Position numbers and translations under genes: made by a program. From an uncultured Acidimicrobiaceae bacterium (GTDB lineage Bacteria > Actinomycetota > Acidimicrobiia > Acidimicrobiales > RAAP-2), in assembly GCA_963850095.1 (NCBI GenBank), contig CAWKJX010000012.1:291737-355736 (forward strand): a stretch of 64,000 bases of DNA. Reading direction: 5' to 3'. Below the pieces are notes generated by a model, which saw nothing but the letters and a program-made list of their open reading frames with translations, ran no database searches and was not told where the DNA came from. Positions 1 to 64,000 of this stretch are shown here, one piece after another (within the stretch, counting starts at the first letter, position 1; every line of letters starts with the position of its first letter).

Positions 1-226
1 ACCAGAGTGGATCGTGACCGTCGACGAAGGCGTCGGCTTCGACGCGCACGTGCTCCCCGACCGTCGTCTTGGCGGGCCGGCGGCCCTCGTCGACCCGGGG
101 CCGGACATCGCGTACCACCGGCCGCACCCACGACCGCGGCAGGGCAAGCGGAAGCGGCGGTGGTTCCTCGGGCGCTCCGGCGCGGGTGGCACGGCCAGCC
201 GGGGCGCGCGCAGACGGGGACTCCAT
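1..226 (-). CDS. glgE: GlgE-like alpha-1,4-glucan:maltose-1-phosphate maltosyltransferase, N-terminal 75 codons (gene runs off the window start)
   Basis: Own translation of the minus strand from ATG at 226 (GGAGGT about 11 nt upstream) gives MESPSARAP...RPVVRDVRPRVDEGRRPAKTTVGEHVRVEADAFVDGHDPLW. The DVRP-V--GRRPAK--VGE---V-A--F--GHD pattern is the conserved N-terminal domain of actinobacterial GlgE. It is absent from the ORF track because there is no stop inside the window. Confidence 0.55.
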   Translation of the reverse strand, partial: MESPSARAPAGRATRAGAPEEPPPLPLALPRSWVRPVVRDVRPRVDEGRRPAKTTVGEHVRVEADAFVDGHDPLW

Positions 227-580
227 CGTGGGTGGTTACCTCCTGATTGGCCCGTACCCGACGGCGCCGACACACAAACAGCCGCTGCGCTTTCGCGTCC
301 GTTCGCCGAATCGTCACGATGTGCGGCTCTGGTCGGCAGAGTCCGGGCCTGGTAAGGGCAGTGGCGCGCCTGCGGCCGTGGCCACTACGTGCGGCAGCGC
401 GAGACAGCGTTCACGGCGCCCGCTTTGGTCCGGACGGCGACCAGGGCGATGACGCAATCCCCGTGTGGCGCCCGCTCACTCAGGGGCGTCGCGGGAAAGG
501 AGTCGCCGAGATTCATTTTCGGCGGATCAGCGACGAAGACCATGCCCGAGGTCTTAGGGACGCCGGGGGTGGCCGTGGGT

Positions 581-937
581 TCAGCGCTTCTTCGCTTTGC
601 CGCCCTTGGCCAGGTCCCGCCAGTCGTCGGCCTCGATCTCGACGTCGAAACGCTTGGCGGCCCGGAGGATCCGGCTCCAGGCCTGATCGCGCTCATGGTC
701 GCTGACACCCTCGACCTGGTCGAACCGGGCCACCGCGTTGCGCACGTGGCCGGCGTCGACCAGCGGCTCCTTGCGCTCCTCGGGGAAGGCGAAGTCGTCG
801 TCGCGCAGCCGGTTCTCCTCTGCCGTGCTGAGCCCCGGCGAGCGCGGGACCCGGGCGCCCTGGGCGCGGGCACTCTGAACCTCGCGGGCCTTCTCGAGGT
901 TCTGCCGCGCCGCCTCTTTCTGACGTTCCGTAGCCAT
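581..937 (-). CDS. conserved hypothetical protein (DUF6582-like, 118 aa)
   Basis: This is the C-terminal part of track ORF 581..2128(-). The internal ATG at 937 gives MATERQKEAARQNLEKAREVQ...PLVDAGHVRNAVARFDQVEGVSDHERDQAWSRILRAAKRFDVEI. The HVRNA-ARF-QV motif is typical of a small actinobacterial family. The upstream part of the long ORF is antisense to the SDR gene. Confidence 0.55.
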   Translation of the reverse strand: MATERQKEAARQNLEKAREVQSARAQGARVPRSPGLSTAEENRLRDDDFAFPEERKEPLVDAGHVRNAVARFDQVEGVSDHERDQAWSRILRAAKRFDVEIEADDWRDLAKGGKAKKR

Positions 938-1207
938 CGGCCACCTCCTGCCTGGAGACGTGTGCCAGAAACGTACCCAGCGAGGCAGCCCCGGTAACAC
1001 CCGCCTCGGAGGGCAGCGGCCGGCGTCGGCCAGGCGACCAGGTGCGGGAGCGAGCGCATCGGGGCGGCAGGAATGGCTCCCCACGCGTCCCCGGGCTCGG
1101 CCGCCCGTGATCGAGGTCTGGGGGCGGACTCTCGGCGCCACCGCCCGAGAATCGCAATTCCGCCATTCGCTAATATCGTTGTCCCTGGACCTGGGGAGGG
1201 ATTGGCC

Positions 1208-1981
1208 GTGCGTACTGTCGTCGTTGGTGCTTCGAGTGGGCTGGGGCGTTGCATCGGCGTCGGGCTGACCCAGCGGGGAGCCGAGACCGTGCTCATGGCG
1301 CGGCGGCTGGAGCGCCTGGAGGCGGCCGCCAAAGAGGCGGGCCCCGGGACCTTGCCGGTGGCCTGTGACGTCACCAGCGCCGAGTCGTGCCGGGCGGCCA
1401 TGGACGCCGCGGTGGCCCACCTCGGTGGCCTCGACGCCCTCGTCTACACGCCGGCCATCGGTCCGCTGGCCAGCCTGGTCGACGTGGACGCCGATACGTG
1501 GCGGCGCGTGTTCGACACCAATGTCATTGGGGCCGCCCTGATGACGACGGCGGCCATTCCGCACCTGACGGCATCGGAGGGCATCGCCGTCTATCTGTCG
1601 TCGGTCAGCGCGTCGCTCACGCCGCCGTGGCCGGGACTGGGCGCCTACGCCGTCAGCAAGGCGGCGCTCGACAAGCTGGTCGAAGCCTGGCGGGTGGAAC
1701 ACCCCACCGTCGCGTTCACCCGCCTGGTGGTCGGCGACTGCGCCGGCGGCGAGGGCGACTCCATGACGGGCTTCGCCAACGATTGGGACCCCGACCGCGC
1801 CGTGCAGTTCGGGACGCAGTGGGTCGAGCGCAAGTACCTGGCCGACTCGCTCATCGACGTCGACCACCTGGTGACCATCGTCGACTCCCTCCTCCACAAT
1901 GGGGCCAGCCTCAGCCTGCACTCGGTCACCGTCGCCCCACGCCGCACCTCGGCCTCGCCACCCACCCCGACCCTGGGCTGA
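1208..1981 (+). CDS. short-chain dehydrogenase/reductase (SDR)
   Basis: In frame with ORF 1073..1981. The GTG at 1208 is preceded by GGGGAGGG. The N-terminus VRTVVVGASSGLG is a Rossmann TGxxxGxG-type motif, and YAVSKAAL is the catalytic YxxxK. Confidence 0.85.
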   Translation: MRTVVVGASSGLGRCIGVGLTQRGAETVLMARRLERLEAAAKEAGPGTLPVACDVTSAESCRAAMDAAVAHLGGLDALVYTPAIGPLASLVDVDADTWRRVFDTNVIGAALMTTAAIPHLTASEGIAVYLSSVSASLTPPWPGLGAYAVSKAALDKLVEAWRVEHPTVAFTRLVVGDCAGGEGDSMTGFANDWDPDRAVQFGTQWVERKYLADSLIDVDHLVTIVDSLLHNGASLSLHSVTVAPRRTSASPPTPTLG

Positions 1982-1993
1982 CGTGGCCGGCGG

Positions 1994-3169
1994 GTGTCGA
2001 GGGACATGACGGCCCGGCCCTATCCGTACGCGGCGCGCGCCTGGTGGGGCGAGGCCGTGGTGGCCGAATCCGACGCCTGCCTCCTGGTGGAGACCCCGGG
2101 GGCACCCTCCACCCTCTACTTTCCGCAAGCGGCCATCGACCTCTCGGCCCTCGACGGGGACGGGGCGCGTGACGTCGTCTCATTGGTGACGGAGCCGCCC
2201 GCACTGGCGGGCTACGGCGCCTTCGACACCGAGCGGGCGCACGTGCGGGTCGAGGTGCTCGACGGGCTCCCCGGCGACGACGCGCCCGACGTCACGGTGA
2301 AGGCGTTTCCGACCTGGGGTGACGCCCGCGACCTGGTCCGGGTCATGGACGTGCAACCCGACGGGGACCGCCGCTATGTCGGCGTGGCCCACACCGACGG
2401 GCGCCGGCCCGTGGTCGAAGGGAGCCAAATGCTGGGGCAGGCCATTGTGGCGGCGGGACGTCACGCGCCGGGACGCCGAGCCGTGGCCGGCGGCATGCTC
2501 TTCCTGCGCGGCGCCGACGCCGGTAAACCGCTGCATTTCGAACTCGAGGAGCTCAGCGCCGGCCGGACCTTCACGGGCCTGGCCGTGCGGGTGCTGCAGG
2601 AAGGGCGGTGCTGCGCCGCCGGCACGTTGCTGTTGGACACGACCGCGCCGGCCGTCGTGCGTCACGCGGCCAACGCGCCGGACGTGCCCGGCCCCTACGA
2701 GTGCCCGCCCAACGACATGGGCGTGACCGGTCGCGATCTGCGGGTGGTCGACGGTGCCTACACCAACGACCCCGACGCTCCGGTGGGGCCGCCGGTGCTC
2801 GACTGCTGGGTCCGCTTCCGCGACCTGCCGGACGACCCGGTGCTGCATGCCGGCCTGCTGGTGCAGTTCATGGGTCACATGCCGATCGCCGCCGGCCTGC
2901 GCCCCCACGCGGGCGTCGGCCAGGCGCAGGCCCACCGCACCCTCTCCACGGGGATCAACGCCATCAACCTGTCCTTGCACGGGCCCGTGCACGCGGACGA
3001 GTGGATGCTGTACCACCACCTCTCGACATTCGCCGGCGACGGCATGACGCACGCCGAGTGCCGGGTGCACACCGGGGGCGGCGAACTGCTGGCGTCCTTC
3101 TCGGTCGACGCCATGGTGCGGCCATTCACCGCCGGCGCCGGCGGGCGCGACGAGCGCACGGCGTTGTGA
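1994..3169 (+). CDS. DUF427-like N-terminal domain fused to acyl-CoA thioesterase II (TesB-type double hotdog)
   Basis: ORF 1994..3169 (391 aa). Residues about 10-100 (ARAWWGEAVVAESDACLLVETPGAPSTLYFPQAAIDLSAL...) look like the first half of a DUF427 domain. The rest aligns by eye with the stand-alone TesB-like gene at 22936 (shared RPHAGVGQAQAH[RK]TLSTG, FAGDG/YAGHG). Alternative start: ATG at 2006. Confidence 0.75.
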   Translation: MSRDMTARPYPYAARAWWGEAVVAESDACLLVETPGAPSTLYFPQAAIDLSALDGDGARDVVSLVTEPPALAGYGAFDTERAHVRVEVLDGLPGDDAPDVTVKAFPTWGDARDLVRVMDVQPDGDRRYVGVAHTDGRRPVVEGSQMLGQAIVAAGRHAPGRRAVAGGMLFLRGADAGKPLHFELEELSAGRTFTGLAVRVLQEGRCCAAGTLLLDTTAPAVVRHAANAPDVPGPYECPPNDMGVTGRDLRVVDGAYTNDPDAPVGPPVLDCWVRFRDLPDDPVLHAGLLVQFMGHMPIAAGLRPHAGVGQAQAHRTLSTGINAINLSLHGPVHADEWMLYHHLSTFAGDGMTHAECRVHTGGGELLASFSVDAMVRPFTAGAGGRDERTAL

Positions 3170-3849
3170 GCCTCTCGACCGGCCGCGGGCCGCTGAGCGG
3201 GCGCCCCGCCGGGCGCTTCACGGCGCCCGTCCCCGAAGGCGTGGCTTACATCGAGCCCTTCCGGCGGCGGGTGCGCGCCGTCAAGGACGAGCAGACGGTC
3301 GTCGACAGCGAGCGCGTCCTGCTCGTGCACCGGCCGGGCCGGCCCCCTTCCTACGCCTTCCCCGAGGGCGACGTGACCGGGGTGCCGACGCAGGCCGAGG
3401 CCGACACACCCGGCTACGTCTCCGTCGCCTGGGACGCCGCCGACGCCTGGCTCGAGGAGGACGAACAGGTGTTCGGGCACGCGCGGAACCCGTACCACCG
3501 GGTGGACTGCCTGCGCTCGGGGCGGCGGCTCCGAGTGGAGGCGGCCGGCCTGACTCTGGTCGACACCACCGAGACCCTGGCCGTCTACGAGACGGCGCTC
3601 GACCCACGTCTCTACGTCGACCCCCGACTGGTGCGGATGGACGTGCTCTCGCTCAGCGCCACCCACACCTACTGCCCCTACAAGGGCACGGCCAGCTACT
3701 GGACGGCGCGCGTCGGCGACGTCGTGCTCGAGGACGTCGCCTGGAGCTACGAGGACCCGCTGCCCGAGTCGACCCAGCTGGGGCACTTCCTGAGCTTCGA
3801 CGAGGCTCGCGTCGACGTCCACCACGACCTGCCTCCCGCCGCCTCCTGA
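3166..3849 (+). CDS. DUF427 domain-containing protein (two-domain form)
   Basis: The GTG at 3166 overlaps the upstream TGA (GTGA). It is in frame with ORF 2608..3849. The hallmark ATHTYCPYKGTASYWTARVGDVVLEDVAWSYEDPLPES matches the C-P-[YW]-K-G-x-A-x-Y-[YW] DUF427 signature. Confidence 0.8.
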   Translation: MSLSTGRGPLSGRPAGRFTAPVPEGVAYIEPFRRRVRAVKDEQTVVDSERVLLVHRPGRPPSYAFPEGDVTGVPTQAEADTPGYVSVAWDAADAWLEEDEQVFGHARNPYHRVDCLRSGRRLRVEAAGLTLVDTTETLAVYETALDPRLYVDPRLVRMDVLSLSATHTYCPYKGTASYWTARVGDVVLEDVAWSYEDPLPESTQLGHFLSFDEARVDVHHDLPPAAS

Positions 3850-3928
3850 CCCCCCGGGGAGGGAATTCGCCCACCGCTAAGGTGTGCCGCGGCGGATCCG
3901 GTACTGCGCCCGCGGCGCAAAGGGGGCT

Positions 3929-4765
3929 GTGTTGAAGACTTCTTTCGAGACCCTGCTGTACGAGGAGGACGACGGAGTCGCCACGGTCACGCTCAACCGG
4001 CCGGACGTCCACAACTCGTTCAACCTGCAGATGCAGTACGAGCTGAGGGAGTTGTGGACCGGCCTGCGCTGGTACGACGACGTGCGCGTGGTCATCCTGA
4101 CCGGAGCCGGGGAGAAGGCGTTCTGCTCGGGCATCGACCGCCAGGAGTCCATTGAGGAGGGCTACCTGGGCCACGCCACCGACCGCGACCCCAACCGGGC
4201 CGGGCCGGCGTCGACCCCGTTCATGTACAACGACCCGGGGGTCTTCATCAACCCCAAGGCGAACGACATGTGGAAACCGGTGATCGCCGCCGTCAACGGC
4301 ATGGCCTGCGGCGGCGCGCTCTACATGCTGGGCGAGGCCGACATCATCATTGCAGCGGAGAACGCCACCTTCTTCGACCCCCACGTCACCTACGGCATGG
4401 TGGCCGGGTTCGAGTCCATGCACCTGCTGCAGAAGCTCCCGCTCGGCGAGACCATGCGCCTGGTGCTGCTCGGGGCCCACGAGCGCATGTCGTCGGCGCG
4501 GGCCCACCAACTCGGTCTGGTCTCCGAGGTGGTGCCCCGCGAGGAGCTCCTGGAGCGGGCCATGTGGGTGGCCCGGGCCATCGCGTCGGCCCCGACGTAC
4601 GCCATTCAGGGCACGGTGCGGGCAGTGTGGCTGGCCCACGAGCTGTCCCGGCGCGACGCCATGGCGCAGGTGTCGAACTTCGTGTCCCTCGGCACGCAGT
4701 ACGAGAACATTGAGAGCGGGCAGGCCACGTTCCAGGGCGAACGCATCGAGTGGCGCTTGCGCTGA
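3929..4765 (+). CDS. enoyl-CoA hydratase/isomerase family (crotonase fold)
   Basis: In frame with ORF 3884..4765. The GTG at 3929 follows AAGGGGG. Sequence: VLKTSFETLLYEEDDGVATVTLNRPDVHNSF...VVILTGAGEKAFCSGIDR...AAVNGMACGGAL. Confidence 0.85.
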   Translation: MLKTSFETLLYEEDDGVATVTLNRPDVHNSFNLQMQYELRELWTGLRWYDDVRVVILTGAGEKAFCSGIDRQESIEEGYLGHATDRDPNRAGPASTPFMYNDPGVFINPKANDMWKPVIAAVNGMACGGALYMLGEADIIIAAENATFFDPHVTYGMVAGFESMHLLQKLPLGETMRLVLLGAHERMSSARAHQLGLVSEVVPREELLERAMWVARAIASAPTYAIQGTVRAVWLAHELSRRDAMAQVSNFVSLGTQYENIESGQATFQGERIEWRLR

Positions 4766-4816
4766 GTCATCTCCGGTGGCGGGCGGCGGGCGTCGGGCGT
4801 CGAGCGTCGACGCGAC

Positions 4817-4848
4817 GATCCGCCGACGCGTCTGGACGCCGGCGGATC
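4817..4848. terminator. GC-rich hairpin in convergent intergenic gap (candidate bidirectional terminator)
   Basis: GATCCGCCG-ACGCGTCTGGACGC-CGGCGGATC has 9-bp perfect arms plus inner GCGTC/GACGC pairing. It lies between the stop of the hydratase (4765) and the stop of the binding protein (4901). A second small hairpin, TTCGAA-N9-TTCGAA, follows at about 4878-4898. There is no U-tract. Confidence 0.4.
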
Positions 4849-4900
4849 GCCAGATACTTCTCGTGAGCGGTGATGTGATTCGAACGGCTGGCTTTCGAAC

Positions 4901-6235
4901 CTACGAGGCGTTCGCCGTCGACGTGCCCGGGATGTCGGTGCCGCAGACCGGCTGTGTCCCCGACGCCACCTTGAATCCGGTCTTCTCGGCCTCCATGACC
5001 CAGGCGCAGGTCTTGGCCGGGTCGTGCCCGAAGGCCGTCGAGTAGTTGATCGACTGAGGCAGCAGGCCGTTGGCGTTGTAGGACTTGAGGTTGCGCAGAT
5101 CAGAGATGACGGCGGCCCGGGTCGGGTTCTTCCCGGCCAGCTCCAGGCCCTTGATCATGAGGTCGGCCCCGGCCCACGCCTCGTACTGGCCGAAGTTCGG
5201 GAAGTCCGACTTCGAGAAGTGCGCGTACTTCTCCATGGCGGACTGCATCTGCTCTGTGCCGGCGTTGGCCAACGGCCACGGCCGGAACGGCGAGAGGAAG
5301 TAGGCACCTTGCAGGTCGGCCCAGGCCGGTGACTTGATCACGTCGGGCTCGTAGCCGGTGGCGTACAGCGTCGCCTTGAGCTTCACCCCGGCCTGGGCGA
5401 GCGCCGTGGCGAGGGCGTAGTTCGAATTGGTGTCCATGGCCGGGACCATGGCGTTGATCCCCGCCTGCTTGGCCGAAAGCGCCGCAGCGGTGAAGTCCAC
5501 GCTCCCGAAGGGCACGGTGGTGTCGATGACGCCGACCTTGCCGCCGGCGTGCTGGAACGAGTCTCCGGTGGAGATGGCGGCCCGGCTGGACGACGGCGAA
5601 ATGCCGTATCCGTACGAACCGAGCACCGTGCCGCCGTGCGCCTTGAGGAAGTTGCCGATTTCGGTGTTGACCGGATACTTGGGGTCGACGCTCCCCTCGT
5701 CGGAGGCGAACATGTTCGTGTAGGGCTGCTGGCCCCATTCCGGCCCGTCGGTGTAGGCCCCGGTGACCGGGACGCCGGCCTCCTGCGGGTACTTGGCGGC
5801 CAGGAAGAACAGGGGGCTCTGCGACACGATGCCGAACGCCTTGGAGTCGGCCTCCTGGACCGCGGTGGCGATCTCGGACGGGTTGGTCTGGTCGTCGATG
5901 ACGAGCGGGACCAGCTTGTGCCCGTCCACCCCGCCTTCGGCGTTCTGCAGGTCGATGCGCGCGTCGAACCCGGCAGGGGAGGTGGAGTTCTCCGCCCCAC
6001 CCTCTCCGGTCAGGTCCGTGACGTAGGCGATGGTGATCGGCGAGGCGGACGCGGACGCGGTGGCCGGGGCCGACGTGGTGGCGACCAGGGCCAGGGGCAG
6101 GCCGGCCACAGAGGCGGCGACGACGGTGCCGAAAGTCCGGAAACGGCGCTTGCCACCTTGCTTGCGAGCGCGTGTCGACCCAGAACGCGAGCGCCGTTCG
6201 GTGCCTGCGCCGGACGGGGTCATGAGTGGTTGCAT
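4901..6235 (-). CDS. ABC transporter substrate-binding protein, Leu/Ile/Val-binding (LivJ/K-like) family, secreted
   Basis: ORF 4901..6295(-). The ATG at 6235 gives MQPLMTPSG..RRFRTFGTVVAASVAGLPLALVATTSAPATASA (signal-like), then ITIAYVTDLTGEGG...NAEGGVDGHKLVPLVIDDQTNP. It is a paralogue of 52901..54166. Confidence 0.85.
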   Translation of the reverse strand: MQPLMTPSGAGTERRSRSGSTRARKQGGKRRFRTFGTVVAASVAGLPLALVATTSAPATASASASPITIAYVTDLTGEGGAENSTSPAGFDARIDLQNAEGGVDGHKLVPLVIDDQTNPSEIATAVQEADSKAFGIVSQSPLFFLAAKYPQEAGVPVTGAYTDGPEWGQQPYTNMFASDEGSVDPKYPVNTEIGNFLKAHGGTVLGSYGYGISPSSSRAAISTGDSFQHAGGKVGVIDTTVPFGSVDFTAAALSAKQAGINAMVPAMDTNSNYALATALAQAGVKLKATLYATGYEPDVIKSPAWADLQGAYFLSPFRPWPLANAGTEQMQSAMEKYAHFSKSDFPNFGQYEAWAGADLMIKGLELAGKNPTRAAVISDLRNLKSYNANGLLPQSINYSTAFGHDPAKTCAWVMEAEKTGFKVASGTQPVCGTDIPGTSTANAS

Positions 6236-6344
6236 GGAACGGATGCCCTCCCCCGGACCCCGAATCGGGATCCCTTTTCGGTTGCCTACCAACAACTGCC
6301 TATGAAGAGAATGAGAATAGCTCTTTCACCCTAGGCGAAGGGTG

Positions 6345-7091
6345 TTATTGTAACCCATCCGTAATGCCGGCGGGCGTCGCCTCGGCCTCGCCCAGGTAAC
6401 GGTCGATGACCTCCTGGCCGGCCTCGGCGGCCGGCCCCGACCAGCCCACGTGCCCCCTGGTCAGGATCACGCACCCGGTGGCCATGGAGAGGGCGCGGTG
6501 GACGAACTGCTCGGTCAGGACCAGGGTGATGCCCGAGCGACAGGCCTGCTCGAGTCCTTCGAAGACCGACTCGGTCACCAACGGAGCCAGGCCGAGGGAC
6601 ATTTCGTCGGCGATGATCACCTTGGGCGAGACGGCGAGCGCGCGCGCCAACGCCAGCATCTGCTGCTCGCCGCCGGACAGGCTGCCCGCCCGCTGCGTGC
6701 GGCGGTTGCCCAGCACCGGGAAATGCTCGATCGCCCGCTCTATGGCCTGGGGCCGGTCCGAGCGGCGCTCCTGGGCCACGGCCATGCGCAGGTTGTCGAT
6801 GACCGACAGGCCGGGAAAGATGCCACGCCCCTCCGGGATGTAGGTCAGCCCGAGCTTGCGGATGCGGTGGGGAGGCCGGCCCGTGATGTCCTCCCCGTCG
6901 AGGAACACCCGTCCGGCCGTGGCGGGGACGAGGCCCGATACCGCCCGGGCCAGGGTGCTCTTGCCGGCCCCGTTGGTGCCCAGGACGGCGAGCACCCCGC
7001 CCTTGGGGACCGAGATCGTCACGCCGAACAGCGCCTGGGAGGACCCGTAGCAGACGTCGAGGTCGCGCACCTCGAGGATGGGCTCGCTCAC
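6345..7091 (-). CDS. livF: branched-chain amino acid ABC transporter ATP-binding protein (LivF-like)
   Basis: ORF 6345..7091(-). The GTG start has GGAGGAG upstream. Motifs: GTNGAGKST (Walker A), LSGGEQQMLALARAL (signature), VIIADE (Walker B). Confidence 0.9.
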   Translation of the reverse strand: MSEPILEVRDLDVCYGSSQALFGVTISVPKGGVLAVLGTNGAGKSTLARAVSGLVPATAGRVFLDGEDITGRPPHRIRKLGLTYIPEGRGIFPGLSVIDNLRMAVAQERRSDRPQAIERAIEHFPVLGNRRTQRAGSLSGGEQQMLALARALAVSPKVIIADEMSLGLAPLVTESVFEGLEQACRSGITLVLTEQFVHRALSMATGCVILTRGHVGWSGPAAEAGQEVIDRYLGEAEATPAGITDGLQ

Positions 7092-7971
7092 GACTCCTCC
7101 GGCCGCAACCGTTCGCCCTCGACATCGAATCGACCTCGACCTCGACCTCGACCTTCACTTCGACGAGGGACGGCGACGGCACGGCCCGGGCCACGGTCGT
7201 CCGGCCGACCGGCTCGCCGTCGCCGAGGTAGGCCGCCCGCACGGCCGGGTCGTTGCGGATCTCCGCCGGGCTGCCGACGGCGATGCGCTCACCGAAGTCG
7301 AGCACGAAGACGATGTCCGACAGCGACAACACGGCGGCGACGTCGTGCTCGACCAGCACCATGGACAACGGGGGGTCCGACGCGTCGACGATCTGCCGGA
7401 AGACGCCGAGCAGGTTCTCCGAGGCCTTCATGTCGAGGCCGGACAGGGGCTCGTCGAGGAGGAGCACCCGGGGATCGCTGGCCAGCGCCCGCCCCACCTC
7501 GACCAGGCGGAGGATGCCGAGCGGCAGTGCGGCCACCGGAGCATTGGCCACCCGGGTCAGGCGCAGCATCTCGAGGATCCCGTCGATCCGTTCCTTCTCT
7601 TCCTTCGAAGGCGGGAGCAGCGACCGGGGGTCGAACATGTCGCGCCACAGGCGCTGACGCGCCACGCGGGCGCGGTGGGCCAGGGTCAGGTGCTCACTCA
7701 CCGTGAGGCCCACGAAGAGCTCGGGTTGCTGGAACGTGCGGGCCAGCCCCATCCTCGCCCGGGCCCGGGGGGACGCGTTCGTCACGTCTTCGCCGCAGAG
7801 CCATACCCGCCCGGCGTTGGCCCGCTGCAGGCCCGAGAGCACGCCGAGGAGCGTCGACTTCCCGGCGCCGTTCGGGCCGACCAGGCCGGCGATGTGTCCG
7901 GGCTCGACCTCCAGGGAGACCTCGGAGAGAGCCAGGAGGCCGCCGAAGCGGACGCTGACGTCCTCGGCCAC
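7088..7971 (-). CDS. livG: branched-chain amino acid ABC transporter ATP-binding protein (LivG-like), no in-frame stop as sequenced
   Basis: The ATPase frame is track ORF 6331..8088(-): VAEDVSVRFGGLLAL..GPNGAGKSTLL..LPLGILRLVEVGRAL..LLLDEPLSGLD..AAYLG. That frame stays open through the whole livF gene to 6331. The +1-shifted frame ends ...FDVEGERLRPEES-TGA at 7088-7090, overlapping the livF GTG (GTGA). I infer a 1-nt deletion between about 7092 and 7130. The start is either GTG 7971 or, with a further indel near 7980, the GTG at 8042 overlapping the permease stop. Confidence 0.75.
7131..7154. repeat. hexanucleotide tandem repeat (CGACCT)x4 with degenerate flanking copies (about 7118-7166)
   Basis: The plus strand reads cgacct cgacct cgacct cgacct directly. 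On the minus strand it encodes the (EV)n tail VEVKVEVEVEVD of LivG, next to the inferred frame break. Confidence 0.9.
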
Positions 7972-8038
7972 GAGCGCCGGCCCCGAAGCACGGCCGCACC
8001 GTCGCCCGCCGTCAGGTCGGCCGTCGTAGGGACGGTCG

Positions 8039-10072
8039 TCACGAGACGCGCTCGGCGACCTTCGGTGCCCCGTCGACCACGCCGACACCGGACGCCGTGT
8101 CCAGACCGATGTCGAGTGGCGCCTGCTCGAGTCCGGATCGGACCGACTTCATCCGCAGGGCCAGCCGCCGCAGCTGCCGGCTCTGCTCGGCCAGCGTGCC
8201 GTCGGGGTACTTGGCGGCGGAAATGGCACCGAGGCCGAAGAGGACCGGCAGGACGTTGGGCAGCCACGCCAACGACGAGAGGTAGTACTGGATGAGCGCC
8301 GCCGGAAGGACGAAGGCCATGCCGGCGATCAGCGCGGCCGCGTTCGAGCGCACGCCGATGGTGACGAAGATGGCCAGCCAGACCACTCCGGCGAAGGTGG
8401 CGAACTCGCTGGGCTGGAAGGTGGTCTGGGCCAGGGCGAGCAGCCCTCCCCCGATACCGGCGATCAGCGCGGCGAGCGAGCCGGCGATCACCTTCATCTG
8501 CACCACGCTGATGCCCGACGTCCGGGCCCCCGCCTCGCTCCAGCGGGCGGCGTTGAGGGCCAGGCCGGTGGTGGATCGGCGGAAGTTCACGATGAACAGT
8601 GCGATGACGATGAACACGGCCAGACACAGGTAGGTGAACGTGAGATCGGACGTGGCCCAACTGGGCCGGTTGAGGGAGAGCCCGAGGCCCTGGTTCACGA
8701 AGCTCGGCAGGGTGAAGACCAGGTTCTCCATGAGGAGCCCGAACGTGAGCGTCACCAGGGCGACGTAGAGATCGCCGAGCCGAATGCTCAGGAAGCCCAC
8801 GATGGCGCCCATGGCGGCCGCGATCAGCCCACCGACGAGCACGGCCAGCAGGACGGGCCACCCGTAGTGGTTGGCCAGCTGCGCCGTGGTCAGCGCCCCG
8901 ACCCCGGCGAAGGTGATCTGGCAGAGCCAGAGCATGCCGCCCTCGCCGGTGACGATGGTCCACGACAGGAAGATGACGGCATAGGCGAAGGCCTGCGCGA
9001 ACAGGCCCACCCAGTAGCCCGACACGATGGCGGGCAGCGCCCCCACGACAATGATGAGCAGGAGGGGGCCGGCGTACTTGCCGGCGAAGCTCAGCCGGGC
9101 CGTCTCGACCACGCTGGTGGTGGAGCCGGCCAGCCGGCTCTCGCCCTGCGGTGTGATGGCGCGGTCCAGCGCCCCGCCCCAGCCGTCGGCTGCGCCGACC
9201 CGTTCGCGGCCGAAGAGGCTGTAGATCAGGAAGAGCGCCACGACGATGAAGGGCACGGCGTCGATGACCTCGGTGGTCCACACGCTGTCGGACGGCAGGT
9301 AGCGCTGGATGAGCGACGTGGCGACGCCCATCAGCAGCCCCACGACGACGGCGACCGGCAGGTTGCGCAGCTTGGCCGCCACCACGGCGGCGAACGACGC
9401 CGCGATCAGCAACGTGAAGTTGCCGGGGTCGAGCCCGATGATGGGTGCGGCCAGCACGCCGCACAGTCCGGCGAAGAGCGTGCTGACGGCCCAGACCCCG
9501 ATGGAGATGGCGGTCGGGTTCGTCCCCGACAGGTCGGTCATGGCGGGCGAGTCGACCATGGCCCGCACCTTGAGACCGACCTCGGTGTAGCGCAGGACGA
9601 CGGCACCCAGCACCACCGTGGCCACCACGCACGCGTACACAATGATTTGGTCGAGCGTGACCGGCACGCCGAGGAACTGGTAGACGTGCACCGGCTCCGG
9701 CGCCAGCCCCGGCGCCTGGTCGATGGCGGCGTTGCCGAAGATCAGCACGGCGACGGAGGGGATGGCCACCAGCAGGCCGATCGTCGCCACCACCTTGATC
9801 AGGGGCGACGACAGGCGCAGGTGGCGGAACAGGACGGCGTAGAGGAACACCCCGAGCGCGGGCGACGCGATCAGGATCGACACGACCGCCGACAGGACGA
9901 TGGACCAGTTCTGCTGGGTGTGCAGGTAGTAGTAGAAGCGCGCGATGAAGTACGCGATGGCGCCGAAGGCGAAGTTGAGAATGCCCGAGGACGTGTAGGT
10001 GATGACCAGCCCGGCCGAGGCGATGGCGTAGATGCCCCCCAGCACCAGCCCGGCGATCACGAATTGGAGCAT
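8039..10072 (-). CDS. fused LivH-LivM branched-chain amino acid ABC transporter permease (677 aa)
   Basis: ORF 8039..10072(-), ATG start. The N-terminal half is LivH-like (GGIYAIASAGLVITYTSSGILNFAFGA...) and the C-terminal half is LivM-like (GGMLWLCQITFAGVGALT...). Hydrophobic throughout. Confidence 0.9.
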   Translation of the reverse strand: MLQFVIAGLVLGGIYAIASAGLVITYTSSGILNFAFGAIAYFIARFYYYLHTQQNWSIVLSAVVSILIASPALGVFLYAVLFRHLRLSSPLIKVVATIGLLVAIPSVAVLIFGNAAIDQAPGLAPEPVHVYQFLGVPVTLDQIIVYACVVATVVLGAVVLRYTEVGLKVRAMVDSPAMTDLSGTNPTAISIGVWAVSTLFAGLCGVLAAPIIGLDPGNFTLLIAASFAAVVAAKLRNLPVAVVVGLLMGVATSLIQRYLPSDSVWTTEVIDAVPFIVVALFLIYSLFGRERVGAADGWGGALDRAITPQGESRLAGSTTSVVETARLSFAGKYAGPLLLIIVVGALPAIVSGYWVGLFAQAFAYAVIFLSWTIVTGEGGMLWLCQITFAGVGALTTAQLANHYGWPVLLAVLVGGLIAAAMGAIVGFLSIRLGDLYVALVTLTFGLLMENLVFTLPSFVNQGLGLSLNRPSWATSDLTFTYLCLAVFIVIALFIVNFRRSTTGLALNAARWSEAGARTSGISVVQMKVIAGSLAALIAGIGGGLLALAQTTFQPSEFATFAGVVWLAIFVTIGVRSNAAALIAGMAFVLPAALIQYYLSSLAWLPNVLPVLFGLGAISAAKYPDGTLAEQSRQLRRLALRMKSVRSGLEQAPLDIGLDTASGVGVVDGAPKVAERVS

Positions 10073-10111
10073 CCTGGACGACCCACCCCTTGCCGGTCCG
10101 TTCCCCCGGCA

Positions 10112-10131
10112 TTTCTGACATCGACGTCGAA
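10112..10131 (-). promoter_or_regulatory. GACGTCG box, copy a (candidate operator)
   Basis: In gene orientation: TTCGACGTCGATGTCAGAAA, 39 nt upstream of the permease ATG (10072). One of six aligned copies (see findings). Confidence 0.6.
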
Positions 10132-10258
10132 TCTGATACTAAACCAGGCGCGCTGACCGTGCACGGGCGCCTGCCAGGCTTCTTACCTGGGGTTCCGTCG
10201 AGACGGAGCAGGTCAGGCGGCTACGCCCCGACCCCCACTCATTCCACGGTGTCCGGTC

Positions 10259-11164
10259 CTACTCGGCCCGCACCTTGTCCTTGAGCGCCGGCACAATCGG
10301 CGGCGCCTCCTTCCAATTGGGGATGCCCGAGTCCTCGAGCGCCACCGGGTAGTGGTTCTCGTTGACCTGGGCCCAGTGCGAGTGGTTGAGCTCGTGCAGC
10401 GTGAAGCACGCGTTCAGCGCGTTGTAGAAGCCCATGTTGTCGACGCTCTGGTTCACCGACTCCTTTATCAGCAGCGACGTCATGGTCGGCAGCTGGGCGA
10501 TGCGGCGGGCGAACTCGACGGTGCGGTCGGTCAACTGGTCATCGGGGAACACCTTGGTCACCATGCCGAGCCGGTGGGCCTCGTCGGCGTCGACCGAGTC
10601 GCCGGTCAAGAGGAGCTCCTTGGCCTTGCGCGGCCCGAACTCCCAGGGGTGCGCGAAGTACTCGACGCCGCACATGCCCAACCGGGTGCCCACCACGTCG
10701 GCGAACCGCGTGCCCTCGGCGGCGACGATGAGGTCGCAGGCCCACAGCAACATGAGACCGGCCGCGTACACGTCGCCGTGAGCCTGGCCGATCGTGATCT
10801 TGCGGAGATTGCGCCACCGGCGTGTGTTCTCGAAGAAGTAGTGCCACTCCTGGAGCATCAGCGACTCGGCGCCCTTGCGCGTGGCGCCGTTGATGGCACG
10901 GGTCGGATGCAGGGTGGGACCGGGCGTCATCTCCTCCCGGGACTCCTTGGAACCGAGGTCGTGGCCGGAGGAGAACATGGGTCCGGTGCCGCCGAGGATC
11001 ACGACCCGCACCTCGTCGTCCGCCTCGGCCGCCAGGAAGGCGTCGTTCAGCTCGACGAGCAGCCCCCGGTGCTGCGCGTTGCGCGAGCTGGGCCGGTTGA
11101 GCATGATGCGCACGATCCGGCCTTCGTCGAGCGTCTCGTAGAGCAGGTACTTGTAGTCAGGCAT
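10259..11164 (-). CDS. enoyl-CoA hydratase/isomerase family (crotonase fold)
   Basis: ORF 10259..11164(-), ATG start. Sequence: MPDYKYLLYETLDEGRIVRIMLNRPSSRNA...VVILGGTGPMFSSGHDL...GDVYAAGLML. Confidence 0.85.
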   Translation of the reverse strand: MPDYKYLLYETLDEGRIVRIMLNRPSSRNAQHRGLLVELNDAFLAAEADDEVRVVILGGTGPMFSSGHDLGSKESREEMTPGPTLHPTRAINGATRKGAESLMLQEWHYFFENTRRWRNLRKITIGQAHGDVYAAGLMLLWACDLIVAAEGTRFADVVGTRLGMCGVEYFAHPWEFGPRKAKELLLTGDSVDADEAHRLGMVTKVFPDDQLTDRTVEFARRIAQLPTMTSLLIKESVNQSVDNMGFYNALNACFTLHELNHSHWAQVNENHYPVALEDSGIPNWKEAPPIVPALKDKVRAE

Positions 11165-11309
11165 GTTCGTTCGGCCTCCTCGTGAGCTTGGCGTGGCGTC
11201 GGCGCGGCGACCCTACAGTGCGGACGAAATCGGTGCCGCATCGCGGGCCCGTGCGCGTGCGCCGAAGAGCGGGCCGGGCCGGGCCGCCGGCCAGCGACCG
11301 CCGTGGTCC

Positions 11310-12512
11310 CTACGAAACGGCGCCGGCGAGCGCCTCGACCTTCATGATGCGGGCCAGGTTGCCGCCCATGATCTGCCGCACGTCCTCTTCGGGCAGGCCC
11401 GCCGGCAGGTGGTCGACGTAGCTGGTCGGCTCGGCCAGGCCCTCGGGGTGCGGGTAGTCCGACCCGAACAGCACGTGGTCGACGCCGACCGTCTCGATGA
11501 GCCGGGTCAGGTCGTCCTCGTGGAACGGGCTGATCCACACGTTGGACTTGAACTGCTCGACCGGGTCGCCGTCGAAGGCATGCGGCATCTGGCGATGGAT
11601 GTGAGCCAGGTGGTCGACGAAAGGAGCCACCCAGTCGCCACCGCTCTCTATGTTGGCCACGCGCAACTCGGGGAACCGGGCGAACACACCGTGGCAGCAG
11701 AAGGCCGACATCGTGTCCTCGACGGCGCGCTTGCCCATGCTCATCATGCGGAACGCGTCCAGCCGGAAGGGCAGCATTTCGCTCGGACCGGTCCAGTCAC
11801 TCTGGTAGCGGGAGTACCCGCTGTCCGACGAATGCATGGAGACGAGGATGTCGGCGTCGACCACCGCCTGCCAGAACGGGTCGAACTCGGGGTAGCCGAA
11901 CGACCGTGAGCCGCGGTAACCCGGGACGGGTGCCGGGCGGACGAGCACGGTCTTGGCGCCGCGCTCGATCACCCACTCCAGTTCCTCGATCGCCTTCTCG
12001 ACGATCGGGAGCGTGATGACCGGCGTGGCGAAGATCCGGTTCTCGTAATTGAAGGTCCACTCCTCGTACATCCACTCGTTCAACGCGTGGATGGCCGCGT
12101 GCGTCAGGTCGGGCTCGTCGCGCAGACGCTCCTCGAGCAGGCTGGCCAGCGTCGGGAACATCAGCGCCCGATCGACACCCAGCTCGTCCATCAGCTCGAG
12201 GCGCGGCGCCGGCGCACTGAAGCCCGGCAGCGCCCGCATCGGCTCGCCGATGATCTCCCGATACGACTTGCCCTCGGGATTGCCGTTGCGGAAGTACTCC
12301 TCCTGTGCGCCCGGCCGGGCCACGACCTCGAAGGTCGGGTTCGGGATGTACTCGCTCACCGTGCCCCGGATCATGATCTTCGTCCGGCCGTGCAGGTCGA
12401 CGTAGTCGATGGCGCCCTTGTAGCGGTCGGGCAGGTGCCGGGTGAACGACTCCTTCGTCTCGTACAGGTGGTTGTCGGCGTCGAAGACGGGAAAGTCGAG
12501 CTTGGTGACCAT
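11310..12512 (-). CDS. amidohydrolase_2 family metal-dependent hydrolase/decarboxylase (400 aa)
   Basis: ORF 11310..12512(-). Sequence: FPVFDADNHLYE...ALMFPTLASLLEERL...GSDYPHPEG. Clear paralogue of 48100..49305. Confidence 0.85.
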   Translation of the reverse strand: MVTKLDFPVFDADNHLYETKESFTRHLPDRYKGAIDYVDLHGRTKIMIRGTVSEYIPNPTFEVVARPGAQEEYFRNGNPEGKSYREIIGEPMRALPGFSAPAPRLELMDELGVDRALMFPTLASLLEERLRDEPDLTHAAIHALNEWMYEEWTFNYENRIFATPVITLPIVEKAIEELEWVIERGAKTVLVRPAPVPGYRGSRSFGYPEFDPFWQAVVDADILVSMHSSDSGYSRYQSDWTGPSEMLPFRLDAFRMMSMGKRAVEDTMSAFCCHGVFARFPELRVANIESGGDWVAPFVDHLAHIHRQMPHAFDGDPVEQFKSNVWISPFHEDDLTRLIETVGVDHVLFGSDYPHPEGLAEPTSYVDHLPAGLPEEDVRQIMGGNLARIMKVEALAGAVS

Positions 12513-12528
12513 GGCTGCAGCCTATTGG

Positions 12529-12548
12529 ATTTTGACTGCGACGTCAAT
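12529..12548 (-). promoter_or_regulatory. GACGTCG box, copy b (candidate operator)
   Basis: In gene orientation: ATTGACGTCGCAGTCAAAAT (TTGAC-N6-GTCAA perfect arms), 16 nt upstream of the amidohydrolase ATG 12512. Confidence 0.6.
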
Positions 12549-12704
12549 ATTAGAATTGAGCCGGCAGCCTGCCCTGGTTCTGCCTCGCATCCGCTTGCCC
12601 CTCCGTCAGGCGGCTCCGCGGCCGGAGACTCGTGAACCCCGGCCGAGGTCTGCCCGAGCGGGCCCTGCTCCCGACCGTGGCCTAGCATGGCCCGAGTGTT
12701 CGAT

Positions 12705-12724
12705 TACGACGTCGATGTCAATAC
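12705..12724 (+). promoter_or_regulatory. GACGTCG box, copy c (candidate operator)
   Basis: TACGACGTCGATGTCAATAC, 27 nt upstream of GTG 12752. It lies in the same divergent gap as copy b. Confidence 0.6.
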
Positions 12725-12751
12725 TCGACCAAGGCGCAGGCCAGGACCACA

Positions 12752-14397
12752 GTGCGACCGCTCCCTGAACTGACGCCGACCAACGAATGGTTCTGGACGT
12801 CGGGAGCCGACGGGGTACTGCGCATCCAGGGGTGCGAGGACTGCGGCCGGCTGGCGCACCCGCCCGTGCCCATCTGCCCCTACTGCCGGAGCCGGACGGC
12901 CAAGCCGACGCCGGTGTCGGGCCGGGGCACCATCGTCGGCTTCACGGTGAACCAGCATCGCTGGCTGCCCGACTTCGATCCGCCCTATGTCATCGCGGTC
13001 GTCGCCTTGGCCGAGGATCCTCACGTCCGCCTGACGACCAACATCGTCGGCTGCGACCCGGCCGAGGTGCGCATCGGCCAGGAGGTCGCCGTCCGCTTCG
13101 AGCACCAGGACGACGTGTGGCTGCCCCTCTTCGAACCCACGGGGGCGATCGACCCGGTCGACCGCGTCGAAGAGCCGGTCCGTCCCCGGCCGCGTCAGCC
13201 GCTCACGGCCGACCGGTTCGAGCACCGGGCCGTCCTGAGCGGCGTCGGGCGCTCGCGCCTCGGCCGGCGCCTCATGATCGACCCCCTCGAGCTGGCGGTC
13301 GATGCCAGCCTCAAGGCGGTGGCCGACGCCGGGCTCACGCTCGAGGACATCGACGGCCTGTCCACCTATCCGGGCGGCGTCGGCGCCGGAATGACCGAGG
13401 GTGGGATCACCGCGCATCGAGGAAGCGCTGCGCCTCCACCCCACCTGGCACAACGGCGGCATGGATCTCCCCGGTCCGGGTGGGTCGATCGTCGCCGCCG
13501 CCATGGCCATCGCCGCCGGGCTGTGCCGCCACGTCCTGTGCTTCCGCACCGTCTGGGAGTCGACGTACGCCACGCTGGTGGCGCAGGGCGCCATCGGCGG
13601 CCACCGCGGCGCCAGCCGGGTGTCGGGACCGATGCAGGAGTGGCGCGCCCCGTTCGGCGCCCTGTCGGCCGGCAACTGGATCGGCATGAATGCCAACCAG
13701 TACCTCCATCGCTACGGCGCACCGCGCGAAATGCTCGGCCTCATCGCCCTCAATGCGCGCACGAACGCCGGACGGAACCCCGAAGCGATCTACCGCGAAC
13801 CCTTGACGATGGACGACTACCTCTCGGCGCGCCCCATCACCTCGCCGTTCGGCCTCTACGACTGCGACGTCCCCTGTGACGCCTCCATCGCGGTGATCGT
13901 CTCCGACGCGTCGGTGGCCGCCGACCTGCCCCACCCGGCCGTGCGCATCGAGGCCGTCGGCACCCAGATCCTCGAGCGGGTCTCGTGGGACCAGGGGACG
14001 CTCACGCACGAGCCGCAGGTCATCGGTCAGGCGGCGCATCTGTGGACGCGGACGGACCTGGGACCCGACGACGTCGACGTGGCCCTGATCTACGACGGCT
14101 TCACCTTCAACGCCATCTCCTGGCTCGAAGGGCCTCGGGTTCTGCGGGTTCGGCGAGGCCTACGACTGGCTCGAGGGCGGGCGCCGCATCGCCCTCGACG
14201 GCCAACTGCCCGTCAACCCGCACGGCGGCCAGCTCTCGGAAGGCCGGACGCACGGGTTCGGCTTCGTCTACGAAGCGGTGCAGCAGCTGCGCCACGAGGC
14301 GGGCGCCCGGCAGGTCACCGATGCCGCGACAGCCGTGGTCACGAGCGGTGGTGGCACGCCTTCGGGCGTGCTGCTCCTGCAGAGGGACGAGGCGTGA
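12752..14397 (+). pseudogene. DUF35 (Zn-ribbon/OB-fold)-thiolase-like (SCP-x/Ltp type) fusion, reading frame broken twice
   Basis: Three consecutive frames are needed. ORF 12752.. gives the CEDCGRLAHPPVPICPYCRS Zn ribbon, the OB fold, then LSGVGRSRLGRR..STYPGGVGAGMTEGGIT. After a +1 shift near 13412-13415, ORF 13401.. gives IEEALRLHPTWHNGG...LYDCDVPCDASIAVIV...FTFNAISWLEG. After a +1 shift at the GGGCC run 14130-14134, my own translation gives LGFCGFGEAYDWLEGGRRIALDGQLPVNPHGGQLSEGRTHGFGFVYEAVQQLRHEAG...LLLQRDEA-TGA at 14395-14397. Confidence 0.75.
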
Positions 14398-14455
14398 CGG
14401 CGGCGGCCACCGACAGACGTGTCCACCCGGGCACGGGACGGCCAACGGTACATTG

Positions 14456-15205
14456 ATGGCACCCGCGGCCAAGGATCCAGCGAAGGAGGGACGCGTGTCG
14501 ACGACGCGATCGCTGACCAACGGCGGCGACAAGCCGAGCGGACCCCGGTCCCGCAAGGGGGTCGAGACGCGGGCCCGGCTGGTGGCCGCGGCCAAGGAGG
14601 TCTTCGAACAGGACGGCTTCCTCGACGCCCGCATCTCGGACATCGCGGAGCGTGCCGGCCTTTCGCACGGCTCCTTCTACCACTACTTCGACTCGAAGGA
14701 AGAGGTGTTCCGCGAGGTGGCGCTCGAAGTGGACGAGTCGCTCACCGCGCCCATGAACGTGATCGTGGACCCGACGTCGTCCGCCACGCCCTACGAGCGC
14801 ATCCACGAGGCCATGCGGCTCCATCTGGAGAGCTACCGCAAGGAGGCGCGCATCATGGGCGTCATTGAGCAGGTGTCCCGTTTCGACTCCGAGGTGGGTT
14901 CGGCGCGGTTCGAGCGTCACCGCGAATACAACTCGTGGGTCACGAATTCCATCAGGAGCCTGCAGCGGCACGGCCAGATCGACGAGCGCCTCGACCCCGT
15001 CATTGCCGCGGCCGCCCTGGGGTCGATGACCTACCGCTTCCCTGAAATGTGGTTCGTGCAGGGGATGATCGACGTCGACTTCGACGATGTCGTCGACCAG
15101 CTGACACTTCTCTTCGTGCGGGCACTCGGTCTCCCCGAACCCCCCGAGGAGGTCTTGCCGCGCCTGGCCGCCACCAACGAAGCCGCCGGGCGCCCCTCGG
15201 CCTGA
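14456..15205 (+). CDS. TetR/AcrR family transcriptional regulator
   Basis: In frame with ORF 13985..15205, ATG at 14456. HTH region: RARLVAAAKEVFEQDGFLDARISDIAERAGLSHGSFYHYFDSKEEVF. Confidence 0.85.
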   Translation: MAPAAKDPAKEGRVSTTRSLTNGGDKPSGPRSRKGVETRARLVAAAKEVFEQDGFLDARISDIAERAGLSHGSFYHYFDSKEEVFREVALEVDESLTAPMNVIVDPTSSATPYERIHEAMRLHLESYRKEARIMGVIEQVSRFDSEVGSARFERHREYNSWVTNSIRSLQRHGQIDERLDPVIAAAALGSMTYRFPEMWFVQGMIDVDFDDVVDQLTLLFVRALGLPEPPEEVLPRLAATNEAAGRPSA

Positions 15206-15248
15206 CCCAGGCCCGGCACGGGGCCGGCCGAACGAGAGCTTCAGCCCA

Positions 15249-16109
15249 TCAGCCCAACGTCTCGGCCTGCCACTCCAACAGTTGCGGTGCCAGCAGGGGC
15301 CAGCGTGCGAACAGCCCCTCGTCCCGGGCCTCCTGGCGCTCGATCCACTCCCGGTCCCCCCAGGGCGGCTCGACCAGCCGGGCCCGCGGCAGCATGGCGG
15401 CCAGCGTCTCGGAGGTCGCCCGGGTGTGGTGCGGATCGCTCTCGCCGCTGCGGAACACCAGGGCAGGCAGGTCCATGGCGCGGGCGTCGGCGTCGGGCAG
15501 CCCGGGAATGTGCTCCCCGTCGCGTGGGCAGTAGGCCACCATCCAGCGCTCCATGGTGGCGATGAACTCGGCCCGGTCCTGGTCGAGGAAGCGCTGGCGG
15601 TTCGAGGGGTTCCGCTCGACGACCTCGGCCCACTCGGGCAGGGCGGCGACCGCCGCCATGCCGTCGCGCCAGGCCTCGGCCAGGGAGCCCCCGCAGTAGT
15701 GGGTGGCCAGCGACAGCAGGCCGTAGACGCCCCCGCTGATCCACCAGACCGCCACGCCGGCCGCCGCCTCGGGATGACGCGATGCCGCCAGCAGCGACAC
15801 CCGGGCCCCGCCGGATCCCCCCGAAATCACGGCCGGCGTCATGTCCAGGTGCTCGAGCAGCGCCACCAGCGCGTCCGCCTGCATGGCCGACTCCGACGAT
15901 CCCTCGAAGCACACGTCGGACTCGCCGCAGTTCGGCCGGTCCCAAATCAGCACCCGGTGACTCTGGGCCGCCAGCGTCTCGGCCAGCTGGCGCACCCCGG
16001 GCGACTCCTTGGTGAAGCGCCCACCCGGCGTGATCGACCACGGCCGACCCGCGCCGTCGCCGATCACCTCGTAGCCGAGCGTGAGTCCGTTCACCTTGGC
16101 TGTCGCCAT
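15249..16109 (-). CDS. alpha/beta hydrolase
   Basis: In frame with ORF 15249..16235(-). The ATG at 16109 is preceded by GGGAGGGAGGA. Sequence: MATAKVNGLTLGYEVIGDG..., nucleophile elbow ISGGSGGA. Confidence 0.8.
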   Translation of the reverse strand: MATAKVNGLTLGYEVIGDGAGRPWSITPGGRFTKESPGVRQLAETLAAQSHRVLIWDRPNCGESDVCFEGSSESAMQADALVALLEHLDMTPAVISGGSGGARVSLLAASRHPEAAAGVAVWWISGGVYGLLSLATHYCGGSLAEAWRDGMAAVAALPEWAEVVERNPSNRQRFLDQDRAEFIATMERWMVAYCPRDGEHIPGLPDADARAMDLPALVFRSGESDPHHTRATSETLAAMLPRARLVEPPWGDREWIERQEARDEGLFARWPLLAPQLLEWQAETLG

Positions 16110-16170
16110 GATCCTCCCTCCCGGAACCGGCGCCGGCCGGCACGCCGGCGCACGCGACGTGCCGCGACCG

Positions 16171-17460
16171 CTACCCGCCCGCTCGGCCCCGTGGGACGTC
16201 ACGGAACGGCACGTCCTTGTCCATCCTGCGCTCACGCGGCATGGTCAGCACCCGCTCGCTGATGACGTTGCGCGCCATCTCGGTCGTGCCGCCGCCGATG
16301 CTGCCGACCTGGCGCATGAGGAAGTTGATGCCGCTCATGGCCGTCGAACCCTCGCCCGTCCAGGCCACCGACGAGGTACCGGCCACCTCGAGCGCCAGCG
16401 TCACCGTGCGGGACACGGCCGTGCCCTTGAAGAGGCGGACGAGGGCCGCCGCCTGGTCCGACCGGCGCCCCGCCCGGATGCTCTCGGTGACGCGCGACCC
16501 GAGTGCCTTGCCGACCAGCTCGAGCATCAGGGCCTCCCCGACCTTGTCGCGCACCATGGGGTCACCCATCTGGTCCGTCTCGCGGGCGACGGCGAATACC
16601 GCTCCGGCATCGCTGCCCGTGCCGTGAATGGTGCCGACCGGCTCGGTGACGTAGGGCGACGTGAAGAGCATGCGCTCGTGGAACATCCAGCGCACGCCGA
16701 CCGTCCACCCGTCGTCCACCTCTCCGACACGATCGGAGTCGGGCACGATGACGTCGGTCATGAACTCCTGGCAGAACTCCCGCGAGCCGTTGAGCATCTC
16801 AATGCGGTGAACCTCAATGTTGGGCTGGTGGATCGGCAGCATGAAGACCGTGAGGCCCCGGTGCTTGGGGACGTCCCAGTTGGTGCGGGCCAGACACAGC
16901 CCCCAGTCCGACCACCAGGCTCCGGTCGTCCACACCTTCGAACCGTTCAGGACCCACTGGTCGCCGTCGCGCACGGCGGTGGTCAGCGCCCCGGCCACAT
17001 CGGAGCCGCCGCTCGGCTCCGACAGGAACTGCATCCACAACTCCTCCCCCCGCAACATGGCCGGGAGGTGGCGCAGCTTCTGCTCCTCCGTGCCGTACTC
17101 GAGGATCACGGTCGCGCAGGGCGAGAGCGTGGGCACCTGGAGCCGCGCCGGGTACTCGTAACCGGCCATCTCCTCGTTGAGCACGATCTGGTGCTCGGGG
17201 GTCAGGCCCTGGCCGCCGTAGGCCCGCGGGAAGCAGATACCGGCCAGCCCCGCGTCGAACAGCATCCGCTGGATCTCCCGGTCGCGGGCGATCTCGGCCA
17301 GCTCGAGCTCCTCGCTCATGTGGGCGCGGGCGTAGCGCACCTCCCCGGCCGCCATCTGGCGCAGGTTGGACCGGATGAAGGCCCGGGCCCGGTGACGGAA
17401 CGACTCGAGGTCCTCGACCTCCTCGGTCCCGTCCTCGACCTCACTGCGCAACGCGTTCAC
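16171..17460 (-). CDS. acyl-CoA dehydrogenase (429 aa)
   Basis: ORF 16171..17460(-). The GTG start overlaps the stop of the upstream ACAD (GTGA). Motifs: FLSEPSGGSDVAG, GSKVWTTGA, IGGGTTEMARNVISE (catalytic-Glu region). Confidence 0.85.
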   Translation of the reverse strand: MNALRSEVEDGTEEVEDLESFRHRARAFIRSNLRQMAAGEVRYARAHMSEELELAEIARDREIQRMLFDAGLAGICFPRAYGGQGLTPEHQIVLNEEMAGYEYPARLQVPTLSPCATVILEYGTEEQKLRHLPAMLRGEELWMQFLSEPSGGSDVAGALTTAVRDGDQWVLNGSKVWTTGAWWSDWGLCLARTNWDVPKHRGLTVFMLPIHQPNIEVHRIEMLNGSREFCQEFMTDVIVPDSDRVGEVDDGWTVGVRWMFHERMLFTSPYVTEPVGTIHGTGSDAGAVFAVARETDQMGDPMVRDKVGEALMLELVGKALGSRVTESIRAGRRSDQAAALVRLFKGTAVSRTVTLALEVAGTSSVAWTGEGSTAMSGINFLMRQVGSIGGGTTEMARNVISERVLTMPRERRMDKDVPFRDVPRGRAGG

Positions 17461-18590
17461 GCCGCCACCTCGTCACGTCCGGCCTCGGCGATCGCCGCAA
17501 TCCTCTGGCGGTGGTCCGCCGGCGTGCCCGCCAGCGAGCGGTCGACCGTCAGGCGGCGCAGGAAGAGGTGGAGGTCGTGCTCGAAGGTGATGCCGATGCC
17601 ACCGTGTATCTGGACGCAGTCCTGCAGCAGCTCCGCCCCGTACTCGCCGACATACGCCTTGGCCGCGCTCAGCAGCTCGGCCGCCTCGGGCACCTCGTCC
17701 TGCACGGCGACGCAGGCGGCATCGCTGATGGCGTGCGCCGCCTCGAGCCACATCAGCATGTCGGCGAAGCGGTGCTTCAGCGCCTGGTACGAGGCCAGCG
17801 GTCGCCCGAAGGAGTAGCGGTCGAACGCCCATTCGACCGTCATGTCGAAGCCGGTCTGCATGGCGCCCACGCTCTCCGCGTTGAGCAGGACCGCCGAGAT
17901 CGCCAGCTGGCGGTCCACGTCGGCGGTTCCCTCGCCCGCCGTGCCCACGAGGGCGTCCGTCCCGACCGACGCGCCGTCGAACGTCACCAGGCCGAAGCGG
18001 CGGGTCAGGTCGATCGTCTCCATCGGCGCCACGGCCACGCCGGCCGTGTCCGTCGGCACGAGCAGCTGGGTGACGCCGTCCCCGTCGGCACAGGTCACCA
18101 GCAGGTACGCCGCCTGGCCCGCCGACTCGACCACCCGCGCCTCGCCCCGGAGCACGAACCCGTCCCGGTCGCGCCGGACCTCGACGGTGGGGTCCCAGCC
18201 GACCGGCCCGACGGCGGGACCGCACCAGGTGGCGATGACTTCACCCGAAAGCAGGCCGGCCAGCACGTCGGGGTGCGCCCCGTGCGCGCTCAGCACGGCC
18301 GCCACCACGTTCGTGGCCAGCAGCGGCCCCGGGGCGGCCCGGCGCCCGAACTCGTAGGCCACCAGGCTGAGGTCGACCAGGCCGGCCCCGCTGATGGTGC
18401 CGCCGCCGTGGGCCTCGTCGACCAGCAGCGACGTCCAGCCCAGCTCCGCGCCGCGGCGCCAGTACACCGGGTCGAACCCGGCCGGGTCGTCACGCAGGGC
18501 GCGCACCGTGTCGGCCGGCGCCTGCTCGGCCAGGAAGCGTCCGGTCGTCTCCCGGAAGAACTCCTGGTCGCCCGTCAGCGCAATGAGCAT
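17457..18590 (-). CDS. acyl-CoA dehydrogenase family protein (378 aa), partner subunit
   Basis: In frame with ORF 17457..18632(-). The ATG at 18590 overlaps the upstream amidohydrolase stop (ATGA). Sequence: MLIALTGDQEFFRETTGRFL...FDRYSFGRPLASYQALKHRFADM...VQIHGGIGITFEHDLHLFLRR. Confidence 0.8.
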   Translation of the reverse strand: MLIALTGDQEFFRETTGRFLAEQAPADTVRALRDDPAGFDPVYWRRGAELGWTSLLVDEAHGGGTISGAGLVDLSLVAYEFGRRAAPGPLLATNVVAAVLSAHGAHPDVLAGLLSGEVIATWCGPAVGPVGWDPTVEVRRDRDGFVLRGEARVVESAGQAAYLLVTCADGDGVTQLLVPTDTAGVAVAPMETIDLTRRFGLVTFDGASVGTDALVGTAGEGTADVDRQLAISAVLLNAESVGAMQTGFDMTVEWAFDRYSFGRPLASYQALKHRFADMLMWLEAAHAISDAACVAVQDEVPEAAELLSAAKAYVGEYGAELLQDCVQIHGGIGITFEHDLHLFLRRLTVDRSLAGTPADHRQRIAAIAEAGRDEVAA

Positions 18591-19855
18591 CAGATGGCGC
18601 CGATTCCCGCCGCCTCGTTGCGGCGGCGCCACTCGTCCTTGGACATGCGGGTCACGTCGACGTCGCGCGCCACGGCACGCAGCGCGCCCACCGTCGCCTC
18701 CGACTTAGGCGTGTGGGCGAAGGGGTCCCAGCCGTAGAACCGGCAGGCGTTCTCGAAGGTGATCTTGTTGATCTCGACATCATCGGTCACGCCCGCCTCC
18801 TGGAACTCGCGCCAGGCGAACTCGGGTGACTCGGGCCACGTGGTGTCGGTGTGGGGGTAGTCGCACTCCCAGGCGATGATGTCGATGCCGATGCGGTCGC
18901 GCAGCAGCAGGCCCGACGGGTCGGTGATGTAGCAGGCCAGGATGTGGTCGCGGAACACCTCCGAGGGCAGCTTCCCGCCGAAGTCGCTGTGCAGCCACTC
19001 CTGGTTCCCGAAGTGGCGGTCGATGCGGTCGAAGTAGAAGGGGATCCAGCCGATCCCGCCCTCCGACAGCGCCACCTTGAGCTCGGGGAAACGCCGCAGC
19101 GTGGGGCCGAACAGCAGGTCCTGGGCCGTAATGGCGCTGATCTGGCACGCCAGCACCATGAGGTGGTCGACGGGGGCCTCCTCCGCCCGCTGAATGACGG
19201 CGAACCCCGCTCCGATGTGCAGCGAGAGCACCATGTTCTCCTCGCACAGCGCCTTGAGCATGGGGTCCCAGTAGCCCGACAGGAAGCTCGGGAAACCCTG
19301 CACGTGCGGCGTCTCGAGGAAGCTGATGGAGCGACAGCCCTTCTTGCCCAGCCGGTGCACCTCGGCCACCGCGGCGTCGACGTCCCACATGGGGACGATG
19401 CCCAGGGGGATGAAGCGGCCCGGGTACGCCCCGCACCACTCGTCGATGGCCCAGTCGTTGTAGGCCTGCAGCATGACCAGGGCGATCTCCTTGTCGCGGG
19501 CCTCGGCGAAGGTGCGGGCGTTCCAGCCGGCCATGGTGGGGAAGCACATGGAGCCGAGCACACCGTTGGCGTTCATGTCACGCACCCGCTCGTGCACGTC
19601 GAAGCAGCCCGGGCGGAACTCGGTATAGGTACCTGGGTTGAACCCCCACTCCTCGCTGGGCCAGCCCACGGTGGCCGACATGCCGAACGAGGTCGAGGTC
19701 TTCTCGCCCTGGAACACCCACCGGTCGATACCGTCCTCGTTGATCACCTTGGGGGCGTCGTCCAACCACTTCTTGGGCACATGGTTCTCGTACATGTGCG
19801 GCGGCTCGATCATGTGGTCGTCGATCGAGACCAGAATCATGTCGTCCATGTTCAT
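18590..19855 (-). CDS. amidohydrolase_2 family protein (421 aa)
   Basis: ORF 18590..19855(-). Sequence: VSIDDHMIEPPHMYENH...GVLGSMCFPTMAG...WECDYPHTDTTWP. Confidence 0.8.
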   Translation of the reverse strand: MNMDDMILVSIDDHMIEPPHMYENHVPKKWLDDAPKVINEDGIDRWVFQGEKTSTSFGMSATVGWPSEEWGFNPGTYTEFRPGCFDVHERVRDMNANGVLGSMCFPTMAGWNARTFAEARDKEIALVMLQAYNDWAIDEWCGAYPGRFIPLGIVPMWDVDAAVAEVHRLGKKGCRSISFLETPHVQGFPSFLSGYWDPMLKALCEENMVLSLHIGAGFAVIQRAEEAPVDHLMVLACQISAITAQDLLFGPTLRRFPELKVALSEGGIGWIPFYFDRIDRHFGNQEWLHSDFGGKLPSEVFRDHILACYITDPSGLLLRDRIGIDIIAWECDYPHTDTTWPESPEFAWREFQEAGVTDDVEINKITFENACRFYGWDPFAHTPKSEATVGALRAVARDVDVTRMSKDEWRRRNEAAGIGAI

Positions 19856-19925
19856 GGGGTGCTCCTCTCCTCGCTGAGGTGGCGGGAATCGTGCATCGGC
19901 CTCACCGACCGGGCGGCGACGCGGC

Positions 19926-21125
19926 TCACGACGTGCGCACGGGCAGGGCGTCCCAGCCGCGCACGCTCGACGTGTGGGCCCGGCGCGCCCCGTCGTAGTC
20001 GACCTCCCACTCGGGGAATCGAGTGAGCACCTCGTCGAGGGCCACCCGTCCCTCCAGGCGGGCCAGGGCCATGCCGAGGCAGAGGTGGATGCCGTAACCG
20101 AACGCCTGGTGGCGCCCGATCTCCCGGTGGATGTCGAACGAGTCGCCGTCGGGGAAGTGCCGCTCGTCCCGGTTGGCCGACCCGTTCAGCAGCACCAGGA
20201 CGCTGCCCTCGGGCACCGTCTGGCCGTGCCACTCCACGTCCCGGGTCACATAACGCGACTGCACCGGCGACGGGGACTCGAAGCGCAGCAGCTCTTCGAT
20301 CGTGGGGTTCACCAGCGTCCGGTCCTCGGCCACCTGGCGCCGCTGGTCCGGATGGCGCCCCAGCACCTCGCCCGTGAAACCGATGAGCCGCGTCGTGGTC
20401 TCGTTGCCGGCGCTGGCCAGCAGGCTGGTGTAGACGAGCACCTCGCTCCGGGTGAGCCGCCGCACGGCGCCCGTCTCGTCCTCGAACTCCGCCGTCAGCA
20501 ACTCGGTCATGAGGTCGTCCGACGGGTTGGCCGCCCGCCAGTCGATGTACTCCCCGAACACCTCGGCGTGGTGCTCGGCGTCGAAGTTCGGCGTCGGCTC
20601 GGCCCCCTCGTCGAGCCGGAGGCCCTCGTCGGTCCGCTGGCGCAGCGCCTCCTGGTCCGCCTCGGGAATCCCGAGCAGCATGCCGATGGTGCGCATGGGC
20701 ATGAAAGCGCCCAGGTCCCGGATGAAGTCGAAGCCCCCGGACCCGACCAGGGGGTCGAGCACCTCGGCGCAGTAGGCGCGCACCTGCGGTTCGATCGCCA
20801 TCATCTTCTTGGGCGTGAACACCCGCGAGAGCAGCGAACGGTGGATGTCGTGGATGGGCGGGTCCTCCATGAGGATCATGCCCGGCGGCATGTCCACCTT
20901 GGCCCGAATCAGCTCGAGCACCGAGCCGCGGCCCGAGATGTACGTCTTCCAGTCGAGCATGGCGGCGTCGACGTCGTCCCAGCGGCTCAGCGCGAAGAAC
21001 TCGTACTTGTCGTTCCGGTACAGCGGGGCCTCGTCGCGCATCCGCTTCCACAGCGGGTACGGATCGGCGTCGATGTCGAAGTCGTACGGGTCGTAGTAGA
21101 GGCCCTGCTCGCTGGCGATGGTCAC
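19926..21125 (-). CDS. cytochrome P450 (399 aa)
   Basis: The last 400 codons of track ORF 19926..22415(-). The GTG at 21125 lies 26 nt after the ALDH stop. Motifs: I-helix ASAGNETTT, ExxR ELLRFESP, heme loop FGYGIHLCLGMALAR. Confidence 0.85.
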   Translation of the reverse strand: MTIASEQGLYYDPYDFDIDADPYPLWKRMRDEAPLYRNDKYEFFALSRWDDVDAAMLDWKTYISGRGSVLELIRAKVDMPPGMILMEDPPIHDIHRSLLSRVFTPKKMMAIEPQVRAYCAEVLDPLVGSGGFDFIRDLGAFMPMRTIGMLLGIPEADQEALRQRTDEGLRLDEGAEPTPNFDAEHHAEVFGEYIDWRAANPSDDLMTELLTAEFEDETGAVRRLTRSEVLVYTSLLASAGNETTTRLIGFTGEVLGRHPDQRRQVAEDRTLVNPTIEELLRFESPSPVQSRYVTRDVEWHGQTVPEGSVLVLLNGSANRDERHFPDGDSFDIHREIGRHQAFGYGIHLCLGMALARLEGRVALDEVLTRFPEWEVDYDGARRAHTSSVRGWDALPVRTS

Positions 21126-21151
21126 GTCCGGTGTCCCCCCGTGCTCTCCGG

Positions 21152-22639
21152 CTAGCCGGCCGGATACGAGATCGACTTGACCTCGAGGTACTGCTCGAAG
21201 CCCGGCTTGCCGTTCTGGCGCCCGATGCCGCTGTGCTTGAACCCGCCGAACGGCAGGTCGGGGCCGTAGGGGGCGCCCCCGTTGACGCTGACGCCACCCG
21301 TGCGGATGCGCTTGGCCACCTCGAGCGAGTGCTCGAGCGTCCCGCCGAACACGCCCCCGGACAGCCCGTAGATGCTGTCGTTGGCGATGCGCACCGCGTC
21401 CTCCTCGTCCTCGTAGGGGATGACGACGAGCACCGGCCCGAAGATCTCCTCCTGGGCGATGGTCATGGAGTTCTCCACGTCGGTGAACAGCGTCGGCTCG
21501 ACCCACCACCCCTTGGCGAACTCGTCGCCGGCGGGGCGGCCGCCGCCGACGGCCAGCGTGGCGCCCTCGGCCTTGCCCTTCTCGATGTACCCCAGCACGC
21601 GCTCGCGCTGCTTGGACGAGACGAGCGGGCCCATGATCACGTCCTGGCGGTGCGGCTCGCCGTAGGGCACGGCGGCGAACATGCCCTTGAGCATTTCGAC
21701 GCCCTCGTCGTAGCGCGAGCGGGGTAGCAGCATCCGAGTCTGAATGGCACAGCCCTGCCCGGCGTGGAAGCAGGCGCCCATTCCCATCATGGAGGCCAGG
21801 CCGAGGTCGGCGTCCTCGAGCACGATGGTGGCCGACTTGCCGCCCAGCTCGAGGAAGGTGCGCTTCATGGTGGCGGCGCCCTTCTCCATGATGCGCCGGC
21901 CCACCGCGGTCGAGCCGGTGAAGCTGATCAGGTCCACCTTCGGGGACAACGTCAATTCCTCGCCGATGAGGTGGTCCGACGACGTCACGACGTTGATCAC
22001 GCCGGCGGGGATGTCCGTCTGCTCGGCCACGATGCGGCCGAGCAGGGTGGCGTTCCACGGCGTGTCGGGGGCCGGCTTGACGATCATGGTGTTGCCGGTG
22101 GCCAAGGCCTGGCCGACCTTGTGCAGCGTGACCTCGACCGGGAAGTTCCACGGAATGATGGCCCCGACCACGCCGACCGGCTCGCGCCAGATGCGCCGGG
22201 AATCGAGGTTCCCCGTAATGCTCATGGCATCGGGCAGTACCGTCTCCCACTCGAAGTTGTCGATCTCCTTGGCCGGCCACGCGATCGCCTCGGACAGCGG
22301 CGCCTCGAGCTGGGGGCCCTGGGTCGTCATGTAGGGACAACCCACCTCGAGGATCAGCTGCTCGCGCAGCTCCTCCACCTCGGCGTTGAGCGCCTCGTGC
22401 AGCTGCTCGAGGCACTGCTTGCGGAAGGACCGGTTGGTGGCCCAGTCGGTCTCGTCGAAGGCCCGGCGGGCGGCGTCGATGGCCCGCTGCATTTCGGCGG
22501 TCGAGGCGTCGGCCACCTGGCCCAGCACCTCTTCGGTCGCCGGGTTGATGTTGTCGAAGGTCTGGCCGGAGTCGGCCTCGACCAGCTTGCCGTCGATCAG
22601 CATGCGCTGCTCGGGATTGACCTTCACTGCCTCGGCCAT
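21152..22639 (-). CDS. NAD(P)-dependent aldehyde dehydrogenase (495 aa)
   Basis: In frame with ORF 21152..22795(-). The ATG at 22639 follows GAGGAAGAGGA. Motifs: FTGSTAVGRRI, LELGGKSA, catalytic Cys region FHAGQGCAIQTR. Confidence 0.9.
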   Translation of the reverse strand: MAEAVKVNPEQRMLIDGKLVEADSGQTFDNINPATEEVLGQVADASTAEMQRAIDAARRAFDETDWATNRSFRKQCLEQLHEALNAEVEELREQLILEVGCPYMTTQGPQLEAPLSEAIAWPAKEIDNFEWETVLPDAMSITGNLDSRRIWREPVGVVGAIIPWNFPVEVTLHKVGQALATGNTMIVKPAPDTPWNATLLGRIVAEQTDIPAGVINVVTSSDHLIGEELTLSPKVDLISFTGSTAVGRRIMEKGAATMKRTFLELGGKSATIVLEDADLGLASMMGMGACFHAGQGCAIQTRMLLPRSRYDEGVEMLKGMFAAVPYGEPHRQDVIMGPLVSSKQRERVLGYIEKGKAEGATLAVGGGRPAGDEFAKGWWVEPTLFTDVENSMTIAQEEIFGPVLVVIPYEDEEDAVRIANDSIYGLSGGVFGGTLEHSLEVAKRIRTGGVSVNGGAPYGPDLPFGGFKHSGIGRQNGKPGFEQYLEVKSISYPAG

Positions 22640-22763
22640 GGTCCTCTTCCTCTCGTCATCCGCATCGTGCCCACCCCGAGCGGGCGGGCGCGCCAGAGCG
22701 TGACACAGCCCGCGCTGCCCGGTGCCACGTGCCTGGAACGCCCTGGTTCGGAGGGTATCTGAC

Positions 22764-22783
22764 TTTGACGTCGTCGTCAAAAA
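22764..22783 (+). promoter_or_regulatory. GACGTCG box, copy d (candidate operator)
   Basis: TTTGACGTCGTCGTCAAAAA contains the perfect TTGAC-N6-GTCAA. It lies in the 296-bp divergent gap between the ALDH (ATG 22639) and the thioesterase (ATG 22936). Confidence 0.55.
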
Positions 22784-22935
22784 TGGCATTATCACTGGTC
22801 CGGAACTCAGGGTAACGGCCCCGTGCTCCCGGCCCGGCCGGGGCCCGGAGGCCGGACCTCCCCCGCCGGGCCGCCATCCGGCAGAGTGGGCGCCGTGACC
22901 CCGAGGACCGCACCGGCCCGAGACAAGGAGACCCG

Positions 22936-23766
22936 ATGTTCACCATTGACGCGTTCGTCGAGGCACTGACCCTCGAGCCCCTCGGGGACGACCGCTACCG
23001 CGCCTCCAACCTGACGTCCGAGCACGGCGTCGTCTTCGGGGGCCAGCTCCTGGCCCAATCCGTGATGGCCGCGCTGGCCGGCAACGACGGCAAGTCGGTC
23101 AAGACCATCCACACCGTGTTCGCCCGCGGCGCCCAGCCCGACGCTCCCCTCGACGTCACGGTCGAGCGGATGCACGCCGGCCGGTCGGTCGCCTCGAGCA
23201 CGGTGACGATGAGCCAGGGGGACACCATCTGCACGCGCTCGCTGGTGCTGCTGAGCGCAAACGAGGACGACGTCATCCGCCACGCCGGCGAGCCCCGCAG
23301 CGGCTCACGGCCCGAGGACGTCGCGGGCCACATCCGCGGCGAGGGCGTATGGGAGATGGGCATCGTCGGCGACGTCGACATCAGCGACCCCGACCTCGTC
23401 GGCCCGGCAGAGCTCGACGTCTGGGTGCGCTTCGCCGGTGCCCCCGACGACCCGGCCACCGACCAGGCCCTCGTGGCCTACTCGACCGACGGCTTCCTCA
23501 TCGCCACCGCCATGCGGCCGCACGCCGGCGTCGGCCAGGCCCAGGCGCACAAGACGCTCTCGACCGGGGTCCTCAGCCACACGCTGACCTACCACGAGCC
23601 CTGCCCGGCGCGCGAGTGGCACCTGCTCGAGCAGGTGAGCACCTACGCCGGGCACGGCCGCAGCTACGGCCGCGGCGACATTTTCCGCGCCGACGGGCAA
23701 CTGGCGGCCTCCTTCGTCCAGGACGCCATGATCCGGGCCCGTTCGGGTGGTGCCGGCAAGCTCTAA
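22936..23766 (+). CDS. acyl-CoA thioesterase II (TesB-type double hotdog)
   Basis: ORF 22936..23766. Sequence: MFTIDAFVEALTLEPLGDDRYRASNLTSEHGVVFGGQLLAQSV...MRPHAGVGQAQAHKTLSTG. Confidence 0.85.
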   Translation: MFTIDAFVEALTLEPLGDDRYRASNLTSEHGVVFGGQLLAQSVMAALAGNDGKSVKTIHTVFARGAQPDAPLDVTVERMHAGRSVASSTVTMSQGDTICTRSLVLLSANEDDVIRHAGEPRSGSRPEDVAGHIRGEGVWEMGIVGDVDISDPDLVGPAELDVWVRFAGAPDDPATDQALVAYSTDGFLIATAMRPHAGVGQAQAHKTLSTGVLSHTLTYHEPCPAREWHLLEQVSTYAGHGRSYGRGDIFRADGQLAASFVQDAMIRARSGGAGKL

Positions 23767-24707
23767 GCGGCCGCCAGGCGGGCCAGCTGCCGGGCCAGCC
23801 AGTCCTCCTTGCAGCGTTCCGCGTCCTTCACGGCCGCGGCGTCCGGCGCCAGCATGTACGCGTGGGGGAGGCCTGCGATGACGTGCAGCTCGCAGTCGAC
23901 CCCGGCCTGGCACAGCCGCTGGGCGTAGTCGATGTTCTCGTCGCGGAAGCCGTCGATGGCCCCGACGACGACGCAGGTCGGAGGGAGGCCGGTCAGATCG
24001 GTGGCTGCAGTGGCCGACGCGTAGGACGGGACGTCGTCGCGGCCGTAGAGCTCACCCAGGTACGACCGCCATCCGAACTCGTTCGACGCCGCAGTCCACA
24101 CGTAGAGCCCCTCCGCCCGGATGGAGTGGGTGACCCCCCGCCTGTCGAGCATGGGGCAGTCGAGAAACTGGAAGGCGAGCGGAACCTCGAAACGGTCGCG
24201 GGCCAGTAACCCCAGCCCGGCCGCCAGTCCCCCACCGGCACTCAGTCCGTAGATGCCGATCCGCGAGGGGTCGATGCCCAGCTCGTCGGCGTGGTCGTAG
24301 GTCCAGCGCAGGGCGGCGTAACAGTCCTCGAGCGGTCCGGGGTACGGCGTCTCGGGCGCCAGCCGGTACTGCACCGAGACCCCGACGAACCCCAGCGACG
24401 GGCACCAGCGGTCGAGCAACGGATCGTCCATGTCGTAGGAACCGATGACGTAACCGCCGCCGTGCATGGTGACCATGGCCGGCAGCGGGCCGTCGACGCC
24501 CGTGGGGCGATGCACGCGCACCGGGACCGGAGGGTCGCCCGGCACCTCGTGCTCGGTGCGGGTGACGGCCCCCGAGAGCGCCGGGGCCGGGAACGGGGCG
24601 GACCTGATGGCCGCCACTGCGTCGGCGTCCATCTGCGGCAGCTCGAACGCGCCCAGAATCGGCCCCAACTCGGGGTCCAAGAGGCCTTTCACGTCGACAT
24701 CGGTCAT
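23763..24707 (-). CDS. alpha/beta hydrolase fold-3 esterase/lipase (HSL family, 314 aa)
   Basis: C-terminal part of ORF 23763..25223(-). The ATG at 24707 follows AGAGGGGAG. Motifs: oxyanion HGGGY, nucleophile GLSAGG. Confidence 0.85.
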   Translation of the reverse strand: MTDVDVKGLLDPELGPILGAFELPQMDADAVAAIRSAPFPAPALSGAVTRTEHEVPGDPPVPVRVHRPTGVDGPLPAMVTMHGGGYVIGSYDMDDPLLDRWCPSLGFVGVSVQYRLAPETPYPGPLEDCYAALRWTYDHADELGIDPSRIGIYGLSAGGGLAAGLGLLARDRFEVPLAFQFLDCPMLDRRGVTHSIRAEGLYVWTAASNEFGWRSYLGELYGRDDVPSYASATAATDLTGLPPTCVVVGAIDGFRDENIDYAQRLCQAGVDCELHVIAGLPHAYMLAPDAAAVKDAERCKEDWLARQLARLAAA

Positions 24708-24760
24708 CGGCTGCTCCCCTCTGGTCGGCTGAGAACTGCGGCGTCGCGACAGTAGTGTCC

Positions 24761-24773
24761 GTGCCGACGGCAC
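24761..24773. promoter_or_regulatory. 6-1-6 palindrome GTGCCG-A-CGGCAC in divergent promoter gap
   Basis: Read directly in the sequence. It lies 15 nt upstream of the hydratase GTG (24789) and 53 nt upstream of the esterase ATG (24707). Confidence 0.3.
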
Positions 24774-24788
24774 ACGAGGGAGGAAAAG

Positions 24789-25584
24789 GTGGCGAACGAA
24801 TTGGGTGCGGCCGGACTTCGCTTCGAACGCGAAGGTCCGATCGCCTGGTGCATCATCGACCGACCCGCCGCCCGCAACGCGCTCGACGCCGGCCATGTAC
24901 TTCGGGATAAAGCGGGCCGTGCGACTCGTGAACAGCGACCCCGACCTGGCCGCGCTGATCATCACCGGCACGGGCGACGTCTTCGCTCCCGGCGGCGACC
25001 TCGGCGGGCGACGAGAGGAGGGCGACGAGCCCACCCCCGACATCGGCCACGACATCCTCCCCTTCCTCGCCATCCGCGACAGCCGGGCGCCGGTCGTGTC
25101 CGCCGTGAACGGCATCTGCCAGGCGGGCGGTCTCCTCATCGCCATGCTGGCCGACATCTGCGTGGCCAGCGACCGGGCCACCTTCCGGGTGCCCGAGCTC
25201 CTGCGGGGCATCCCCGACGCCACCTACGCCGCCGTGCTGCCCGCGCACGTGGGCATCGCCGTGGCCCGCGACCTGCTGCTCTCGGCTCGCCGGTTCGACG
25301 CCGCCGAGGCACTGCGCATCGGGCTGATCTCGCGCGTGGTCCCCCATGACCAGCTGCACGACGCGGCGAGAGAGGCGGTGCGCGAAATTTTGCAGACCCC
25401 GCCCATGGCGCGCACCCACGTGAAACGAATGCTCAACGAGCGCTACGGGCTGATCGACTACCAGACCATGTTCTGGGCCCTCGAGGAGTCGGACGAGCCG
25501 CGTGAGGGGATGCAGGCCTTCATGGAGAAGCGGCCGCCCCGCTGGGTGCCCGAGGGGTTGCCATCCGCAGACGCCAAGGGCTGA
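24789..25584 (+). pseudogene. enoyl-CoA hydratase/isomerase family, one +1 frame break near 24886-24891
   Basis: The GTG at 24789 (GAGGGAGGAAAA upstream) gives ANELGAAGLRFEREGPIAWCIIDRPAARNALD. The continuation PAMYFGIKRAVRLVNSDPDLAALIITGTGDVFAPGGDL...AVNGICQAGG is in ORF 24805..25584, one frame over. Confidence 0.75.
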
Positions 25585-25619
25585 CGCACGGGCGCCGGGC
25601 GAGAACCTATGGTCAGGGC

Positions 25620-26429
25620 ATGAACGTGCAGACACTGGCCGGGAAGGTGGCGATCGTCACCGGCGGAGCGGGTGGTATCGGCCGGGCGACCGGCGACCTC
25701 CTCGCGGCCGAAGGGGCGAGCGTCGTCATCGGGGACGTCGACGCGGAACAAGGGCAGGAGGTCGCCGACGCGATCGGCGACGCAGCTGCCTTCAAACAGA
25801 CCGACGTGAGTGACATCGACCAGGTGCAGGCGCTGGTCGACTTCACCGTCGAACGCTTCGGTGCGTTGGACATCATGTTCAACAATGCGGGAATCGGGAG
25901 CTCCCTCAAGCGATTTCTCCCGGACGACCTGGACGACTTCTCCCAGATCATGAACGTCAACCTCTTCGGAGTGATCGCGGGCTCCCAGCGCGCCGGCCGC
26001 TACATGAAGGACCACGGGGGTGGCTGCATCATCAACAATGCCTCCATTGCCGCCATCAACGCCGGCTCCGGCATGATCTCCTACCGTGCCTCGAAGGCGG
26101 CGATCGCTCACGCGACCAAGTGCATGGCCGTCGACCTGGCTCCCTACGGCATCAGGGTCAACTGCATCACCCCGGCGCACATCCGCACCGGCATCACCAC
26201 CTACGACATGGGCCCCGTCCTGCGGTACATGCAGCCTCTGGAGCGAGAGGCGCAGCCCGAGGACGTGGCCAACGCCGTGGTCTTCCTGGCCAGTGACCGC
26301 GCCGCCCAGATCACCGGCATCGTGATGCCGATCGACGGTGGAACCACGGCCGGGCCGCCCTACGCGCAGACGAAGCTGATCATGTCCCAGGCGGTGCCGT
26401 CACGCGAGGGCACGAACACCACGGGGTGA
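25620..26429 (+). CDS. short-chain dehydrogenase/reductase (SDR)
   Basis: ORF 25620..26429. Motifs: GKVAIVTGGAGGIGRA, NNAG, YRASKAA. Confidence 0.9.
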   Translation: MNVQTLAGKVAIVTGGAGGIGRATGDLLAAEGASVVIGDVDAEQGQEVADAIGDAAAFKQTDVSDIDQVQALVDFTVERFGALDIMFNNAGIGSSLKRFLPDDLDDFSQIMNVNLFGVIAGSQRAGRYMKDHGGGCIINNASIAAINAGSGMISYRASKAAIAHATKCMAVDLAPYGIRVNCITPAHIRTGITTYDMGPVLRYMQPLEREAQPEDVANAVVFLASDRAAQITGIVMPIDGGTTAGPPYAQTKLIMSQAVPSREGTNTTG

Positions 26430-26451
26430 CGATCGCCGAGCCGAAGTGGCG

Positions 26452-27729
26452 TCAGCCGGCGCGGTCAAGGTCGAGGTAGAGCCGTTCGAGGCCCCGCAGG
26501 AAGAAGGTCGGCAGGTAGTCGTAGTGCCGAGCTCCGGGCGGTCCGTGGTGTTCCTCCGAGATCGAAATGTCCGACGTCCGGTCGAGGAAACGGTTGATGG
26601 TCACCCGACCCTCGGCGCGGGCCAGCGGTGCCCCCGCACATGTGTGGATGCCGTGGCCGAAGGCGATGTGCTGCCGGGCATTTTGGCGGTCGATGTCGAA
26701 CTCGTACGGCTTCTCGAAGAGCCGTGGGTCGCGGTTGCACGCACCGGGCACGAGCATGACGGTGCCCCCGGCCGGGATCTCGACACCGCCGAGGGTGGTC
26801 CGTACCCGCGCCATGCGGAACTGCGTGCGCAGCGGGCTCTCCAGCCGCAGCGTCTCCTCAATGAAGTTCGGGATGCGCTCTCGATCGGCCCGGACCTGCT
26901 CCTGCAGGTCGGGCCTCTCCCCGAGCATCCGGAGTGCGAAGGACAGCAGCCGGACCGTCGTCTCCTGGCCACCGGCGAAGAGGTTGGCCGCTATGAGCGC
27001 GGCGTCCTTGACGTCCGGGGTCGACCCGTCCGGGAAGGTCGCCGTCGCCAGGCCGGTCAGCACGTCGGTGCGGGGCTGGCGCCGCCGGTCCTCGATGTAC
27101 CCCGTGAAGCGCTCGTAGAGGAACTCGAGCGGCTTGTGGGACACGTCCTGATGCGCGGTGGACAGCCGCTCCCGGAACAGGGAGTGATCGGACTCGGGCA
27201 CCCCTTCGAGGTCGGCGATGACGGTGAGGGTGAAGGGCTCCGCGTAGGCACCCACCATTTCGCATGCTCCATCGTCGATGAACCCGTCGATGAGGCGGTC
27301 GGCGAACTGCCACATGAAGTCCTCGTTCTCCTTGAGGCGCTTCGGCGTGATGAGCCGCATGAGGAGATGCCGATGGGCCGTATGGTTCGGCGGGTCGAAG
27401 GCGGGAAGCTGGTCGCTGAAGGGCAGCTCGTTGCGGCACTTCACAATGATGTCGCTCACGTCGTCGCCCGCGAAGGGGGACGAGAACTTCACGAACGTGC
27501 CGCTCACCACGTTGCACGACGAGTAGGTCCCCGACGGCAGGTCGTCCGGTGGGAACGTCGCCGGATCACCGTAGATCGTCATCGCCTCCGGGTGGCCCGT
27601 AATGACGAACACCCCGTAGTTGGGGTCGCGCCACACCGGGGACTGTTCCCGCACCCAGTCGAAGTAGGGATAGGGGTCGTCCTGGACCGATCGGTCGGCG
27701 AAGAAGTTGACGTCCTTGAATTCGCTCAT
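26452..27729 (-). CDS. cytochrome P450 (425 aa)
   Basis: In frame with ORF 26452..27759(-), ATG at 27729. Motifs: FAGGQETT, ETLRLESP, FGHGIHTCAGAPLAR. Confidence 0.9.
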   Translation of the reverse strand: MSEFKDVNFFADRSVQDDPYPYFDWVREQSPVWRDPNYGVFVITGHPEAMTIYGDPATFPPDDLPSGTYSSCNVVSGTFVKFSSPFAGDDVSDIIVKCRNELPFSDQLPAFDPPNHTAHRHLLMRLITPKRLKENEDFMWQFADRLIDGFIDDGACEMVGAYAEPFTLTVIADLEGVPESDHSLFRERLSTAHQDVSHKPLEFLYERFTGYIEDRRRQPRTDVLTGLATATFPDGSTPDVKDAALIAANLFAGGQETTVRLLSFALRMLGERPDLQEQVRADRERIPNFIEETLRLESPLRTQFRMARVRTTLGGVEIPAGGTVMLVPGACNRDPRLFEKPYEFDIDRQNARQHIAFGHGIHTCAGAPLARAEGRVTINRFLDRTSDISISEEHHGPPGARHYDYLPTFFLRGLERLYLDLDRAG

Positions 27730-27771
27730 GGGCCACCCCGATCTGGTGTCTGAATGCATACGATCTGTTCC

Positions 27772-27981
27772 ATGGGCTTGGAGGTGGAGATCGATCGCGA
27801 CCTGTGCATCGGCTCGGGGAACTGTGTGTACGAAGCCCCGGGCGTCTTCGATCTCGACGGCGACAGCGTCGCCTTCGTCGTCGACCCGGCCGCGTCACCC
27901 GAGGACTTGCTCATCGCCGCGGCACGCAAGTGCCCGAGCCATGCGATCTCGGTCCGGCGAGAGGGCGTCACGCTGGGCTGA
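27772..27981 (+). CDS. small ferredoxin (3Fe-4S/4Fe-4S type, 69 aa)
   Basis: In frame with ORF 27754..27981. The ATG at 27772 gives MGLEVEIDRDLCIGSGNCVYEAPGVFDLDGD...ARKCPSHAI. It is divergent from the P450 with only 42 nt between start codons. Confidence 0.8.
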   Translation: MGLEVEIDRDLCIGSGNCVYEAPGVFDLDGDSVAFVVDPAASPEDLLIAAARKCPSHAISVRREGVTLG

Positions 27982-27987
27982 GCGTCC

Positions 27988-29664
27988 TCATGGCGCGGCG
28001 GACGGCTGAGCCGTGGCATGCCGGGCGGCGACGTAGCCGAAGACCATGGTGTTGGCGATGCTGGCGCCCGGACCGAGGTAGTGGCGGCCCATGACGGTGG
28101 CGGTGCCGTTGCCCGTGGCGTAAAGGCCGGGTATGGGCCGGTCGTCCTGGTCGACCACCTGCGCCTGCTCGCTGGTGACCAGTCCGCCGCAGGTGCCGAT
28201 GTCACCGGGCACGACCTGGACCGCGTAGTACGGAGGCTCGTCGATCGGCCCGAGGCAAGGATGCACCCTCGGATTGGGATCGCCCAGGGCACGGTTGTAG
28301 GCCGACTCGCCGCGCCCGTAGTCGGGATCGACGCCACGGGCGGCGTTCTCGTTGAACCGCTCGACGCTCGCCGACAGGCCGGCGGCGTCGATACCGCACA
28401 GGCTGGCGAGGTCGGCGAGCGTCCAGGCCTGTTTGAGCATGCCGCTCTCGAAAAGCTGACGCGGGAACCGGCCGGGCCGGGAACGCTGGTGCGCATAGCG
28501 CTTCCGGTAGCGGTCGTCGAAGATCAGCCAGCAGGGAACGGCGCGGCTCGTCTTGTCACGGGCGTACATCGCCTTGCCGACCTCCATGTAGGAGTTCGAC
28601 TCGTTCACGAACCGCTGGCCGGCGGCATCGACGTAAATGGTCCGGGGCCGTTGCCGGGCTTGATCGAGGGTGGACTGCCCGAATCGGCCCGTGCGCGGCG
28701 ACGGCAGCCACCAGGCCTCGTCCATCAGGTCGGTCTTGGCGCCGATCCGCATCGCCGCCTGGAGCACCTCGCCGGTGTCGCCGGGGTTGGAGATCGACCA
28801 GCGGGCGCGGTTGGGCTGGTCGCCGCCGAACTGCTGGCGCATCTCGGCATTGTGGGCGAACCCGCCGGACGCCAACAGCACGCCTTGGCGGGCGCGGACG
28901 AGGAACGGCGACCCTTCCCGCACGGTGCGGACCCCGACGACGCGGCCGTCCTCCACGAGCAACTCATCGACGGGGGCGTCAGTCCATATCGGGATCCCCC
29001 GCTCGAGGGCGTTGCGCAACATCTGCCCGATCAGCGACGCGCCGTTCGTGAGCAGCGCCTGTCGGCGGAGTCGTGCCGTGTACGTCCGGGTGACGACCCG
29101 GGCCGAGATGGCGAAAGCGCCGAGGCTGCGGTTGTAGTTGGAGAGCGAGCGCGCCTCGTTCGTCATCACCGCCAGGCCCAGGCTCTTGGCCAGGCCCGCC
29201 TGCATCTTCTCGAGCCATCCGCCGAGCACGCGCCCGTCGAAGGGGACCGGTTCGATCCCCCGCCCGAGGTCGTGGCCGCCCTTGGCGTCGGAGTAGTAGT
29301 CGCTGTAACCCCGGCAGTAGGTGAAGCGCACGCCACACCCTTGGAGGAACGAGACCATGTCGGGCCCGGCCGTCAAGAAGGCGTGCCGACGCTCGAAGGA
29401 CGAGGCTGGTCCGACGTCGCCCACGACGGCCTCGAAGTGGGCCAGGGCGTCCTCGTACGAGTCCGGGACTCCGATGGCCTGCATCACCGGATTGTTCGGG
29501 ACCCATACGATCCCGCCCGACATCGCGGTCGAACCACCGATCAGGGCCTGCTTCTCGAGCACCAGGGCGCTCGCACCCTGTGCGGCCGTGGCCAGCGCCG
29601 CCACCATGCCGCCACCGCCGGACCCGACGATCACGACGTCGACGGTGGAGTCCCACGTCGTCAT
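27988..29664 (-). CDS. FAD-binding dehydrogenase, 3-oxosteroid 1-dehydrogenase (KstD)/fumarate-reductase flavoprotein-like (558 aa)
   Basis: ORF 27988..29664(-). Sequence: DVVIVGSGGGGMVAALATAAQGASALVLEK...GLYATGNGTATVMGRHYLGPGASIANTMVFGY. Confidence 0.8.
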   Translation of the reverse strand: MTTWDSTVDVVIVGSGGGGMVAALATAAQGASALVLEKQALIGGSTAMSGGIVWVPNNPVMQAIGVPDSYEDALAHFEAVVGDVGPASSFERRHAFLTAGPDMVSFLQGCGVRFTYCRGYSDYYSDAKGGHDLGRGIEPVPFDGRVLGGWLEKMQAGLAKSLGLAVMTNEARSLSNYNRSLGAFAISARVVTRTYTARLRRQALLTNGASLIGQMLRNALERGIPIWTDAPVDELLVEDGRVVGVRTVREGSPFLVRARQGVLLASGGFAHNAEMRQQFGGDQPNRARWSISNPGDTGEVLQAAMRIGAKTDLMDEAWWLPSPRTGRFGQSTLDQARQRPRTIYVDAAGQRFVNESNSYMEVGKAMYARDKTSRAVPCWLIFDDRYRKRYAHQRSRPGRFPRQLFESGMLKQAWTLADLASLCGIDAAGLSASVERFNENAARGVDPDYGRGESAYNRALGDPNPRVHPCLGPIDEPPYYAVQVVPGDIGTCGGLVTSEQAQVVDQDDRPIPGLYATGNGTATVMGRHYLGPGASIANTMVFGYVAARHATAQPSAAP

Positions 29665-29866
29665 GTCACGACCTCTCTGACCTCCCCCGAAGCACCTTCA
29701 GCGTCGGAGCAAGCTAGCAGGGTCCGTTGACGATTGCTACGGAACCGAAGTAATCTCCCGGCAACCGTCAACGAGTGAAGCGGGGGGATGATGACCGGCA
29801 GACTCAAGGACGCTTACCTATCCGGCCGAGGGCCTCGGGGCCCCGAAGGATCGTCACCCCGGGCCG

Positions 29867-30964
29867 GTGGTCGATGTCGGGCTCCCCACCGGAACCGAGG
29901 TGTTCTCGGCCGACGATCACATCTCGCTGGCCGAGGACATCTTCTACGAGGGCTTTCCCGACAGCATGAAGGATCAGGCCCCTCGGGTGATGAATGTCGA
30001 CGGCGGATGGGTGCTGGGCCTGGACGGGAAGTCGCTCCTCGTGCCCGAGTTCATTGAGGTGCTCACCCAGTACGACCCGCTCTCGGGATCCCACACGGGG
30101 GACGTCGACGCGCGGCTCGCCGCCCTCGACTCGGAGGGCATCTCACGGGAACTGGCCTTCCCCAACTCGGTCCTCGCCCTGTTCGGCTGGCCGGACCGGG
30201 AGGTCCGTGAGCTCTGCTTCCGGATCTACAACGAGCACATGGCGGAGATCCAGGAGCGCTCGAACAACCGCATTTTCGGCGTCGGCCTCATCAACTGGTG
30301 GGACGCGGAGGGGGCACGGCGGACGCTGGCGGAGCTCAAGGCGCTCGGGCTGAAGACGTTCCTCATGCCCCTCTCTCCCGGGAAGGACCTGGAGAAGCGC
30401 CCGATCGACTACGCCAGCGCGGCGATGGACGGCGTGTGGGAGGCGATCGAAGAGGCGCAGGTCCCGGTCTCGCACCACATCGGCGAGAGTCCTCCCGCGA
30501 CGCCCAACGAGCACAATGCGGTGAGCATCGGGATGTTCCAATCGGTGGCGCCGTTCCGTGACACGTTCGCCAAGTACGTGTTCGGCGGCATCTTGGACCG
30601 GCACCCCGGGCTCAGGATCGGCTGGTTCGAAGGTGGGATCAACTGGGTGCCCTCGGCCCTGCAGGACGCCGACCACATTGCGGCGTCCTTCCGGCACATC
30701 AACGACCTGAAGATCGAGCACGAACCGACGTACTACTGGGACGCCCACATGTGCGCCTCGTTCATGGTCGACCCACTCGGGCTCGCACTCCTGCCCCGCA
30801 TCGGTGTGGACCGGGTCATGTGGTCCACTGACTTCCCCCACAACGAGAGCACCTACGGCTACAGCAACCAGTCGCTGGCCGAGGTGGTGGACGCCGTGGG
30901 CGCGGAGGCGGCCACGGCCATCGTCAGCGGGAACATCAAGCGCTACCTCGGGTTGGACGACTGA
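29867..30964 (+). CDS. amidohydrolase_2 family protein (365 aa)
   Basis: ORF 29867..30964, GTG start. Sequence: FSADDHISLAED...VSHHIGE...WSTDFPHNEST. Confidence 0.8.
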   Translation: MVDVGLPTGTEVFSADDHISLAEDIFYEGFPDSMKDQAPRVMNVDGGWVLGLDGKSLLVPEFIEVLTQYDPLSGSHTGDVDARLAALDSEGISRELAFPNSVLALFGWPDREVRELCFRIYNEHMAEIQERSNNRIFGVGLINWWDAEGARRTLAELKALGLKTFLMPLSPGKDLEKRPIDYASAAMDGVWEAIEEAQVPVSHHIGESPPATPNEHNAVSIGMFQSVAPFRDTFAKYVFGGILDRHPGLRIGWFEGGINWVPSALQDADHIAASFRHINDLKIEHEPTYYWDAHMCASFMVDPLGLALLPRIGVDRVMWSTDFPHNESTYGYSNQSLAEVVDAVGAEAATAIVSGNIKRYLGLDD

Positions 30965-32194
30965 TGCCGGCAGGTCTGATGGCCTCGGTGACACCGACCC
31001 TGATCCCGGCCACGCCGGACCTTGCCCGCATGCGCCGGGAGCGGATGAGCCGGGTGCACGCGGCCATGCGCGAGCAGGGTCTCGACGCGCTCGGTGCTGT
31101 TGGGCAACACCAACGTGGTCTACGCCACGGGGGCGATTTGGCCGCTCGCCGACTCGGGCCGGGCGAACTTCGAACAGCCGGTCGCCGTAGTCCTCGCGGA
31201 CGACGAGTGGCCGCACCTGTTCTCCCCCATGCGTGAGGACGATCGGCTCCTCTCGGACCTCCCCCCGGATCATCTCCACGGCCCGGTCTACCTGGACTTC
31301 GACGAGGGAGTGCAGCTCTTCGCGGCGCAGCTGGCCGAGCTCCTGCCCGCCAACGCCGCCGTCGCCATGGACGAATGGACCAATGCCCTCCGCCGCGAAC
31401 GCTCGATCCTCTTCGCCCACGAGCCGCCCGTCGACGGTGGCCGTGTGATCAGCAAGGCCAAGGCGACGAAGACGCCAGACGAGCTGTCCTGCATGCGGAC
31501 AGGACTGCGGATCACGGAACGGGCCATCGCCGAGGTGCAAGCCCGCATTGCGCCAGGTGTCCGTCAGACCGACCTCACCGCGACCTTCCTCCGCACGATT
31601 TTCGAGGCCGGCGCCGATGCCAACATTCTCGATCCCATTTGGCAGGTGATGCCCCCGAAGATGGCCGATGGGCCATGGACGACGACGGGCGACCTGGCCT
31701 GCCCGCTCCTCACGACAGAGCGCGAGCTCGCCGAAGGGGACGTGCTCTGGGTCGACACCGGCATCAGCTACGGCGGCTTCCACTCCGACTTCGGGCGGAC
31801 CTGGGTCGTGGGACGGGATCCCGATGCCCGGCAGCACGCCCAATTCGAGCGCTGGCAGGCGATCATGTCCGCCGTCCTCGACGTCACCCGGGCCGGGTCG
31901 ACCGCGGCGGACCTGACGGCGGCCGCCATCGACGCCGCCGGAGGCGTCAAGCCCTGGATGCCCCACTTCTATCTCGGGCACGGACTCGGCATCGACAGCG
32001 CGGAAATGCCCTATGTGGGGAGCGATATCGGTGAGGCGTTCGACGCCACGCTCGTGCTCGCCGAGGGGATGGTCCTGGTCCTCGAGCCGATCGTGTGGGA
32101 CGACGGCGCCGCCGGCTACCGCTCCGAAGAGGTGCTCCTCATCACGAGCGACGGGTGGGAACCCATGACCGACTACCCCTACGATCCGTTCTGA
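30964..32194 (+). pseudogene. M24 family (creatinase/Xaa-Pro peptidase fold) protein, one +1 frame break at about 31091-31094
   Basis: The ATG at 30964 (TGATG overlap) gives MPAGLMASVTPTLIPATPDLARMRRERMSRVHAAMREQGLDAL. After one extra G, the continuation VLLGNTNVVYATGA... is ORF 31094..32194. The pita-bread ligand positions look intact: VDTG, HSD, GHGLG, VLEP, SEEV. Confidence 0.75.
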
Positions 32195-32200
32195 GGAGCC

Positions 32201-33334
32201 GTGACGGTTACCGAGGTACTGCCCGACGACGCCCTTCTCCGACGCTCGCGCCGGGAGCGCGTGCTCGCCGCCATGGAGACAGAGGGGATCGACCTGCTCG
32301 TCGTGGGCCGGGAGGCGAACGCTCGCTACGTGTCGGGAGCGCCGCGGCTCTGGATGGCCGGATCGCGCGCGTTCGGTCCCGGCTGCGTGCTCGAACGAGC
32401 CACCGGGGCGGTGCATCTGCTGAGCACCTGGGACGAGGGCATCCCCGAGGACATCCCCCACGAGAACCTGTACGGGATTTCGTTCAACGGCGCCAACTTC
32501 GTGAAGGCGCTCCGGAGGATCGACGGTGCGGCTACGGCTCGGGTGGTGGCCACCGACAGTATGTCGCTCTCCTCCTCGAATCTCCTGCCCAAGGCCTTCC
32601 CGTCGGCCGAGCTGGTCGACGGGGAGCCGATGCTGCGCCGGGTCCGCCGGGTGAAGACGTCCGAGGAGGTGGACGCGATCCGGGCCTCCGTGCGCATCGC
32701 CGAGCGTTCGCTGCACGCAGCGGAGGCGGCGCTCGCGCCCGGCATCACCGAGCGGCAACTCACCGGAGTGTTCATGGAGGCGATGGCCTCGGCCGGCGTC
32801 ACCACCCCCTCCACACAGGACGTTGCATGGGCGACATCGCGCGGACGCTCCTGGCACCGCACCAGCCGCGACGTGCCCGTGCAGGAGGGCGACCTGGTGG
32901 CCTTCGACGCCGGCGTGATCGTCGGCGGCTACGTGGGCGAGCTCGGTCGGACCCACGTCGTCGGGAACGACAGCGGCGTGGCCGCCGAGCTGTTCGCGGC
33001 CTGGGACGAGCTGTGGGACCGCCTCGCCGCGGCATGCCGCCCCGGTGCAGTCGGGTCGGACCTCCTGGCCGCCTACGAGGCCGCCGGGGTCGCTCCCCCA
33101 CCCATGCCGGTGGCACGGGGGCTCGGCCTGGGCTTCGACCTTCCCCTCGTGACCCACGCCCTGCCCGCCGAGGCCGCCGGGCAACGGCTCGAGTCCGGGA
33201 TGGTGCTCGCCCTGAGCGCCTACGTCTGGCAGGACGGCGTCGGCGCCGTCTACGGACAGGAACCGGTCGTCATCACGGCGGATGGTCCGGAGGCCCTCTC
33301 GGCGAGTCCGCTGCGCACTGGAAGGAGCTCTTGA
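32201..33334 (+). CDS. M24 family (creatinase/prolidase fold) protein with degenerate metal-ligand positions (377 aa)
   Basis: ORF 32201..33334. The GTG follows GAGGAG. The N-terminal creatinase-like domain is RRSRRERVLAAMETEGIDLLVVG. The equivalent ligand positions read FDAG, VGE, ARGLG (no His), LALSA (no Glu), GQEP. Confidence 0.75.
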   Translation: MTVTEVLPDDALLRRSRRERVLAAMETEGIDLLVVGREANARYVSGAPRLWMAGSRAFGPGCVLERATGAVHLLSTWDEGIPEDIPHENLYGISFNGANFVKALRRIDGAATARVVATDSMSLSSSNLLPKAFPSAELVDGEPMLRRVRRVKTSEEVDAIRASVRIAERSLHAAEAALAPGITERQLTGVFMEAMASAGVTTPSTQDVAWATSRGRSWHRTSRDVPVQEGDLVAFDAGVIVGGYVGELGRTHVVGNDSGVAAELFAAWDELWDRLAAACRPGAVGSDLLAAYEAAGVAPPPMPVARGLGLGFDLPLVTHALPAEAAGQRLESGMVLALSAYVWQDGVGAVYGQEPVVITADGPEALSASPLRTGRSS

Positions 33335-33335
33335 C

Positions 33336-34307
33336 GTGACCGACGTCGACGTCCCACCGGCCGAGGAGATCATCCTCTACGAGAAGGATCCCAGCACCCG
33401 CATAGCCACGATCACCCTGAACCGGCCCGACCAACTCAACATCCCCACCATTGCCGCCCGCCGGCGCTACGCGGACCTGATCTTCAAGGCGAGCATTGAC
33501 GACGACGTCAAGGTCCTGGTGGTCCGGGGCGTCGGCGACCACCTCGGAACGGGCGCCGACCTCGACGAGCTGATGGCGAAGCAGGCCCAGGGCACGGCGC
33601 TGTACGAGGAGTTCGGTCTCGACGAGGATGACGACGTCACCATGCCACCCGCGCGCTCGTATCGCGCCGGGGCGTCGCTCCTGCACTGGTACGGCAATAC
33701 GAGGTCGGGCTGCCGAAGCCTCCAGGACTTCAAGAAGATCAGCATTCTCGAGGTCAAGGGCTACTGCTACGGCTGGCACTTCTACCAGGCCGGCGATGCC
33801 GACATCGTCATCTCGTCCGACGACGCGCTCTTCGGCCATCCGGCGTTCCGCTATGTCGGCTACGCACCGCGCATGTGGCAGTGGGCGATGATGATGGGCC
33901 TGCGCAAGTTCCAGGAGATGGTGTTCACCGGGCGACCTTTCACCGCGGAGCAGATGTACGACTGCAACTTCGTGAACAGTGTCGTGCCCCGCGATCAGCT
34001 CGAAGCAGAGGTGGAGAAGTACGCCCGCGCCTGTGCGCGCACGCGGCCCACCGACACCGTGTTCATGCAGAAGGTGTTCTTCGAGGTGATGAAGCAGCAG
34101 CAGGGCGAATACATGGGCAGCCTCCTCAGTGCGTGGCTGGAGTCCATGGGTGGCCAGCTCCGCAGTGACGATGACGGCAAGCGGGCCACCCTCAGCCAGG
34201 AGACGATGGACGCCGGCCTGAACTTGGCAGTCAAGGACAACGACAGCTGGTTCCCGCCCGAGTGGCGTCTCAGCCAATCGGGTCGCCGGCGTCCCGAAGA
34301 CGACTGA
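33336..34307 (+). CDS. enoyl-CoA hydratase/isomerase family (323 aa)
   Basis: In frame with ORF 33282..34307. The GTG at 33336 follows GGAAGGAG. Sequence: EIILYEKDPSTRIATITLNRPDQLN...VLVVRGVGDHLGTGADL...EVKGYCYGWHF. Confidence 0.8.
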   Translation: MTDVDVPPAEEIILYEKDPSTRIATITLNRPDQLNIPTIAARRRYADLIFKASIDDDVKVLVVRGVGDHLGTGADLDELMAKQAQGTALYEEFGLDEDDDVTMPPARSYRAGASLLHWYGNTRSGCRSLQDFKKISILEVKGYCYGWHFYQAGDADIVISSDDALFGHPAFRYVGYAPRMWQWAMMMGLRKFQEMVFTGRPFTAEQMYDCNFVNSVVPRDQLEAEVEKYARACARTRPTDTVFMQKVFFEVMKQQQGEYMGSLLSAWLESMGGQLRSDDDGKRATLSQETMDAGLNLAVKDNDSWFPPEWRLSQSGRRRPEDD

Positions 34308-34308
34308 C

Positions 34309-36744
34309 GTGACCCCGGCTCCCTCGGGCGGTCCGGGTGGCGCTCCCCCGTCGGCGCCGCCGCTGGACGGGCTCCGGGTCGTCGATCTGTCGACGTGGAT
34401 CGGAGGCGCGTACTGCACGAAACTGTTGGGCGACGGCGGCGCCGAGGTCATCAAGGTCGAGGAACCCGCCGGTGATCCGTTGCGACAGTGGTCGGCCTCG
34501 GGCGCGGCCATCCCGGCCGGCCGCGATGGCGCTCTCTTCAACTTCCTCGCCGCGTCGAAACGGAGCGTCGTCGTCGATGGGGAGAACGCCGAGGATGTGG
34601 CCTCGCTCCACCAGCTCCTCGCGTCGGGGGACGCCGTCGTCTGGTCCCGTGGATCGACGCTGGCCCAGCAGCCGTCACTGGAGCCACGCGAAATCCTTCG
34701 CCGCCACCCTCACCTGATCGTCTCCTCCATCACCCCGTTCGGCCTCGAGGGGCCGTGGAGCGACAGGGCCGCCACCGAATTCACCCTGCAGGCGTGGTCG
34801 GGAGGGATCGTCGGGCTGGCGCGCGGGCTGCCCGACCGCGCGCCGGTGCACGTCGGTGGTCAAGTCGGCGAATGGCTCTCGGGGGTCTTCGCCGCCATCG
34901 GGACCCTGGCCGCCATCCGTCGCCGAGACCCGAACGGCCAGCTCGTCGACGTGTCGATGCTCGAGGCGCTGGCGATGTGCCTGACCTACTACCCAGTGAC
35001 GTTCAACGACCAGCTTGGGCACCCCATGCGCCGCCGCCGGTTCATCCCGACCCCGGGTGTCGGTGCCGCCAAGGACGGCCTCGTCGGGCTGGGGTGCGGG
35101 ACGGGGCAGCAGTGGCTGGACTTCTGCGTCATGGTCGAGCATCCCGAATGGATGGAGGACCGATCGCTCTTCCTCGACCGGACGAAATTGGCGCCGGTCA
35201 TCGATGCCTGGATCGCGGGACAGACCGTCGACGAGGTGCTCGACCAGGCCTCGGCGTTCCGGATCCCCAACGCGCCCATCGCCAAGGGCTCGAACATCAC
35301 CACGTTCGAGCACTTCGCCGAACGGGGGACGTTCACGGGCAACCTGCGGGACGGTGCGGCCAATCCGGTTCCGCCGTTCCGGTTCGGCTCGGCGCGCCTC
35401 CGCCCGCCCGAGCCCGCCCCCAGCCTCGGAGAGCTACCGGTCGACGGCGCCCTGCCGCGTGAGCGATCGGCCGAGGGCTCTGCCGGCGGTGCGGCAGCGC
35501 TCCCTTTCGAGGGGCTGCGGATCCTCGACATGACCTCCTACTGGGCCGGCCCACTCGCCGGGCACGTGCTGGCGCTCCTCGGGGCCGAGGTGATCCACCT
35601 CGAGTCGGCGGCCCGGCCCGATGGGGCCCGCCTGGTCGGTGGGGTCCCGCAAACGGAGGATCGCTACTGGGAGCGAGGCCCGATCTTTGCCGCGCTCAAC
35701 ACCAACAAGAAGAGCTTGACCATCGACCTCCGCCAGCCACGAGGCATCGATCTGGTGCGTCGCTTCGTCGGAACGTGCGACGTGGTCATTGAGAACTACA
35801 CCCCACGCGTGCTGGACCAACTGGGTCTCGACTACGAGACGCTCCGGGCGGATCGTCCCGACCTGATCATGCTCCGGATGCCGGGGTTCGGTCTCGAGGG
35901 ACCGTGGCGTGACGAGGCGGCCTTTGCCTTCGTGATCGAGGACGCCTCCGGGCTCACGTGGCTGACCGGGCATCCCGATCTCCTTCCGTTCGAGCCGTAT
36001 TGCATCGGTGACCCCAACGCGGGGCTCCACGCGCTCTTCGGGCTGATGCTCGCCCTCGAACACCGTGACCGCACGGGGGAAGGCGGCCTCGTGGAAACCG
36101 CGATGGTCGACGCCGCGGTGAACATCGCCGCCGAGCAACCGATCGAGTTCTCGGCCTACGGGGCGGTCCTGGCCCGCAACGGCAACCGGGGGCCCTGTGC
36201 GGCGCCCCAGAACCTCTACCAGGCGGCCGGGCCGGACGAGGACGGCCGCGACGACGCCTGGGTAGCCATCGCCGTCGCCACCGACGAGCAGTGGCTGTCG
36301 CTCCGCCGGGCACTGGGCGAGCCGGAATGGGCCGCCGACCCTGCCCTGGCGACGGCGGAAGGGCGTCGACGCGACCACGACCGGATCGACGAGTTCCTCG
36401 GAGCCTGGTGTCGCGAGCGGGCGGCGAGCGTGATCGTGGAGAGCCTCTGGCGGGTCGGTGTGCCGGTGGGAAGAGTGGTGCAGCCCCACCGGCAGCCCGA
36501 GCTCCCGCAACTCGAGTCCCGTGACTTCTTCGAAGAGGTGCTCCACCCGGTGATCGGAACGTCGCGCTACAGCACGCTTCCGATGAAGTTCTCGCGCGGG
36601 CCGGCCCACCTGCACCAACGGCACGCGCCGCTTCTCGGGGAGCACAACGAGGAGCTCCTGGGCGGCCTCGGCCTCACCCGGTCGGAGATCGACGCACTCG
36701 AAACGGAGGGGATCATCGGTGGTTCGCTCGTCGCGGATGCCTGA
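34309..36744 (+). CDS. tandem-fused family III CoA-transferase (two CaiB/BaiF-type units in one 811-aa chain)
   Basis: A single uninterrupted ORF 34309..36744. Unit 1 begins LDGLRVVDLSTWIGGAYCTKLLGDGGAEVIKVE. Unit 2 begins FEGLRILDMTSYWAGPLAGHVLALLGAEVIHLE and ends with the usual PLLGEHNEELL. Confidence 0.85.
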   Translation: MTPAPSGGPGGAPPSAPPLDGLRVVDLSTWIGGAYCTKLLGDGGAEVIKVEEPAGDPLRQWSASGAAIPAGRDGALFNFLAASKRSVVVDGENAEDVASLHQLLASGDAVVWSRGSTLAQQPSLEPREILRRHPHLIVSSITPFGLEGPWSDRAATEFTLQAWSGGIVGLARGLPDRAPVHVGGQVGEWLSGVFAAIGTLAAIRRRDPNGQLVDVSMLEALAMCLTYYPVTFNDQLGHPMRRRRFIPTPGVGAAKDGLVGLGCGTGQQWLDFCVMVEHPEWMEDRSLFLDRTKLAPVIDAWIAGQTVDEVLDQASAFRIPNAPIAKGSNITTFEHFAERGTFTGNLRDGAANPVPPFRFGSARLRPPEPAPSLGELPVDGALPRERSAEGSAGGAAALPFEGLRILDMTSYWAGPLAGHVLALLGAEVIHLESAARPDGARLVGGVPQTEDRYWERGPIFAALNTNKKSLTIDLRQPRGIDLVRRFVGTCDVVIENYTPRVLDQLGLDYETLRADRPDLIMLRMPGFGLEGPWRDEAAFAFVIEDASGLTWLTGHPDLLPFEPYCIGDPNAGLHALFGLMLALEHRDRTGEGGLVETAMVDAAVNIAAEQPIEFSAYGAVLARNGNRGPCAAPQNLYQAAGPDEDGRDDAWVAIAVATDEQWLSLRRALGEPEWAADPALATAEGRRRDHDRIDEFLGAWCRERAASVIVESLWRVGVPVGRVVQPHRQPELPQLESRDFFEEVLHPVIGTSRYSTLPMKFSRGPAHLHQRHAPLLGEHNEELLGGLGLTRSEIDALETEGIIGGSLVADA

Positions 36745-37373
36745 GAACGCTTCGACGGGGCCGTATCGTGGGCGGATGGGCTTCCAGGCGGCCCCCTTCG
36801 ACGTCGTCGAGGCGTCGCGTCGCGTCTGGCTGGAGCGCTGGGACCCCGAGGCAGCCTCCGGCATGGCGGTGTTCACCGCGATTCTGCGCTCCTACCAGCT
36901 CCTCAACGACCAGGTGAACCATGTGATGAGGCGACCACGACCTCACGTTCGCCCGTTACGAGGTGCTGGCCTGGCTGGCCACGGACCCCGAATCGTCATT
37001 GACCTTGAGCTGGATCAGCAAGACCCTGCGCATTCCGCCGGCCACGGTCACGGACATCATCGACCGGCTGGAGCACGACAAGCTCGTCCGGCGGGTGCCC
37101 CATCCATCGGACGCCCGCACGACACTCGCCGTGATCACACCGCGAGGCCAACGGGCCGTCACGGACGCCACCCAGGACCTGAACTCGATCGTGTACGAAC
37201 GAATCGGCCTGTCCGAACCGCAGCGAGACCGACTCATCGATCTGCTGGCCGAGTTGCGGGCGAGCGGGAACGAGTTCGACGTCGCACGCTCGAACGAGGT
37301 CATTGAGGAAGTCGGATCGCGTCAGGAGCGCCGGCGCGGGCGGTCCGGCAAGAGCGAAGTCGAGGTGGTGTAG
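36737..37373 (+). pseudogene. MarR family transcriptional regulator, one +1 frame break at about 36935
   Basis: ORF 36719.. gives ...MGFQAAPFDVVEASRRVWLERW...LLNDQVNHVMRR. After an extra C, HDLTFARYEVLAWLATDPESSLTLSWISKTLRIPPATVTDIIDRLEHDKLVRRVPHPSDARTTLAVITPRG follows (ORF 36963..37373). Start is ATG 36737 (8-nt overlap with the upstream gene) or ATG 36776. Confidence 0.7.
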
Positions 37374-37438
37374 GGCACCGAAGAGGGCGAACACCGCCGA
37401 TCCGGTTCGGGCGGGCCGGGGCGGAGACCCTCCCAGAA

Positions 37439-38107
37439 TCAGCGGGACACCGCGCGCAGGCAGAAGGCGGTGACCTGCTCGACCTCGACCGGGGTGGGTT
37501 CGACACGCTGCCACACGCAATCCGAGAGCAGGCCGAAGGTGGCGTGAGCGGCCAGGGCGGCATCGAAGCTCGGGGGTCTCGCTGCCCAGGTCGGCAAAGG
37601 GCTCGTGGAGGAGCGAGGCGACGGGTGCGCTGGCAAAGTGGCGACCCGTGGCCAGTCCCCCGTCGGCGCCACTGCCGTTCCACAGCACGGCCAGCGTGGT
37701 GGCCGCGCTCTCGGTGTCCGCCTGGGCCAGCACGCCGGCGACCCAGCGGCGGACCTTGGTCTCGGGCGTCTTCTCCTTGGCCAGCTGATGGTCGAGGTAG
37801 TCGCGCAGGCGCTCACCGCCGTCCTCGAGGATGGCCGTGACCAGTGCGTCCTTGGAGGGGAAGTGCCGGTAGAAGGCGTCGTTGGAAAGGCCGGCGGCGG
37901 CCACGATGTCGGCCACCCGGGGCGCGAGGTGGTGCCGTGCTGACGCATGAGGTCGAGCGCGGCATCGAGCAGGCGCCGGACCTCGCCGGCGTACTCGCTC
38001 TCCCGTTTGGCCAGGCTGCGGCGGACGATGCGTCCGGCGACGTCGGTCCCTCCGCCGCCGGCGGGCGCCGTGGGCTGGGCCTCGGTGGTCGGTATTGTGT
38101 TCTTGAT
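37439..38107 (-). pseudogene. TetR/AcrR family transcriptional regulator, two frame breaks and no canonical start codon visible
   Basis: Frame A (own translation plus ORF 37439..37948) gives ..RIVRRSLAKRESEYAGEVRRLLDAALDLMRQHGTTSRP. A 1-nt deletion in the CCCC/GGG run (37926-37932) leads to frame B (ORF 36996..37916): VADIVAAAGLSNDAFYRHFPSKDALV...HEPFADLGSETP. An extra C in the C5 run (37572-37576) returns to frame A: SFDAALAAHATFGLLSDCVWQRVEPTPVEVEQVTAFCLRAVSR-stop. The 5' end is uncertain: only ATC/CTG/ATT are in frame upstream. Confidence 0.65.
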
Positions 38108-38110
38108 AGT

Positions 38111-38125
38111 CAGAATCCTATTCTG
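38111..38125. promoter_or_regulatory. palindrome CAGAAT-cct-ATTCTG in TetR/ACAD divergent gap (candidate TetR operator)
   Basis: Read directly in the sequence. It lies 26 nt upstream of the ACAD ATG (38152), at or within the 5' end of the divergent TetR gene. Confidence 0.4.
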
Positions 38126-38151
38126 GCAAGGACGAGTCAGGGAGGGCGCAC

Positions 38152-39453
38152 ATGGCGTGGGACTTTGAAACCGATCCCGAGTACCAGACGAAGCTGGACT
38201 GGGTCGACCAGTTCGTGCGGGAGGAGGTCGAACCCCTCGACCTGGCCTTTCCCCACCTGCAATTCACTCCCCTCGAGGGCAAGCGGCGCGAGGCGATCGA
38301 CCCGCTGAAGGAGGAGGTGCGTCGACAAGGGTTGTGGGCCACCCACCTGGGACCCGAACTCGGTGGCCAGGGCTACGGGCAGTTGAAGCTGGCCCTGCTC
38401 AACGAAATCCTCGGACGCTCGTCGTGGGCGCCCATCGTCTTCGGGTGCCAGGCGCCCGACACGGGCAACGCGGAGATCATCGCCCACTACGGCACGGACG
38501 CGCAGAAGGAGCGCTACCTGCAGCCGCTGCTCACCGGCGAATGCTTCTCGAGCTATTCCATGACCGAGCCACATGCCGGCGCCGACCCCACCCTGTTCAA
38601 GACGCGGGCCGAGAAGGACGGTGACGAGTGGGTGATCAACGGCTGGAAATACTTCTCCTCGAACGCGAAGACGGCATCGTTCCTCATTGTGATGGCGGTG
38701 ACGAACCCGGAGATCAGCCCCTACAAGGGCATGTCCATGTTCCTGGTGCCCACCGACACGCCCGGCGTCAACATTGTGCGCAACGTCGGCCTCTATGGCG
38801 AGCCCGTCAACGAGGGCTCGCACGCCCTCATCCACTACGAGGACGTGCGCGTCCCGGAAGAGTCACTGCTGGGCGGCGACGGGCAGGCCTTCGTAATCGC
38901 CCAGACCCGACTCGGCGGCGGACGCATCCACCACGCCATGCGCACCATCGGCATGGCCCAGAAGGCGATCGACATGATGTGCGAGCGCGCGCTGAGCCGT
39001 GAGACACAGGGCAGCCTGCTGGCGGACAAGCAATTCGTGCAGGGCTACATCGCCGACTCGTACGCCCAGCTGATCCAGTTCCGCTTGTTCGTGCTCTACA
39101 CGGCGTGGGAGATCGACAAGTACAACGACTACAAGCGGGTGCGTAAGGACATCGCCACGGCCAAAGTCGTCATGCCCACCGTGCTGCACGACATCGCCTG
39201 GCGCGCCATGCAGGTGCACGGCGCGCTCGGGACGACCAACGAAATGCCGTTCTTCGGCATGATCCACGGCGCCGGCGTCATGGGCCTGGCCGACGGGCCG
39301 ACCGAGGTGCACAAGATCACCGTGGCCCGTCAGGTGCTGCGCGACTACAAGCCGAGCGACGACATCTGGCCGACCCAGTGGCTGCCCAAGCGCCAGGAGG
39401 CGGCCCGGGCCAAGTTCGCCGAATACCTCGAGCTCGAGGTCGGGAACCTGTGA
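38152..39453 (+). CDS. acyl-CoA dehydrogenase (ACAD10/11-, FadE2-like; 433 aa)
   Basis: ORF 38152..39453. The ATG follows CAGGGAGGG. Motifs: SMTEPHAGADPT, INGWKYFSSNA, ADGPTEVHKITVAR. Confidence 0.85.
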   Translation: MAWDFETDPEYQTKLDWVDQFVREEVEPLDLAFPHLQFTPLEGKRREAIDPLKEEVRRQGLWATHLGPELGGQGYGQLKLALLNEILGRSSWAPIVFGCQAPDTGNAEIIAHYGTDAQKERYLQPLLTGECFSSYSMTEPHAGADPTLFKTRAEKDGDEWVINGWKYFSSNAKTASFLIVMAVTNPEISPYKGMSMFLVPTDTPGVNIVRNVGLYGEPVNEGSHALIHYEDVRVPEESLLGGDGQAFVIAQTRLGGGRIHHAMRTIGMAQKAIDMMCERALSRETQGSLLADKQFVQGYIADSYAQLIQFRLFVLYTAWEIDKYNDYKRVRKDIATAKVVMPTVLHDIAWRAMQVHGALGTTNEMPFFGMIHGAGVMGLADGPTEVHKITVARQVLRDYKPSDDIWPTQWLPKRQEAARAKFAEYLELEVGNL

Positions 39454-40535
39454 GCACGATCGAGGAGGACCTGTTCGGCGGTCCGGCGCCGACCATCGCG
39501 GACGTCGACAAGCTGACGGCCTGGCTCGACACCCAGGGTCTGGGTGCCGGCGCACCGTTGGAGCACCACTACATTTCCGGCGGCAGCCAGAACGAGATCT
39601 TCGAGCTGCGCCGGGGCGACCTGCACTGCGCCATGCGCATCCCGCCGAAGAGCGCGCCGTCGTCGCGTGACGACGGCATCGTGCGCGAGTGGCGCATCAT
39701 CGAGGCGCTGACCGGGACCGACGTCCCGCACACCGAGGCCATCGCCGTGTGCACCGACCCGGCCGTGCTGGGCCGCACCTTCTACCTGATGGGTTTCGTC
39801 GACGGGTGGTCCCCCATGTCCACCCGGCGCCAATGGCCGCCGCCCTTCGACACCGACCTCGAGCAGCGCGGCGGACTGGCTCTCCAGCTGGTCGAGGGCA
39901 TCGCCCTGCTGGGCAACGTCGACTGGCAGGCCAAGGGACTGGCGGACCTGGGGCGACCCGAGGGTTTCCACGAGCGCCAGGTCGACCGCTGGACCGCGTT
40001 CCTCGAGCGGATCAAGGGCCGCGAGCTGCCCGGCTTCGACGAGGCGGCCGCCTGGCTGCGAGCGCACCGTCCCATCGACTACATCCCCGGCATTATGCAC
40101 GGCGACTACCAGTTCGCCAACGTGATGTTCAAGCACGGCGGGCCGGCCCGCCTGGCCGCCATCGTGGACTGGGAGATGGGCACGGTGGGCGACCCCAAGC
40201 TGGACCTGGGGTGGGTCGTGCAATCCTGGCCCGAGGACACGACGAGCGACGAGGACCGCCAAGGCGGCTACGTCGACATGACCGGCATGCCGTCGCGCGA
40301 CGAGGTCCTGGCCCACTACGCCAAGACGTCGGGCCGCCAGGTCGACGACATCGACTACTACTGCGTGCTGGCCAAGTGGAAGCTGGCCGTCGTGCTGGAG
40401 CAAGGCTTCCAGCGTGCCGCCGACGACGAGAAATTGATGGCGTTCGGTCCCATTGTGCTCGGCCTCATGGCGGGTGCGGCCGAGCTGGCCGAGACGACCG
40501 ACTACGCGGTGCTCGCCACCTCGGGCACCGACTGA
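39450..40535 (+). CDS. phosphotransferase (aminoglycoside-phosphotransferase/choline-kinase fold, 361 aa)
   Basis: In frame with ORF 39378..40535. The GTG at 39450 overlaps the ACAD stop (GTGA). Motifs: catalytic loop HGDYQFANVMF (HxDxxxxN), IVDWEMGTVGDP. Confidence 0.85.
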   Translation: MSTIEEDLFGGPAPTIADVDKLTAWLDTQGLGAGAPLEHHYISGGSQNEIFELRRGDLHCAMRIPPKSAPSSRDDGIVREWRIIEALTGTDVPHTEAIAVCTDPAVLGRTFYLMGFVDGWSPMSTRRQWPPPFDTDLEQRGGLALQLVEGIALLGNVDWQAKGLADLGRPEGFHERQVDRWTAFLERIKGRELPGFDEAAAWLRAHRPIDYIPGIMHGDYQFANVMFKHGGPARLAAIVDWEMGTVGDPKLDLGWVVQSWPEDTTSDEDRQGGYVDMTGMPSRDEVLAHYAKTSGRQVDDIDYYCVLAKWKLAVVLEQGFQRAADDEKLMAFGPIVLGLMAGAAELAETTDYAVLATSGTD

Positions 40536-40541
40536 ACCTTC

Positions 40542-41522
40542 GTGCGCGCCGCGCTCTGCCGCACCTACGGCGGCCCCGAGGTCGTGGTGGTCGAGGACGT
40601 GCCGGTGCCGGAGATCGGCCCCGGCCAGGTACGGGTGCGCATCACCATCGCCGCCCTGAACTTCCCCGACGTGCTGGTGGTGGCGAACCAGTACCAGGCG
40701 CAGGCCCCGACGCCGTTCATCCCCGGCAGCGAGTTCGCCGGCGAGGTCGTCGAGGTGGGTGACGGCGTGACCGGATTCGCCGTGGGCGACCGGGTGTTCG
40801 GCTCGACCTTCATCGGCGCCTTCGCCGAAGAGGTGGTCGTGGGCACAGGATCGCTGACGCGCACGCCGCCCGACGTGGACGACCGTGTGGCGGCCTCCTT
40901 CGGCGTGGCCTACAAGACGGCGTACCACGTGTTGCGCTCGGTGGCCTCGCTGGCAGCCGGTGAAGAACTGATTGTGCTGGGAGCCGGCGGCGGAGTGGGC
41001 TCGGCCGCGGTCCAGCTGGGCGCAGTGCTGGGTGCGTCGGTGACGGCAGTGGCCTCGTCGCCCGAGAAGCTCCAGGCGGCCAAGGCGTGCGGCGCCGAGC
41101 GTCTCATCCAGCACGGATCGGGCGACCTACGCCAGGCGCTCCGCGACGCCCTGCCCGACGGAGCAGACGTGGTGATCGACCCCGTCGGAGGTGATCTGGC
41201 CGAGCCCGCCTTGCGGACCCTGCACTACGACGGGCGCTTCGTCACAGTCGGCTACGCCTCGGGGACCATTCCGCGCATACCTCTCAACTTGGTGCTCCTG
41301 AAGGGTGTCCACGTTCTCGGCTTCCAATTCCGCGACTTCGCCCTGCACCGGGGCGATGAAATGGTCCGCAACGACGCCGAGCTGCTGGGCCTGCTGGCGG
41401 AGGGAAAGGCCGAGCCCCTGATCGGGGCCACGTTCGGGCTCGATGAGGCGGCAGCCGCCCTGGCCTACGTGGCCGAGGGACGGGCGGTGGGCAAGGTGGT
41501 GCTCGAGGTGGCACCCGTCTAA
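40542..41522 (+). CDS. MDR-family NADPH:quinone oxidoreductase / zinc-type alcohol dehydrogenase-like protein
   Basis: ORF 40542..41522, GTG start. Sequence: PGQVRVRITIAALNFPDV..., nucleotide motif VLGAGGGVGSAAVQLG. Confidence 0.85.
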   Translation: MRAALCRTYGGPEVVVVEDVPVPEIGPGQVRVRITIAALNFPDVLVVANQYQAQAPTPFIPGSEFAGEVVEVGDGVTGFAVGDRVFGSTFIGAFAEEVVVGTGSLTRTPPDVDDRVAASFGVAYKTAYHVLRSVASLAAGEELIVLGAGGGVGSAAVQLGAVLGASVTAVASSPEKLQAAKACGAERLIQHGSGDLRQALRDALPDGADVVIDPVGGDLAEPALRTLHYDGRFVTVGYASGTIPRIPLNLVLLKGVHVLGFQFRDFALHRGDEMVRNDAELLGLLAEGKAEPLIGATFGLDEAAAALAYVAEGRAVGKVVLEVAPV

Positions 41523-41523
41523 T

Positions 41524-41543
41524 ATCGACGTCGATGTCAAGGT
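41524..41543 (+). promoter_or_regulatory. GACGTCG box, copy e (candidate operator)
   Basis: ATCGACGTCGATGTCAAGGT lies immediately after the oxidoreductase stop (41520-41522) and 16 nt upstream of the CoA-transferase GTG 41560. Confidence 0.6.
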
Positions 41544-41559
41544 CAGAGGGAGGGTTGCG

Positions 41560-42787
41560 GTGAGCGCGACCGCTGTGATGAAGGGCGTACGCGTCCTGGA
41601 AGTAGCCGAGCAGACGTTCGTGCCGGCGGCCTCGGCCCTCCTGGCCGACTGGGGGGCCGAGATCATCAAGATCGAGCCGACCGAACGCGGCGACGCCATG
41701 CGCGGCCTGGCCGCCACCGGCGTGATGCCGCTCACCGGCGACGTCCACCCCCTGATGGAGCACTCGAACCGCGGCAAGCGCAGCCTGGCCCTCGACCTGG
41801 GCTCGCCCGACGGACTCGAGATCCTCTACAAATTGGCGGAGACGGCCGACGTGTTCCTGATCAACAAGCTGCCGCGGGTGCGCAAGAAGCTCAAGATCGA
41901 GCTCGAGGACATTCGCGCCCACAACCCGAACATCATCTACGTGGCGGGCACGGGGCAGGGCGAGCGAGGACCCGACGCCGACAAGGGCTCCTACGACGCG
42001 CTCGGCGTTCTGGTACCGGGCCGGGGTGGCGCTGGGCGTCAAACCGGCCGACCAGGACCTGATGCCGGGGCCACCGGGGCCCGGCTTCGGCGATTCCATC
42101 GGCGCCATGACCATCGCCGGCGGAATTATGGGCGCGCTGTTCCACCGCGAGCGCACCGGCGAGGCCACCACCGTCGACGTGTCGCTCCTCAGCTCGGGCA
42201 TGTGGGCCATGGGCCAGGCCTTCGCACTCTCGCTCCTGCTCAACCAGCCCTGGCAGGGGCCTCCCTCCAACGCGCCCCGGCTCAACCCGCTCGTGCGCAA
42301 CTACCAGACCAAGGACGAGCGCCAACTGGCCCTGTGCTGCCTGCAGGCCACCCGCTACTGGGGAGAGCTGTGCGAACTGGTGGGCCAGCCTGAGGCGGCG
42401 ACCGATCCCCGCTTTGCCGACCACGAGTCACTCATGGAGAACACGGCGGACGCGCAGGCACTGATGGCGACTGCGTTCGCCGAGCGGCCGCTGACCGAAT
42501 GGCGCGAGCGGCTGGCCGACTTCACCGGGCAGTGGTGCGTCGTGCAGGACACGCTCGAGGCAGCCACGGTTGATCCGCAGGTGGCGGCCAACGGGTACAT
42601 GCAGGACAGCGCCACGGCGTCGGGCACGCCCTTCCAGCTCGTGGCGGCGCCGGTGCAGTTCGGTGGCGAGGCCGCGCCCGTGGGCCGGTCGCCCGAATTC
42701 AACGAACACGGCGACGACATCCTGGCCGAGCTCGGAATCGACTGGGATACCATCGTCGACCTCAAGGTCCGCTCCGTGGTCGGGTGA
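41560..42787 (+). pseudogene. family III CoA-transferase (CaiB/BaiF type), one +1 frame break at about 42003-42006
   Basis: The GTG at 41560 (AGAGGGAGGG upstream) gives SATAVMKGVRVLEVAEQTFVPAASALLADWGAEIIKIE...GSYDAL. After an extra G, AFWYRAGVALGVKPADQDLMPGPPGPGFGDSIGAMTIAGGIMGAL... follows (own translation plus ORF 42026..42787). Confidence 0.8.
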
Positions 42788-42839
42788 CGATCACGCCTTT
42801 CGCCTGTTCTTCAATCGTCTATTTGTCAGGAGGAAACTG

Positions 42840-43667
42840 ATGGGATCGTTCGACGCATTTCGCTACGACGGCAAGCGGGTCCTGGTGGTCGGCGGCGCGA
42901 CCGGCATGGGTGCCGCCGCCGCAGAGCTGGCCCAGGACGCCGGGGCCGAGGTCGTGGTCATGGACTACGCCGAGGTGAAGCTGCCCGGGGCCAAGGCCAT
43001 CCACGTCAACCTCGGCGAGAAGGAATCCATCGACCAGGCGGTCGACGAGTGCGGTGGCCCGGTGCACGCGCTGATGGCCTGCGCCGGCGTGGCCGACGGC
43101 ACGCCCAACATTGAGAAGATCAACTTCGCCGGGCACCGCCATCTGATTGAGCGCATGCTGGCGGGCGGCATGCTGCCGCGGGGCTCGGCCATCGGCTTCA
43201 TCTCCTCGGCGGCCGGCCTCGGTTGGGAGGCCAGCTGGGACCAGGTGAAGGAGTACCTGGACACGCCCGACTTCGACTCCGCCTCGGCCTGGGCCATTGA
43301 GCACGGCTGGGCCGACTACTTCCACTCCAAGCAGGCCGTGTGCGGCTACGTGGCCCGGGAGGCGTTCGGGCTGCTCAAGCAGGGCATCCGCATCAACGCC
43401 ATCTGCCCCGGGCCGACGGACACTCCCCTGGCTCAGGCCAACGCCGAAATGTGGCTGGGCTTCGGCGCCGACTTCCGCGAGGAGACCGGGATCGAGGCCT
43501 CCACTCCGCTCGAGCAGGCCTACCCGCTCGTGTTCCTGTGCAGCGACGCCGCGGCCGCCATTTCGGGTCAGACGCTGATCAGCGACGTCGGCTACGTCAG
43601 CTCGGGCATCACCGAGTCGTTCCCGCCGGCCGCCGCCGCCGCCGGCTTCCTGCTGGGCCGGATGTAA
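42840..43667 (+). CDS. short-chain dehydrogenase/reductase family protein (275 aa)
   Basis: In frame with ORF 42570..43667. The ATG at 42840 follows AGGAGGAA. Sequence: GKRVLVVGGATGMGAAAAELA, ...INAICPGPTDTPL. Confidence 0.8.
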   Translation: MGSFDAFRYDGKRVLVVGGATGMGAAAAELAQDAGAEVVVMDYAEVKLPGAKAIHVNLGEKESIDQAVDECGGPVHALMACAGVADGTPNIEKINFAGHRHLIERMLAGGMLPRGSAIGFISSAAGLGWEASWDQVKEYLDTPDFDSASAWAIEHGWADYFHSKQAVCGYVAREAFGLLKQGIRINAICPGPTDTPLAQANAEMWLGFGADFREETGIEASTPLEQAYPLVFLCSDAAAAISGQTLISDVGYVSSGITESFPPAAAAAGFLLGRM

Positions 43668-43670
43668 GCA

Positions 43671-43690
43671 CCGGCGCCGACCGGCGCCGG
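43671..43690 (+). terminator. 8-bp GC hairpin CCGGCGCC-gacc-GGCGCCGG just after the SDR stop
   Basis: Read directly in the sequence, 3 nt after the TAA at 43665-43667. There is no U-tract. It could be an attenuator or terminator within the long plus-strand operon. Confidence 0.3.
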
Positions 43691-43709
43691 CCCGCGGTAT
43701 GAGAGCCCT

Positions 43710-44501
43710 ATGACCACAACAGTGAACGGCGAGCCCGGCGCGGGCGAGCGGCGGCACGTCCTCCAGGACCTGGGGTGGGCGATGACCCGCTCGGAGGACG
43801 ACGCATTGCGCGGCTCGGCCCCGGTCGTCCCGGAAATGCACGCTCCCGGGACGGGTCACCTGCGCCTGTCCATTTTGGCCATCTGGGCCGACGTCATGGC
43901 CGGCACCCTGGCCGCGTCCACCATCCACCCCCGGGTCCCGGTCACACTCGAGCTCGACGTCCACCTCTACGTCCCGCCACCCGGAACCGGCGTCGTCCAG
44001 GGGCGGGCCAGGATCGTGAAGTCGGGCCGCTCGGTCTTCGTGGCCAGCGTCGACTTCACCACGGAGGACGACGAGGCCATCGGCTTCGCCGCCGCCTCGT
44101 TCATGCCCGCGCCCGACGCGCGGTTGACCATCGAGACCCCGCTCGGCGTGGACCGGCCCATGCCGAAGGGGCCGGCCCTGTCCGTACCCTTCGCCGAGCG
44201 GGCCGGATGCACACGCACGTCGCCCGGCGAAGCGGTCCTGACCCGCTCGGACGAGTCCCTGAACGCGTCGAACACGCTGAACGGCGGCCTGATCGCCCTG
44301 GCGGCGGAGGAGGCGGCGCTGTCCCTGGCCCCCGGCGCCACCCTGGCCTCGCTCGACCTTCGTTACCTGCAGTCGGTCCGCGTCGGCCCCGCCGTGGCCC
44401 AGGCCGACGTGCGCGACGGGCTCGGGCGGGTCGAGGTGCACGATGCCGGGAACGAGAACCGGCTGTGCGTCGTGGCGACCTGCCGCACGTTCGGGCCATA
44501 G
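43710..44501 (+). CDS. PaaI/YbgC-like hotdog-fold thioesterase, tandem (two hotdog halves, 263 aa)
   Basis: ORF 43710..44501. The two halves are similar: ..LAIWADVMAGTLA..RIVKSGRSVFVASVDF and ..LNGGLIALAAEEAALSLAP..GLGRVEVHD. Confidence 0.65.
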   Translation: MTTTVNGEPGAGERRHVLQDLGWAMTRSEDDALRGSAPVVPEMHAPGTGHLRLSILAIWADVMAGTLAASTIHPRVPVTLELDVHLYVPPPGTGVVQGRARIVKSGRSVFVASVDFTTEDDEAIGFAAASFMPAPDARLTIETPLGVDRPMPKGPALSVPFAERAGCTRTSPGEAVLTRSDESLNASNTLNGGLIALAAEEAALSLAPGATLASLDLRYLQSVRVGPAVAQADVRDGLGRVEVHDAGNENRLCVVATCRTFGP

Positions 44502-44520
44502 GTCGGAGGGCAGAGGGCAG

Positions 44521-44979
44521 ATGAGAGAGCAGCGCCGGGGCCAGAAAGTGGCGATGTCGTCGGAGGAGCGTGACGCCTTCCTGGCCGAGGAGCGCACCTG
44601 CCGCGTGGCCAGCCTCGGCGGGGACGGTTCGCCGCACGTCACGCCACTGTGGTTCGCCTGGGACGGCGCGTCGCTCTGGCTGACCTCCATCGTGCGCAGC
44701 CAGCGCTGGGCCGACCTGCAGCGCGACAATCGGGTCAGCGTCATTGTCGACGCCGGCCGGGAGTTCACCGAGCTGCGCGGCGTCGAGCTGCGGGGCGTGG
44801 TCGAGGTGGTGGGCGAGGTGCCGCGGACAGGCGAGGCGGTCCCAGAGCTCGAGACGCCCGAACGGATCTTCGCCGACAAGTACGCCGGAGGGCGGGTGCA
44901 CCACGACGGCCGGCACGCCTGGCTCCGGGTCACCCCGGACAAAATCGTGAGCTGGGACTTCCGAAAGACGATGGGCTGA
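44521..44979 (+). CDS. pyridoxamine 5'-phosphate oxidase family (split beta-barrel, possibly F420/FMN-dependent) protein
   Basis: In frame with ORF 44443..44979. The ATG at 44521 follows GGAGGGCAGAGGG. Sequence: MSSEERDAFLAEERTCRVASLGGDGSPHVTPLWFAWDGASLWLTS... Confidence 0.7.
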   Translation: MREQRRGQKVAMSSEERDAFLAEERTCRVASLGGDGSPHVTPLWFAWDGASLWLTSIVRSQRWADLQRDNRVSVIVDAGREFTELRGVELRGVVEVVGEVPRTGEAVPELETPERIFADKYAGGRVHHDGRHAWLRVTPDKIVSWDFRKTMG

Positions 44980-44991
44980 GAGGAGATCTGT

Positions 44992-45423
44992 ATGACCGCA
45001 CAACGCAGCGTGGCCGAAGGTCTGTTCGAATGGCCGTCCTCCGAGCCGCGGGTGCACGCCTCGCGCTGTGACGGCTGCGCCTTCATCACCTTCCCGGCGC
45101 AGGACGCCTGCCCGAGCTGCGGTGGCGACGCCGTGACGCCCACCCTCTTGTCGAGGACGGGGACACTGTGGACGTGGACCCGCCAGCGCTTCCAGCCCAA
45201 GAACCCGCCCTACCTAGGGCGGGAGCCGGCGGCGGACTTCGTGCCGTACGGGGTGGGGTTCATAGAGCTGCCCGAGGGCCGCATTGAGGCGCGCCTCGCC
45301 GGCGACGTCGACCAGGAGCTGCGCATCGGCATGCCGATGGAGCTGACGGTGGTGCCCTTCGCCAGCGACGAGGACGGGACCGAGGTCCTGACCTACGCCT
45401 TCCGCCCGGTCGCCGAGAGCTGA
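44992..45423 (+). CDS. DUF35 Zn-ribbon/OB-fold protein (thiolase partner)
   Basis: ORF 44992..45423. The ATG follows GAGAGGAG. Zn ribbon CDGCAFITFPAQDACPSCGG, then the OB fold GVGFIELPEGRIEARL. Confidence 0.85.
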   Translation: MTAQRSVAEGLFEWPSSEPRVHASRCDGCAFITFPAQDACPSCGGDAVTPTLLSRTGTLWTWTRQRFQPKNPPYLGREPAADFVPYGVGFIELPEGRIEARLAGDVDQELRIGMPMELTVVPFASDEDGTEVLTYAFRPVAES

Positions 45424-45436
45424 GGAGGAACAGAGC

Positions 45437-46582
45437 ATGGACGACGTCGCCATCATCGGGGTGGGGCGCCACCCCTTCGGCCGGTTTGCCGGCGTGTCCG
45501 CCATCGAAATGGCGGCCAAGGCGGTCCGGCTGGCCCTGCAGGACGCCGGGATCACCTGGAAGGACGTGCAGTTCGCCTTCGGAGGCAGCTACGAGGTGGA
45601 CAACCCCGACGCCGTGGTGAACTTCCTCGGACTGACCGGGCTCCCATTCACCGACGTCTACAACGGGTGCGCCACCGCGGCCAGCGCGCTGACCCAGGCG
45701 GCCAACACCCTCCGGCTCGGCGAGTACGACCTCGGCATGGCCATCGGCATGGACAAGCACCTGCCGGGAGCCTTCGCCGCCGACCCCGTCCAGTACGGCG
45801 TCCCGAGCTGGTACGGCGAGACCGGGCTCTTCCTGACCCCGAAGTTCTTCGCCATGAAGATCCAGCGCTACATGCATGACTTCGACATCAGTCCCCGGAC
45901 CCTGGCCAGGGTGGCGGCCAAGAACTACCGCAACGGCGCCCTGAATCCCGACGCGTTCCGCCGCCAGCCACTCAGCGAGGAGCAGATCCTCGAGTCGCCC
46001 ATGGTCAACGACCCGCTGACCCAGTACATGTTCTGCGCACCCGACGAAGGCGCGGCGGCCGTGGTGCTGTGCCGGGCCGAGATCGCGCACCGGTTCACCT
46101 CCACGCCGATCTATCTGAAGGCGTCGGTGGTGCGGACGCGGCGCCTCGGCGCCTTCGAGGTGCACAGCCCGTGGCTCCCGCTCGAGCGCGCCGACGCCCC
46201 GACCGTCGACGCGTCGCGGGCGGCCTACGCCATGGCCGGCCTCGGGCCCGAGGACGTCGACGTGGTGCAGCTGCAGGACACCGACGCCGGAGCCGAGGTG
46301 ATCCACATGGCCGAGAACGGGTTCTGCAAGGACGGCGAGCAGGAGGCGCTCCTGGCCGATGGCGCCACCGAAATCGGTGGCAGCCTCCCGGTCAACACCG
46401 ACGGCGGGCTCATCGCCAACGGGGAGCCCATCGGCGCCTCCGGCCTGCGCCAGGTGCACGAGCTGGTGCTCCAACTGCGCGGGGCGGCCGGCGACCGGCA
46501 GGTGCCCGGCACACCGCGTGTCGGCTACAGCCAGCTCTACGGGGCGCCGGGGACGGCCGGCGTCGCCATCATGTCGACCTAG
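45437..46582 (+). CDS. thiolase-like protein (SCP-x / lipid-transfer Ltp type, 381 aa)
   Basis: ORF 45437..46582. The ATG follows GAGGAGG. Sequence: VAIIGVGRHPFGRF...VYNGCATAASAL...NTDGGLIANGEPIGASGLRQV. Confidence 0.85.
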   Translation: MDDVAIIGVGRHPFGRFAGVSAIEMAAKAVRLALQDAGITWKDVQFAFGGSYEVDNPDAVVNFLGLTGLPFTDVYNGCATAASALTQAANTLRLGEYDLGMAIGMDKHLPGAFAADPVQYGVPSWYGETGLFLTPKFFAMKIQRYMHDFDISPRTLARVAAKNYRNGALNPDAFRRQPLSEEQILESPMVNDPLTQYMFCAPDEGAAAVVLCRAEIAHRFTSTPIYLKASVVRTRRLGAFEVHSPWLPLERADAPTVDASRAAYAMAGLGPEDVDVVQLQDTDAGAEVIHMAENGFCKDGEQEALLADGATEIGGSLPVNTDGGLIANGEPIGASGLRQVHELVLQLRGAAGDRQVPGTPRVGYSQLYGAPGTAGVAIMST

Positions 46583-47850
46583 CCCGAGGTCAGCTTCAGG
46601 ACCAGGTTGTTGGCCGACGGGCTCCAGCTGTAGACGAACACGGGCCCGTCGCCGTCATTGTGACCGCCCGAGAAGTTGTAGGTGCCGCCACCGCCGGGGA
46701 TGGTGACGTGGGTCAGGGACTGGCCGCCCTTCTCAAAGGTCTGGTTGTTCAGCGTCTTGCCGGCGGCCTTCGCGATGTCGGTGAAAAGCGCCATCTGTTG
46801 GCAGGCCACCTCGGGCGCCGTCCAGGTGACCGGGGTGGTGGACGTGGCCGTGACCGGGTTGTTGATGTTGTCGCTCGGATTGGCCTTCTTAATGGTGGCC
46901 ACGCACTTCTTCATGGCCGGGTCGTCCCAGGTGACGTTGGCCGGCGGGGTGTAACCGGCCGTCAGCACGTTCTTGAGGATGGCGTTGGAGTGTCCGGCCT
47001 TGTTGGAGGTGTAGGCGTCCAGGTCGATGTAGTCGGTGGCGACGAACCGTGGCATGTACGTGCTCTGGTTGTCCTGGAGCGCCGAGGGCCACCCGTTGCC
47101 GGAGTTCCCCACGGCCACCACCAGGTTCACACCCGACGACTGAAATTTCTCGGCGATGCTCTGGTATTCGGCCACCTGGGCCGTCGTGTCGGTGTCGGGC
47201 ACCGAGTTGACGGCCGTCTGCACCACGTCCACCCCCAGCTTCTTGAGGGCAGGAGCGACCAGGGCCATCTCGACGGAGTCGGCCGACGTCCCCACCACGC
47301 CGACCTTCTTGCCGGTGAACGCGCCCTCCTGCTTGAAGATGGCCATCTCCTTGGGGATGAGATCGCTGTCGGAGATCTGGGGGTTGAACCACGGCGCCTG
47401 AGCGGCGGCGGCCTGCGAGGCCGACAGCGAGGCGCCGATGATCGGCGTGTCGTGGGTCTGCACGTAGCAGGCGGTGTCCACCGCCTGGAAGAAGCCCATG
47501 GTGACGAATACCTTGTCGTCCTCAGTCAGCTGGGTGCACGCGGTGGCTGCGGCCGCGGTCCCTAGGGGGTCAACGGCGGCGAACTTGGGCACGATTTTGC
47601 GACCGTTGACGCCACCGGAGGCGTTGATCTGCTTAATCAGGGCGGTGTAGGCCGCCACATAGTCGCCCGGGTCCACGTTGATCAGGTTCCGGATGGCGGC
47701 GACGTCGGGGTAGGTGATGCCGATGGTGATCGTCGAGGGTGTGACCCCCTGCCCGGACTGCGCTGCTCCAGCGGAGCCGAGAGCGACCGCCTGCGACAGC
47801 ACGGCGATCGGTATCAGGAGGACGGCCAGAGCCGCAAATGCCTTACGCAT
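46579..47850 (-). CDS. ABC transporter substrate-binding protein, Leu/Ile/Val-binding family, secreted (423 aa)
   Basis: In frame with ORF 46579..48060(-). The ATG at 47850 follows GAAAGGGA. Sequence: MRKAFAALAVLLIPIAVLSQAVALGSAGA signal peptide, then INASGGVNGRKIVP. Confidence 0.85.
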   Translation of the reverse strand: MRKAFAALAVLLIPIAVLSQAVALGSAGAAQSGQGVTPSTITIGITYPDVAAIRNLINVDPGDYVAAYTALIKQINASGGVNGRKIVPKFAAVDPLGTAAAATACTQLTEDDKVFVTMGFFQAVDTACYVQTHDTPIIGASLSASQAAAAQAPWFNPQISDSDLIPKEMAIFKQEGAFTGKKVGVVGTSADSVEMALVAPALKKLGVDVVQTAVNSVPDTDTTAQVAEYQSIAEKFQSSGVNLVVAVGNSGNGWPSALQDNQSTYMPRFVATDYIDLDAYTSNKAGHSNAILKNVLTAGYTPPANVTWDDPAMKKCVATIKKANPSDNINNPVTATSTTPVTWTAPEVACQQMALFTDIAKAAGKTLNNQTFEKGGQSLTHVTIPGGGGTYNFSGGHNDGDGPVFVYSWSPSANNLVLKLTSG

Positions 47851-47865
47851 GGGTCCCTTTCTATT

Positions 47866-47879
47866 TGCAACACGTTGGT
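47866..47879. promoter_or_regulatory. KstR-like box TGCAACACGTTGGT (AAC-NN-GTT core)
   Basis: It lies 15 nt upstream of the binding-protein ATG (47850). In gene orientation it reads ACCAACGTGTTGCA, compared with the mycobacterial KstR consensus TnnAACnnGTTnnA. Confidence 0.4.
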
Positions 47880-48099
47880 GGTCTGGACGGCAAGCGCCCA
47901 GACAGCTCAGATCTGACGGGCCGGGTCGGCACAGGACGATGCGTGTCGAACCAGAGCACGATAGGCGTCGGAAGGCCGCAGGTGGTCGCGCCCCCTTGGT
48001 GCAGGAATCGCCCAGGCACGGCGGCGGCACGGAACTCGGACAGGCGACCGCCGTCGCCATGGGCCAACCCGGCTGGACCGCGATGAAGGGCGGTGCCGC

Positions 48100-49305
48100 T
48101 CAGGCCGCGAAGGGGATCTTCATGACCTCGGCCAAGTTGCCGCCCATGACCTTGGCCACGTCCTCGTGGGGCAGGCCGTCGAGTTCCTTGACGTACGTGA
48201 GGGGCTCGGCCATGCCCTCGATGTGCGGGTAGTCAGATCCGAACACCACACGATCGGCGCCGATCAGATTGATCAACCCGATCGGGTCGTCCTCGTGGAA
48301 CGGGTGGACCCAGATGTTGCGCTTGAGCACCATGAGCGGGTCCTCGTCGTAGATGGCGGGTTCGCGCTCGTAGGAGATGGTGAGAGCGTCGACGATCGGG
48401 CGCACCCAGGCGGAGCCGTTCTCGACCGGCAAGATCCGTAGCGTGGGGTGCCGGGTCAGCATGCCGTGCCCGATGAGGGAGGCCACGGTGTCGAAGATGC
48501 CGCGGCTCTGCGTGTGCGCGATGTCCGAAAAGGCGCTCTTGCCGCCCGAAAACGGGAGGAGCTCACCATCGCGCCGCCCCTCCCACTGGTTGTAGTACCG
48601 GATGAGCCCGTCATCCGACGCGTGCATACCGACGGCGACGTCGAACTCGGCCACCTTGTCCCAGAACGGGTCGAACTCGGGCAGTGCGAAGGAGCGGCGT
48701 CCCTCGTAGCCAGGCACCGGCGCCGGGCGAACCAGGATGATTTTGGCGCCGCGCTCGACCACCCACTCCAACTCCTTGATGGCTTCGCTCACGATGGGGA
48801 GCGTGATGATCGGCGTGGGGAAGATACGGCCCTCGTAGTTGAACGTCCAATGGTCGAGCATCCACTGGTTCAAAGCGTGCACGACGGCATGGGTCGCCTT
48901 CGGGTCGTCGGCCAGGCGCTCCTCGAGCAGGCTGGCCAGTGTCGGCCACATGAGCGCACGGTCGATCCCGAGCTCGTCCATGATTTTGAGACGAGGTGCA
49001 GGGGCGAAGAAGCCTTCGGGTGAGCGCATCGCCTCGCCGATCAGCTCACGCCGGGACTTGCCCTCGGGGTTGCCCTCCTTGAAGTAGGCCTCCTGCGCAC
49101 CCGGCCGGCCGACCACCTCGAAGGTGGGGTTGGGGATGTAATCGGAGATCACGTTGCGGATGGCGATTTTGGTGCGACCGTTGACCTGGACGTACTTGAT
49201 GAGGCCCTCGTACTGCGGGGGGAGGAATTTCGTGAATGCGTCCGTCGTCTCGTACATGTGGTTGTCTGCGTCGAAGACGGGAAAGTCGACAACGGTGTTG
49301 GGCAT
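48100..49305 (-). CDS. amidohydrolase_2 family metal-dependent hydrolase/decarboxylase (401 aa)
   Basis: ORF 48100..49305(-). Sequence: FPVFDADNHMYE...ALMWPTLASLLEERL...GSDYPHIEG. Paralogue of 11310..12512. Confidence 0.85.
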   Translation of the reverse strand: MPNTVVDFPVFDADNHMYETTDAFTKFLPPQYEGLIKYVQVNGRTKIAIRNVISDYIPNPTFEVVGRPGAQEAYFKEGNPEGKSRRELIGEAMRSPEGFFAPAPRLKIMDELGIDRALMWPTLASLLEERLADDPKATHAVVHALNQWMLDHWTFNYEGRIFPTPIITLPIVSEAIKELEWVVERGAKIILVRPAPVPGYEGRRSFALPEFDPFWDKVAEFDVAVGMHASDDGLIRYYNQWEGRRDGELLPFSGGKSAFSDIAHTQSRGIFDTVASLIGHGMLTRHPTLRILPVENGSAWVRPIVDALTISYEREPAIYDEDPLMVLKRNIWVHPFHEDDPIGLINLIGADRVVFGSDYPHIEGMAEPLTYVKELDGLPHEDVAKVMGGNLAEVMKIPFAA

Positions 49306-49335
49306 GACGGGCCTCCGTGATCTCGAGGGATCAGA

Positions 49336-49355
49336 TTTTCAACATCGACGTCAAT
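49336..49355 (-). promoter_or_regulatory. GACGTCG box, copy f (candidate operator)
   Basis: In gene orientation: ATTGACGTCGATGTTGAAAA, 30 nt upstream of ATG 49305. It shares the 13-mer GACGTCAATATTA (plus strand) with copy b. Confidence 0.6.
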
Positions 49356-49373
49356 ATTATGGCAGAGGGCCTC

Positions 49374-51896
49374 TCAGGGCGCCACCTCGAGCTGGGCCCG
49401 GCCGGCGATGTCGGCCGACGAGCGGCCGACGAGCACCTCGTAGCGTCCCGGGTCGACCTGCCAGCCCGGTGGGCGGCGGTCGTGGGCGGCTATCTGGGGG
49501 GAAATCTGGGTGAACCGGGCCACCGCTTGTTCCCAGTCGGCCTGGCCCGGGTCCCAGTAGGCGAACGAGCGGTCATCGAGCCGGAGCTCGACTTCCGCCG
49601 ACGCACCCGGCTCCAGGTGCACGCGGGCGAACGCTTTGAGCTCCTTGGGCGGCCGCGGCAGCCGCGGTGCCTCGGGTGCCACGTAGCACTGCACCACCTC
49701 GGACCCGGCGCGCGCGCCGACGTTGCGCACCTCGACCGACACGGTGAGGCTGCCACCGGGCGTGAACGTGTCCGCCGACAGCCGGGGCTCACCGAGTTCG
49801 AAACGGGTGTACCCCAGGCCGTGGCCGAACGGGTAGCGAGGCGCGATGCACCGGTGCTCGAAGCCCCGGTAGCCCATGAAGAGCCCCTCGCCGTACCGCA
49901 GCTCACCGTTCTCGCCCGGGAAGTTGTCGTGGGAGGGGCTGTGCTCAAGCCGCAGCGGGATCGTGGTCGGCAACCGGCCGCCTGGCTCCGACCCGCCGGT
50001 CAGGATGTCGGCCACCGCCGGCGCCAGCTCCTCGCCGCCGAACCAGCATTGGAGGATGGCGGCCACGTCGTCGGCCCACGGGAGCTCGACCGGTGCGCCC
50101 GCGTTCACCACCACCACCGTGCGCGGGTTGGCCGCCCCCACCCGGCGCACCAGGTCGTCCTGGCGACCGGGCAGCGCCAGCGTCGTCCGGTCCCGGCCCT
50201 CGGTCTCCCATTCGTGCGTCGTCCCGACGAACACGACGGCGACGTCCGCGCCGGCCGCCGTCTCGACGGCGCCCGCCAGGAGCGCATCGGTGTCGACCGT
50301 GCGGAAGCCCACGCGCACGCCGCTCAGCATCGCCTCTGTACGGACGTACTCGACGACGACCTCCACCGGCCGCCCGGCCACGAGCTCGACCACTCCCAAC
50401 AACTCCTGGCTGGCGAAGCCGAAGAAGTCACTGCCACCGGGGGGTGGCGGGCTGGCGAACCCGTCCAGCACGACGGCGCCGTCCACCAGGACGCGAGCCC
50501 GGCCGCTCTGGGCCAGCGCCACCTCGAAACGGCCGCTCTCCCTCGGGACCACGGTCCCGCGGACCCGCATCGACCAGTCGCCCTCGGGGTATCCCTGGGC
50601 TGGAGCACTGAAGACCAGCAAGCGCAGCTCGTCAAGGTGGGTGCGGTGCACGACGTCACCGGCGAGCTCGGTTCCTTCGTAGACCTCGACCTCGAATCCC
50701 GCGGCCGCCGGCAGCGCCGAGCGCCCGAGGGGTGTCGCCGAGCGGTCGACCTCGCAACCGCGGGCGAAGGCCACCTCGACCCCCGGCCCCAGGGCCGCAC
50801 CGAGTGCGTCCACCGGGTTCACGATGGTGCGCTCCACCACGCGGGCCGAGCCGCCACCCTGGACCCGGGGCATGCCCGCGTGGTCCCCCAGCACGGCCAC
50901 CCGCCGGAGCGACCCCACGTCCAGCGGGAGCAGGCCGTCGTTGCACAGCAGCACGGTGGCCTCCGTCGCCGCCTGGCGGATGAGGTCCCTGTCCGCCCGG
51001 CTGGGATCCTTCGGGTCGACGGGCGGCGTCGGGTCGTCGAGGATGCCGCAGCGCTCGAAGCCGCCCAGCAGGCGCCGGACCGCCGCATCCAGGTCCCCTT
51101 CAGGCACCGTGCCGTCCTGCACCAGCGCCACCATCCCCGCGCCCAGGGCGCGTCCCGGGCCGGGCATCTCGAGATCGAGTCCCGCGCCGAGAGAGGTGGC
51201 GCTGTCGGCCACGGCGAACCAGTCGGTCATGACCAGGCCCTCGAACCCCCATTCGTTGCGCAGAATGTCGAGGAGGTAGTGCGGCTGCTCGGTCAGCCAG
51301 TGCCCGTTCAGGCGGTTGTAGCCCGTCATGATGGCCAGGGCGCCGCCTTCGCGCACGGCCAGTTCGAACGGCACCAGGTAGAGCTCACGCAACGAGCGGT
51401 CGTCGACGACAGAGCTGATGGAGTTGCGCTCGTACTCGGCCTCGTTTCCGACGAAGTGTTTGACCGTGGCGAAGACCCCGGCCGACTGCACTCCTCGCAC
51501 GTAGGCCGCGGCGAGGCGGCCGCTCAACAGCGGATCCTCGGAGTAGCACTCGAAGTTGCGCCCGGCCAGAGGTGACCGGTGGAGATTCACGGTGGGCGCC
51601 AGCAGGCCGCGGCACCCGCGGTCGACCGCTTCCTTCCCCAGCAGCGCACCCAGACGCTCCACCAACTCGGGGTCCCACGTGGCGCCGAGAGCCGACCCGC
51701 AGGGGATACAGGTGGACGGGGCCCCGGCGATGCCGGGATAGGCCTGCCCGCGGGCCCCGTTGGGCCCGTCCGTGACGTTGACCCGGGGGATACCCACCCG
51801 CTCGATGGCCGCGGTGGCGAACATGTCGCCTCCCGCCGTGAGTTCCGCCTTCTCCTCCAGCGTGAGGGCTTGCAGCAGCGCCTCGACGTCAGCCAC
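49374..51896 (-). CDS. glycoside hydrolase family 3 beta-glucosidase (840 aa)
   Basis: ORF 49374..51896(-), GTG start. Motifs: VTDGPNGAR, KHFVGNEAE, nucleophile region GLVMTDWFA. An inserted beta-sandwich segment and a C-terminal domain are present. Confidence 0.85.
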   Translation of the reverse strand: MADVEALLQALTLEEKAELTAGGDMFATAAIERVGIPRVNVTDGPNGARGQAYPGIAGAPSTCIPCGSALGATWDPELVERLGALLGKEAVDRGCRGLLAPTVNLHRSPLAGRNFECYSEDPLLSGRLAAAYVRGVQSAGVFATVKHFVGNEAEYERNSISSVVDDRSLRELYLVPFELAVREGGALAIMTGYNRLNGHWLTEQPHYLLDILRNEWGFEGLVMTDWFAVADSATSLGAGLDLEMPGPGRALGAGMVALVQDGTVPEGDLDAAVRRLLGGFERCGILDDPTPPVDPKDPSRADRDLIRQAATEATVLLCNDGLLPLDVGSLRRVAVLGDHAGMPRVQGGGSARVVERTIVNPVDALGAALGPGVEVAFARGCEVDRSATPLGRSALPAAAGFEVEVYEGTELAGDVVHRTHLDELRLLVFSAPAQGYPEGDWSMRVRGTVVPRESGRFEVALAQSGRARVLVDGAVVLDGFASPPPPGGSDFFGFASQELLGVVELVAGRPVEVVVEYVRTEAMLSGVRVGFRTVDTDALLAGAVETAAGADVAVVFVGTTHEWETEGRDRTTLALPGRQDDLVRRVGAANPRTVVVVNAGAPVELPWADDVAAILQCWFGGEELAPAVADILTGGSEPGGRLPTTIPLRLEHSPSHDNFPGENGELRYGEGLFMGYRGFEHRCIAPRYPFGHGLGYTRFELGEPRLSADTFTPGGSLTVSVEVRNVGARAGSEVVQCYVAPEAPRLPRPPKELKAFARVHLEPGASAEVELRLDDRSFAYWDPGQADWEQAVARFTQISPQIAAHDRRPPGWQVDPGRYEVLVGRSSADIAGRAQLEVAP

Positions 51897-51939
51897 GGCG
51901 CCCCACCTCCCCGCGACGCGAAGCTCCCTCGGATGTCAC

Positions 51940-51953
51940 TGCAAAGCTTTGCA
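51940..51953. promoter_or_regulatory. perfect 14-bp palindrome TGCAAAGCTTTGCA in GH3 / hydrolase divergent promoter
   Basis: Read directly in the sequence. It lies 43 nt upstream of the GH3 GTG (51896) and 125 nt upstream of the hydrolase GTG (52079). Its shape resembles LacI/GalR-family operators (TGnAAnnnnTTnCA). Confidence 0.5.
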
Positions 51954-52078
51954 TGATCTCCCTGTTCTACCAGACGGGCTGCACGCCCCTCGGGCCCGGC
52001 ATCCGCGCGCACTGCGGGCTACCCTCAGCGCCCCGGGCGCCGAGTGTGGGCGGCTCGACAGAAGAGGAGGGAGAACGC

Positions 52079-52798
52079 GTGGCGACCTACGTGCTGGTCC
52101 ATGGTGGGGGACATGGCGGATGGTGCTACCAGCGGGTGGCCCGGCTCCTCCAAGAGGCCGGGCACGTCGTGTACGCACCCACCCTGACGGGCCTGGGTGA
52201 GCGGTCCCACCTGCTCGACGACAAGGTCGACCTCGACCGGCACATCGAGGACGTGGTGGCAGTCCTCCGGTTCGAGGACCTGCGCGACGTCGTTCTGGTC
52301 GGCCACAGCTACGGCGGCATGGTCATCACCGGCGTGGCCGACCGGGCCGCCGACCGCGTGGGCCGCCTCGTCTACCTCGACGCGGCCAACCCGCGTCACG
52401 GCCAGTCCCTGGTCGACGTCGCCGGCCCGGTCATCAACGCCGTACGCCCCATGGGAGAGACCGTCGACGGCGTCGAGCTGGTGCTCCTGCCTGCCCCCGA
52501 CGCCGGCCTCCTCTACGGGGTGAGCGACCCGGACGACCTGGCCTGGATGGCCGAGCGGCTCACCGCCCACCCCTGGAAATGCTTCGAACAGCCGCTGGCG
52601 CTCACCAACGAGGACGCCCTGTGGGCCATCCCGCAGTACCACATCGTCTGCACATCGACCCTGGCCACCCGCGACTCCGAGCTGATGGCCCGGGCCCGGG
52701 CCGAGGGTCGCCTGTGGGACATCGACACCGGGCACGACCTCATGATCACCGAGCCACGGCAGACGGCCGATGCATTGCTCCAGGTCGCAAGCACCTGA
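52079..52798 (+). CDS. alpha/beta hydrolase (esterase, 239 aa)
   Basis: In frame with ORF 51953..52798. The GTG at 52079 follows GAAGAGGAGGGAG. Sequence: ATYVLVHGGGHGGWCY, nucleophile VGHSYGG. Confidence 0.8.
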   Translation: MATYVLVHGGGHGGWCYQRVARLLQEAGHVVYAPTLTGLGERSHLLDDKVDLDRHIEDVVAVLRFEDLRDVVLVGHSYGGMVITGVADRAADRVGRLVYLDAANPRHGQSLVDVAGPVINAVRPMGETVDGVELVLLPAPDAGLLYGVSDPDDLAWMAERLTAHPWKCFEQPLALTNEDALWAIPQYHIVCTSTLATRDSELMARARAEGRLWDIDTGHDLMITEPRQTADALLQVAST

Positions 52799-52807
52799 CC
52801 AACATGA

Positions 52808-52821
52808 CGAACTCGTTGCGT
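52808..52821. promoter_or_regulatory. KstR-like box ACGAACTCGTTGCG (AAC-NN-GTT core)
   Basis: It lies 79 nt upstream of the binding-protein ATG (52901). It has the same orientation as, and 10/14 identity to, the box at 47866-47879 when both are read in gene direction. Confidence 0.35.
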
Positions 52822-52900
52822 GTATGCAATGGGGCTGAAACCGTTTCGGAACGCTCTCGGGGGGCCAGTCCGACGGTGCTTAGGAGAGGAGAGCGACACC

Positions 52901-54166
52901 ATGCGTGACGGATCACAGGGGTATGTCGGCAGGGCAGGGTTGGCAGCGCTGGCGCTGACCGTCGTCTCGGGCGTGACCAGTCTGGGAGGCGGGACGGCGG
53001 GAGCCGCCTCGTCGTCGAAGGCGCCGTACACCATCGTCATGATCACCTCTCTGACGGGTGAGGGGGGCTCCGAATTCAGCAATACGCCGGCCGGCTTCAA
53101 CGCTCGCATCGCGCTCCAGAACGCAGAGGGGGGCGTGGACGGGCACAAGCTCGTGGGCGTCATCCTCGACGACCAGACGAACCCGACCGAAATCACGACG
53201 GCAGTCCAGGACGCGATCGCCAAGAACCCCATCGGCATCGTGTCGGAGAGCCCGCTCTTCTTCTTGGCCGCCAAGTACCCGAACCAGGCGGGCATCCCGG
53301 TCACGGGCGGGTTCTTCGACGGTCCCGAATGGGGCACGCCGCCCTATCAGTCCAACATGTTCGCCGCCGACGTCGGCAGCCTCAATCCCACCTACCCGGT
53401 CAATACCGCCATCGGCAGCTTCATGAAGTCCAAGGGCGGCACCGTGGTCTGCTCGTACGGCTACAGCATTTCGCCGTCCTCCACGCGCTCTGCGGTCGGC
53501 ACGGTCGACTCGTTCGTCCACGCCGGCGGGAAGGAGGGCCAACTCAACACGGCCATCCCGTTCGGGTCGGTGGCCATGACCACCCCGGCGTTGCAGGCGA
53601 AGCAGGCGGGCTGCAACTCGTACTACGCCGGCATGGACGACAACTCCAACTTCGCCCTGGCGACCGCGCTCAAGCAGGAGGGGGTCAAGCCAAAAGTATT
53701 GGTCTTCCCGACCGGCTACGAGCCCGACGTCGTCAGCTCGCCCTCCTGGTCGTCCCTGCAGGGTGACTACTTCACCACGGAGTTCCGCCCGTTCGCGCTG
53801 CCCGACGCCGGGACCAGGCAGATGCAGGCCGCGCTCGAGAAGTACGAGCACTTCACGTCCTCACAGTTCCCTGCCTTCAACCAGTACGAGGGGTGGCTCG
53901 GAGTCGGCCTGATGATTGAGGGCATCCAGAAAGCCGGCGCCAACCCGACGCACGCCAGCGTCAACCAGGCCCTGCGCAGCATCACGAACTGGAACGGCAA
54001 CGGGTTGCTTCCGGAGACCATCAACTACTCGACCGACTTCGGCAAGGACCTGGCCAAGTCGTGCGGCTGGTACATGATCGCCGAGAAGAAGGGCTTCGTC
54101 CCCTCCTCGAGCCAGACCTACTGCGGCACGGACATTCCGGGCACGACGACGGTGTCGTCCTCCTGA
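52901..54166 (+). CDS. ABC transporter substrate-binding protein, Leu/Ile/Val-binding family, secreted (421 aa)
   Basis: In frame with ORF 52820..54166. The ATG at 52901 follows AGGAGAGGAGAG. Sequence: ...AALALTVVSGVTSLGGGTAGAAS signal-like region, then NAEGGVDGHKLVGVILDDQTNP. Paralogue of 4901..6235. Confidence 0.85.
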   Translation: MRDGSQGYVGRAGLAALALTVVSGVTSLGGGTAGAASSSKAPYTIVMITSLTGEGGSEFSNTPAGFNARIALQNAEGGVDGHKLVGVILDDQTNPTEITTAVQDAIAKNPIGIVSESPLFFLAAKYPNQAGIPVTGGFFDGPEWGTPPYQSNMFAADVGSLNPTYPVNTAIGSFMKSKGGTVVCSYGYSISPSSTRSAVGTVDSFVHAGGKEGQLNTAIPFGSVAMTTPALQAKQAGCNSYYAGMDDNSNFALATALKQEGVKPKVLVFPTGYEPDVVSSPSWSSLQGDYFTTEFRPFALPDAGTRQMQAALEKYEHFTSSQFPAFNQYEGWLGVGLMIEGIQKAGANPTHASVNQALRSITNWNGNGLLPETINYSTDFGKDLAKSCGWYMIAEKKGFVPSSSQTYCGTDIPGTTTVSSS

Positions 54167-54189
54167 TCAATCGGAACGACGAGACGTGA

Positions 54190-54321
54190 TCAGTCCGGCA
54201 GCTCGAACAGCCGGCGGGTCACCACCAGCAGCTCGGCACGTAGCGTCTCGTCGTCGAGGTTGGCGATCATCGGGTTGACGATGGCGCCGCCGATGGCTGC
54301 CCCGACGATGGCGGCACGCAC
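54190..54321 (-). CDS. sub-threshold small ORF (43 aa) or 3' remnant of a longer gene
   Basis: Own translation from GTG 54321: MRAAIVGAAIGGAIVNPMIANLDDETLRAELLVVTRRLFELPD-TGA. Nearly all third positions are G/C. The frame stays open and coding-like up to about 54366 without a canonical start, so it may be the C-terminal remnant of a regulator-like gene. Confidence 0.3.
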   Translation of the reverse strand: MRAAIVGAAIGGAIVNPMIANLDDETLRAELLVVTRRLFELPD

Positions 54322-54369
54322 CTGGCGGCGCGGCTCGCCGTCGTCGAGCAGGATCCCGTAGACCCGAAC

Positions 54370-54507
54370 ATGAAGGTCGAGATCCTGGCCATCCCGCCCT
54401 GGGTCGACCCTGGAAACGTGTGCTGCAAGTGGCGTTTCTCCATGCGCGACGAGAGCGACCCCGAGTACGTCCCGGTCGAGCTCAAATCCCGGCGCTCGGA
54501 GCCCTGA
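54370..54507 (+). CDS. sub-threshold small ORF (45 aa), function unknown
   Basis: Own translation: MKVEILAIPPWVDPGNVCCKWRFSMRDESDPEYVPVELKSRRSEP-TGA. Third positions are about 90% G/C with a natural-looking composition. The antisense track ORF 54267..54485 shares the wobble phase and is Ser/Thr/Gly-rich, so it looks like the shadow. No obvious RBS. Confidence 0.3.
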   Translation: MKVEILAIPPWVDPGNVCCKWRFSMRDESDPEYVPVELKSRRSEP

Positions 54508-54539
54508 GGTCCGAGCCGGAATCGGAGAAATCGGGCGTG

Positions 54540-54817
54540 GGGTAGGTCTCCCCGAGCCGTTACCCCTTGGAGGGATTACTTCGGGTCCGTAGGAAATTCC
54601 TCCGACCGGGGCGGGCTATGGCCAAGGGGCAGCCATTGAAGGAAAGGAGACCGGCCTCGGCGGGCTGGACACGGGGAACCGAAGCCGTTCACCGATGGAT
54701 CCGCCGCGGTGGCAATGGGCCGTCCCGGGGGGCGTTTTCCTCCTCGACGCGCCGTGAGATGGGCATGAGAACGCCGTTCCCCTACCGAGCGAGCGGGATT
54801 CCGCAGGGGGCAACGCC
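54540..54817 (+). promoter_or_regulatory. long structured 5' leader / candidate cis-regulatory RNA upstream of the second Liv-type locus
   Basis: No convincing ORF here. Nested complementarity seen by eye:
- GGTCTCC (54545-51) pairs with GGAGACC (54646-52).
- GGAGGGATT (54569-77) pairs with AATTCCTCC (54595-603), enclosing a cTTCGg loop.
- CTATGGC/GCCATTG form a hairpin (54616-38).
- GGCGTT (54731-36) can pair with either AACGCC (54770-75) or AACGCC (54812-17), which abuts the TTG start.
- CCTCC (54739-43) is complementary (with G.U) to the AGGGGG SD (54805-10). Confidence 0.3.
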
Positions 54818-56323
54818 TTGAACGACGTCACCATCGCCCGCAGCCGGCTGCGGGCGGCCGACTCTGGTCGGCGCTTCTCGAAAGGACTCGGCACGGCGGC
54901 ACTGGCCGTCGCGTGCGGCGCGCTCCTCTTCTCCGGCTGTGGCAGCCGCGCTCCCCTCTCCAGCATCGAGGCGGCGGCTCACCGCCCGATCGTCCGGGGC
55001 TCCGCGCTCCAAACCGACGGCGGCGGTAGCGCCAGTCAGGCGGCCGGCACAACGGGCAGCGCGTCGGCCAACTCGGACGGCACCGGCACGCCGGGCACGT
55101 CGACGCCCGCGGCCTCGGCCTCCGGCAGCCCAACCGGCTCCTCTGTCGCCCCGGCGGCGGCGGCGCACGGCACGGCCACGGCCGGCGGCGCAGCCGGCGC
55201 AACCGGCGGCTCCTCGGCCGCGAAGGCAGGGTCGACCATCGCCCTGGGCAACGTCGGGACCTACAGCGGCGTCATCGGGGCCGTCTTCTCGGGAGCGCAA
55301 CAGACCATCGGCGTCTGGCAGGCCTACGTCAACGCACACGGAGGCCTCAACGGGCATCCGGTACACGTCTACATCGAGGACGACGGGGGAGATCCCTCCA
55401 CCAGCGAATCCGACGTCGAGCAGGAGGTGACCCAGGACCACGTCATCGCCTTCGTCGGCAACCTCGTCCCGCTGACCGCAAACGCCAGCGTCTCCTATCT
55501 CCAGCAGCAGAACATTCCGGTGATCGGCGGTGACGCCAGCAGCGCGACGTGGTGGCAGAGCCCCGTCATGTTCCCCCAAGGCGGGAGCGATCTGGGGGAC
55601 GACCAGGCGATCTTCACCATCAAGGGGGCGGCGGCGCGCGGCGACACGAAGATGGGCGTCATGTATTGCGTGGAGGACCCCACGTGCTCCGACGGTATTC
55701 AGAGCTTGATTCAATCGGGTGGAGGACAGGCGGCCGGCGTCACGACCGTCTACTCGTCGTCGTTCAGCATCACTCAGCCCGACTTCACCGCGAACTGCCT
55801 CGACGCCAAGCAGGCCGGCGCGAACTTCATCTACTTCGCGGGAGACGGTGACAGCCTCGAGCGGATGGCGAACGACTGTGCCGAGCAGGGATACAAACCG
55901 CTGTTCGTCGGCGACAGCATCGCCATCACCGCCAACCTGGCCTCGGACCCCAACCTCAACGGGTTGCTGGCCGGCCAGACAGATTTTCCGTGGGTGGACA
56001 GCTACACACCGGCGCAGGCGACCTACCAGCAGGCAGTCAAGGCCTACGATCCCAGCCTGGCCTCGTCGGCCACGACGGCCGCCGAGTGGACTGCCGGCAT
56101 GCTCGCCGTCGCCGCCTCGAGCGCCCTCACGGCGACGCCCACGTCGGCGGAGTTCTTCCAAGGATTGTGGGGCATCAAGAACAACAACCTGGGAGGCCTG
56201 GCGCCCCCGCTGACGTTCACCCAAGGCCAGCCGGCCACGCCGTCGAACTGCTACTTCATGATGACCCTGAACAACGGCCAATTCCAAGACCTGAACAACG
56301 GGACCACGACGTGTGTCTCGTAG
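54818..56323 (+). CDS. Leu/Ile/Val-binding-family substrate-binding lipoprotein with long Ser/Thr/Gly/Ala linker (501 aa)
   Basis: ORF 54818..56323, TTG start (the only canonical start in frame), AGGGGG upstream. Lipobox LLFSGCGS, about 80 low-complexity residues, then GNVGTYSGVIG...NAHGGLNGHPVHVYIEDDGGDP. Confidence 0.8.
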   Translation: MNDVTIARSRLRAADSGRRFSKGLGTAALAVACGALLFSGCGSRAPLSSIEAAAHRPIVRGSALQTDGGGSASQAAGTTGSASANSDGTGTPGTSTPAASASGSPTGSSVAPAAAAHGTATAGGAAGATGGSSAAKAGSTIALGNVGTYSGVIGAVFSGAQQTIGVWQAYVNAHGGLNGHPVHVYIEDDGGDPSTSESDVEQEVTQDHVIAFVGNLVPLTANASVSYLQQQNIPVIGGDASSATWWQSPVMFPQGGSDLGDDQAIFTIKGAAARGDTKMGVMYCVEDPTCSDGIQSLIQSGGGQAAGVTTVYSSSFSITQPDFTANCLDAKQAGANFIYFAGDGDSLERMANDCAEQGYKPLFVGDSIAITANLASDPNLNGLLAGQTDFPWVDSYTPAQATYQQAVKAYDPSLASSATTAAEWTAGMLAVAASSALTATPTSAEFFQGLWGIKNNNLGGLAPPLTFTQGQPATPSNCYFMMTLNNGQFQDLNNGTTTCVS

Positions 56324-56402
56324 CGCACGCTGAGAATCGGACGGACGTTTTGACCACGGCGACCCGTCCCCGGTGGGGACGGCACGAAGAGGGAGGCGCA
56401 CA

Positions 56403-56702
56403 GTGGAAGTAGGCAAGTGGCTGCGGCTCGAGTGGGACCGGGTGCTGGCCTGGGCCTTCGTCGCATTCGGTGCCATCGCGCTCATTGCCGGATGGGTGGG
56501 TGTGAGCGGCTCGCCGTACGCGGCGTCGCAGCTCCCTTACATCATTTCGGGCGGCATCGGCGGCATCTTCCTGCTCGGCGTCGGCGCCACGCTGTGGCTG
56601 TCGGCCGACCTGCGTGACGAGTGGCGCAAGCTCGACTGCATCGAGGAGGCCCTGCGCGAACGGCAGGGCGACACCGAGACCGGCGCGGCCCTCCTGGACT
56701 GA
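56403..56702 (+). CDS. small two-TM membrane protein (99 aa), unknown function
   Basis: In frame with ORF 56373..56702. The GTG at 56403 follows GAAGAGGGAGG. Two hydrophobic spans: LAWAFVAFGAIALIAGWVGV and IISGGIGGIFLLGVGATLWL. Confidence 0.65.
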   Translation: MEVGKWLRLEWDRVLAWAFVAFGAIALIAGWVGVSGSPYAASQLPYIISGGIGGIFLLGVGATLWLSADLRDEWRKLDCIEEALRERQGDTETGAALLD

Positions 56703-57233
56703 TGGCGCAAGTGGCGGCGGGCGGGCGGCTCGAGCAGAGCCGGTACGAGATCGGCGCGTCACGCGCCGCGCCCGCGCCGCGCCCCGTGCTGTGGCGGGCC
56801 GAAGACCTCCTCCGGTGGGGACTGACGGTGGGGCTCGGTGGCATCGTCCTGGCGGTGTCGTGGTACGTCTGCGCCGGCGACGTCTCGTTCAGCCAGCAGA
56901 TCGGGCCGACCGACGCCGCCGTCGCCGGACTTCTGCTGGCCGGCATCGGCAACGTCGGCTGGCTGTTGCGCGGCCGCCGCATCCTCGGCGAGCGCCGGCG
57001 TGCCCTGCTGCCCGACGTGCCGGCCCGCGTCGGCGTCGGGACGGTCCGGCCGGTCGGCGTGCACCACGAGGAGGAGGAGGAGGCCGGGGCGCTCTACGTG
57101 GCCGGTGACGGCATGGAGCGGTTCCACCGTCCCGACTGCCTGCTCGCGTCGGGGCGTCCCGATTGGACGGCCGAAGACCCGGACCGAGCACGAAGTGGCC
57201 GGCCGCCGACCGTGCGGGGTGTGCCGGCCGTGA
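56702..57233 (+). pseudogene. two-TM membrane protein with C-terminal Cys-rich (HxxDC...CxxC) zinc-ribbon-like tail, one +1 frame break at CCC run 57178-57180
   Basis: The ATG at 56702 (TGATG overlap) gives ...LRWGLTVGLGGIVLAVSWYV...AAVAGLLLAGIGNVGWLL...HHEEEEEAGALYVAGDGMERFHRPDCLLASGRPDWTAED. After an extra C, the tail of ORF 56838..57233 follows: RTEHEVAGRRPCGVCRP-stop. Its TM topology is paralogous to 56403..56702. Confidence 0.6.
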
Positions 57234-57299
57234 GCGCCCTGCCGTCCATGCTGCTCGGGCGAGGAGTCACGACCACGACCAGGACCTCCCAGCGGACTC

Positions 57300-59215
57300 G
57301 TGCGCCGGGTGGTGGCCGTCGTGGCCATCGGGATCGCGGCGGTGCTCCTCACCGTCGTCTTCTCGGTCGGCCCCTACGTCGTCACGGGGATCGCCGACGG
57401 CTCCATCTACGCGCTGGCCGCGTTGGGTCTCGTGCTCACCTACAAGACCTCCGGCATCTTCAACTTCGCCATCGGGGCCCAGGCCGCCGCCTCGGCCTTC
57501 GTCTTCTATTCCTTCCGCGTCACCATGGGCCTCCCCTGGCCGGTGGCCGCCCTCTGCTGCCGTGCTCCTCGTCGGGCTCGGCGGCTCGCTCCTGCTCGAG
57601 CGGATCGCCTTCTGGCTCACCGGCGCCCCGGCGGCCATGAAGGTCGTGGCCACCATCGGTCTGATCGTGCTCCTCGAGTCCGTGCTGACCGGGGCCTACG
57701 GGCAGGCGACCATTGAGTTCAACGCCTTCCTGCCGGCCAAGGGGATCCACCTCCTGGGCGTGAACATCCTGGGGAGCCAGCTCATCGCGGTGGCCATCGC
57801 CGTGCTCGCCACGATCGGGCTCTACCTGTTCTTCGGCCGCACCCGGCTCGGCGTCTCCATGCAGGCCGTGGTCGACTCGCCCACCCTCCTGGCGCTGGAA
57901 GCCACCAACCCGGTCGTGGTCCGGCGCTACGCCTGGGCGATCGGGTCCTGTTTCATTTCGATCTCGGGCATAATGCTGGCGCCGACGCTGGGGATCGACT
58001 TCGACATCTTCCTGCTCGTCTTCATTGCCGCCTTCGGCGCCGCCGCCGTGGGCGCCTTCAGCAGCCTCCCCTTGACGTTCGCCGGCGCCATCGGCATCGG
58101 CATCACCATGAACGTGCTGAGCGACAAAATGGCCGGGCAGACCAATCTCGTCCTGGCCGGGCTCTACACCCAGATCCCGTTCCTCGTGCTGGTGGCCGCG
58201 CTGCTGATCGTGCCGCGGCGAAAGCTCATCACCCGCGGTGTCGGCGCCGTGCGCAAGCTGCGGCCGGCCACCACCTTCTCGACACCCGTCGTGGCGGCGG
58301 GGGCCGCGGGCGGAGATCGCCATCGCCATCGCCATTCCCTTCGTCGTCGGCGCGGCCTACGTCAACCAGTGGACCACCGGGGTGGGCTTCGCGGTGGTGT
58401 TCGCCTCGCTCGGGCTGCTGCTGTGGACGTCGGGCCAGATTTCGCTGTGCCAGATGGCGTTCGCCGCCATCGGCGCCACGACCTTCGGCCATGCCCAGGC
58501 CGCCGGGCTCCCCTGGCTGGCCGCCCTGGCCGTCTCGGTGCTCGTCGCGGTCGTGGCGGGCGGCCTGGCCGCCATCCCCTCGTTCCGCCTCAGCGGCGTC
58601 TACCTCGCCGTGGCGACCTTCGGGTTCGGCCTCCTGCTGCAGAACCTGATCTACCCGACGTTCCTCATGTTCGGCCAGACCGACTCCGTCACGGTCGCCC
58701 GCCCACATCTCCTCGGGATCAACGCCACCTCGGACCGGGGCTACTACTTCCTGGCCCTGGTCATCGCCGGCCTCTGTGCCGTCCTCGTCGTCGGCATCCG
58801 CCGGAGCCGGCTGGGTCGTCTCCTGCGAGGGCTGTCGGACTCGCCCACCGCCCTCGAGGCGCACGGCACCAACACCAGGCTGACCCGCCTCTACGTGTTC
58901 TGCGCCGCGGCGGGCATCGCCGCCGTCGGCGGCGTGCTCATCGCCGGCGTCACCCAGTCGGCGGGCGGCACCCCGACGGGACCGTTCGGGTACTTCAACT
59001 CCGTCGTGCTGCTCGCCGTGCTCGCCTTCTGCGGCAGCCAGCCCCTGCTGTCGCCGGTGATCGCGGCCTTCGTGTTCGAGGTGGTCAAGGTCTACCTGCC
59101 GACCGGCAACACCTGGCTCACCAACTACGAAGGCGCCTTCTTCGGGCTGGCGGCCATTGCGGTGGCGGTGGTGCCCGGCATGAACCTGTCCTTCCTCGGC
59201 CGCCGCGTCCAGTGA
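57300..59215 (+). pseudogene. fused LivH-LivM ABC permease, reading frame broken twice
   Basis: ORF 57300.. gives GIADGSIYALAALGLVLTYKTSGIFNFAIGA...MGLPWPVAAL. A +1 shift near 57552-57556 leads to the 57163 frame: AAVLLVGLGGSLLLERIAF..MKVVATIGL...LLIVPRRKL..TPVVAAGAAG. A +1 shift near 58308-58313 leads to ORF 58238..59215: EIAIAIAIPFVVGAAY...LCQMAFAAIGATT.... It is colinear with the intact 677-aa paralogue at 8039..10072. Confidence 0.8.
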
Positions 59216-59307
59216 GCGCCAGGGCCGGAGCCCGGTCACGAGCCGCGGGCAGAACGGCCCTGCTCACGCCGGGCTTCGGTGCCCCTGGCCACGCAGGGGG
59301 TCCGCTC

Positions 59308-60130
59308 ATGACCGAGCGCCTCCCCGACCTCGCCGTCGAACACCTGACCGTGCGGTTCGGCGGGCTGGTGGCGGTCGACGACGTGACCCTGCACGCGCCC
59401 GAGGGGACCATCACCGGCCTCATCGGCCCCAACGGGGCGGGCAAGACCACGACGTTCAACGCCTGCGCCGGCGTGGTCCCGGCCGCCGGGAAGATCCGGC
59501 TGGGCGACCAGGACCTGGGTCACCTGTCCACGCCGGGGCGTGCCGCGCACGGGCTCGGAAGGACGTTCCAGCGGATGGAGCTGTTCGACTCCATGACCGT
59601 GGCGGAGAACGTGGCCCTCGGTCCGGAGGCCTTCTTCGCGGCACGGCGCCCATGGAGCCAGATCTCCGGAGGCCGCCGCGAGCGGCGCCAGGTCGCCGAG
59701 CGATCGCGGACGTCAATGGAGCGGTGCGGAATAGAGACGCTGGCGGCGTCGCGTGCGGGCGACCTCTCCACCGGGCAACGACGGCTGGTCGAGCTCGCCC
59801 GCGCCATGGCGACCCCCTTTCGCTTCCTGCTCCTCGACGAGCCGTCCTCGGGTCTCGACGTGCGCGAGACCGAGCGCTTCGGCGAAATCGTCAGCAGTTT
59901 CGTCGAGGAGACGGGCACCGGCATCCTCCTGGTCGAGCACGACATGGCGCTGGTCGCCTCGGTGTGCCGGTACATCTACGTTCTCGACTTCGGCAACCTG
60001 ATCTTCAACGGAACGACCTCCGAGGTCCTGTCCTCCGAGGTCGTGCGGGCGGCCTATCTCGGGTCGGACACGCCTCAACTCGAGGTGTTCGACACCCGCC
60101 GACGGAGGGGAGCTGGCGTCGCATGCTTGA
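59308..60130 (+). CDS. livG: LivG-like ABC transporter ATP-binding protein, no in-frame stop before 60318 as sequenced
   Basis: The ATG at 59308 in the 57163..60318 frame gives MTERLPDLAVEHLTVRFGGLVAV..GPNGAGKTTTF..LSTGQRRLVELARAM..LLLDEPSSGLD..AAYLGSDTPQLEVFDT. Removing one C from the CCC run (60095-97) gives ..FDTADGGELASHA-TGA at 60128-60130, overlapping the livF ATG (60123) by 8 nt. Confidence 0.75.
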
Positions 60131-60822
60131 GCTCCGCCAGGTCTGCGCCGGCTACGGCAGCGGCAAAGTCCTCCAGCACGTCGACCTGGTCGTACCCGAC
60201 GGTGCGGTGGTGGCCCTCCTCGGCCCCAACGGCGCCGGGAAGACGACGCTGCTCAAAGTGGCCTCGGGGCTGCTCAGACCCTCGTCGGGCCACGTGGTCT
60301 TCGACGGCGCGGACGTGACCTCGGCCACCCCCTACGAGCTGGCCCGCCTCGGCATCTGCCACGTCCCCGAAGGCCGCGGTGTCTTCCCGACGCTCTCGGT
60401 GGCCGACAACCTCCGACTGCAGGCGCCGCCGTCGGTGGATCGTCGGCGCGGTGGAGCGTGCCGCCTCGGTCTTCCCCCGGCTCGGGCAGCGCCGGAGCCA
60501 GCTCGCGGGCACCCTTTCGGGCGGGGAGCAGCAGATGCTGGCCCTGGCCCGGGCGTACGTCGGAAATGCGACCACGGTGCTCCTCGACGAGGTCTCCATG
60601 GGCCTGGCGCCGAAGATCGTCGACGAGATCTTCGAGTACCTGCGCCGCCTGGCGTCGGAGGGCCTCTCCCTGCTCGTCGTCGAGCAGTACGTGGCCCGGG
60701 CCCTCGAACTGGCGGACTACGTCTACATCCTGAACCGCGGGCAGATCCGCTTTGCGGGCGAGCCGTCGGAGGTCAGGGACGAGACCGTGCTCGAGTCCTA
60801 TCTCGGGGCGCTGGCATCGTGA
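60123..60822 (+). pseudogene. livF: LivF-like ABC transporter ATP-binding protein, one +1 frame break near 60432-60440
   Basis: The ATG at 60123 (GGAGGGGAG upstream) gives MLELRQVCAGYGSGKVLQHVDLVVPDGAVVALLGPNGAGKTTLL...ADNLRLQAPPSV. After the shift, IVGAVERAASVFPRLGQRRSQLAGTLSGGEQQMLALARAY...LLDEVSMGLAP... follows (ORF 60379..60822). Confidence 0.8.
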
Positions 60823-62241
60823 GGCGACCCGTCCTCGGCCGGCGGACCACCCTCGTCACGCGGCTGCGTCCAACTGGGCGCGGTGGCCGCCCTCGGCGTG
60901 GGCATCGGCGGCCTCGTGGTGACCTCGGGCGCCGGCGCGCAGGAACGAGACTCCGGCACCACGACGACCACGACCGCCAGCAACCCCAACACCTACAACC
61001 TCTCCGCCCTGGCCAACGCACTCGACGTCCTGGTGACCGACCCGTCGGCGCCCCTCTCGGGTGACCTGGCCTACGAGCTCGGCCCGTGGGGCGCCTCTTC
61101 CACCATCGACAGCCTCGGTGAGTCCATGTCGGACGCGGGGGCGCCGTACTCGCCCTCCGTCGCCTCGCTCCCCGGGACGGTGAACGGCATCGGCGACGGC
61201 AACGTCCCGCCCCTCCCGCCGATCCCCGGCTACGTCTCCGCCAGCTACCCGAGCACCCCGACCAACAGCCAGACCCAAGGCGGGTACCAAATCACCTCCA
61301 GCGCCTCCGCCAGCAGCGCCAAGGGCACGGTCAGCCTGGGAGCACAGCCGAGCGGGTCCCAGAACAGCACGTTCTTCGCCTCCGCCGAGACGACGGCCAA
61401 CGGTGACGGCAGCGTCTCCGTCGACGCCTCGGCCGGCATGGACGCCCTCGACTTCGGTCAGCTCTTCGACCTCGGCAACGTCTCCTCGACGCTGTCGATG
61501 ACCCAGCAGTCGAACCAGGAGCCGACGGTGACGTCGCAGACGAACCTGGGCACCATCACCCTGCTGGGTCAGGCGTCAGGGCTGAACGCGGTGGGGGTGA
61601 GCGCGCTCGGTCAAGGCACTCCCATCGACATCAACAGCGCGGTGCTCGGCGCCCTCAATTCGCTCCTTTCGGGTGCGGGCATCACGTTCACCTACGTTCC
61701 CGAGACGTTCACCTACACCGACGGCACCAGCAGCACCGGCTCGAGCCCCGAGACCGGCAAGACACTGCAGTCGATCGACTCGGGTGCCCTGCAGGTGGCG
61801 GAGACCCAGAACTTGCCGTCACAGGGCCAGACGACCGTGACGCTCACCCTCGGCCGGGTGTACGTCTCGACGACGGACACCCCCGGTATCGGGCCGACCA
61901 CGGGAAACAGCGGGACGATCGGCAACACCGGGACCACCGGGAACACCGGGAGCGCCGTAACAACGACCGCGCCTTCGTCCTCCAGCTCGTTGGGGAACAC
62001 CGGAGCGGTGAGCGGCGCCTCGGCCCTCCCCTCCTCGAGCACGCCAGGCAGCAGCCCCCCGTCGTCGGCCAGCACTCCGCCGCGCACGCTCCAGACGTCA
62101 CCCGCCTTCGCGGTGGAGGAAGGCCCGCCTGCCCAGAGCCTGTACCTGGTCCTGGTGCTGGGCGCGCTGGCCATGCTGCTCGGGACACAAGCAGTGCGTT
62201 ACCTGGCCGTACGCCTCGCGTTGAGCGGTCGAACGCAATGA
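60819..62241 (+). pseudogene. secreted Ser/Thr/Gly-rich protein with C-terminal TM anchor, probable +1 frame break in the signal peptide (about 60876-60880)
   Basis: The GTG at 60819 overlaps the livF stop (GTGA) and gives MRRPVLGRRTTLVTRLRPTG. After an extra G, ORF 60883..62241 follows: AVAALGVGIGGLVVTSGAGAQERDSGTTTTTT.... Near the C-terminus are TTGNSGTIGNTGTTGNTGS repeats, a Ser/Pro-rich stretch and a hydrophobic anchor LYLVLVLGALAMLLG. I recognise no family. Confidence 0.55.
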
Positions 62242-62275
62242 AGGGACCACGAACCCGATCGGGAGGCGATACGCA

Positions 62276-62833
62276 GTGAGCCCAAGAAGAGCAATCCGTC
62301 GTCCGAGCTGGCTCCGCCACCGGGTGCCGAGCGCCCTGTGCATGACCGCGCTTGGTATCGCCCTGGCCGTCGGGGGCGCATCCGCTGGCTCGGCGTCGGC
62401 GTCCACTGGCAACTCCGGCAATTCCGGCAACACGGGCAACACGGGCTCGGGGAGTGGGGCCGCCGTCGTGACCCCGCTGCTGAAATTCTTCGAGTTCGGC
62501 AACACAATCGGCCTCCCCCTGCTGTGCAGCGACGCTGGTTCGATCGTGTCCATCTTCGGGGCCCAGTCGGGTACGGCCGCCGCGACCTCGCTCATCGTCA
62601 CCGAATTGGACAGCGAGTGCTCACAACTCGCCTCTCAGGGCTCGACCTACCTGCAGCAGGCCATCAGCGAGAGTGAGTCCCTGGAGCTGATCAATCCCTA
62701 CGTCGACCCGCTCATCGGCGACCTCTCCACTGGGCTGAGCACCGTCGGCAACCAGTACGGCTCGTCCCTGGCTCCGTTCGGGCCGACGGTGGCCGGACTC
62801 GGCGGCACGGTCGCGTTCTTCGAAGGTACCTGA
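62276..62833 (+). CDS. secreted protein, unknown function (185 aa)
   Basis: ORF 62276..62833. The GTG follows GGGAGG. Signal MSPRRAIRRPSWLRHRVPSALCMTALGIALAVGGASAGSASA, then STGNSGNSGNTGNTGSGSG, then a globular part. Confidence 0.65.
   Translation: MSPRRAIRRPSWLRHRVPSALCMTALGIALAVGGASAGSASASTGNSGNSGNTGNTGSGSGAAVVTPLLKFFEFGNTIGLPLLCSDAGSIVSIFGAQSGTAAATSLIVTELDSECSQLASQGSTYLQQAISESESLELINPYVDPLIGDLSTGLSTVGNQYGSSLAPFGPTVAGLGGTVAFFEGT
62408..62446 (+). repeat. 9-bp tandem repeat (GGCAAYNCS)x4 encoding GN[ST] triplets
   Basis: ggcaactcc ggcaattcc ggcaacacg ggcaacacg ggc, read directly in the sequence. A related 18-nt periodic GN-x-G-x-x stretch lies at about 61897-61953 in the preceding gene. 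Confidence 0.8.
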
Positions 62834-62834
62834 G

Positions 62835-63524
62835 GTGCGCGCCCCAGCTCGGGCGCTCTTCGCTGCCGGCCTGACCCTCTCGGCCCTGGGCCTGGCCGCC
62901 TGCGGCGGCCGCTTCGTGAGCCCGCACGGCGCCGCCGCCCGGACCACCGTGATCGGGAGTGGACGGACCGTCGCGGACGGCGGGGACTCGACAACGCCGA
63001 CCACCTCGTCGGCCCCGGGGTCCGGCCCGTCGGCCCTGCCGAGCCTTCCCTCGACCGCGAGCCACCCGACGACGGTTCCCACCACGACGCGCGCCGGGAG
63101 CACCCCGAGCGAGGACCCGACCCAAAGGGCGATCATCACCGACTACGAGGCGTATCTGGTCGACCTCTCCGGGCTCGACGACAACCTGAGCAAGGCCTAC
63201 GTCGGTCCATTGGCGTCGGTCACCACGAACCGGCTGGCCCAGGCCAGCGTGCGCCAGGCGGCCACCCTGCTGGCTGCGCAGGAGCACGGCGTCGGGACGC
63301 TACGCGACGACCACGTCTCGGTGGTCATGACGGGACCGGCCAGCGCCGCCCTGGCCGATTGCCAGGACGAGGACCACTTCTACCTGGTCAACGACAACTC
63401 GGGGACACCTGATCCCTTCATCGAACGGGGCTACTTCGTCGGGTCCGCCCAGATGGTGCTCCAGAACGGGCACTGGCTGGTCGACGTGTTCACGACGACG
63501 CACGACACCTGCGCTGCCTTCTGA
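62835..63524 (+). CDS. lipoprotein, unknown function (229 aa)
   Basis: ORF 62835..63524. The GTG lies 1 nt after the upstream TGA. Lipobox LSALGLAACGG, a Thr/Ser/Pro-rich linker, then a compact C-terminal domain ending HWLVDVFTTTHDTCAAF. Confidence 0.7.
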   Translation: MRAPARALFAAGLTLSALGLAACGGRFVSPHGAAARTTVIGSGRTVADGGDSTTPTTSSAPGSGPSALPSLPSTASHPTTVPTTTRAGSTPSEDPTQRAIITDYEAYLVDLSGLDDNLSKAYVGPLASVTTNRLAQASVRQAATLLAAQEHGVGTLRDDHVSVVMTGPASAALADCQDEDHFYLVNDNSGTPDPFIERGYFVGSAQMVLQNGHWLVDVFTTTHDTCAAF

Positions 63525-63528
63525 CGCG

Positions 63529-63804
63529 CTAGGCGGCCGTGCGCAAGGTGGCCCCGATCGACTGGAGCGCCGCGGCGATCTGACCGAGCGCGCCCGCGGG
63601 GGTCGACCGGCTCTGCACCCGTGCCTCGTCGGCCAGAGCCGCCTCGGCGTCCACCAGCAGCCCGAGACGGAGAAGTTGCGACGACTGTGGGCTGCCGGCC
63701 GGCGGGGCGATCGACCCCACCGCGGTCTCGGCGCGCACGAGAGCGACGGCCAGGGCGGCCAGCGAGGCGCTGCTCGCCGACCTCCGGTTCAACGTCCCCC
63801 GCAC
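63529..63804 (-). CDS. hypothetical Ala/Leu-rich protein (91 aa)
   Basis: ORF 63529..63804(-), GTG start. Third codon positions are G/C-rich. It overlaps the end of the upstream minus-strand ORF by 16 nt. I recognise no family. Confidence 0.4.
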   Translation of the reverse strand: MRGTLNRRSASSASLAALAVALVRAETAVGSIAPPAGSPQSSQLLRLGLLVDAEAALADEARVQSRSTPAGALGQIAAALQSIGATLRTAA

Positions 63805-64000
63805 GGAGGCTTGCGTCGGGAGGTCACTGTCGGGCCAGCAGCGGCCGACCAGCCGGACATCGACTGCGACCCGGCGGCGGCGATGGTCGTGTCGGGCCAG
63901 GACGACACCAGGGGTTCGCCAGGCGCCAGGCCGACCGTCGACCAGACGGGGACGTGCGCCGCCGCCGCCGTATCGGCCCCGGCTACGGTCGAGCCGAGGT
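63789..64000 (-). CDS. 3' end of an unidentified gene entering from beyond the window end
   Basis: Own translation of the minus strand: ..LGSTVAGADTAAAAHVPVWSTVGLAPGEPLVSSWPDTTIAAAGSQSMSGWSAAAGPTVTSRRKPPCGGR-TGA (63789-63791). Third positions are strongly G/C. Not in the ORF track (no start inside the window). Confidence 0.4.
   Translation of the reverse strand, partial: LGSTVAGADTAAAAHVPVWSTVGLAPGEPLVSSWPDTTIAAAGSQSMSGWSAAAGPTVTSRRKPPCGGR

Follow-up and report, generated by a model that had tools for sequence, protein, structure and literature searches.

Several TetR-family repressors, namely QacR, CgmR, CprB, SlmA, Ms6564 and FadR of Bacillus halodurans, have long operators bound by two dimers; binding of a dimer of dimers is described for some members of the family, as is the release of FadR by acyl-CoA (PMC5397183). 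Here, we analysed a window of 64,000 nucleotides of an uncultured Acidimicrobiaceae bacterium, in which six copies of a 20-bp box precede catabolic genes. Like the two-dimer systems, the locus has a cluster-encoded regulator with a TetR_N domain and a predicted promoter-overlapping operator, which here comprises about 24-26 bp with four hexamer half-site-like units; a further likeness lies in the targets of FadR, which are CoA-dependent fatty-acid genes. Unlike in those systems, the left outer arm of the operator is weak, and its sequence is unrelated to the Ms6564 operator ACGAGACG-N3-CGTCTCGT (PMC3273814). A Bacillus-type FadR was rejected for the TetR protein of the window, which reaches 37.3 bits with NCBIfam NF053878 against a cut-off of 200.

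The window also resembles the KstR and KstR2 systems, in which a TetR-family repressor acts on a short palindrome at many promoters of a catabolic island and regulates itself (predicted here), and it has a similar content of acyl-CoA dehydrogenases, hydratases, thiolases, P450s and CoA-transferases, with no steroid ring-cleavage genes seen in the window. The KstR motif is TnnAACnnGTTnnA, with an AAC-N2-GTT spacing, while the window boxes have GAC-N6-GTC. By inspection, neither the six boxes nor a matrix of 81 sites contains the AAC-N2-GTT core of the consensus quoted in the sequence-only reading, so the view that the box is distinct from the KstR and KstR2 operators was upheld. Orthology with KstR or KstR2 was likewise rejected, the KstR2 structures 4w97 and 4w1u matching the window TetR in its N-terminal part alone (residues 38-152, E about 1e-7). 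FadR and PaaR of Thermus thermophilus, also of the TetR family, have the operators TTRNACYNRGTNYAA and CNAACGNNCGTTNG, beta-oxidation-type targets and an acyl-CoA effector. They share with the window a pseudopalindromic operator lying over promoter hexamers, but belong to another lineage and have an AC-to-GT gap of 3 or 2 nt, compared with 6 nt here.

The six boxes and their occurrence in relatives

All six 20-mers match the window in the coordinates, strands and sequences given by the sequence-only reading; their distances to the start codons (39, 16, 27, 16 and 30 nt for boxes 1, 2, 3, 5 and 6) were correct, and each lies in a non-coding gap as claimed. They were scored with a 27-bp matrix made solely from sites of other genomes. 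Box 1 (TTCGACGTCGATGTCAGAAA; 10112..10131, minus strand; 39.3 bits) lies 39 nt 5' of the LivHM ATG (10072), and box 2 (ATTGACGTCGCAGTCAAAAT; 12529..12548, minus strand; 44.1 bits) precedes the amidohydrolase ATG at 12512. Box 3, given with its upstream hexamer (TTCGAT followed by TACGACGTCGATGTCAATAC; 12699..12724, plus strand; 38.1 bits), stands before the DUF35-thiolase-TetR unit (GTG 12752). The DUF35 (ChsH2-like OB/zinc-ribbon) and thiolase coding region at the head of this unit occupies 12752..14456 on the plus strand; it is read in two frames, with an apparent frameshift. Box 4, again with its hexamer (TCTGAC followed by TTTGACGTCGTCGTCAAAAA; 22758..22783, plus strand; 38.8 bits), is located in a 295-bp divergent gap, flanked by a thioesterase (ATG 22936) on the plus side and by ALDH (ATG 22640), P450, amidohydrolase and acyl-CoA dehydrogenases on the minus side. 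Box 5 (ATCGACGTCGATGTCAAGGT; 41524..41543, plus strand; 34.0 bits) begins 1 nt past the TAA stop of a Zn-dependent alcohol dehydrogenase (ADH) and is followed by the ribosome-binding site GGGAGGG and the CoA-transferase GTG (41560), while box 6 (ATTGACGTCGATGTTGAAAA; 49336..49355, minus strand; 39.5 bits) is followed by the ribosome-binding site GGAGG and the ATG of a paralogous amidohydrolase (49305).

A chance origin of the six boxes is excluded. The string TTGACGTCGATGTCAA gave 12 strand-matches with up to three mismatches, compared with 0.23 expected, and with the matrix from relatives, which scores the six boxes at 34.0-44.1 bits, the next site of the window reached 17.0 bits and is coding. 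Conversely, a matrix from the six window sites found 76 site clusters at 22 bits or more in 1.52 Mb of independent related loci, and none at that threshold in triplet and hexamer shuffles. Tested for coding versus non-coding placement, 81 of 83 sites had no open high-GC3 frame, while random positions have one in 74%. A seventh near-match in the window (33496-33511, two mismatches, 14 bits) is a chance run of codons (S-I-D-D-D-V-K) within a gene for an enoyl-CoA hydratase.

More than 20 Acidimicrobiales MAGs (metagenome-assembled genomes) carry the box before orthologous genes, and it was also found in Frankia, Parafrankia, Mycobacteriales MAGs and Polyangiaceae, the latter revealing two full boxes in tandem. 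The gene classes behind it are the same as in the window: 11310-type amidohydrolase, LivHM, DUF35-thiolase and 41560-type CoA-transferase (the last also in Frankia L033 and Parafrankia L064), furthermore the divergent thioesterase/ALDH-P450 pair and amidohydrolase paralogues. This recurrence before orthologous classes in many genomes supports the proposal that one operator joins these catabolic transcription units into a regulon. TAGTAT together with box 1 is kept in 19 orthologous LivHM loci; the orthologue of box 4 in L001 retains GGGTATCTGAC plus the box, with L093, L117 and L198 as further supporting loci, and the orthologue of box 6 in L010 reads cataatATTGACGTCGATGTCGA. GACGTCG and GT show no variation among the six window copies, as had been stated, but the invariance of GACGTCG does not extend to the relatives, where 11 of the 81 distinct sites carry A and 3 carry T at position 10 and the whole box centre varies in more distant loci.

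Predicted operator architecture and candidate regulator

According to the 81-site matrix, the conserved stretch reaches 6 bp 5' of the 20-mer, spanning positions -5 to +20 with information of about zero outside -5 to +21, and positions -5 to 0 are conserved although they were not used for site selection. The operator can be written as the four hexamers tYRAT, ATYGAC, GTCGAt and GTCAAA. The arms T-Y-G-A-C and G-T-C-A-R, 6 nt apart, make it a quasi-palindrome; GACGTC forms an embedded core, the 3' flank is A-rich, and an additional, weaker hexamer (tYRAT) stands at the 5' side. Length and palindrome fit the roughly 15-30 bp of a TetR-type operator. The TYGAC-N6-GTCAR pairs are symmetric in a fraction of 0.6-1.0 of 65 distinct sites, the outer-left arm partly so (0.2-0.66 of sites per position). 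As this arm is symmetric only in part, the suggestion that the four hexamers may bind two dimers is a tentative one. The six 20-mers do share one orientation, but this becomes a soft feature once the upstream 6 bp are counted among the hexamers, and it largely reflects a quasi-palindrome cut at its weaker left arm, plus promoter constraints.

In our view, a pathway-specific repressor probably uses the boxes as its operators, and the TetR-family protein encoded at 14456/14495-15205 is the most likely one. Its gene (14456..15205, plus strand; PF00440, E = 1e-15; TetR_C_24 at 25.5 bits, below the Pfam cut-off of 26.4) has an ATG overlapping the thiolase stop TGA (14454-14456) without an intergenic gap, and an alternative start GTG at 14495 that follows AAGGAGG. 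As neither a promoter nor a box was found for this gene alone, co-transcription from box 3 is the most likely arrangement. With a best PDB hit of E = 1.5e-13 and NCBIfam scores far under the cut-offs, the protein is not close to any characterised one; its helix-turn-helix (HTH) region RISDIAERAGLSHGSFYHYF hardly varies among orthologues of 49-78% identity. Both the position downstream of box 3 and the co-occurrence across lineages support the naming of this TetR as the regulator. In at least five lineages, loci with a box contain orthologues (45-78% identity), regulator and box occurring together in Frankia, Polyangiaceae, L025, L023/24, L175 and L197 with changed gene order; Frankia L033 has a divergent arrangement of TetR, box and CoA-transferase, and in L197 a divergent TetR lies 131 nt from a box. 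The 2x2 table of TetR and box over 80 loci (25/1/7/47; Fisher p = 2e-13) comprises phylogenetically non-independent loci, the co-occurrence coming mostly from syntenic close relatives.

This synteny also fits operators of another DNA-binding protein, encoded elsewhere or of another 5-N6-5 family such as CRP/FNR, with the TetR as a syntenic passenger. We regard such a protein as unlikely, though it deserves consideration, as seven box-bearing loci (L010, L021, L027, L031, L045, L048 and L064) have no TetR orthologue within 10 kb, the search being limited by a contig end in two of them. CRP/FNR sites have a TGTGA-N6-TCACA-like consensus with a centre near -41.5 or -61.5, and TTGAC-N6-GTCAA has the same spacing. 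A CRP/FNR-type site was rejected, however, given the different half-sites and a centre at about -27.5 in the leaderless class described below; the range there, about -27.5 to -30.5, is where a repressor would sit, whereas class II activators centre on -41.5. Against another protein in general, TetR and box travel together across lineages despite altered gene order, and the TetR gene lies most likely in a box-controlled operon, or divergent from a box (L033, L197). The only other regulator domain among 60 scanned window ORFs is a MarR; its gene at 36737, which had also been put forward, has neither an orthologue in any box-bearing locus nor a nearby box and is not supported.

Predicted promoter overlap

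By the geometry of -35, -10 and start codon, the operator of the presumed TetR repressor overlaps the promoters or starts of its targets and of the regulator's own unit. Sites of the amidohydrolase class are arranged as TTGACG (-35), 17/18 nt, TAnnnT (-10), 6/7 nt and ATG. TAnnnT is present in 27 of 34 sites, ending 6-9 nt from the start codon in 25 of the 27 (6 or 7 nt in 23); its T, A and last T are conserved with variable middle bases, and the methionine of the start codon never varies in the protein alignment. For box 2, with TTGACG at 12542-12547, a 17-nt spacer, TAGGCT at 12519-12524 and 6 nt to the ATG at 12512, this layout predicts a leaderless mRNA, the box being -35 plus spacer. Each half-site of box 4 would provide the -35 hexamer for one of two divergent promoters, one towards the thioesterase (plus strand: TTGACG 22765-22770, 16 nt, CATTAT 22787-22792), the other towards ALDH (minus strand: TTGACG 22775-22780, 17 nt, TACCCT 22752-22757). 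Box 3 has a conserved -10, TAGCAT, at 12683-12688, with the TAnnAT distance fixed in all orthologues, which would place the box between about +3 and +30 of the transcript for DUF35, thiolase and TetR. Boxes 1, 5 and 6, with -35 elements that are weak or indistinct, have -10-like hexamers just 5' or abutting (conserved TAGTAT at 10136-10141, 4 nt upstream; TAATAT at 41520-41525; CATAAT at 49356-49361, directly upstream), so that the box would cover the predicted transcription start. An E. coli-type scan of 10050-12800 called no promoter, as the -10 hexamers fit only the TAnnnT pattern.

That the box is a mere promoter feature without a dedicated repressor, either a strong -35 with conserved spacer or the sequence of an alternative sigma factor, seems improbable: TTGACG fits the -35 consensus at five of six positions and stands 16-18 nt from TAnnnT in boxes 2 and 4, but in the LivHM, DUF35, CoA-transferase and 48100 classes the box follows a conserved -10 and therefore is no -35 there. 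Moreover, GTCAA, the second half-site, and the inner GACGTC equal TTGAC in strength of conservation (1.1-2.7 bits), for which a -35 alone is insufficient, and the tandem full boxes of Polyangiaceae also argue against it.

The box very probably acts as DNA and not as RNA. A cis-acting RNA element, be it a hairpin of the 5' UTR or a leader that binds a protein or a ligand, is very improbable, even though UUGAC and GUCAA could pair, box 6 retains pairing via G-U wobbles (GTTGA) and the box is inferred to be transcribed at four of the six window sites. The box lies upstream of the inferred start at sites of the amidohydrolase class, and likewise at box 4; the whole window gave no Rfam match at gathering thresholds. 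Compensatory changes are missing: of 65 distinct sites, 26 have C3 facing A16, and no more than 20% can form pair 1-18. It is the sequence that is conserved, not the structure.

A product of GAC/GTC-rich codon usage or a REP/MITE-type dispersed repeat, brought to mind by 17 matches of GACGTCGNNGT in this genome's coding DNA, by the coding look-alike at 33496 and by the same 18-mer within an unrelated MITE-like repeat of another organism, is effectively refuted by the matrix scores (no hits expected at those observed), the shuffles and the non-coding placement, besides which there is no conservation past about 26 bp, there are no terminal inverted repeats and the sites keep orthologous promoter positions.

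Proposed regulon

Taking the boxes as operators of the TetR-family repressor, the bound protein would exclude RNA polymerase or block its escape, since the boxes overlap core promoters; at the 11310-type amidohydrolase, the left half-site would itself be the -35 hexamer of the leaderless promoter. The regulator would also repress its own operon. By analogy with the usual behaviour of TetR-family regulators in CoA-dependent catabolic clusters, a pathway intermediate, plausibly a CoA thioester, would bind the repressor and release it. String searches of the open literature found no match to the operator strings, and solely on these we call the system a putatively undescribed TetR-family pathway regulon with predicted binding and a predicted ligand. 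The gene switch appears to be real, but of an ordinary, well-known kind.

Occurrence and architecture of the boxes

The six 20-bp boxes were found exactly at the coordinates, with the sequences and at the start-codon distances that the sequence-only reading had claimed for them, namely before the LivHM permease gene (box 1), the amidohydrolase gene starting at 12512 (box 2), a DUF35-thiolase gene (box 3), in the ALDH-P450/thioesterase gap (box 4), and before a CoA-transferase gene (box 5) and the amidohydrolase gene starting at 49305 (box 6). The window has a G+C content of about 70%, and because of its GAC and GTC codons, abbreviated forms of the motif are frequent in genes, with 17 occurrences of GACGTCGNNGT. 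Despite this codon usage, the full box is far above chance. A 16-mer with at most three mismatches gave 12 strand-matches in the window against 0.23 expected, and a 27-bp matrix built from sites of other genomes only scored the six boxes at 34-44 bits, while the next best position on both strands of the 64 kb, lying inside a gene, reached 17 bits; the window thus has six sites and no more. Another look-alike, at 33496-33511, is a stretch of codons for Ile-Asp-Asp-Asp-Val-Lys within an enoyl-CoA hydratase gene. In the TetR gene itself, a conserved, GAC/GTC-rich stretch near the C-terminal end of the coding region (15066-15099; I-D-V-D-F-D-D-V-V-D-Q), shared by its orthologues (e.g., position 4607 in L004), scored 15-21 bits with loose matrices; its conservation is at the protein level, and it was regarded as a coincidence of coding.

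In 1.52 Mb of loci from relatives, the six-site matrix revealed 76 site clusters of at least 22 bits, and none was found in triplet and hexamer shuffles. The comparison of coding and non-coding DNA proposed in the sequence-only reading also favored the box: 81 of 83 sites, window included, have no high-GC3 open frame across them, compared with 74% of random positions spanned by such a frame, in a scan that covered loci of about 21 kb. Iterating the matrix on all matches pulled in runs of GAC/GTC codons and copies in a shifted register (308 "sites"), and the iterated version was replaced by the fixed six-site matrix and the matrix from relatives' sites only. The loose pattern YGAC-N6-GTYR was uninformative, with 1193 mostly coding matches.

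Numbered on the original 20-mer, the information content of 81 distinct sites stays high between positions -5 and +20 and disappears beyond them, with the consensus t-t-y-R-A-T / A-T-Y-G-A-C / G-T-C-G-A-t / G-T-C-A-A-A / A-a. Since positions -5 to 0 were not used in site selection, their conservation is independent evidence that the 20-mer had been truncated on its left side. Two symmetries overlap within the site: the TYGAC-N6-GTCAR arrangement of the sequence-only reading, whose pairs are symmetric in 0.95, 1.0, 1.0, 0.6, and 0.86 of 65 distinct sites (G-T counted), and the central GACGTC. A perfect 24-bp palindrome centred on GAC/GTC was downgraded because the arms beyond the central GACGTC are symmetric in just 0.2-0.66 of the sites. 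Two properties ascribed to the box earlier stood only in part: its uniform orientation is an apparent polarity that stems from the inner GTCG, the A-rich 3' flank, and a weaker 5' arm, the reverse strand reaching 21-26 bits with the drifted, iterated matrix, and the G10 of the supposedly invariant GACGTCG is, in relatives, A or T in 14 of the 81 sites. Distant loci vary the whole centre, following TTGAC-N6-GT[C/T]A[A/G]AA.

A cis-acting RNA can be dismissed, as the box lies upstream of the predicted transcription start in two classes and changes within a would-be stem are uncompensated (C3 faces A16 in 26 of the 65 distinct sites); the window gave no Rfam match.

Conservation in relatives and the candidate regulator

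The window amidohydrolase (11310-12512) has no identical entry in the exact-match index; its closest homologues come from uncultured Acidimicrobiales and show 94-80% identity, the closest single proteins being 94% identical for the amidohydrolase (P0001) and 96% for TetR (P0121). Via alignment of the amidohydrolase homologues (A1), 80 loci of about 21 kb (L001-L080) were retrieved from reference genomes, most of them Acidimicrobiaceae-labelled MAGs, the others belonging to Microthrixaceae, Mycobacteriales, Frankia/Parafrankia, Streptomyces, Actinomadura, Mycobacterium, and three Polyangiaceae. When the upstream regions of orthologues were inspected, as the sequence-only reading had proposed, the same gene classes as in the window were found to carry the box: the 11310-type amidohydrolase (L001-L031, L045), LivHM (19 loci), the DUF35-thiolase (about 20 loci), the 41560-type CoA-transferase (Frankia L033, Parafrankia L064), amidohydrolase paralogues, and the thioesterase/ALDH divergent gap (L001 and, among the metagenome matches listed, L093, L117, and L198). 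The metagenome scan with the pattern TYGACGTCGNNGTCARAA (L081-L200) listed mostly low-GC chance matches and an unrelated repeat, and only about a dozen relevant contigs were among the matches listed. The repeat is a dispersed element of about 125 bp in an unrelated organism of about 50% GC (contigs JAAUXT01...), bounded by inverted repeats of about 30 bp (TTTCACATTGGGTGACGCGCGGTCGTTTT ... AAAACGACCGCGCGTCACCCAATGTGAAAA) and present, for example, in L160 (7 copies in 11 kb), L099, L126, L142, L143, and L173; it happens to contain TTGACGTCGGCGTCAAAA, looks like a MITE (miniature inverted-repeat transposable element), and is unrelated to the operator.

Amidohydrolase homologues in other lineages carry quite different palindromes, so the box is a regulatory solution of particular lineages rather than something that goes with the gene. 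These palindromes, conserved about 20-80 nt upstream of the homologue (mostly near position 10001) in L059-L080 and L036-L052, are GTGGTAACGTCATTACCAC in Mycobacterium (L060, L068, L070, L072, L075-L077, L079), GAGAAT-N3-NTTCTC in Streptomyces, Actinomadura, Parafrankia, and Catenulispora, and AACGGTACTCTC...ATTCTC in other Acidimicrobiales, and presumably serve other regulators as operators. Another box, (T/G)TGAC-N6-GTTAGAAA, related to the present one but distinct from it, was seen at the -35/spacer of leaderless-looking promoters in L020, L026, L034, L050 (e.g., 4072-4091), L055, L056, L007 (11333), and L003 (20900); TetR paralogues of about 30% identity are encoded in some of these loci, and a sister regulator may use this box as its operator.

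A scan of 60 window ORFs revealed no more than two regulator domains, a TetR (ORF 13985-15205, with the HTH at residues 199-245) and a MarR (36963-37373), both of which the sequence-only reading had offered as candidates. MarR was rejected, as tblastn gave no match to it in any locus of the relatives. The TetR candidate fared much better, its orthologues co-occurring with the box in the tblastn search of the 80 loci: they were detected in L001-L009, L011-L019, L022-L025, the Polyangiaceae loci L028-L030 (54-57% identity), and Frankia L033 (60%), and in none of the 47 box-less loci. The resulting 2x2 table of 25/1/7/47 gives a Fisher p of 2e-13, a value inflated by shared ancestry, and the co-occurrence extends over at least five independent lineages; the single TetR-positive, box-negative locus, L029, carries a 21.8-bit site. 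In seven loci with a box, no TetR was detected within 10 kb, so the boxes may, less probably, be served by a regulator encoded elsewhere. As for the TetR candidate, its gene in Frankia is divergent from the box preceding the CoA-transferase orthologue, while in the metagenome a 45%-identical TetR starts 131 nt from a box (L197) and a 59%-identical one lies on a box-bearing contig (L175). The HTH region is almost invariant across TetR orthologues just 49-78% identical overall, which fits a conserved operator. The protein itself is not close to any characterised TetR-family member.

In the window, the A of the TetR ATG at 14456 is also the last base of the thiolase stop TGA (14454-14456), and an alternative GTG start at 14495 is preceded by AAGGAGG. 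As either start leaves no intergenic gap for a promoter of its own, the TetR gene (to 15205, plus strand) is most likely a member of the box-3 unit and would be autoregulated. In Polyangiaceae (Myxococcota), two complete boxes stand in tandem, 23 bp apart start to start (L028 9928-9970, L030 4787-4829, L029 from 9927 onward), as they also do in metagenome loci L088 and L119. The Polyangiaceae pairs precede a 68%-identical amidohydrolase, with the TetR orthologue about 4 kb downstream, an arrangement suggesting that cluster, regulator, and operator moved across phyla.

Predicted promoter geometry

Relative to the predicted transcription starts, all box positions are those expected of a repressor. 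In the amidohydrolase class, a TAnnnT hexamer follows TTGACG after 16-19 nt in 27 of 34 sites and, in 23 of these 27, is separated from the ATG by 6 or 7 nt, so that the order is TTGACG, 17/18 nt, TAnnnT, 6/7 nt, ATG; within the hexamer, conservation is confined to the T, the A, and the final T, with free variation at the three positions between. All aligned proteins share the initiator Met, and there is no space for a ribosome-binding site. A -10 element right before the ATG without a ribosome-binding site is the signature of leaderless mRNA in high-GC Actinobacteria, and judging from this layout the amidohydrolase-class mRNA is predicted to be leaderless, the box there being the putative -35 hexamer plus spacer (box 2: -35 at 12542-12547, -10 at 12519-12524, ATG at 12512). 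In L023 and L024, the amidohydrolase gene has, besides the box at -35, a 47-57-nt leader with another palindrome in it (TGACCG-N5-CGGTCA in L023), about 30-70 nt upstream of the ATG, which may be the site of a second regulator.

Box 4 provides putative -35 hexamers in both directions: on the plus strand, TTGACG (22765-22770), 16 nt, and CATTAT point towards the thioesterase, and on the minus strand TTGACG (22775-22780), 17 nt, and TACCCT (22752-22757) precede the genes for ALDH (ATG 22640), P450, amidohydrolase, and acyl-CoA dehydrogenases, with the AGGGTATCTGAC stretch of this promoter kept in L001. The LivHM class has a conserved TAGTAT 4 nt upstream of the box, so the box would overlap the predicted start, downstream of which come about 55 nt of leader including a ribosome-binding site. 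TAATAT directly adjoins box 5, and CATAAT box 6. In all orthologues of the DUF35 class, a conserved TAnnAT precedes the 20-mer by 16-17 nt, which would place the operator at about +3 to +30. An E. coli-type sigma-70 scan of 10050-12800 called no promoter, because it requires at least 4/6 matches to TATAAT and is stricter than TAnnnT; the latter is the -10 pattern of high-GC Actinobacteria, and we used it and its conservation in place of the scan.

Proposed regulon and its significance

We propose that the TetR protein would bind the quasi-palindrome and occlude either the -35 and spacer or the transcription start at the six promoters. Uptake under box control would comprise the LivHM-G-F permease and ATPase genes and a Peripla_BP_6 binding protein; the enzymes would be two paralogous Amidohydro_2 proteins, enoyl-CoA hydratase, DUF35-thiolase(s), P450, acyl-CoA dehydrogenases, thioesterases, a family-III CoA-transferase operon, and an Rv0768-type aldehyde dehydrogenase, which scored 664.6 bits against TIGR04284, under the 775-bit cut-off. 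A single ORF of 677 aa (8039-10072) encodes LivH and LivM as a fused permease, and the window displays at least four Peripla_BP_6 genes (4901, 46579, 52820, 54818) and, at about 58-61 kb, a second permease/ATPase set without a box. Two genes, at 41560-42787 and 12752-14456, are split between reading frames: the family-III CoA-transferase profile is covered at positions 1-141 in ORF 41560-42393 and 155-365 in ORF 42026-42787, and the DUF35-thiolase changes frame near 13400. Either indel errors of the assembly or true pseudogenes may be behind these splits. The stretch immediately before box 5 (38152-41522) encodes, one after the other, an acyl-CoA dehydrogenase, an APH-type phosphotransferase, and a Zn-dependent alcohol dehydrogenase; pairs of acyl-CoA dehydrogenase and kinase act on 4-hydroxyacyl-CoA in ACAD10/11 and Lva-type routes.

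The box motif differs from the KstR operator and, to our knowledge, from other operators as well. It also differs from the Ms6564 operator, ACGAGACG-N3-CGTCTCGT (PMC3273814), and text searches of the open literature with the motif, either half of it, or CGACGTCG plus TetR brought up nothing beyond primers and motifs of other kinds. Systems of this type are entirely familiar; for the operator motif, these searches gave no relevant match.

If it works like other TetR-family regulators of CoA-dependent pathways, the repressor would leave the DNA in response to an intermediate of the pathway, as FadR does in response to acyl-CoA (PMC5397183). Two dimers might bind overlapping palindromes offset by 6 bp, which would account for the arrangement in four hexamers and for the conservation of the inner GTCG and of the 5' tYRAT; this mode is known from QacR, CgmR, CprB, SlmA, Ms6564, and B. 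halodurans FadR (PMC5397183). The most far-reaching reading, which we consider rather unlikely as a whole and put forward tentatively, is that the boxes are a four-half-site operator for two cooperative dimers of an uncharacterised TetR subfamily, forming one unit with an unassigned CoA-dependent pathway (leaderless Amidohydro_2, DUF35-thiolases, Liv-type importer), and that this self-contained regulon moved horizontally between Acidimicrobiia, Frankiales, Mycobacteriales, and Myxococcota (Polyangiaceae). The Amidohydro_2 enzyme around which this pathway would be built is very conserved, with about 80% identity across families. If the regulon moved as a unit, half-sites doubling as -35 elements would mean that promoter and operator were transferred as one piece.

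None of this challenges current concepts of bacterial regulation, and the boxes offer a clean sequence example of operator half-sites as putative -35 elements of leaderless and divergent promoters. The TetR/operator pair is a possible biosensor, and the operator is usable as a probe delimiting pathway genes across genomes. With its Liv-type importer, CoA-transferases, DUF35-thiolases, Amidohydro_2, P450, and aldehyde dehydrogenase, the cluster helps to guess the substrate, and the box provides a concrete, testable regulon for Acidimicrobiales, an abundant uncultured soil lineage.
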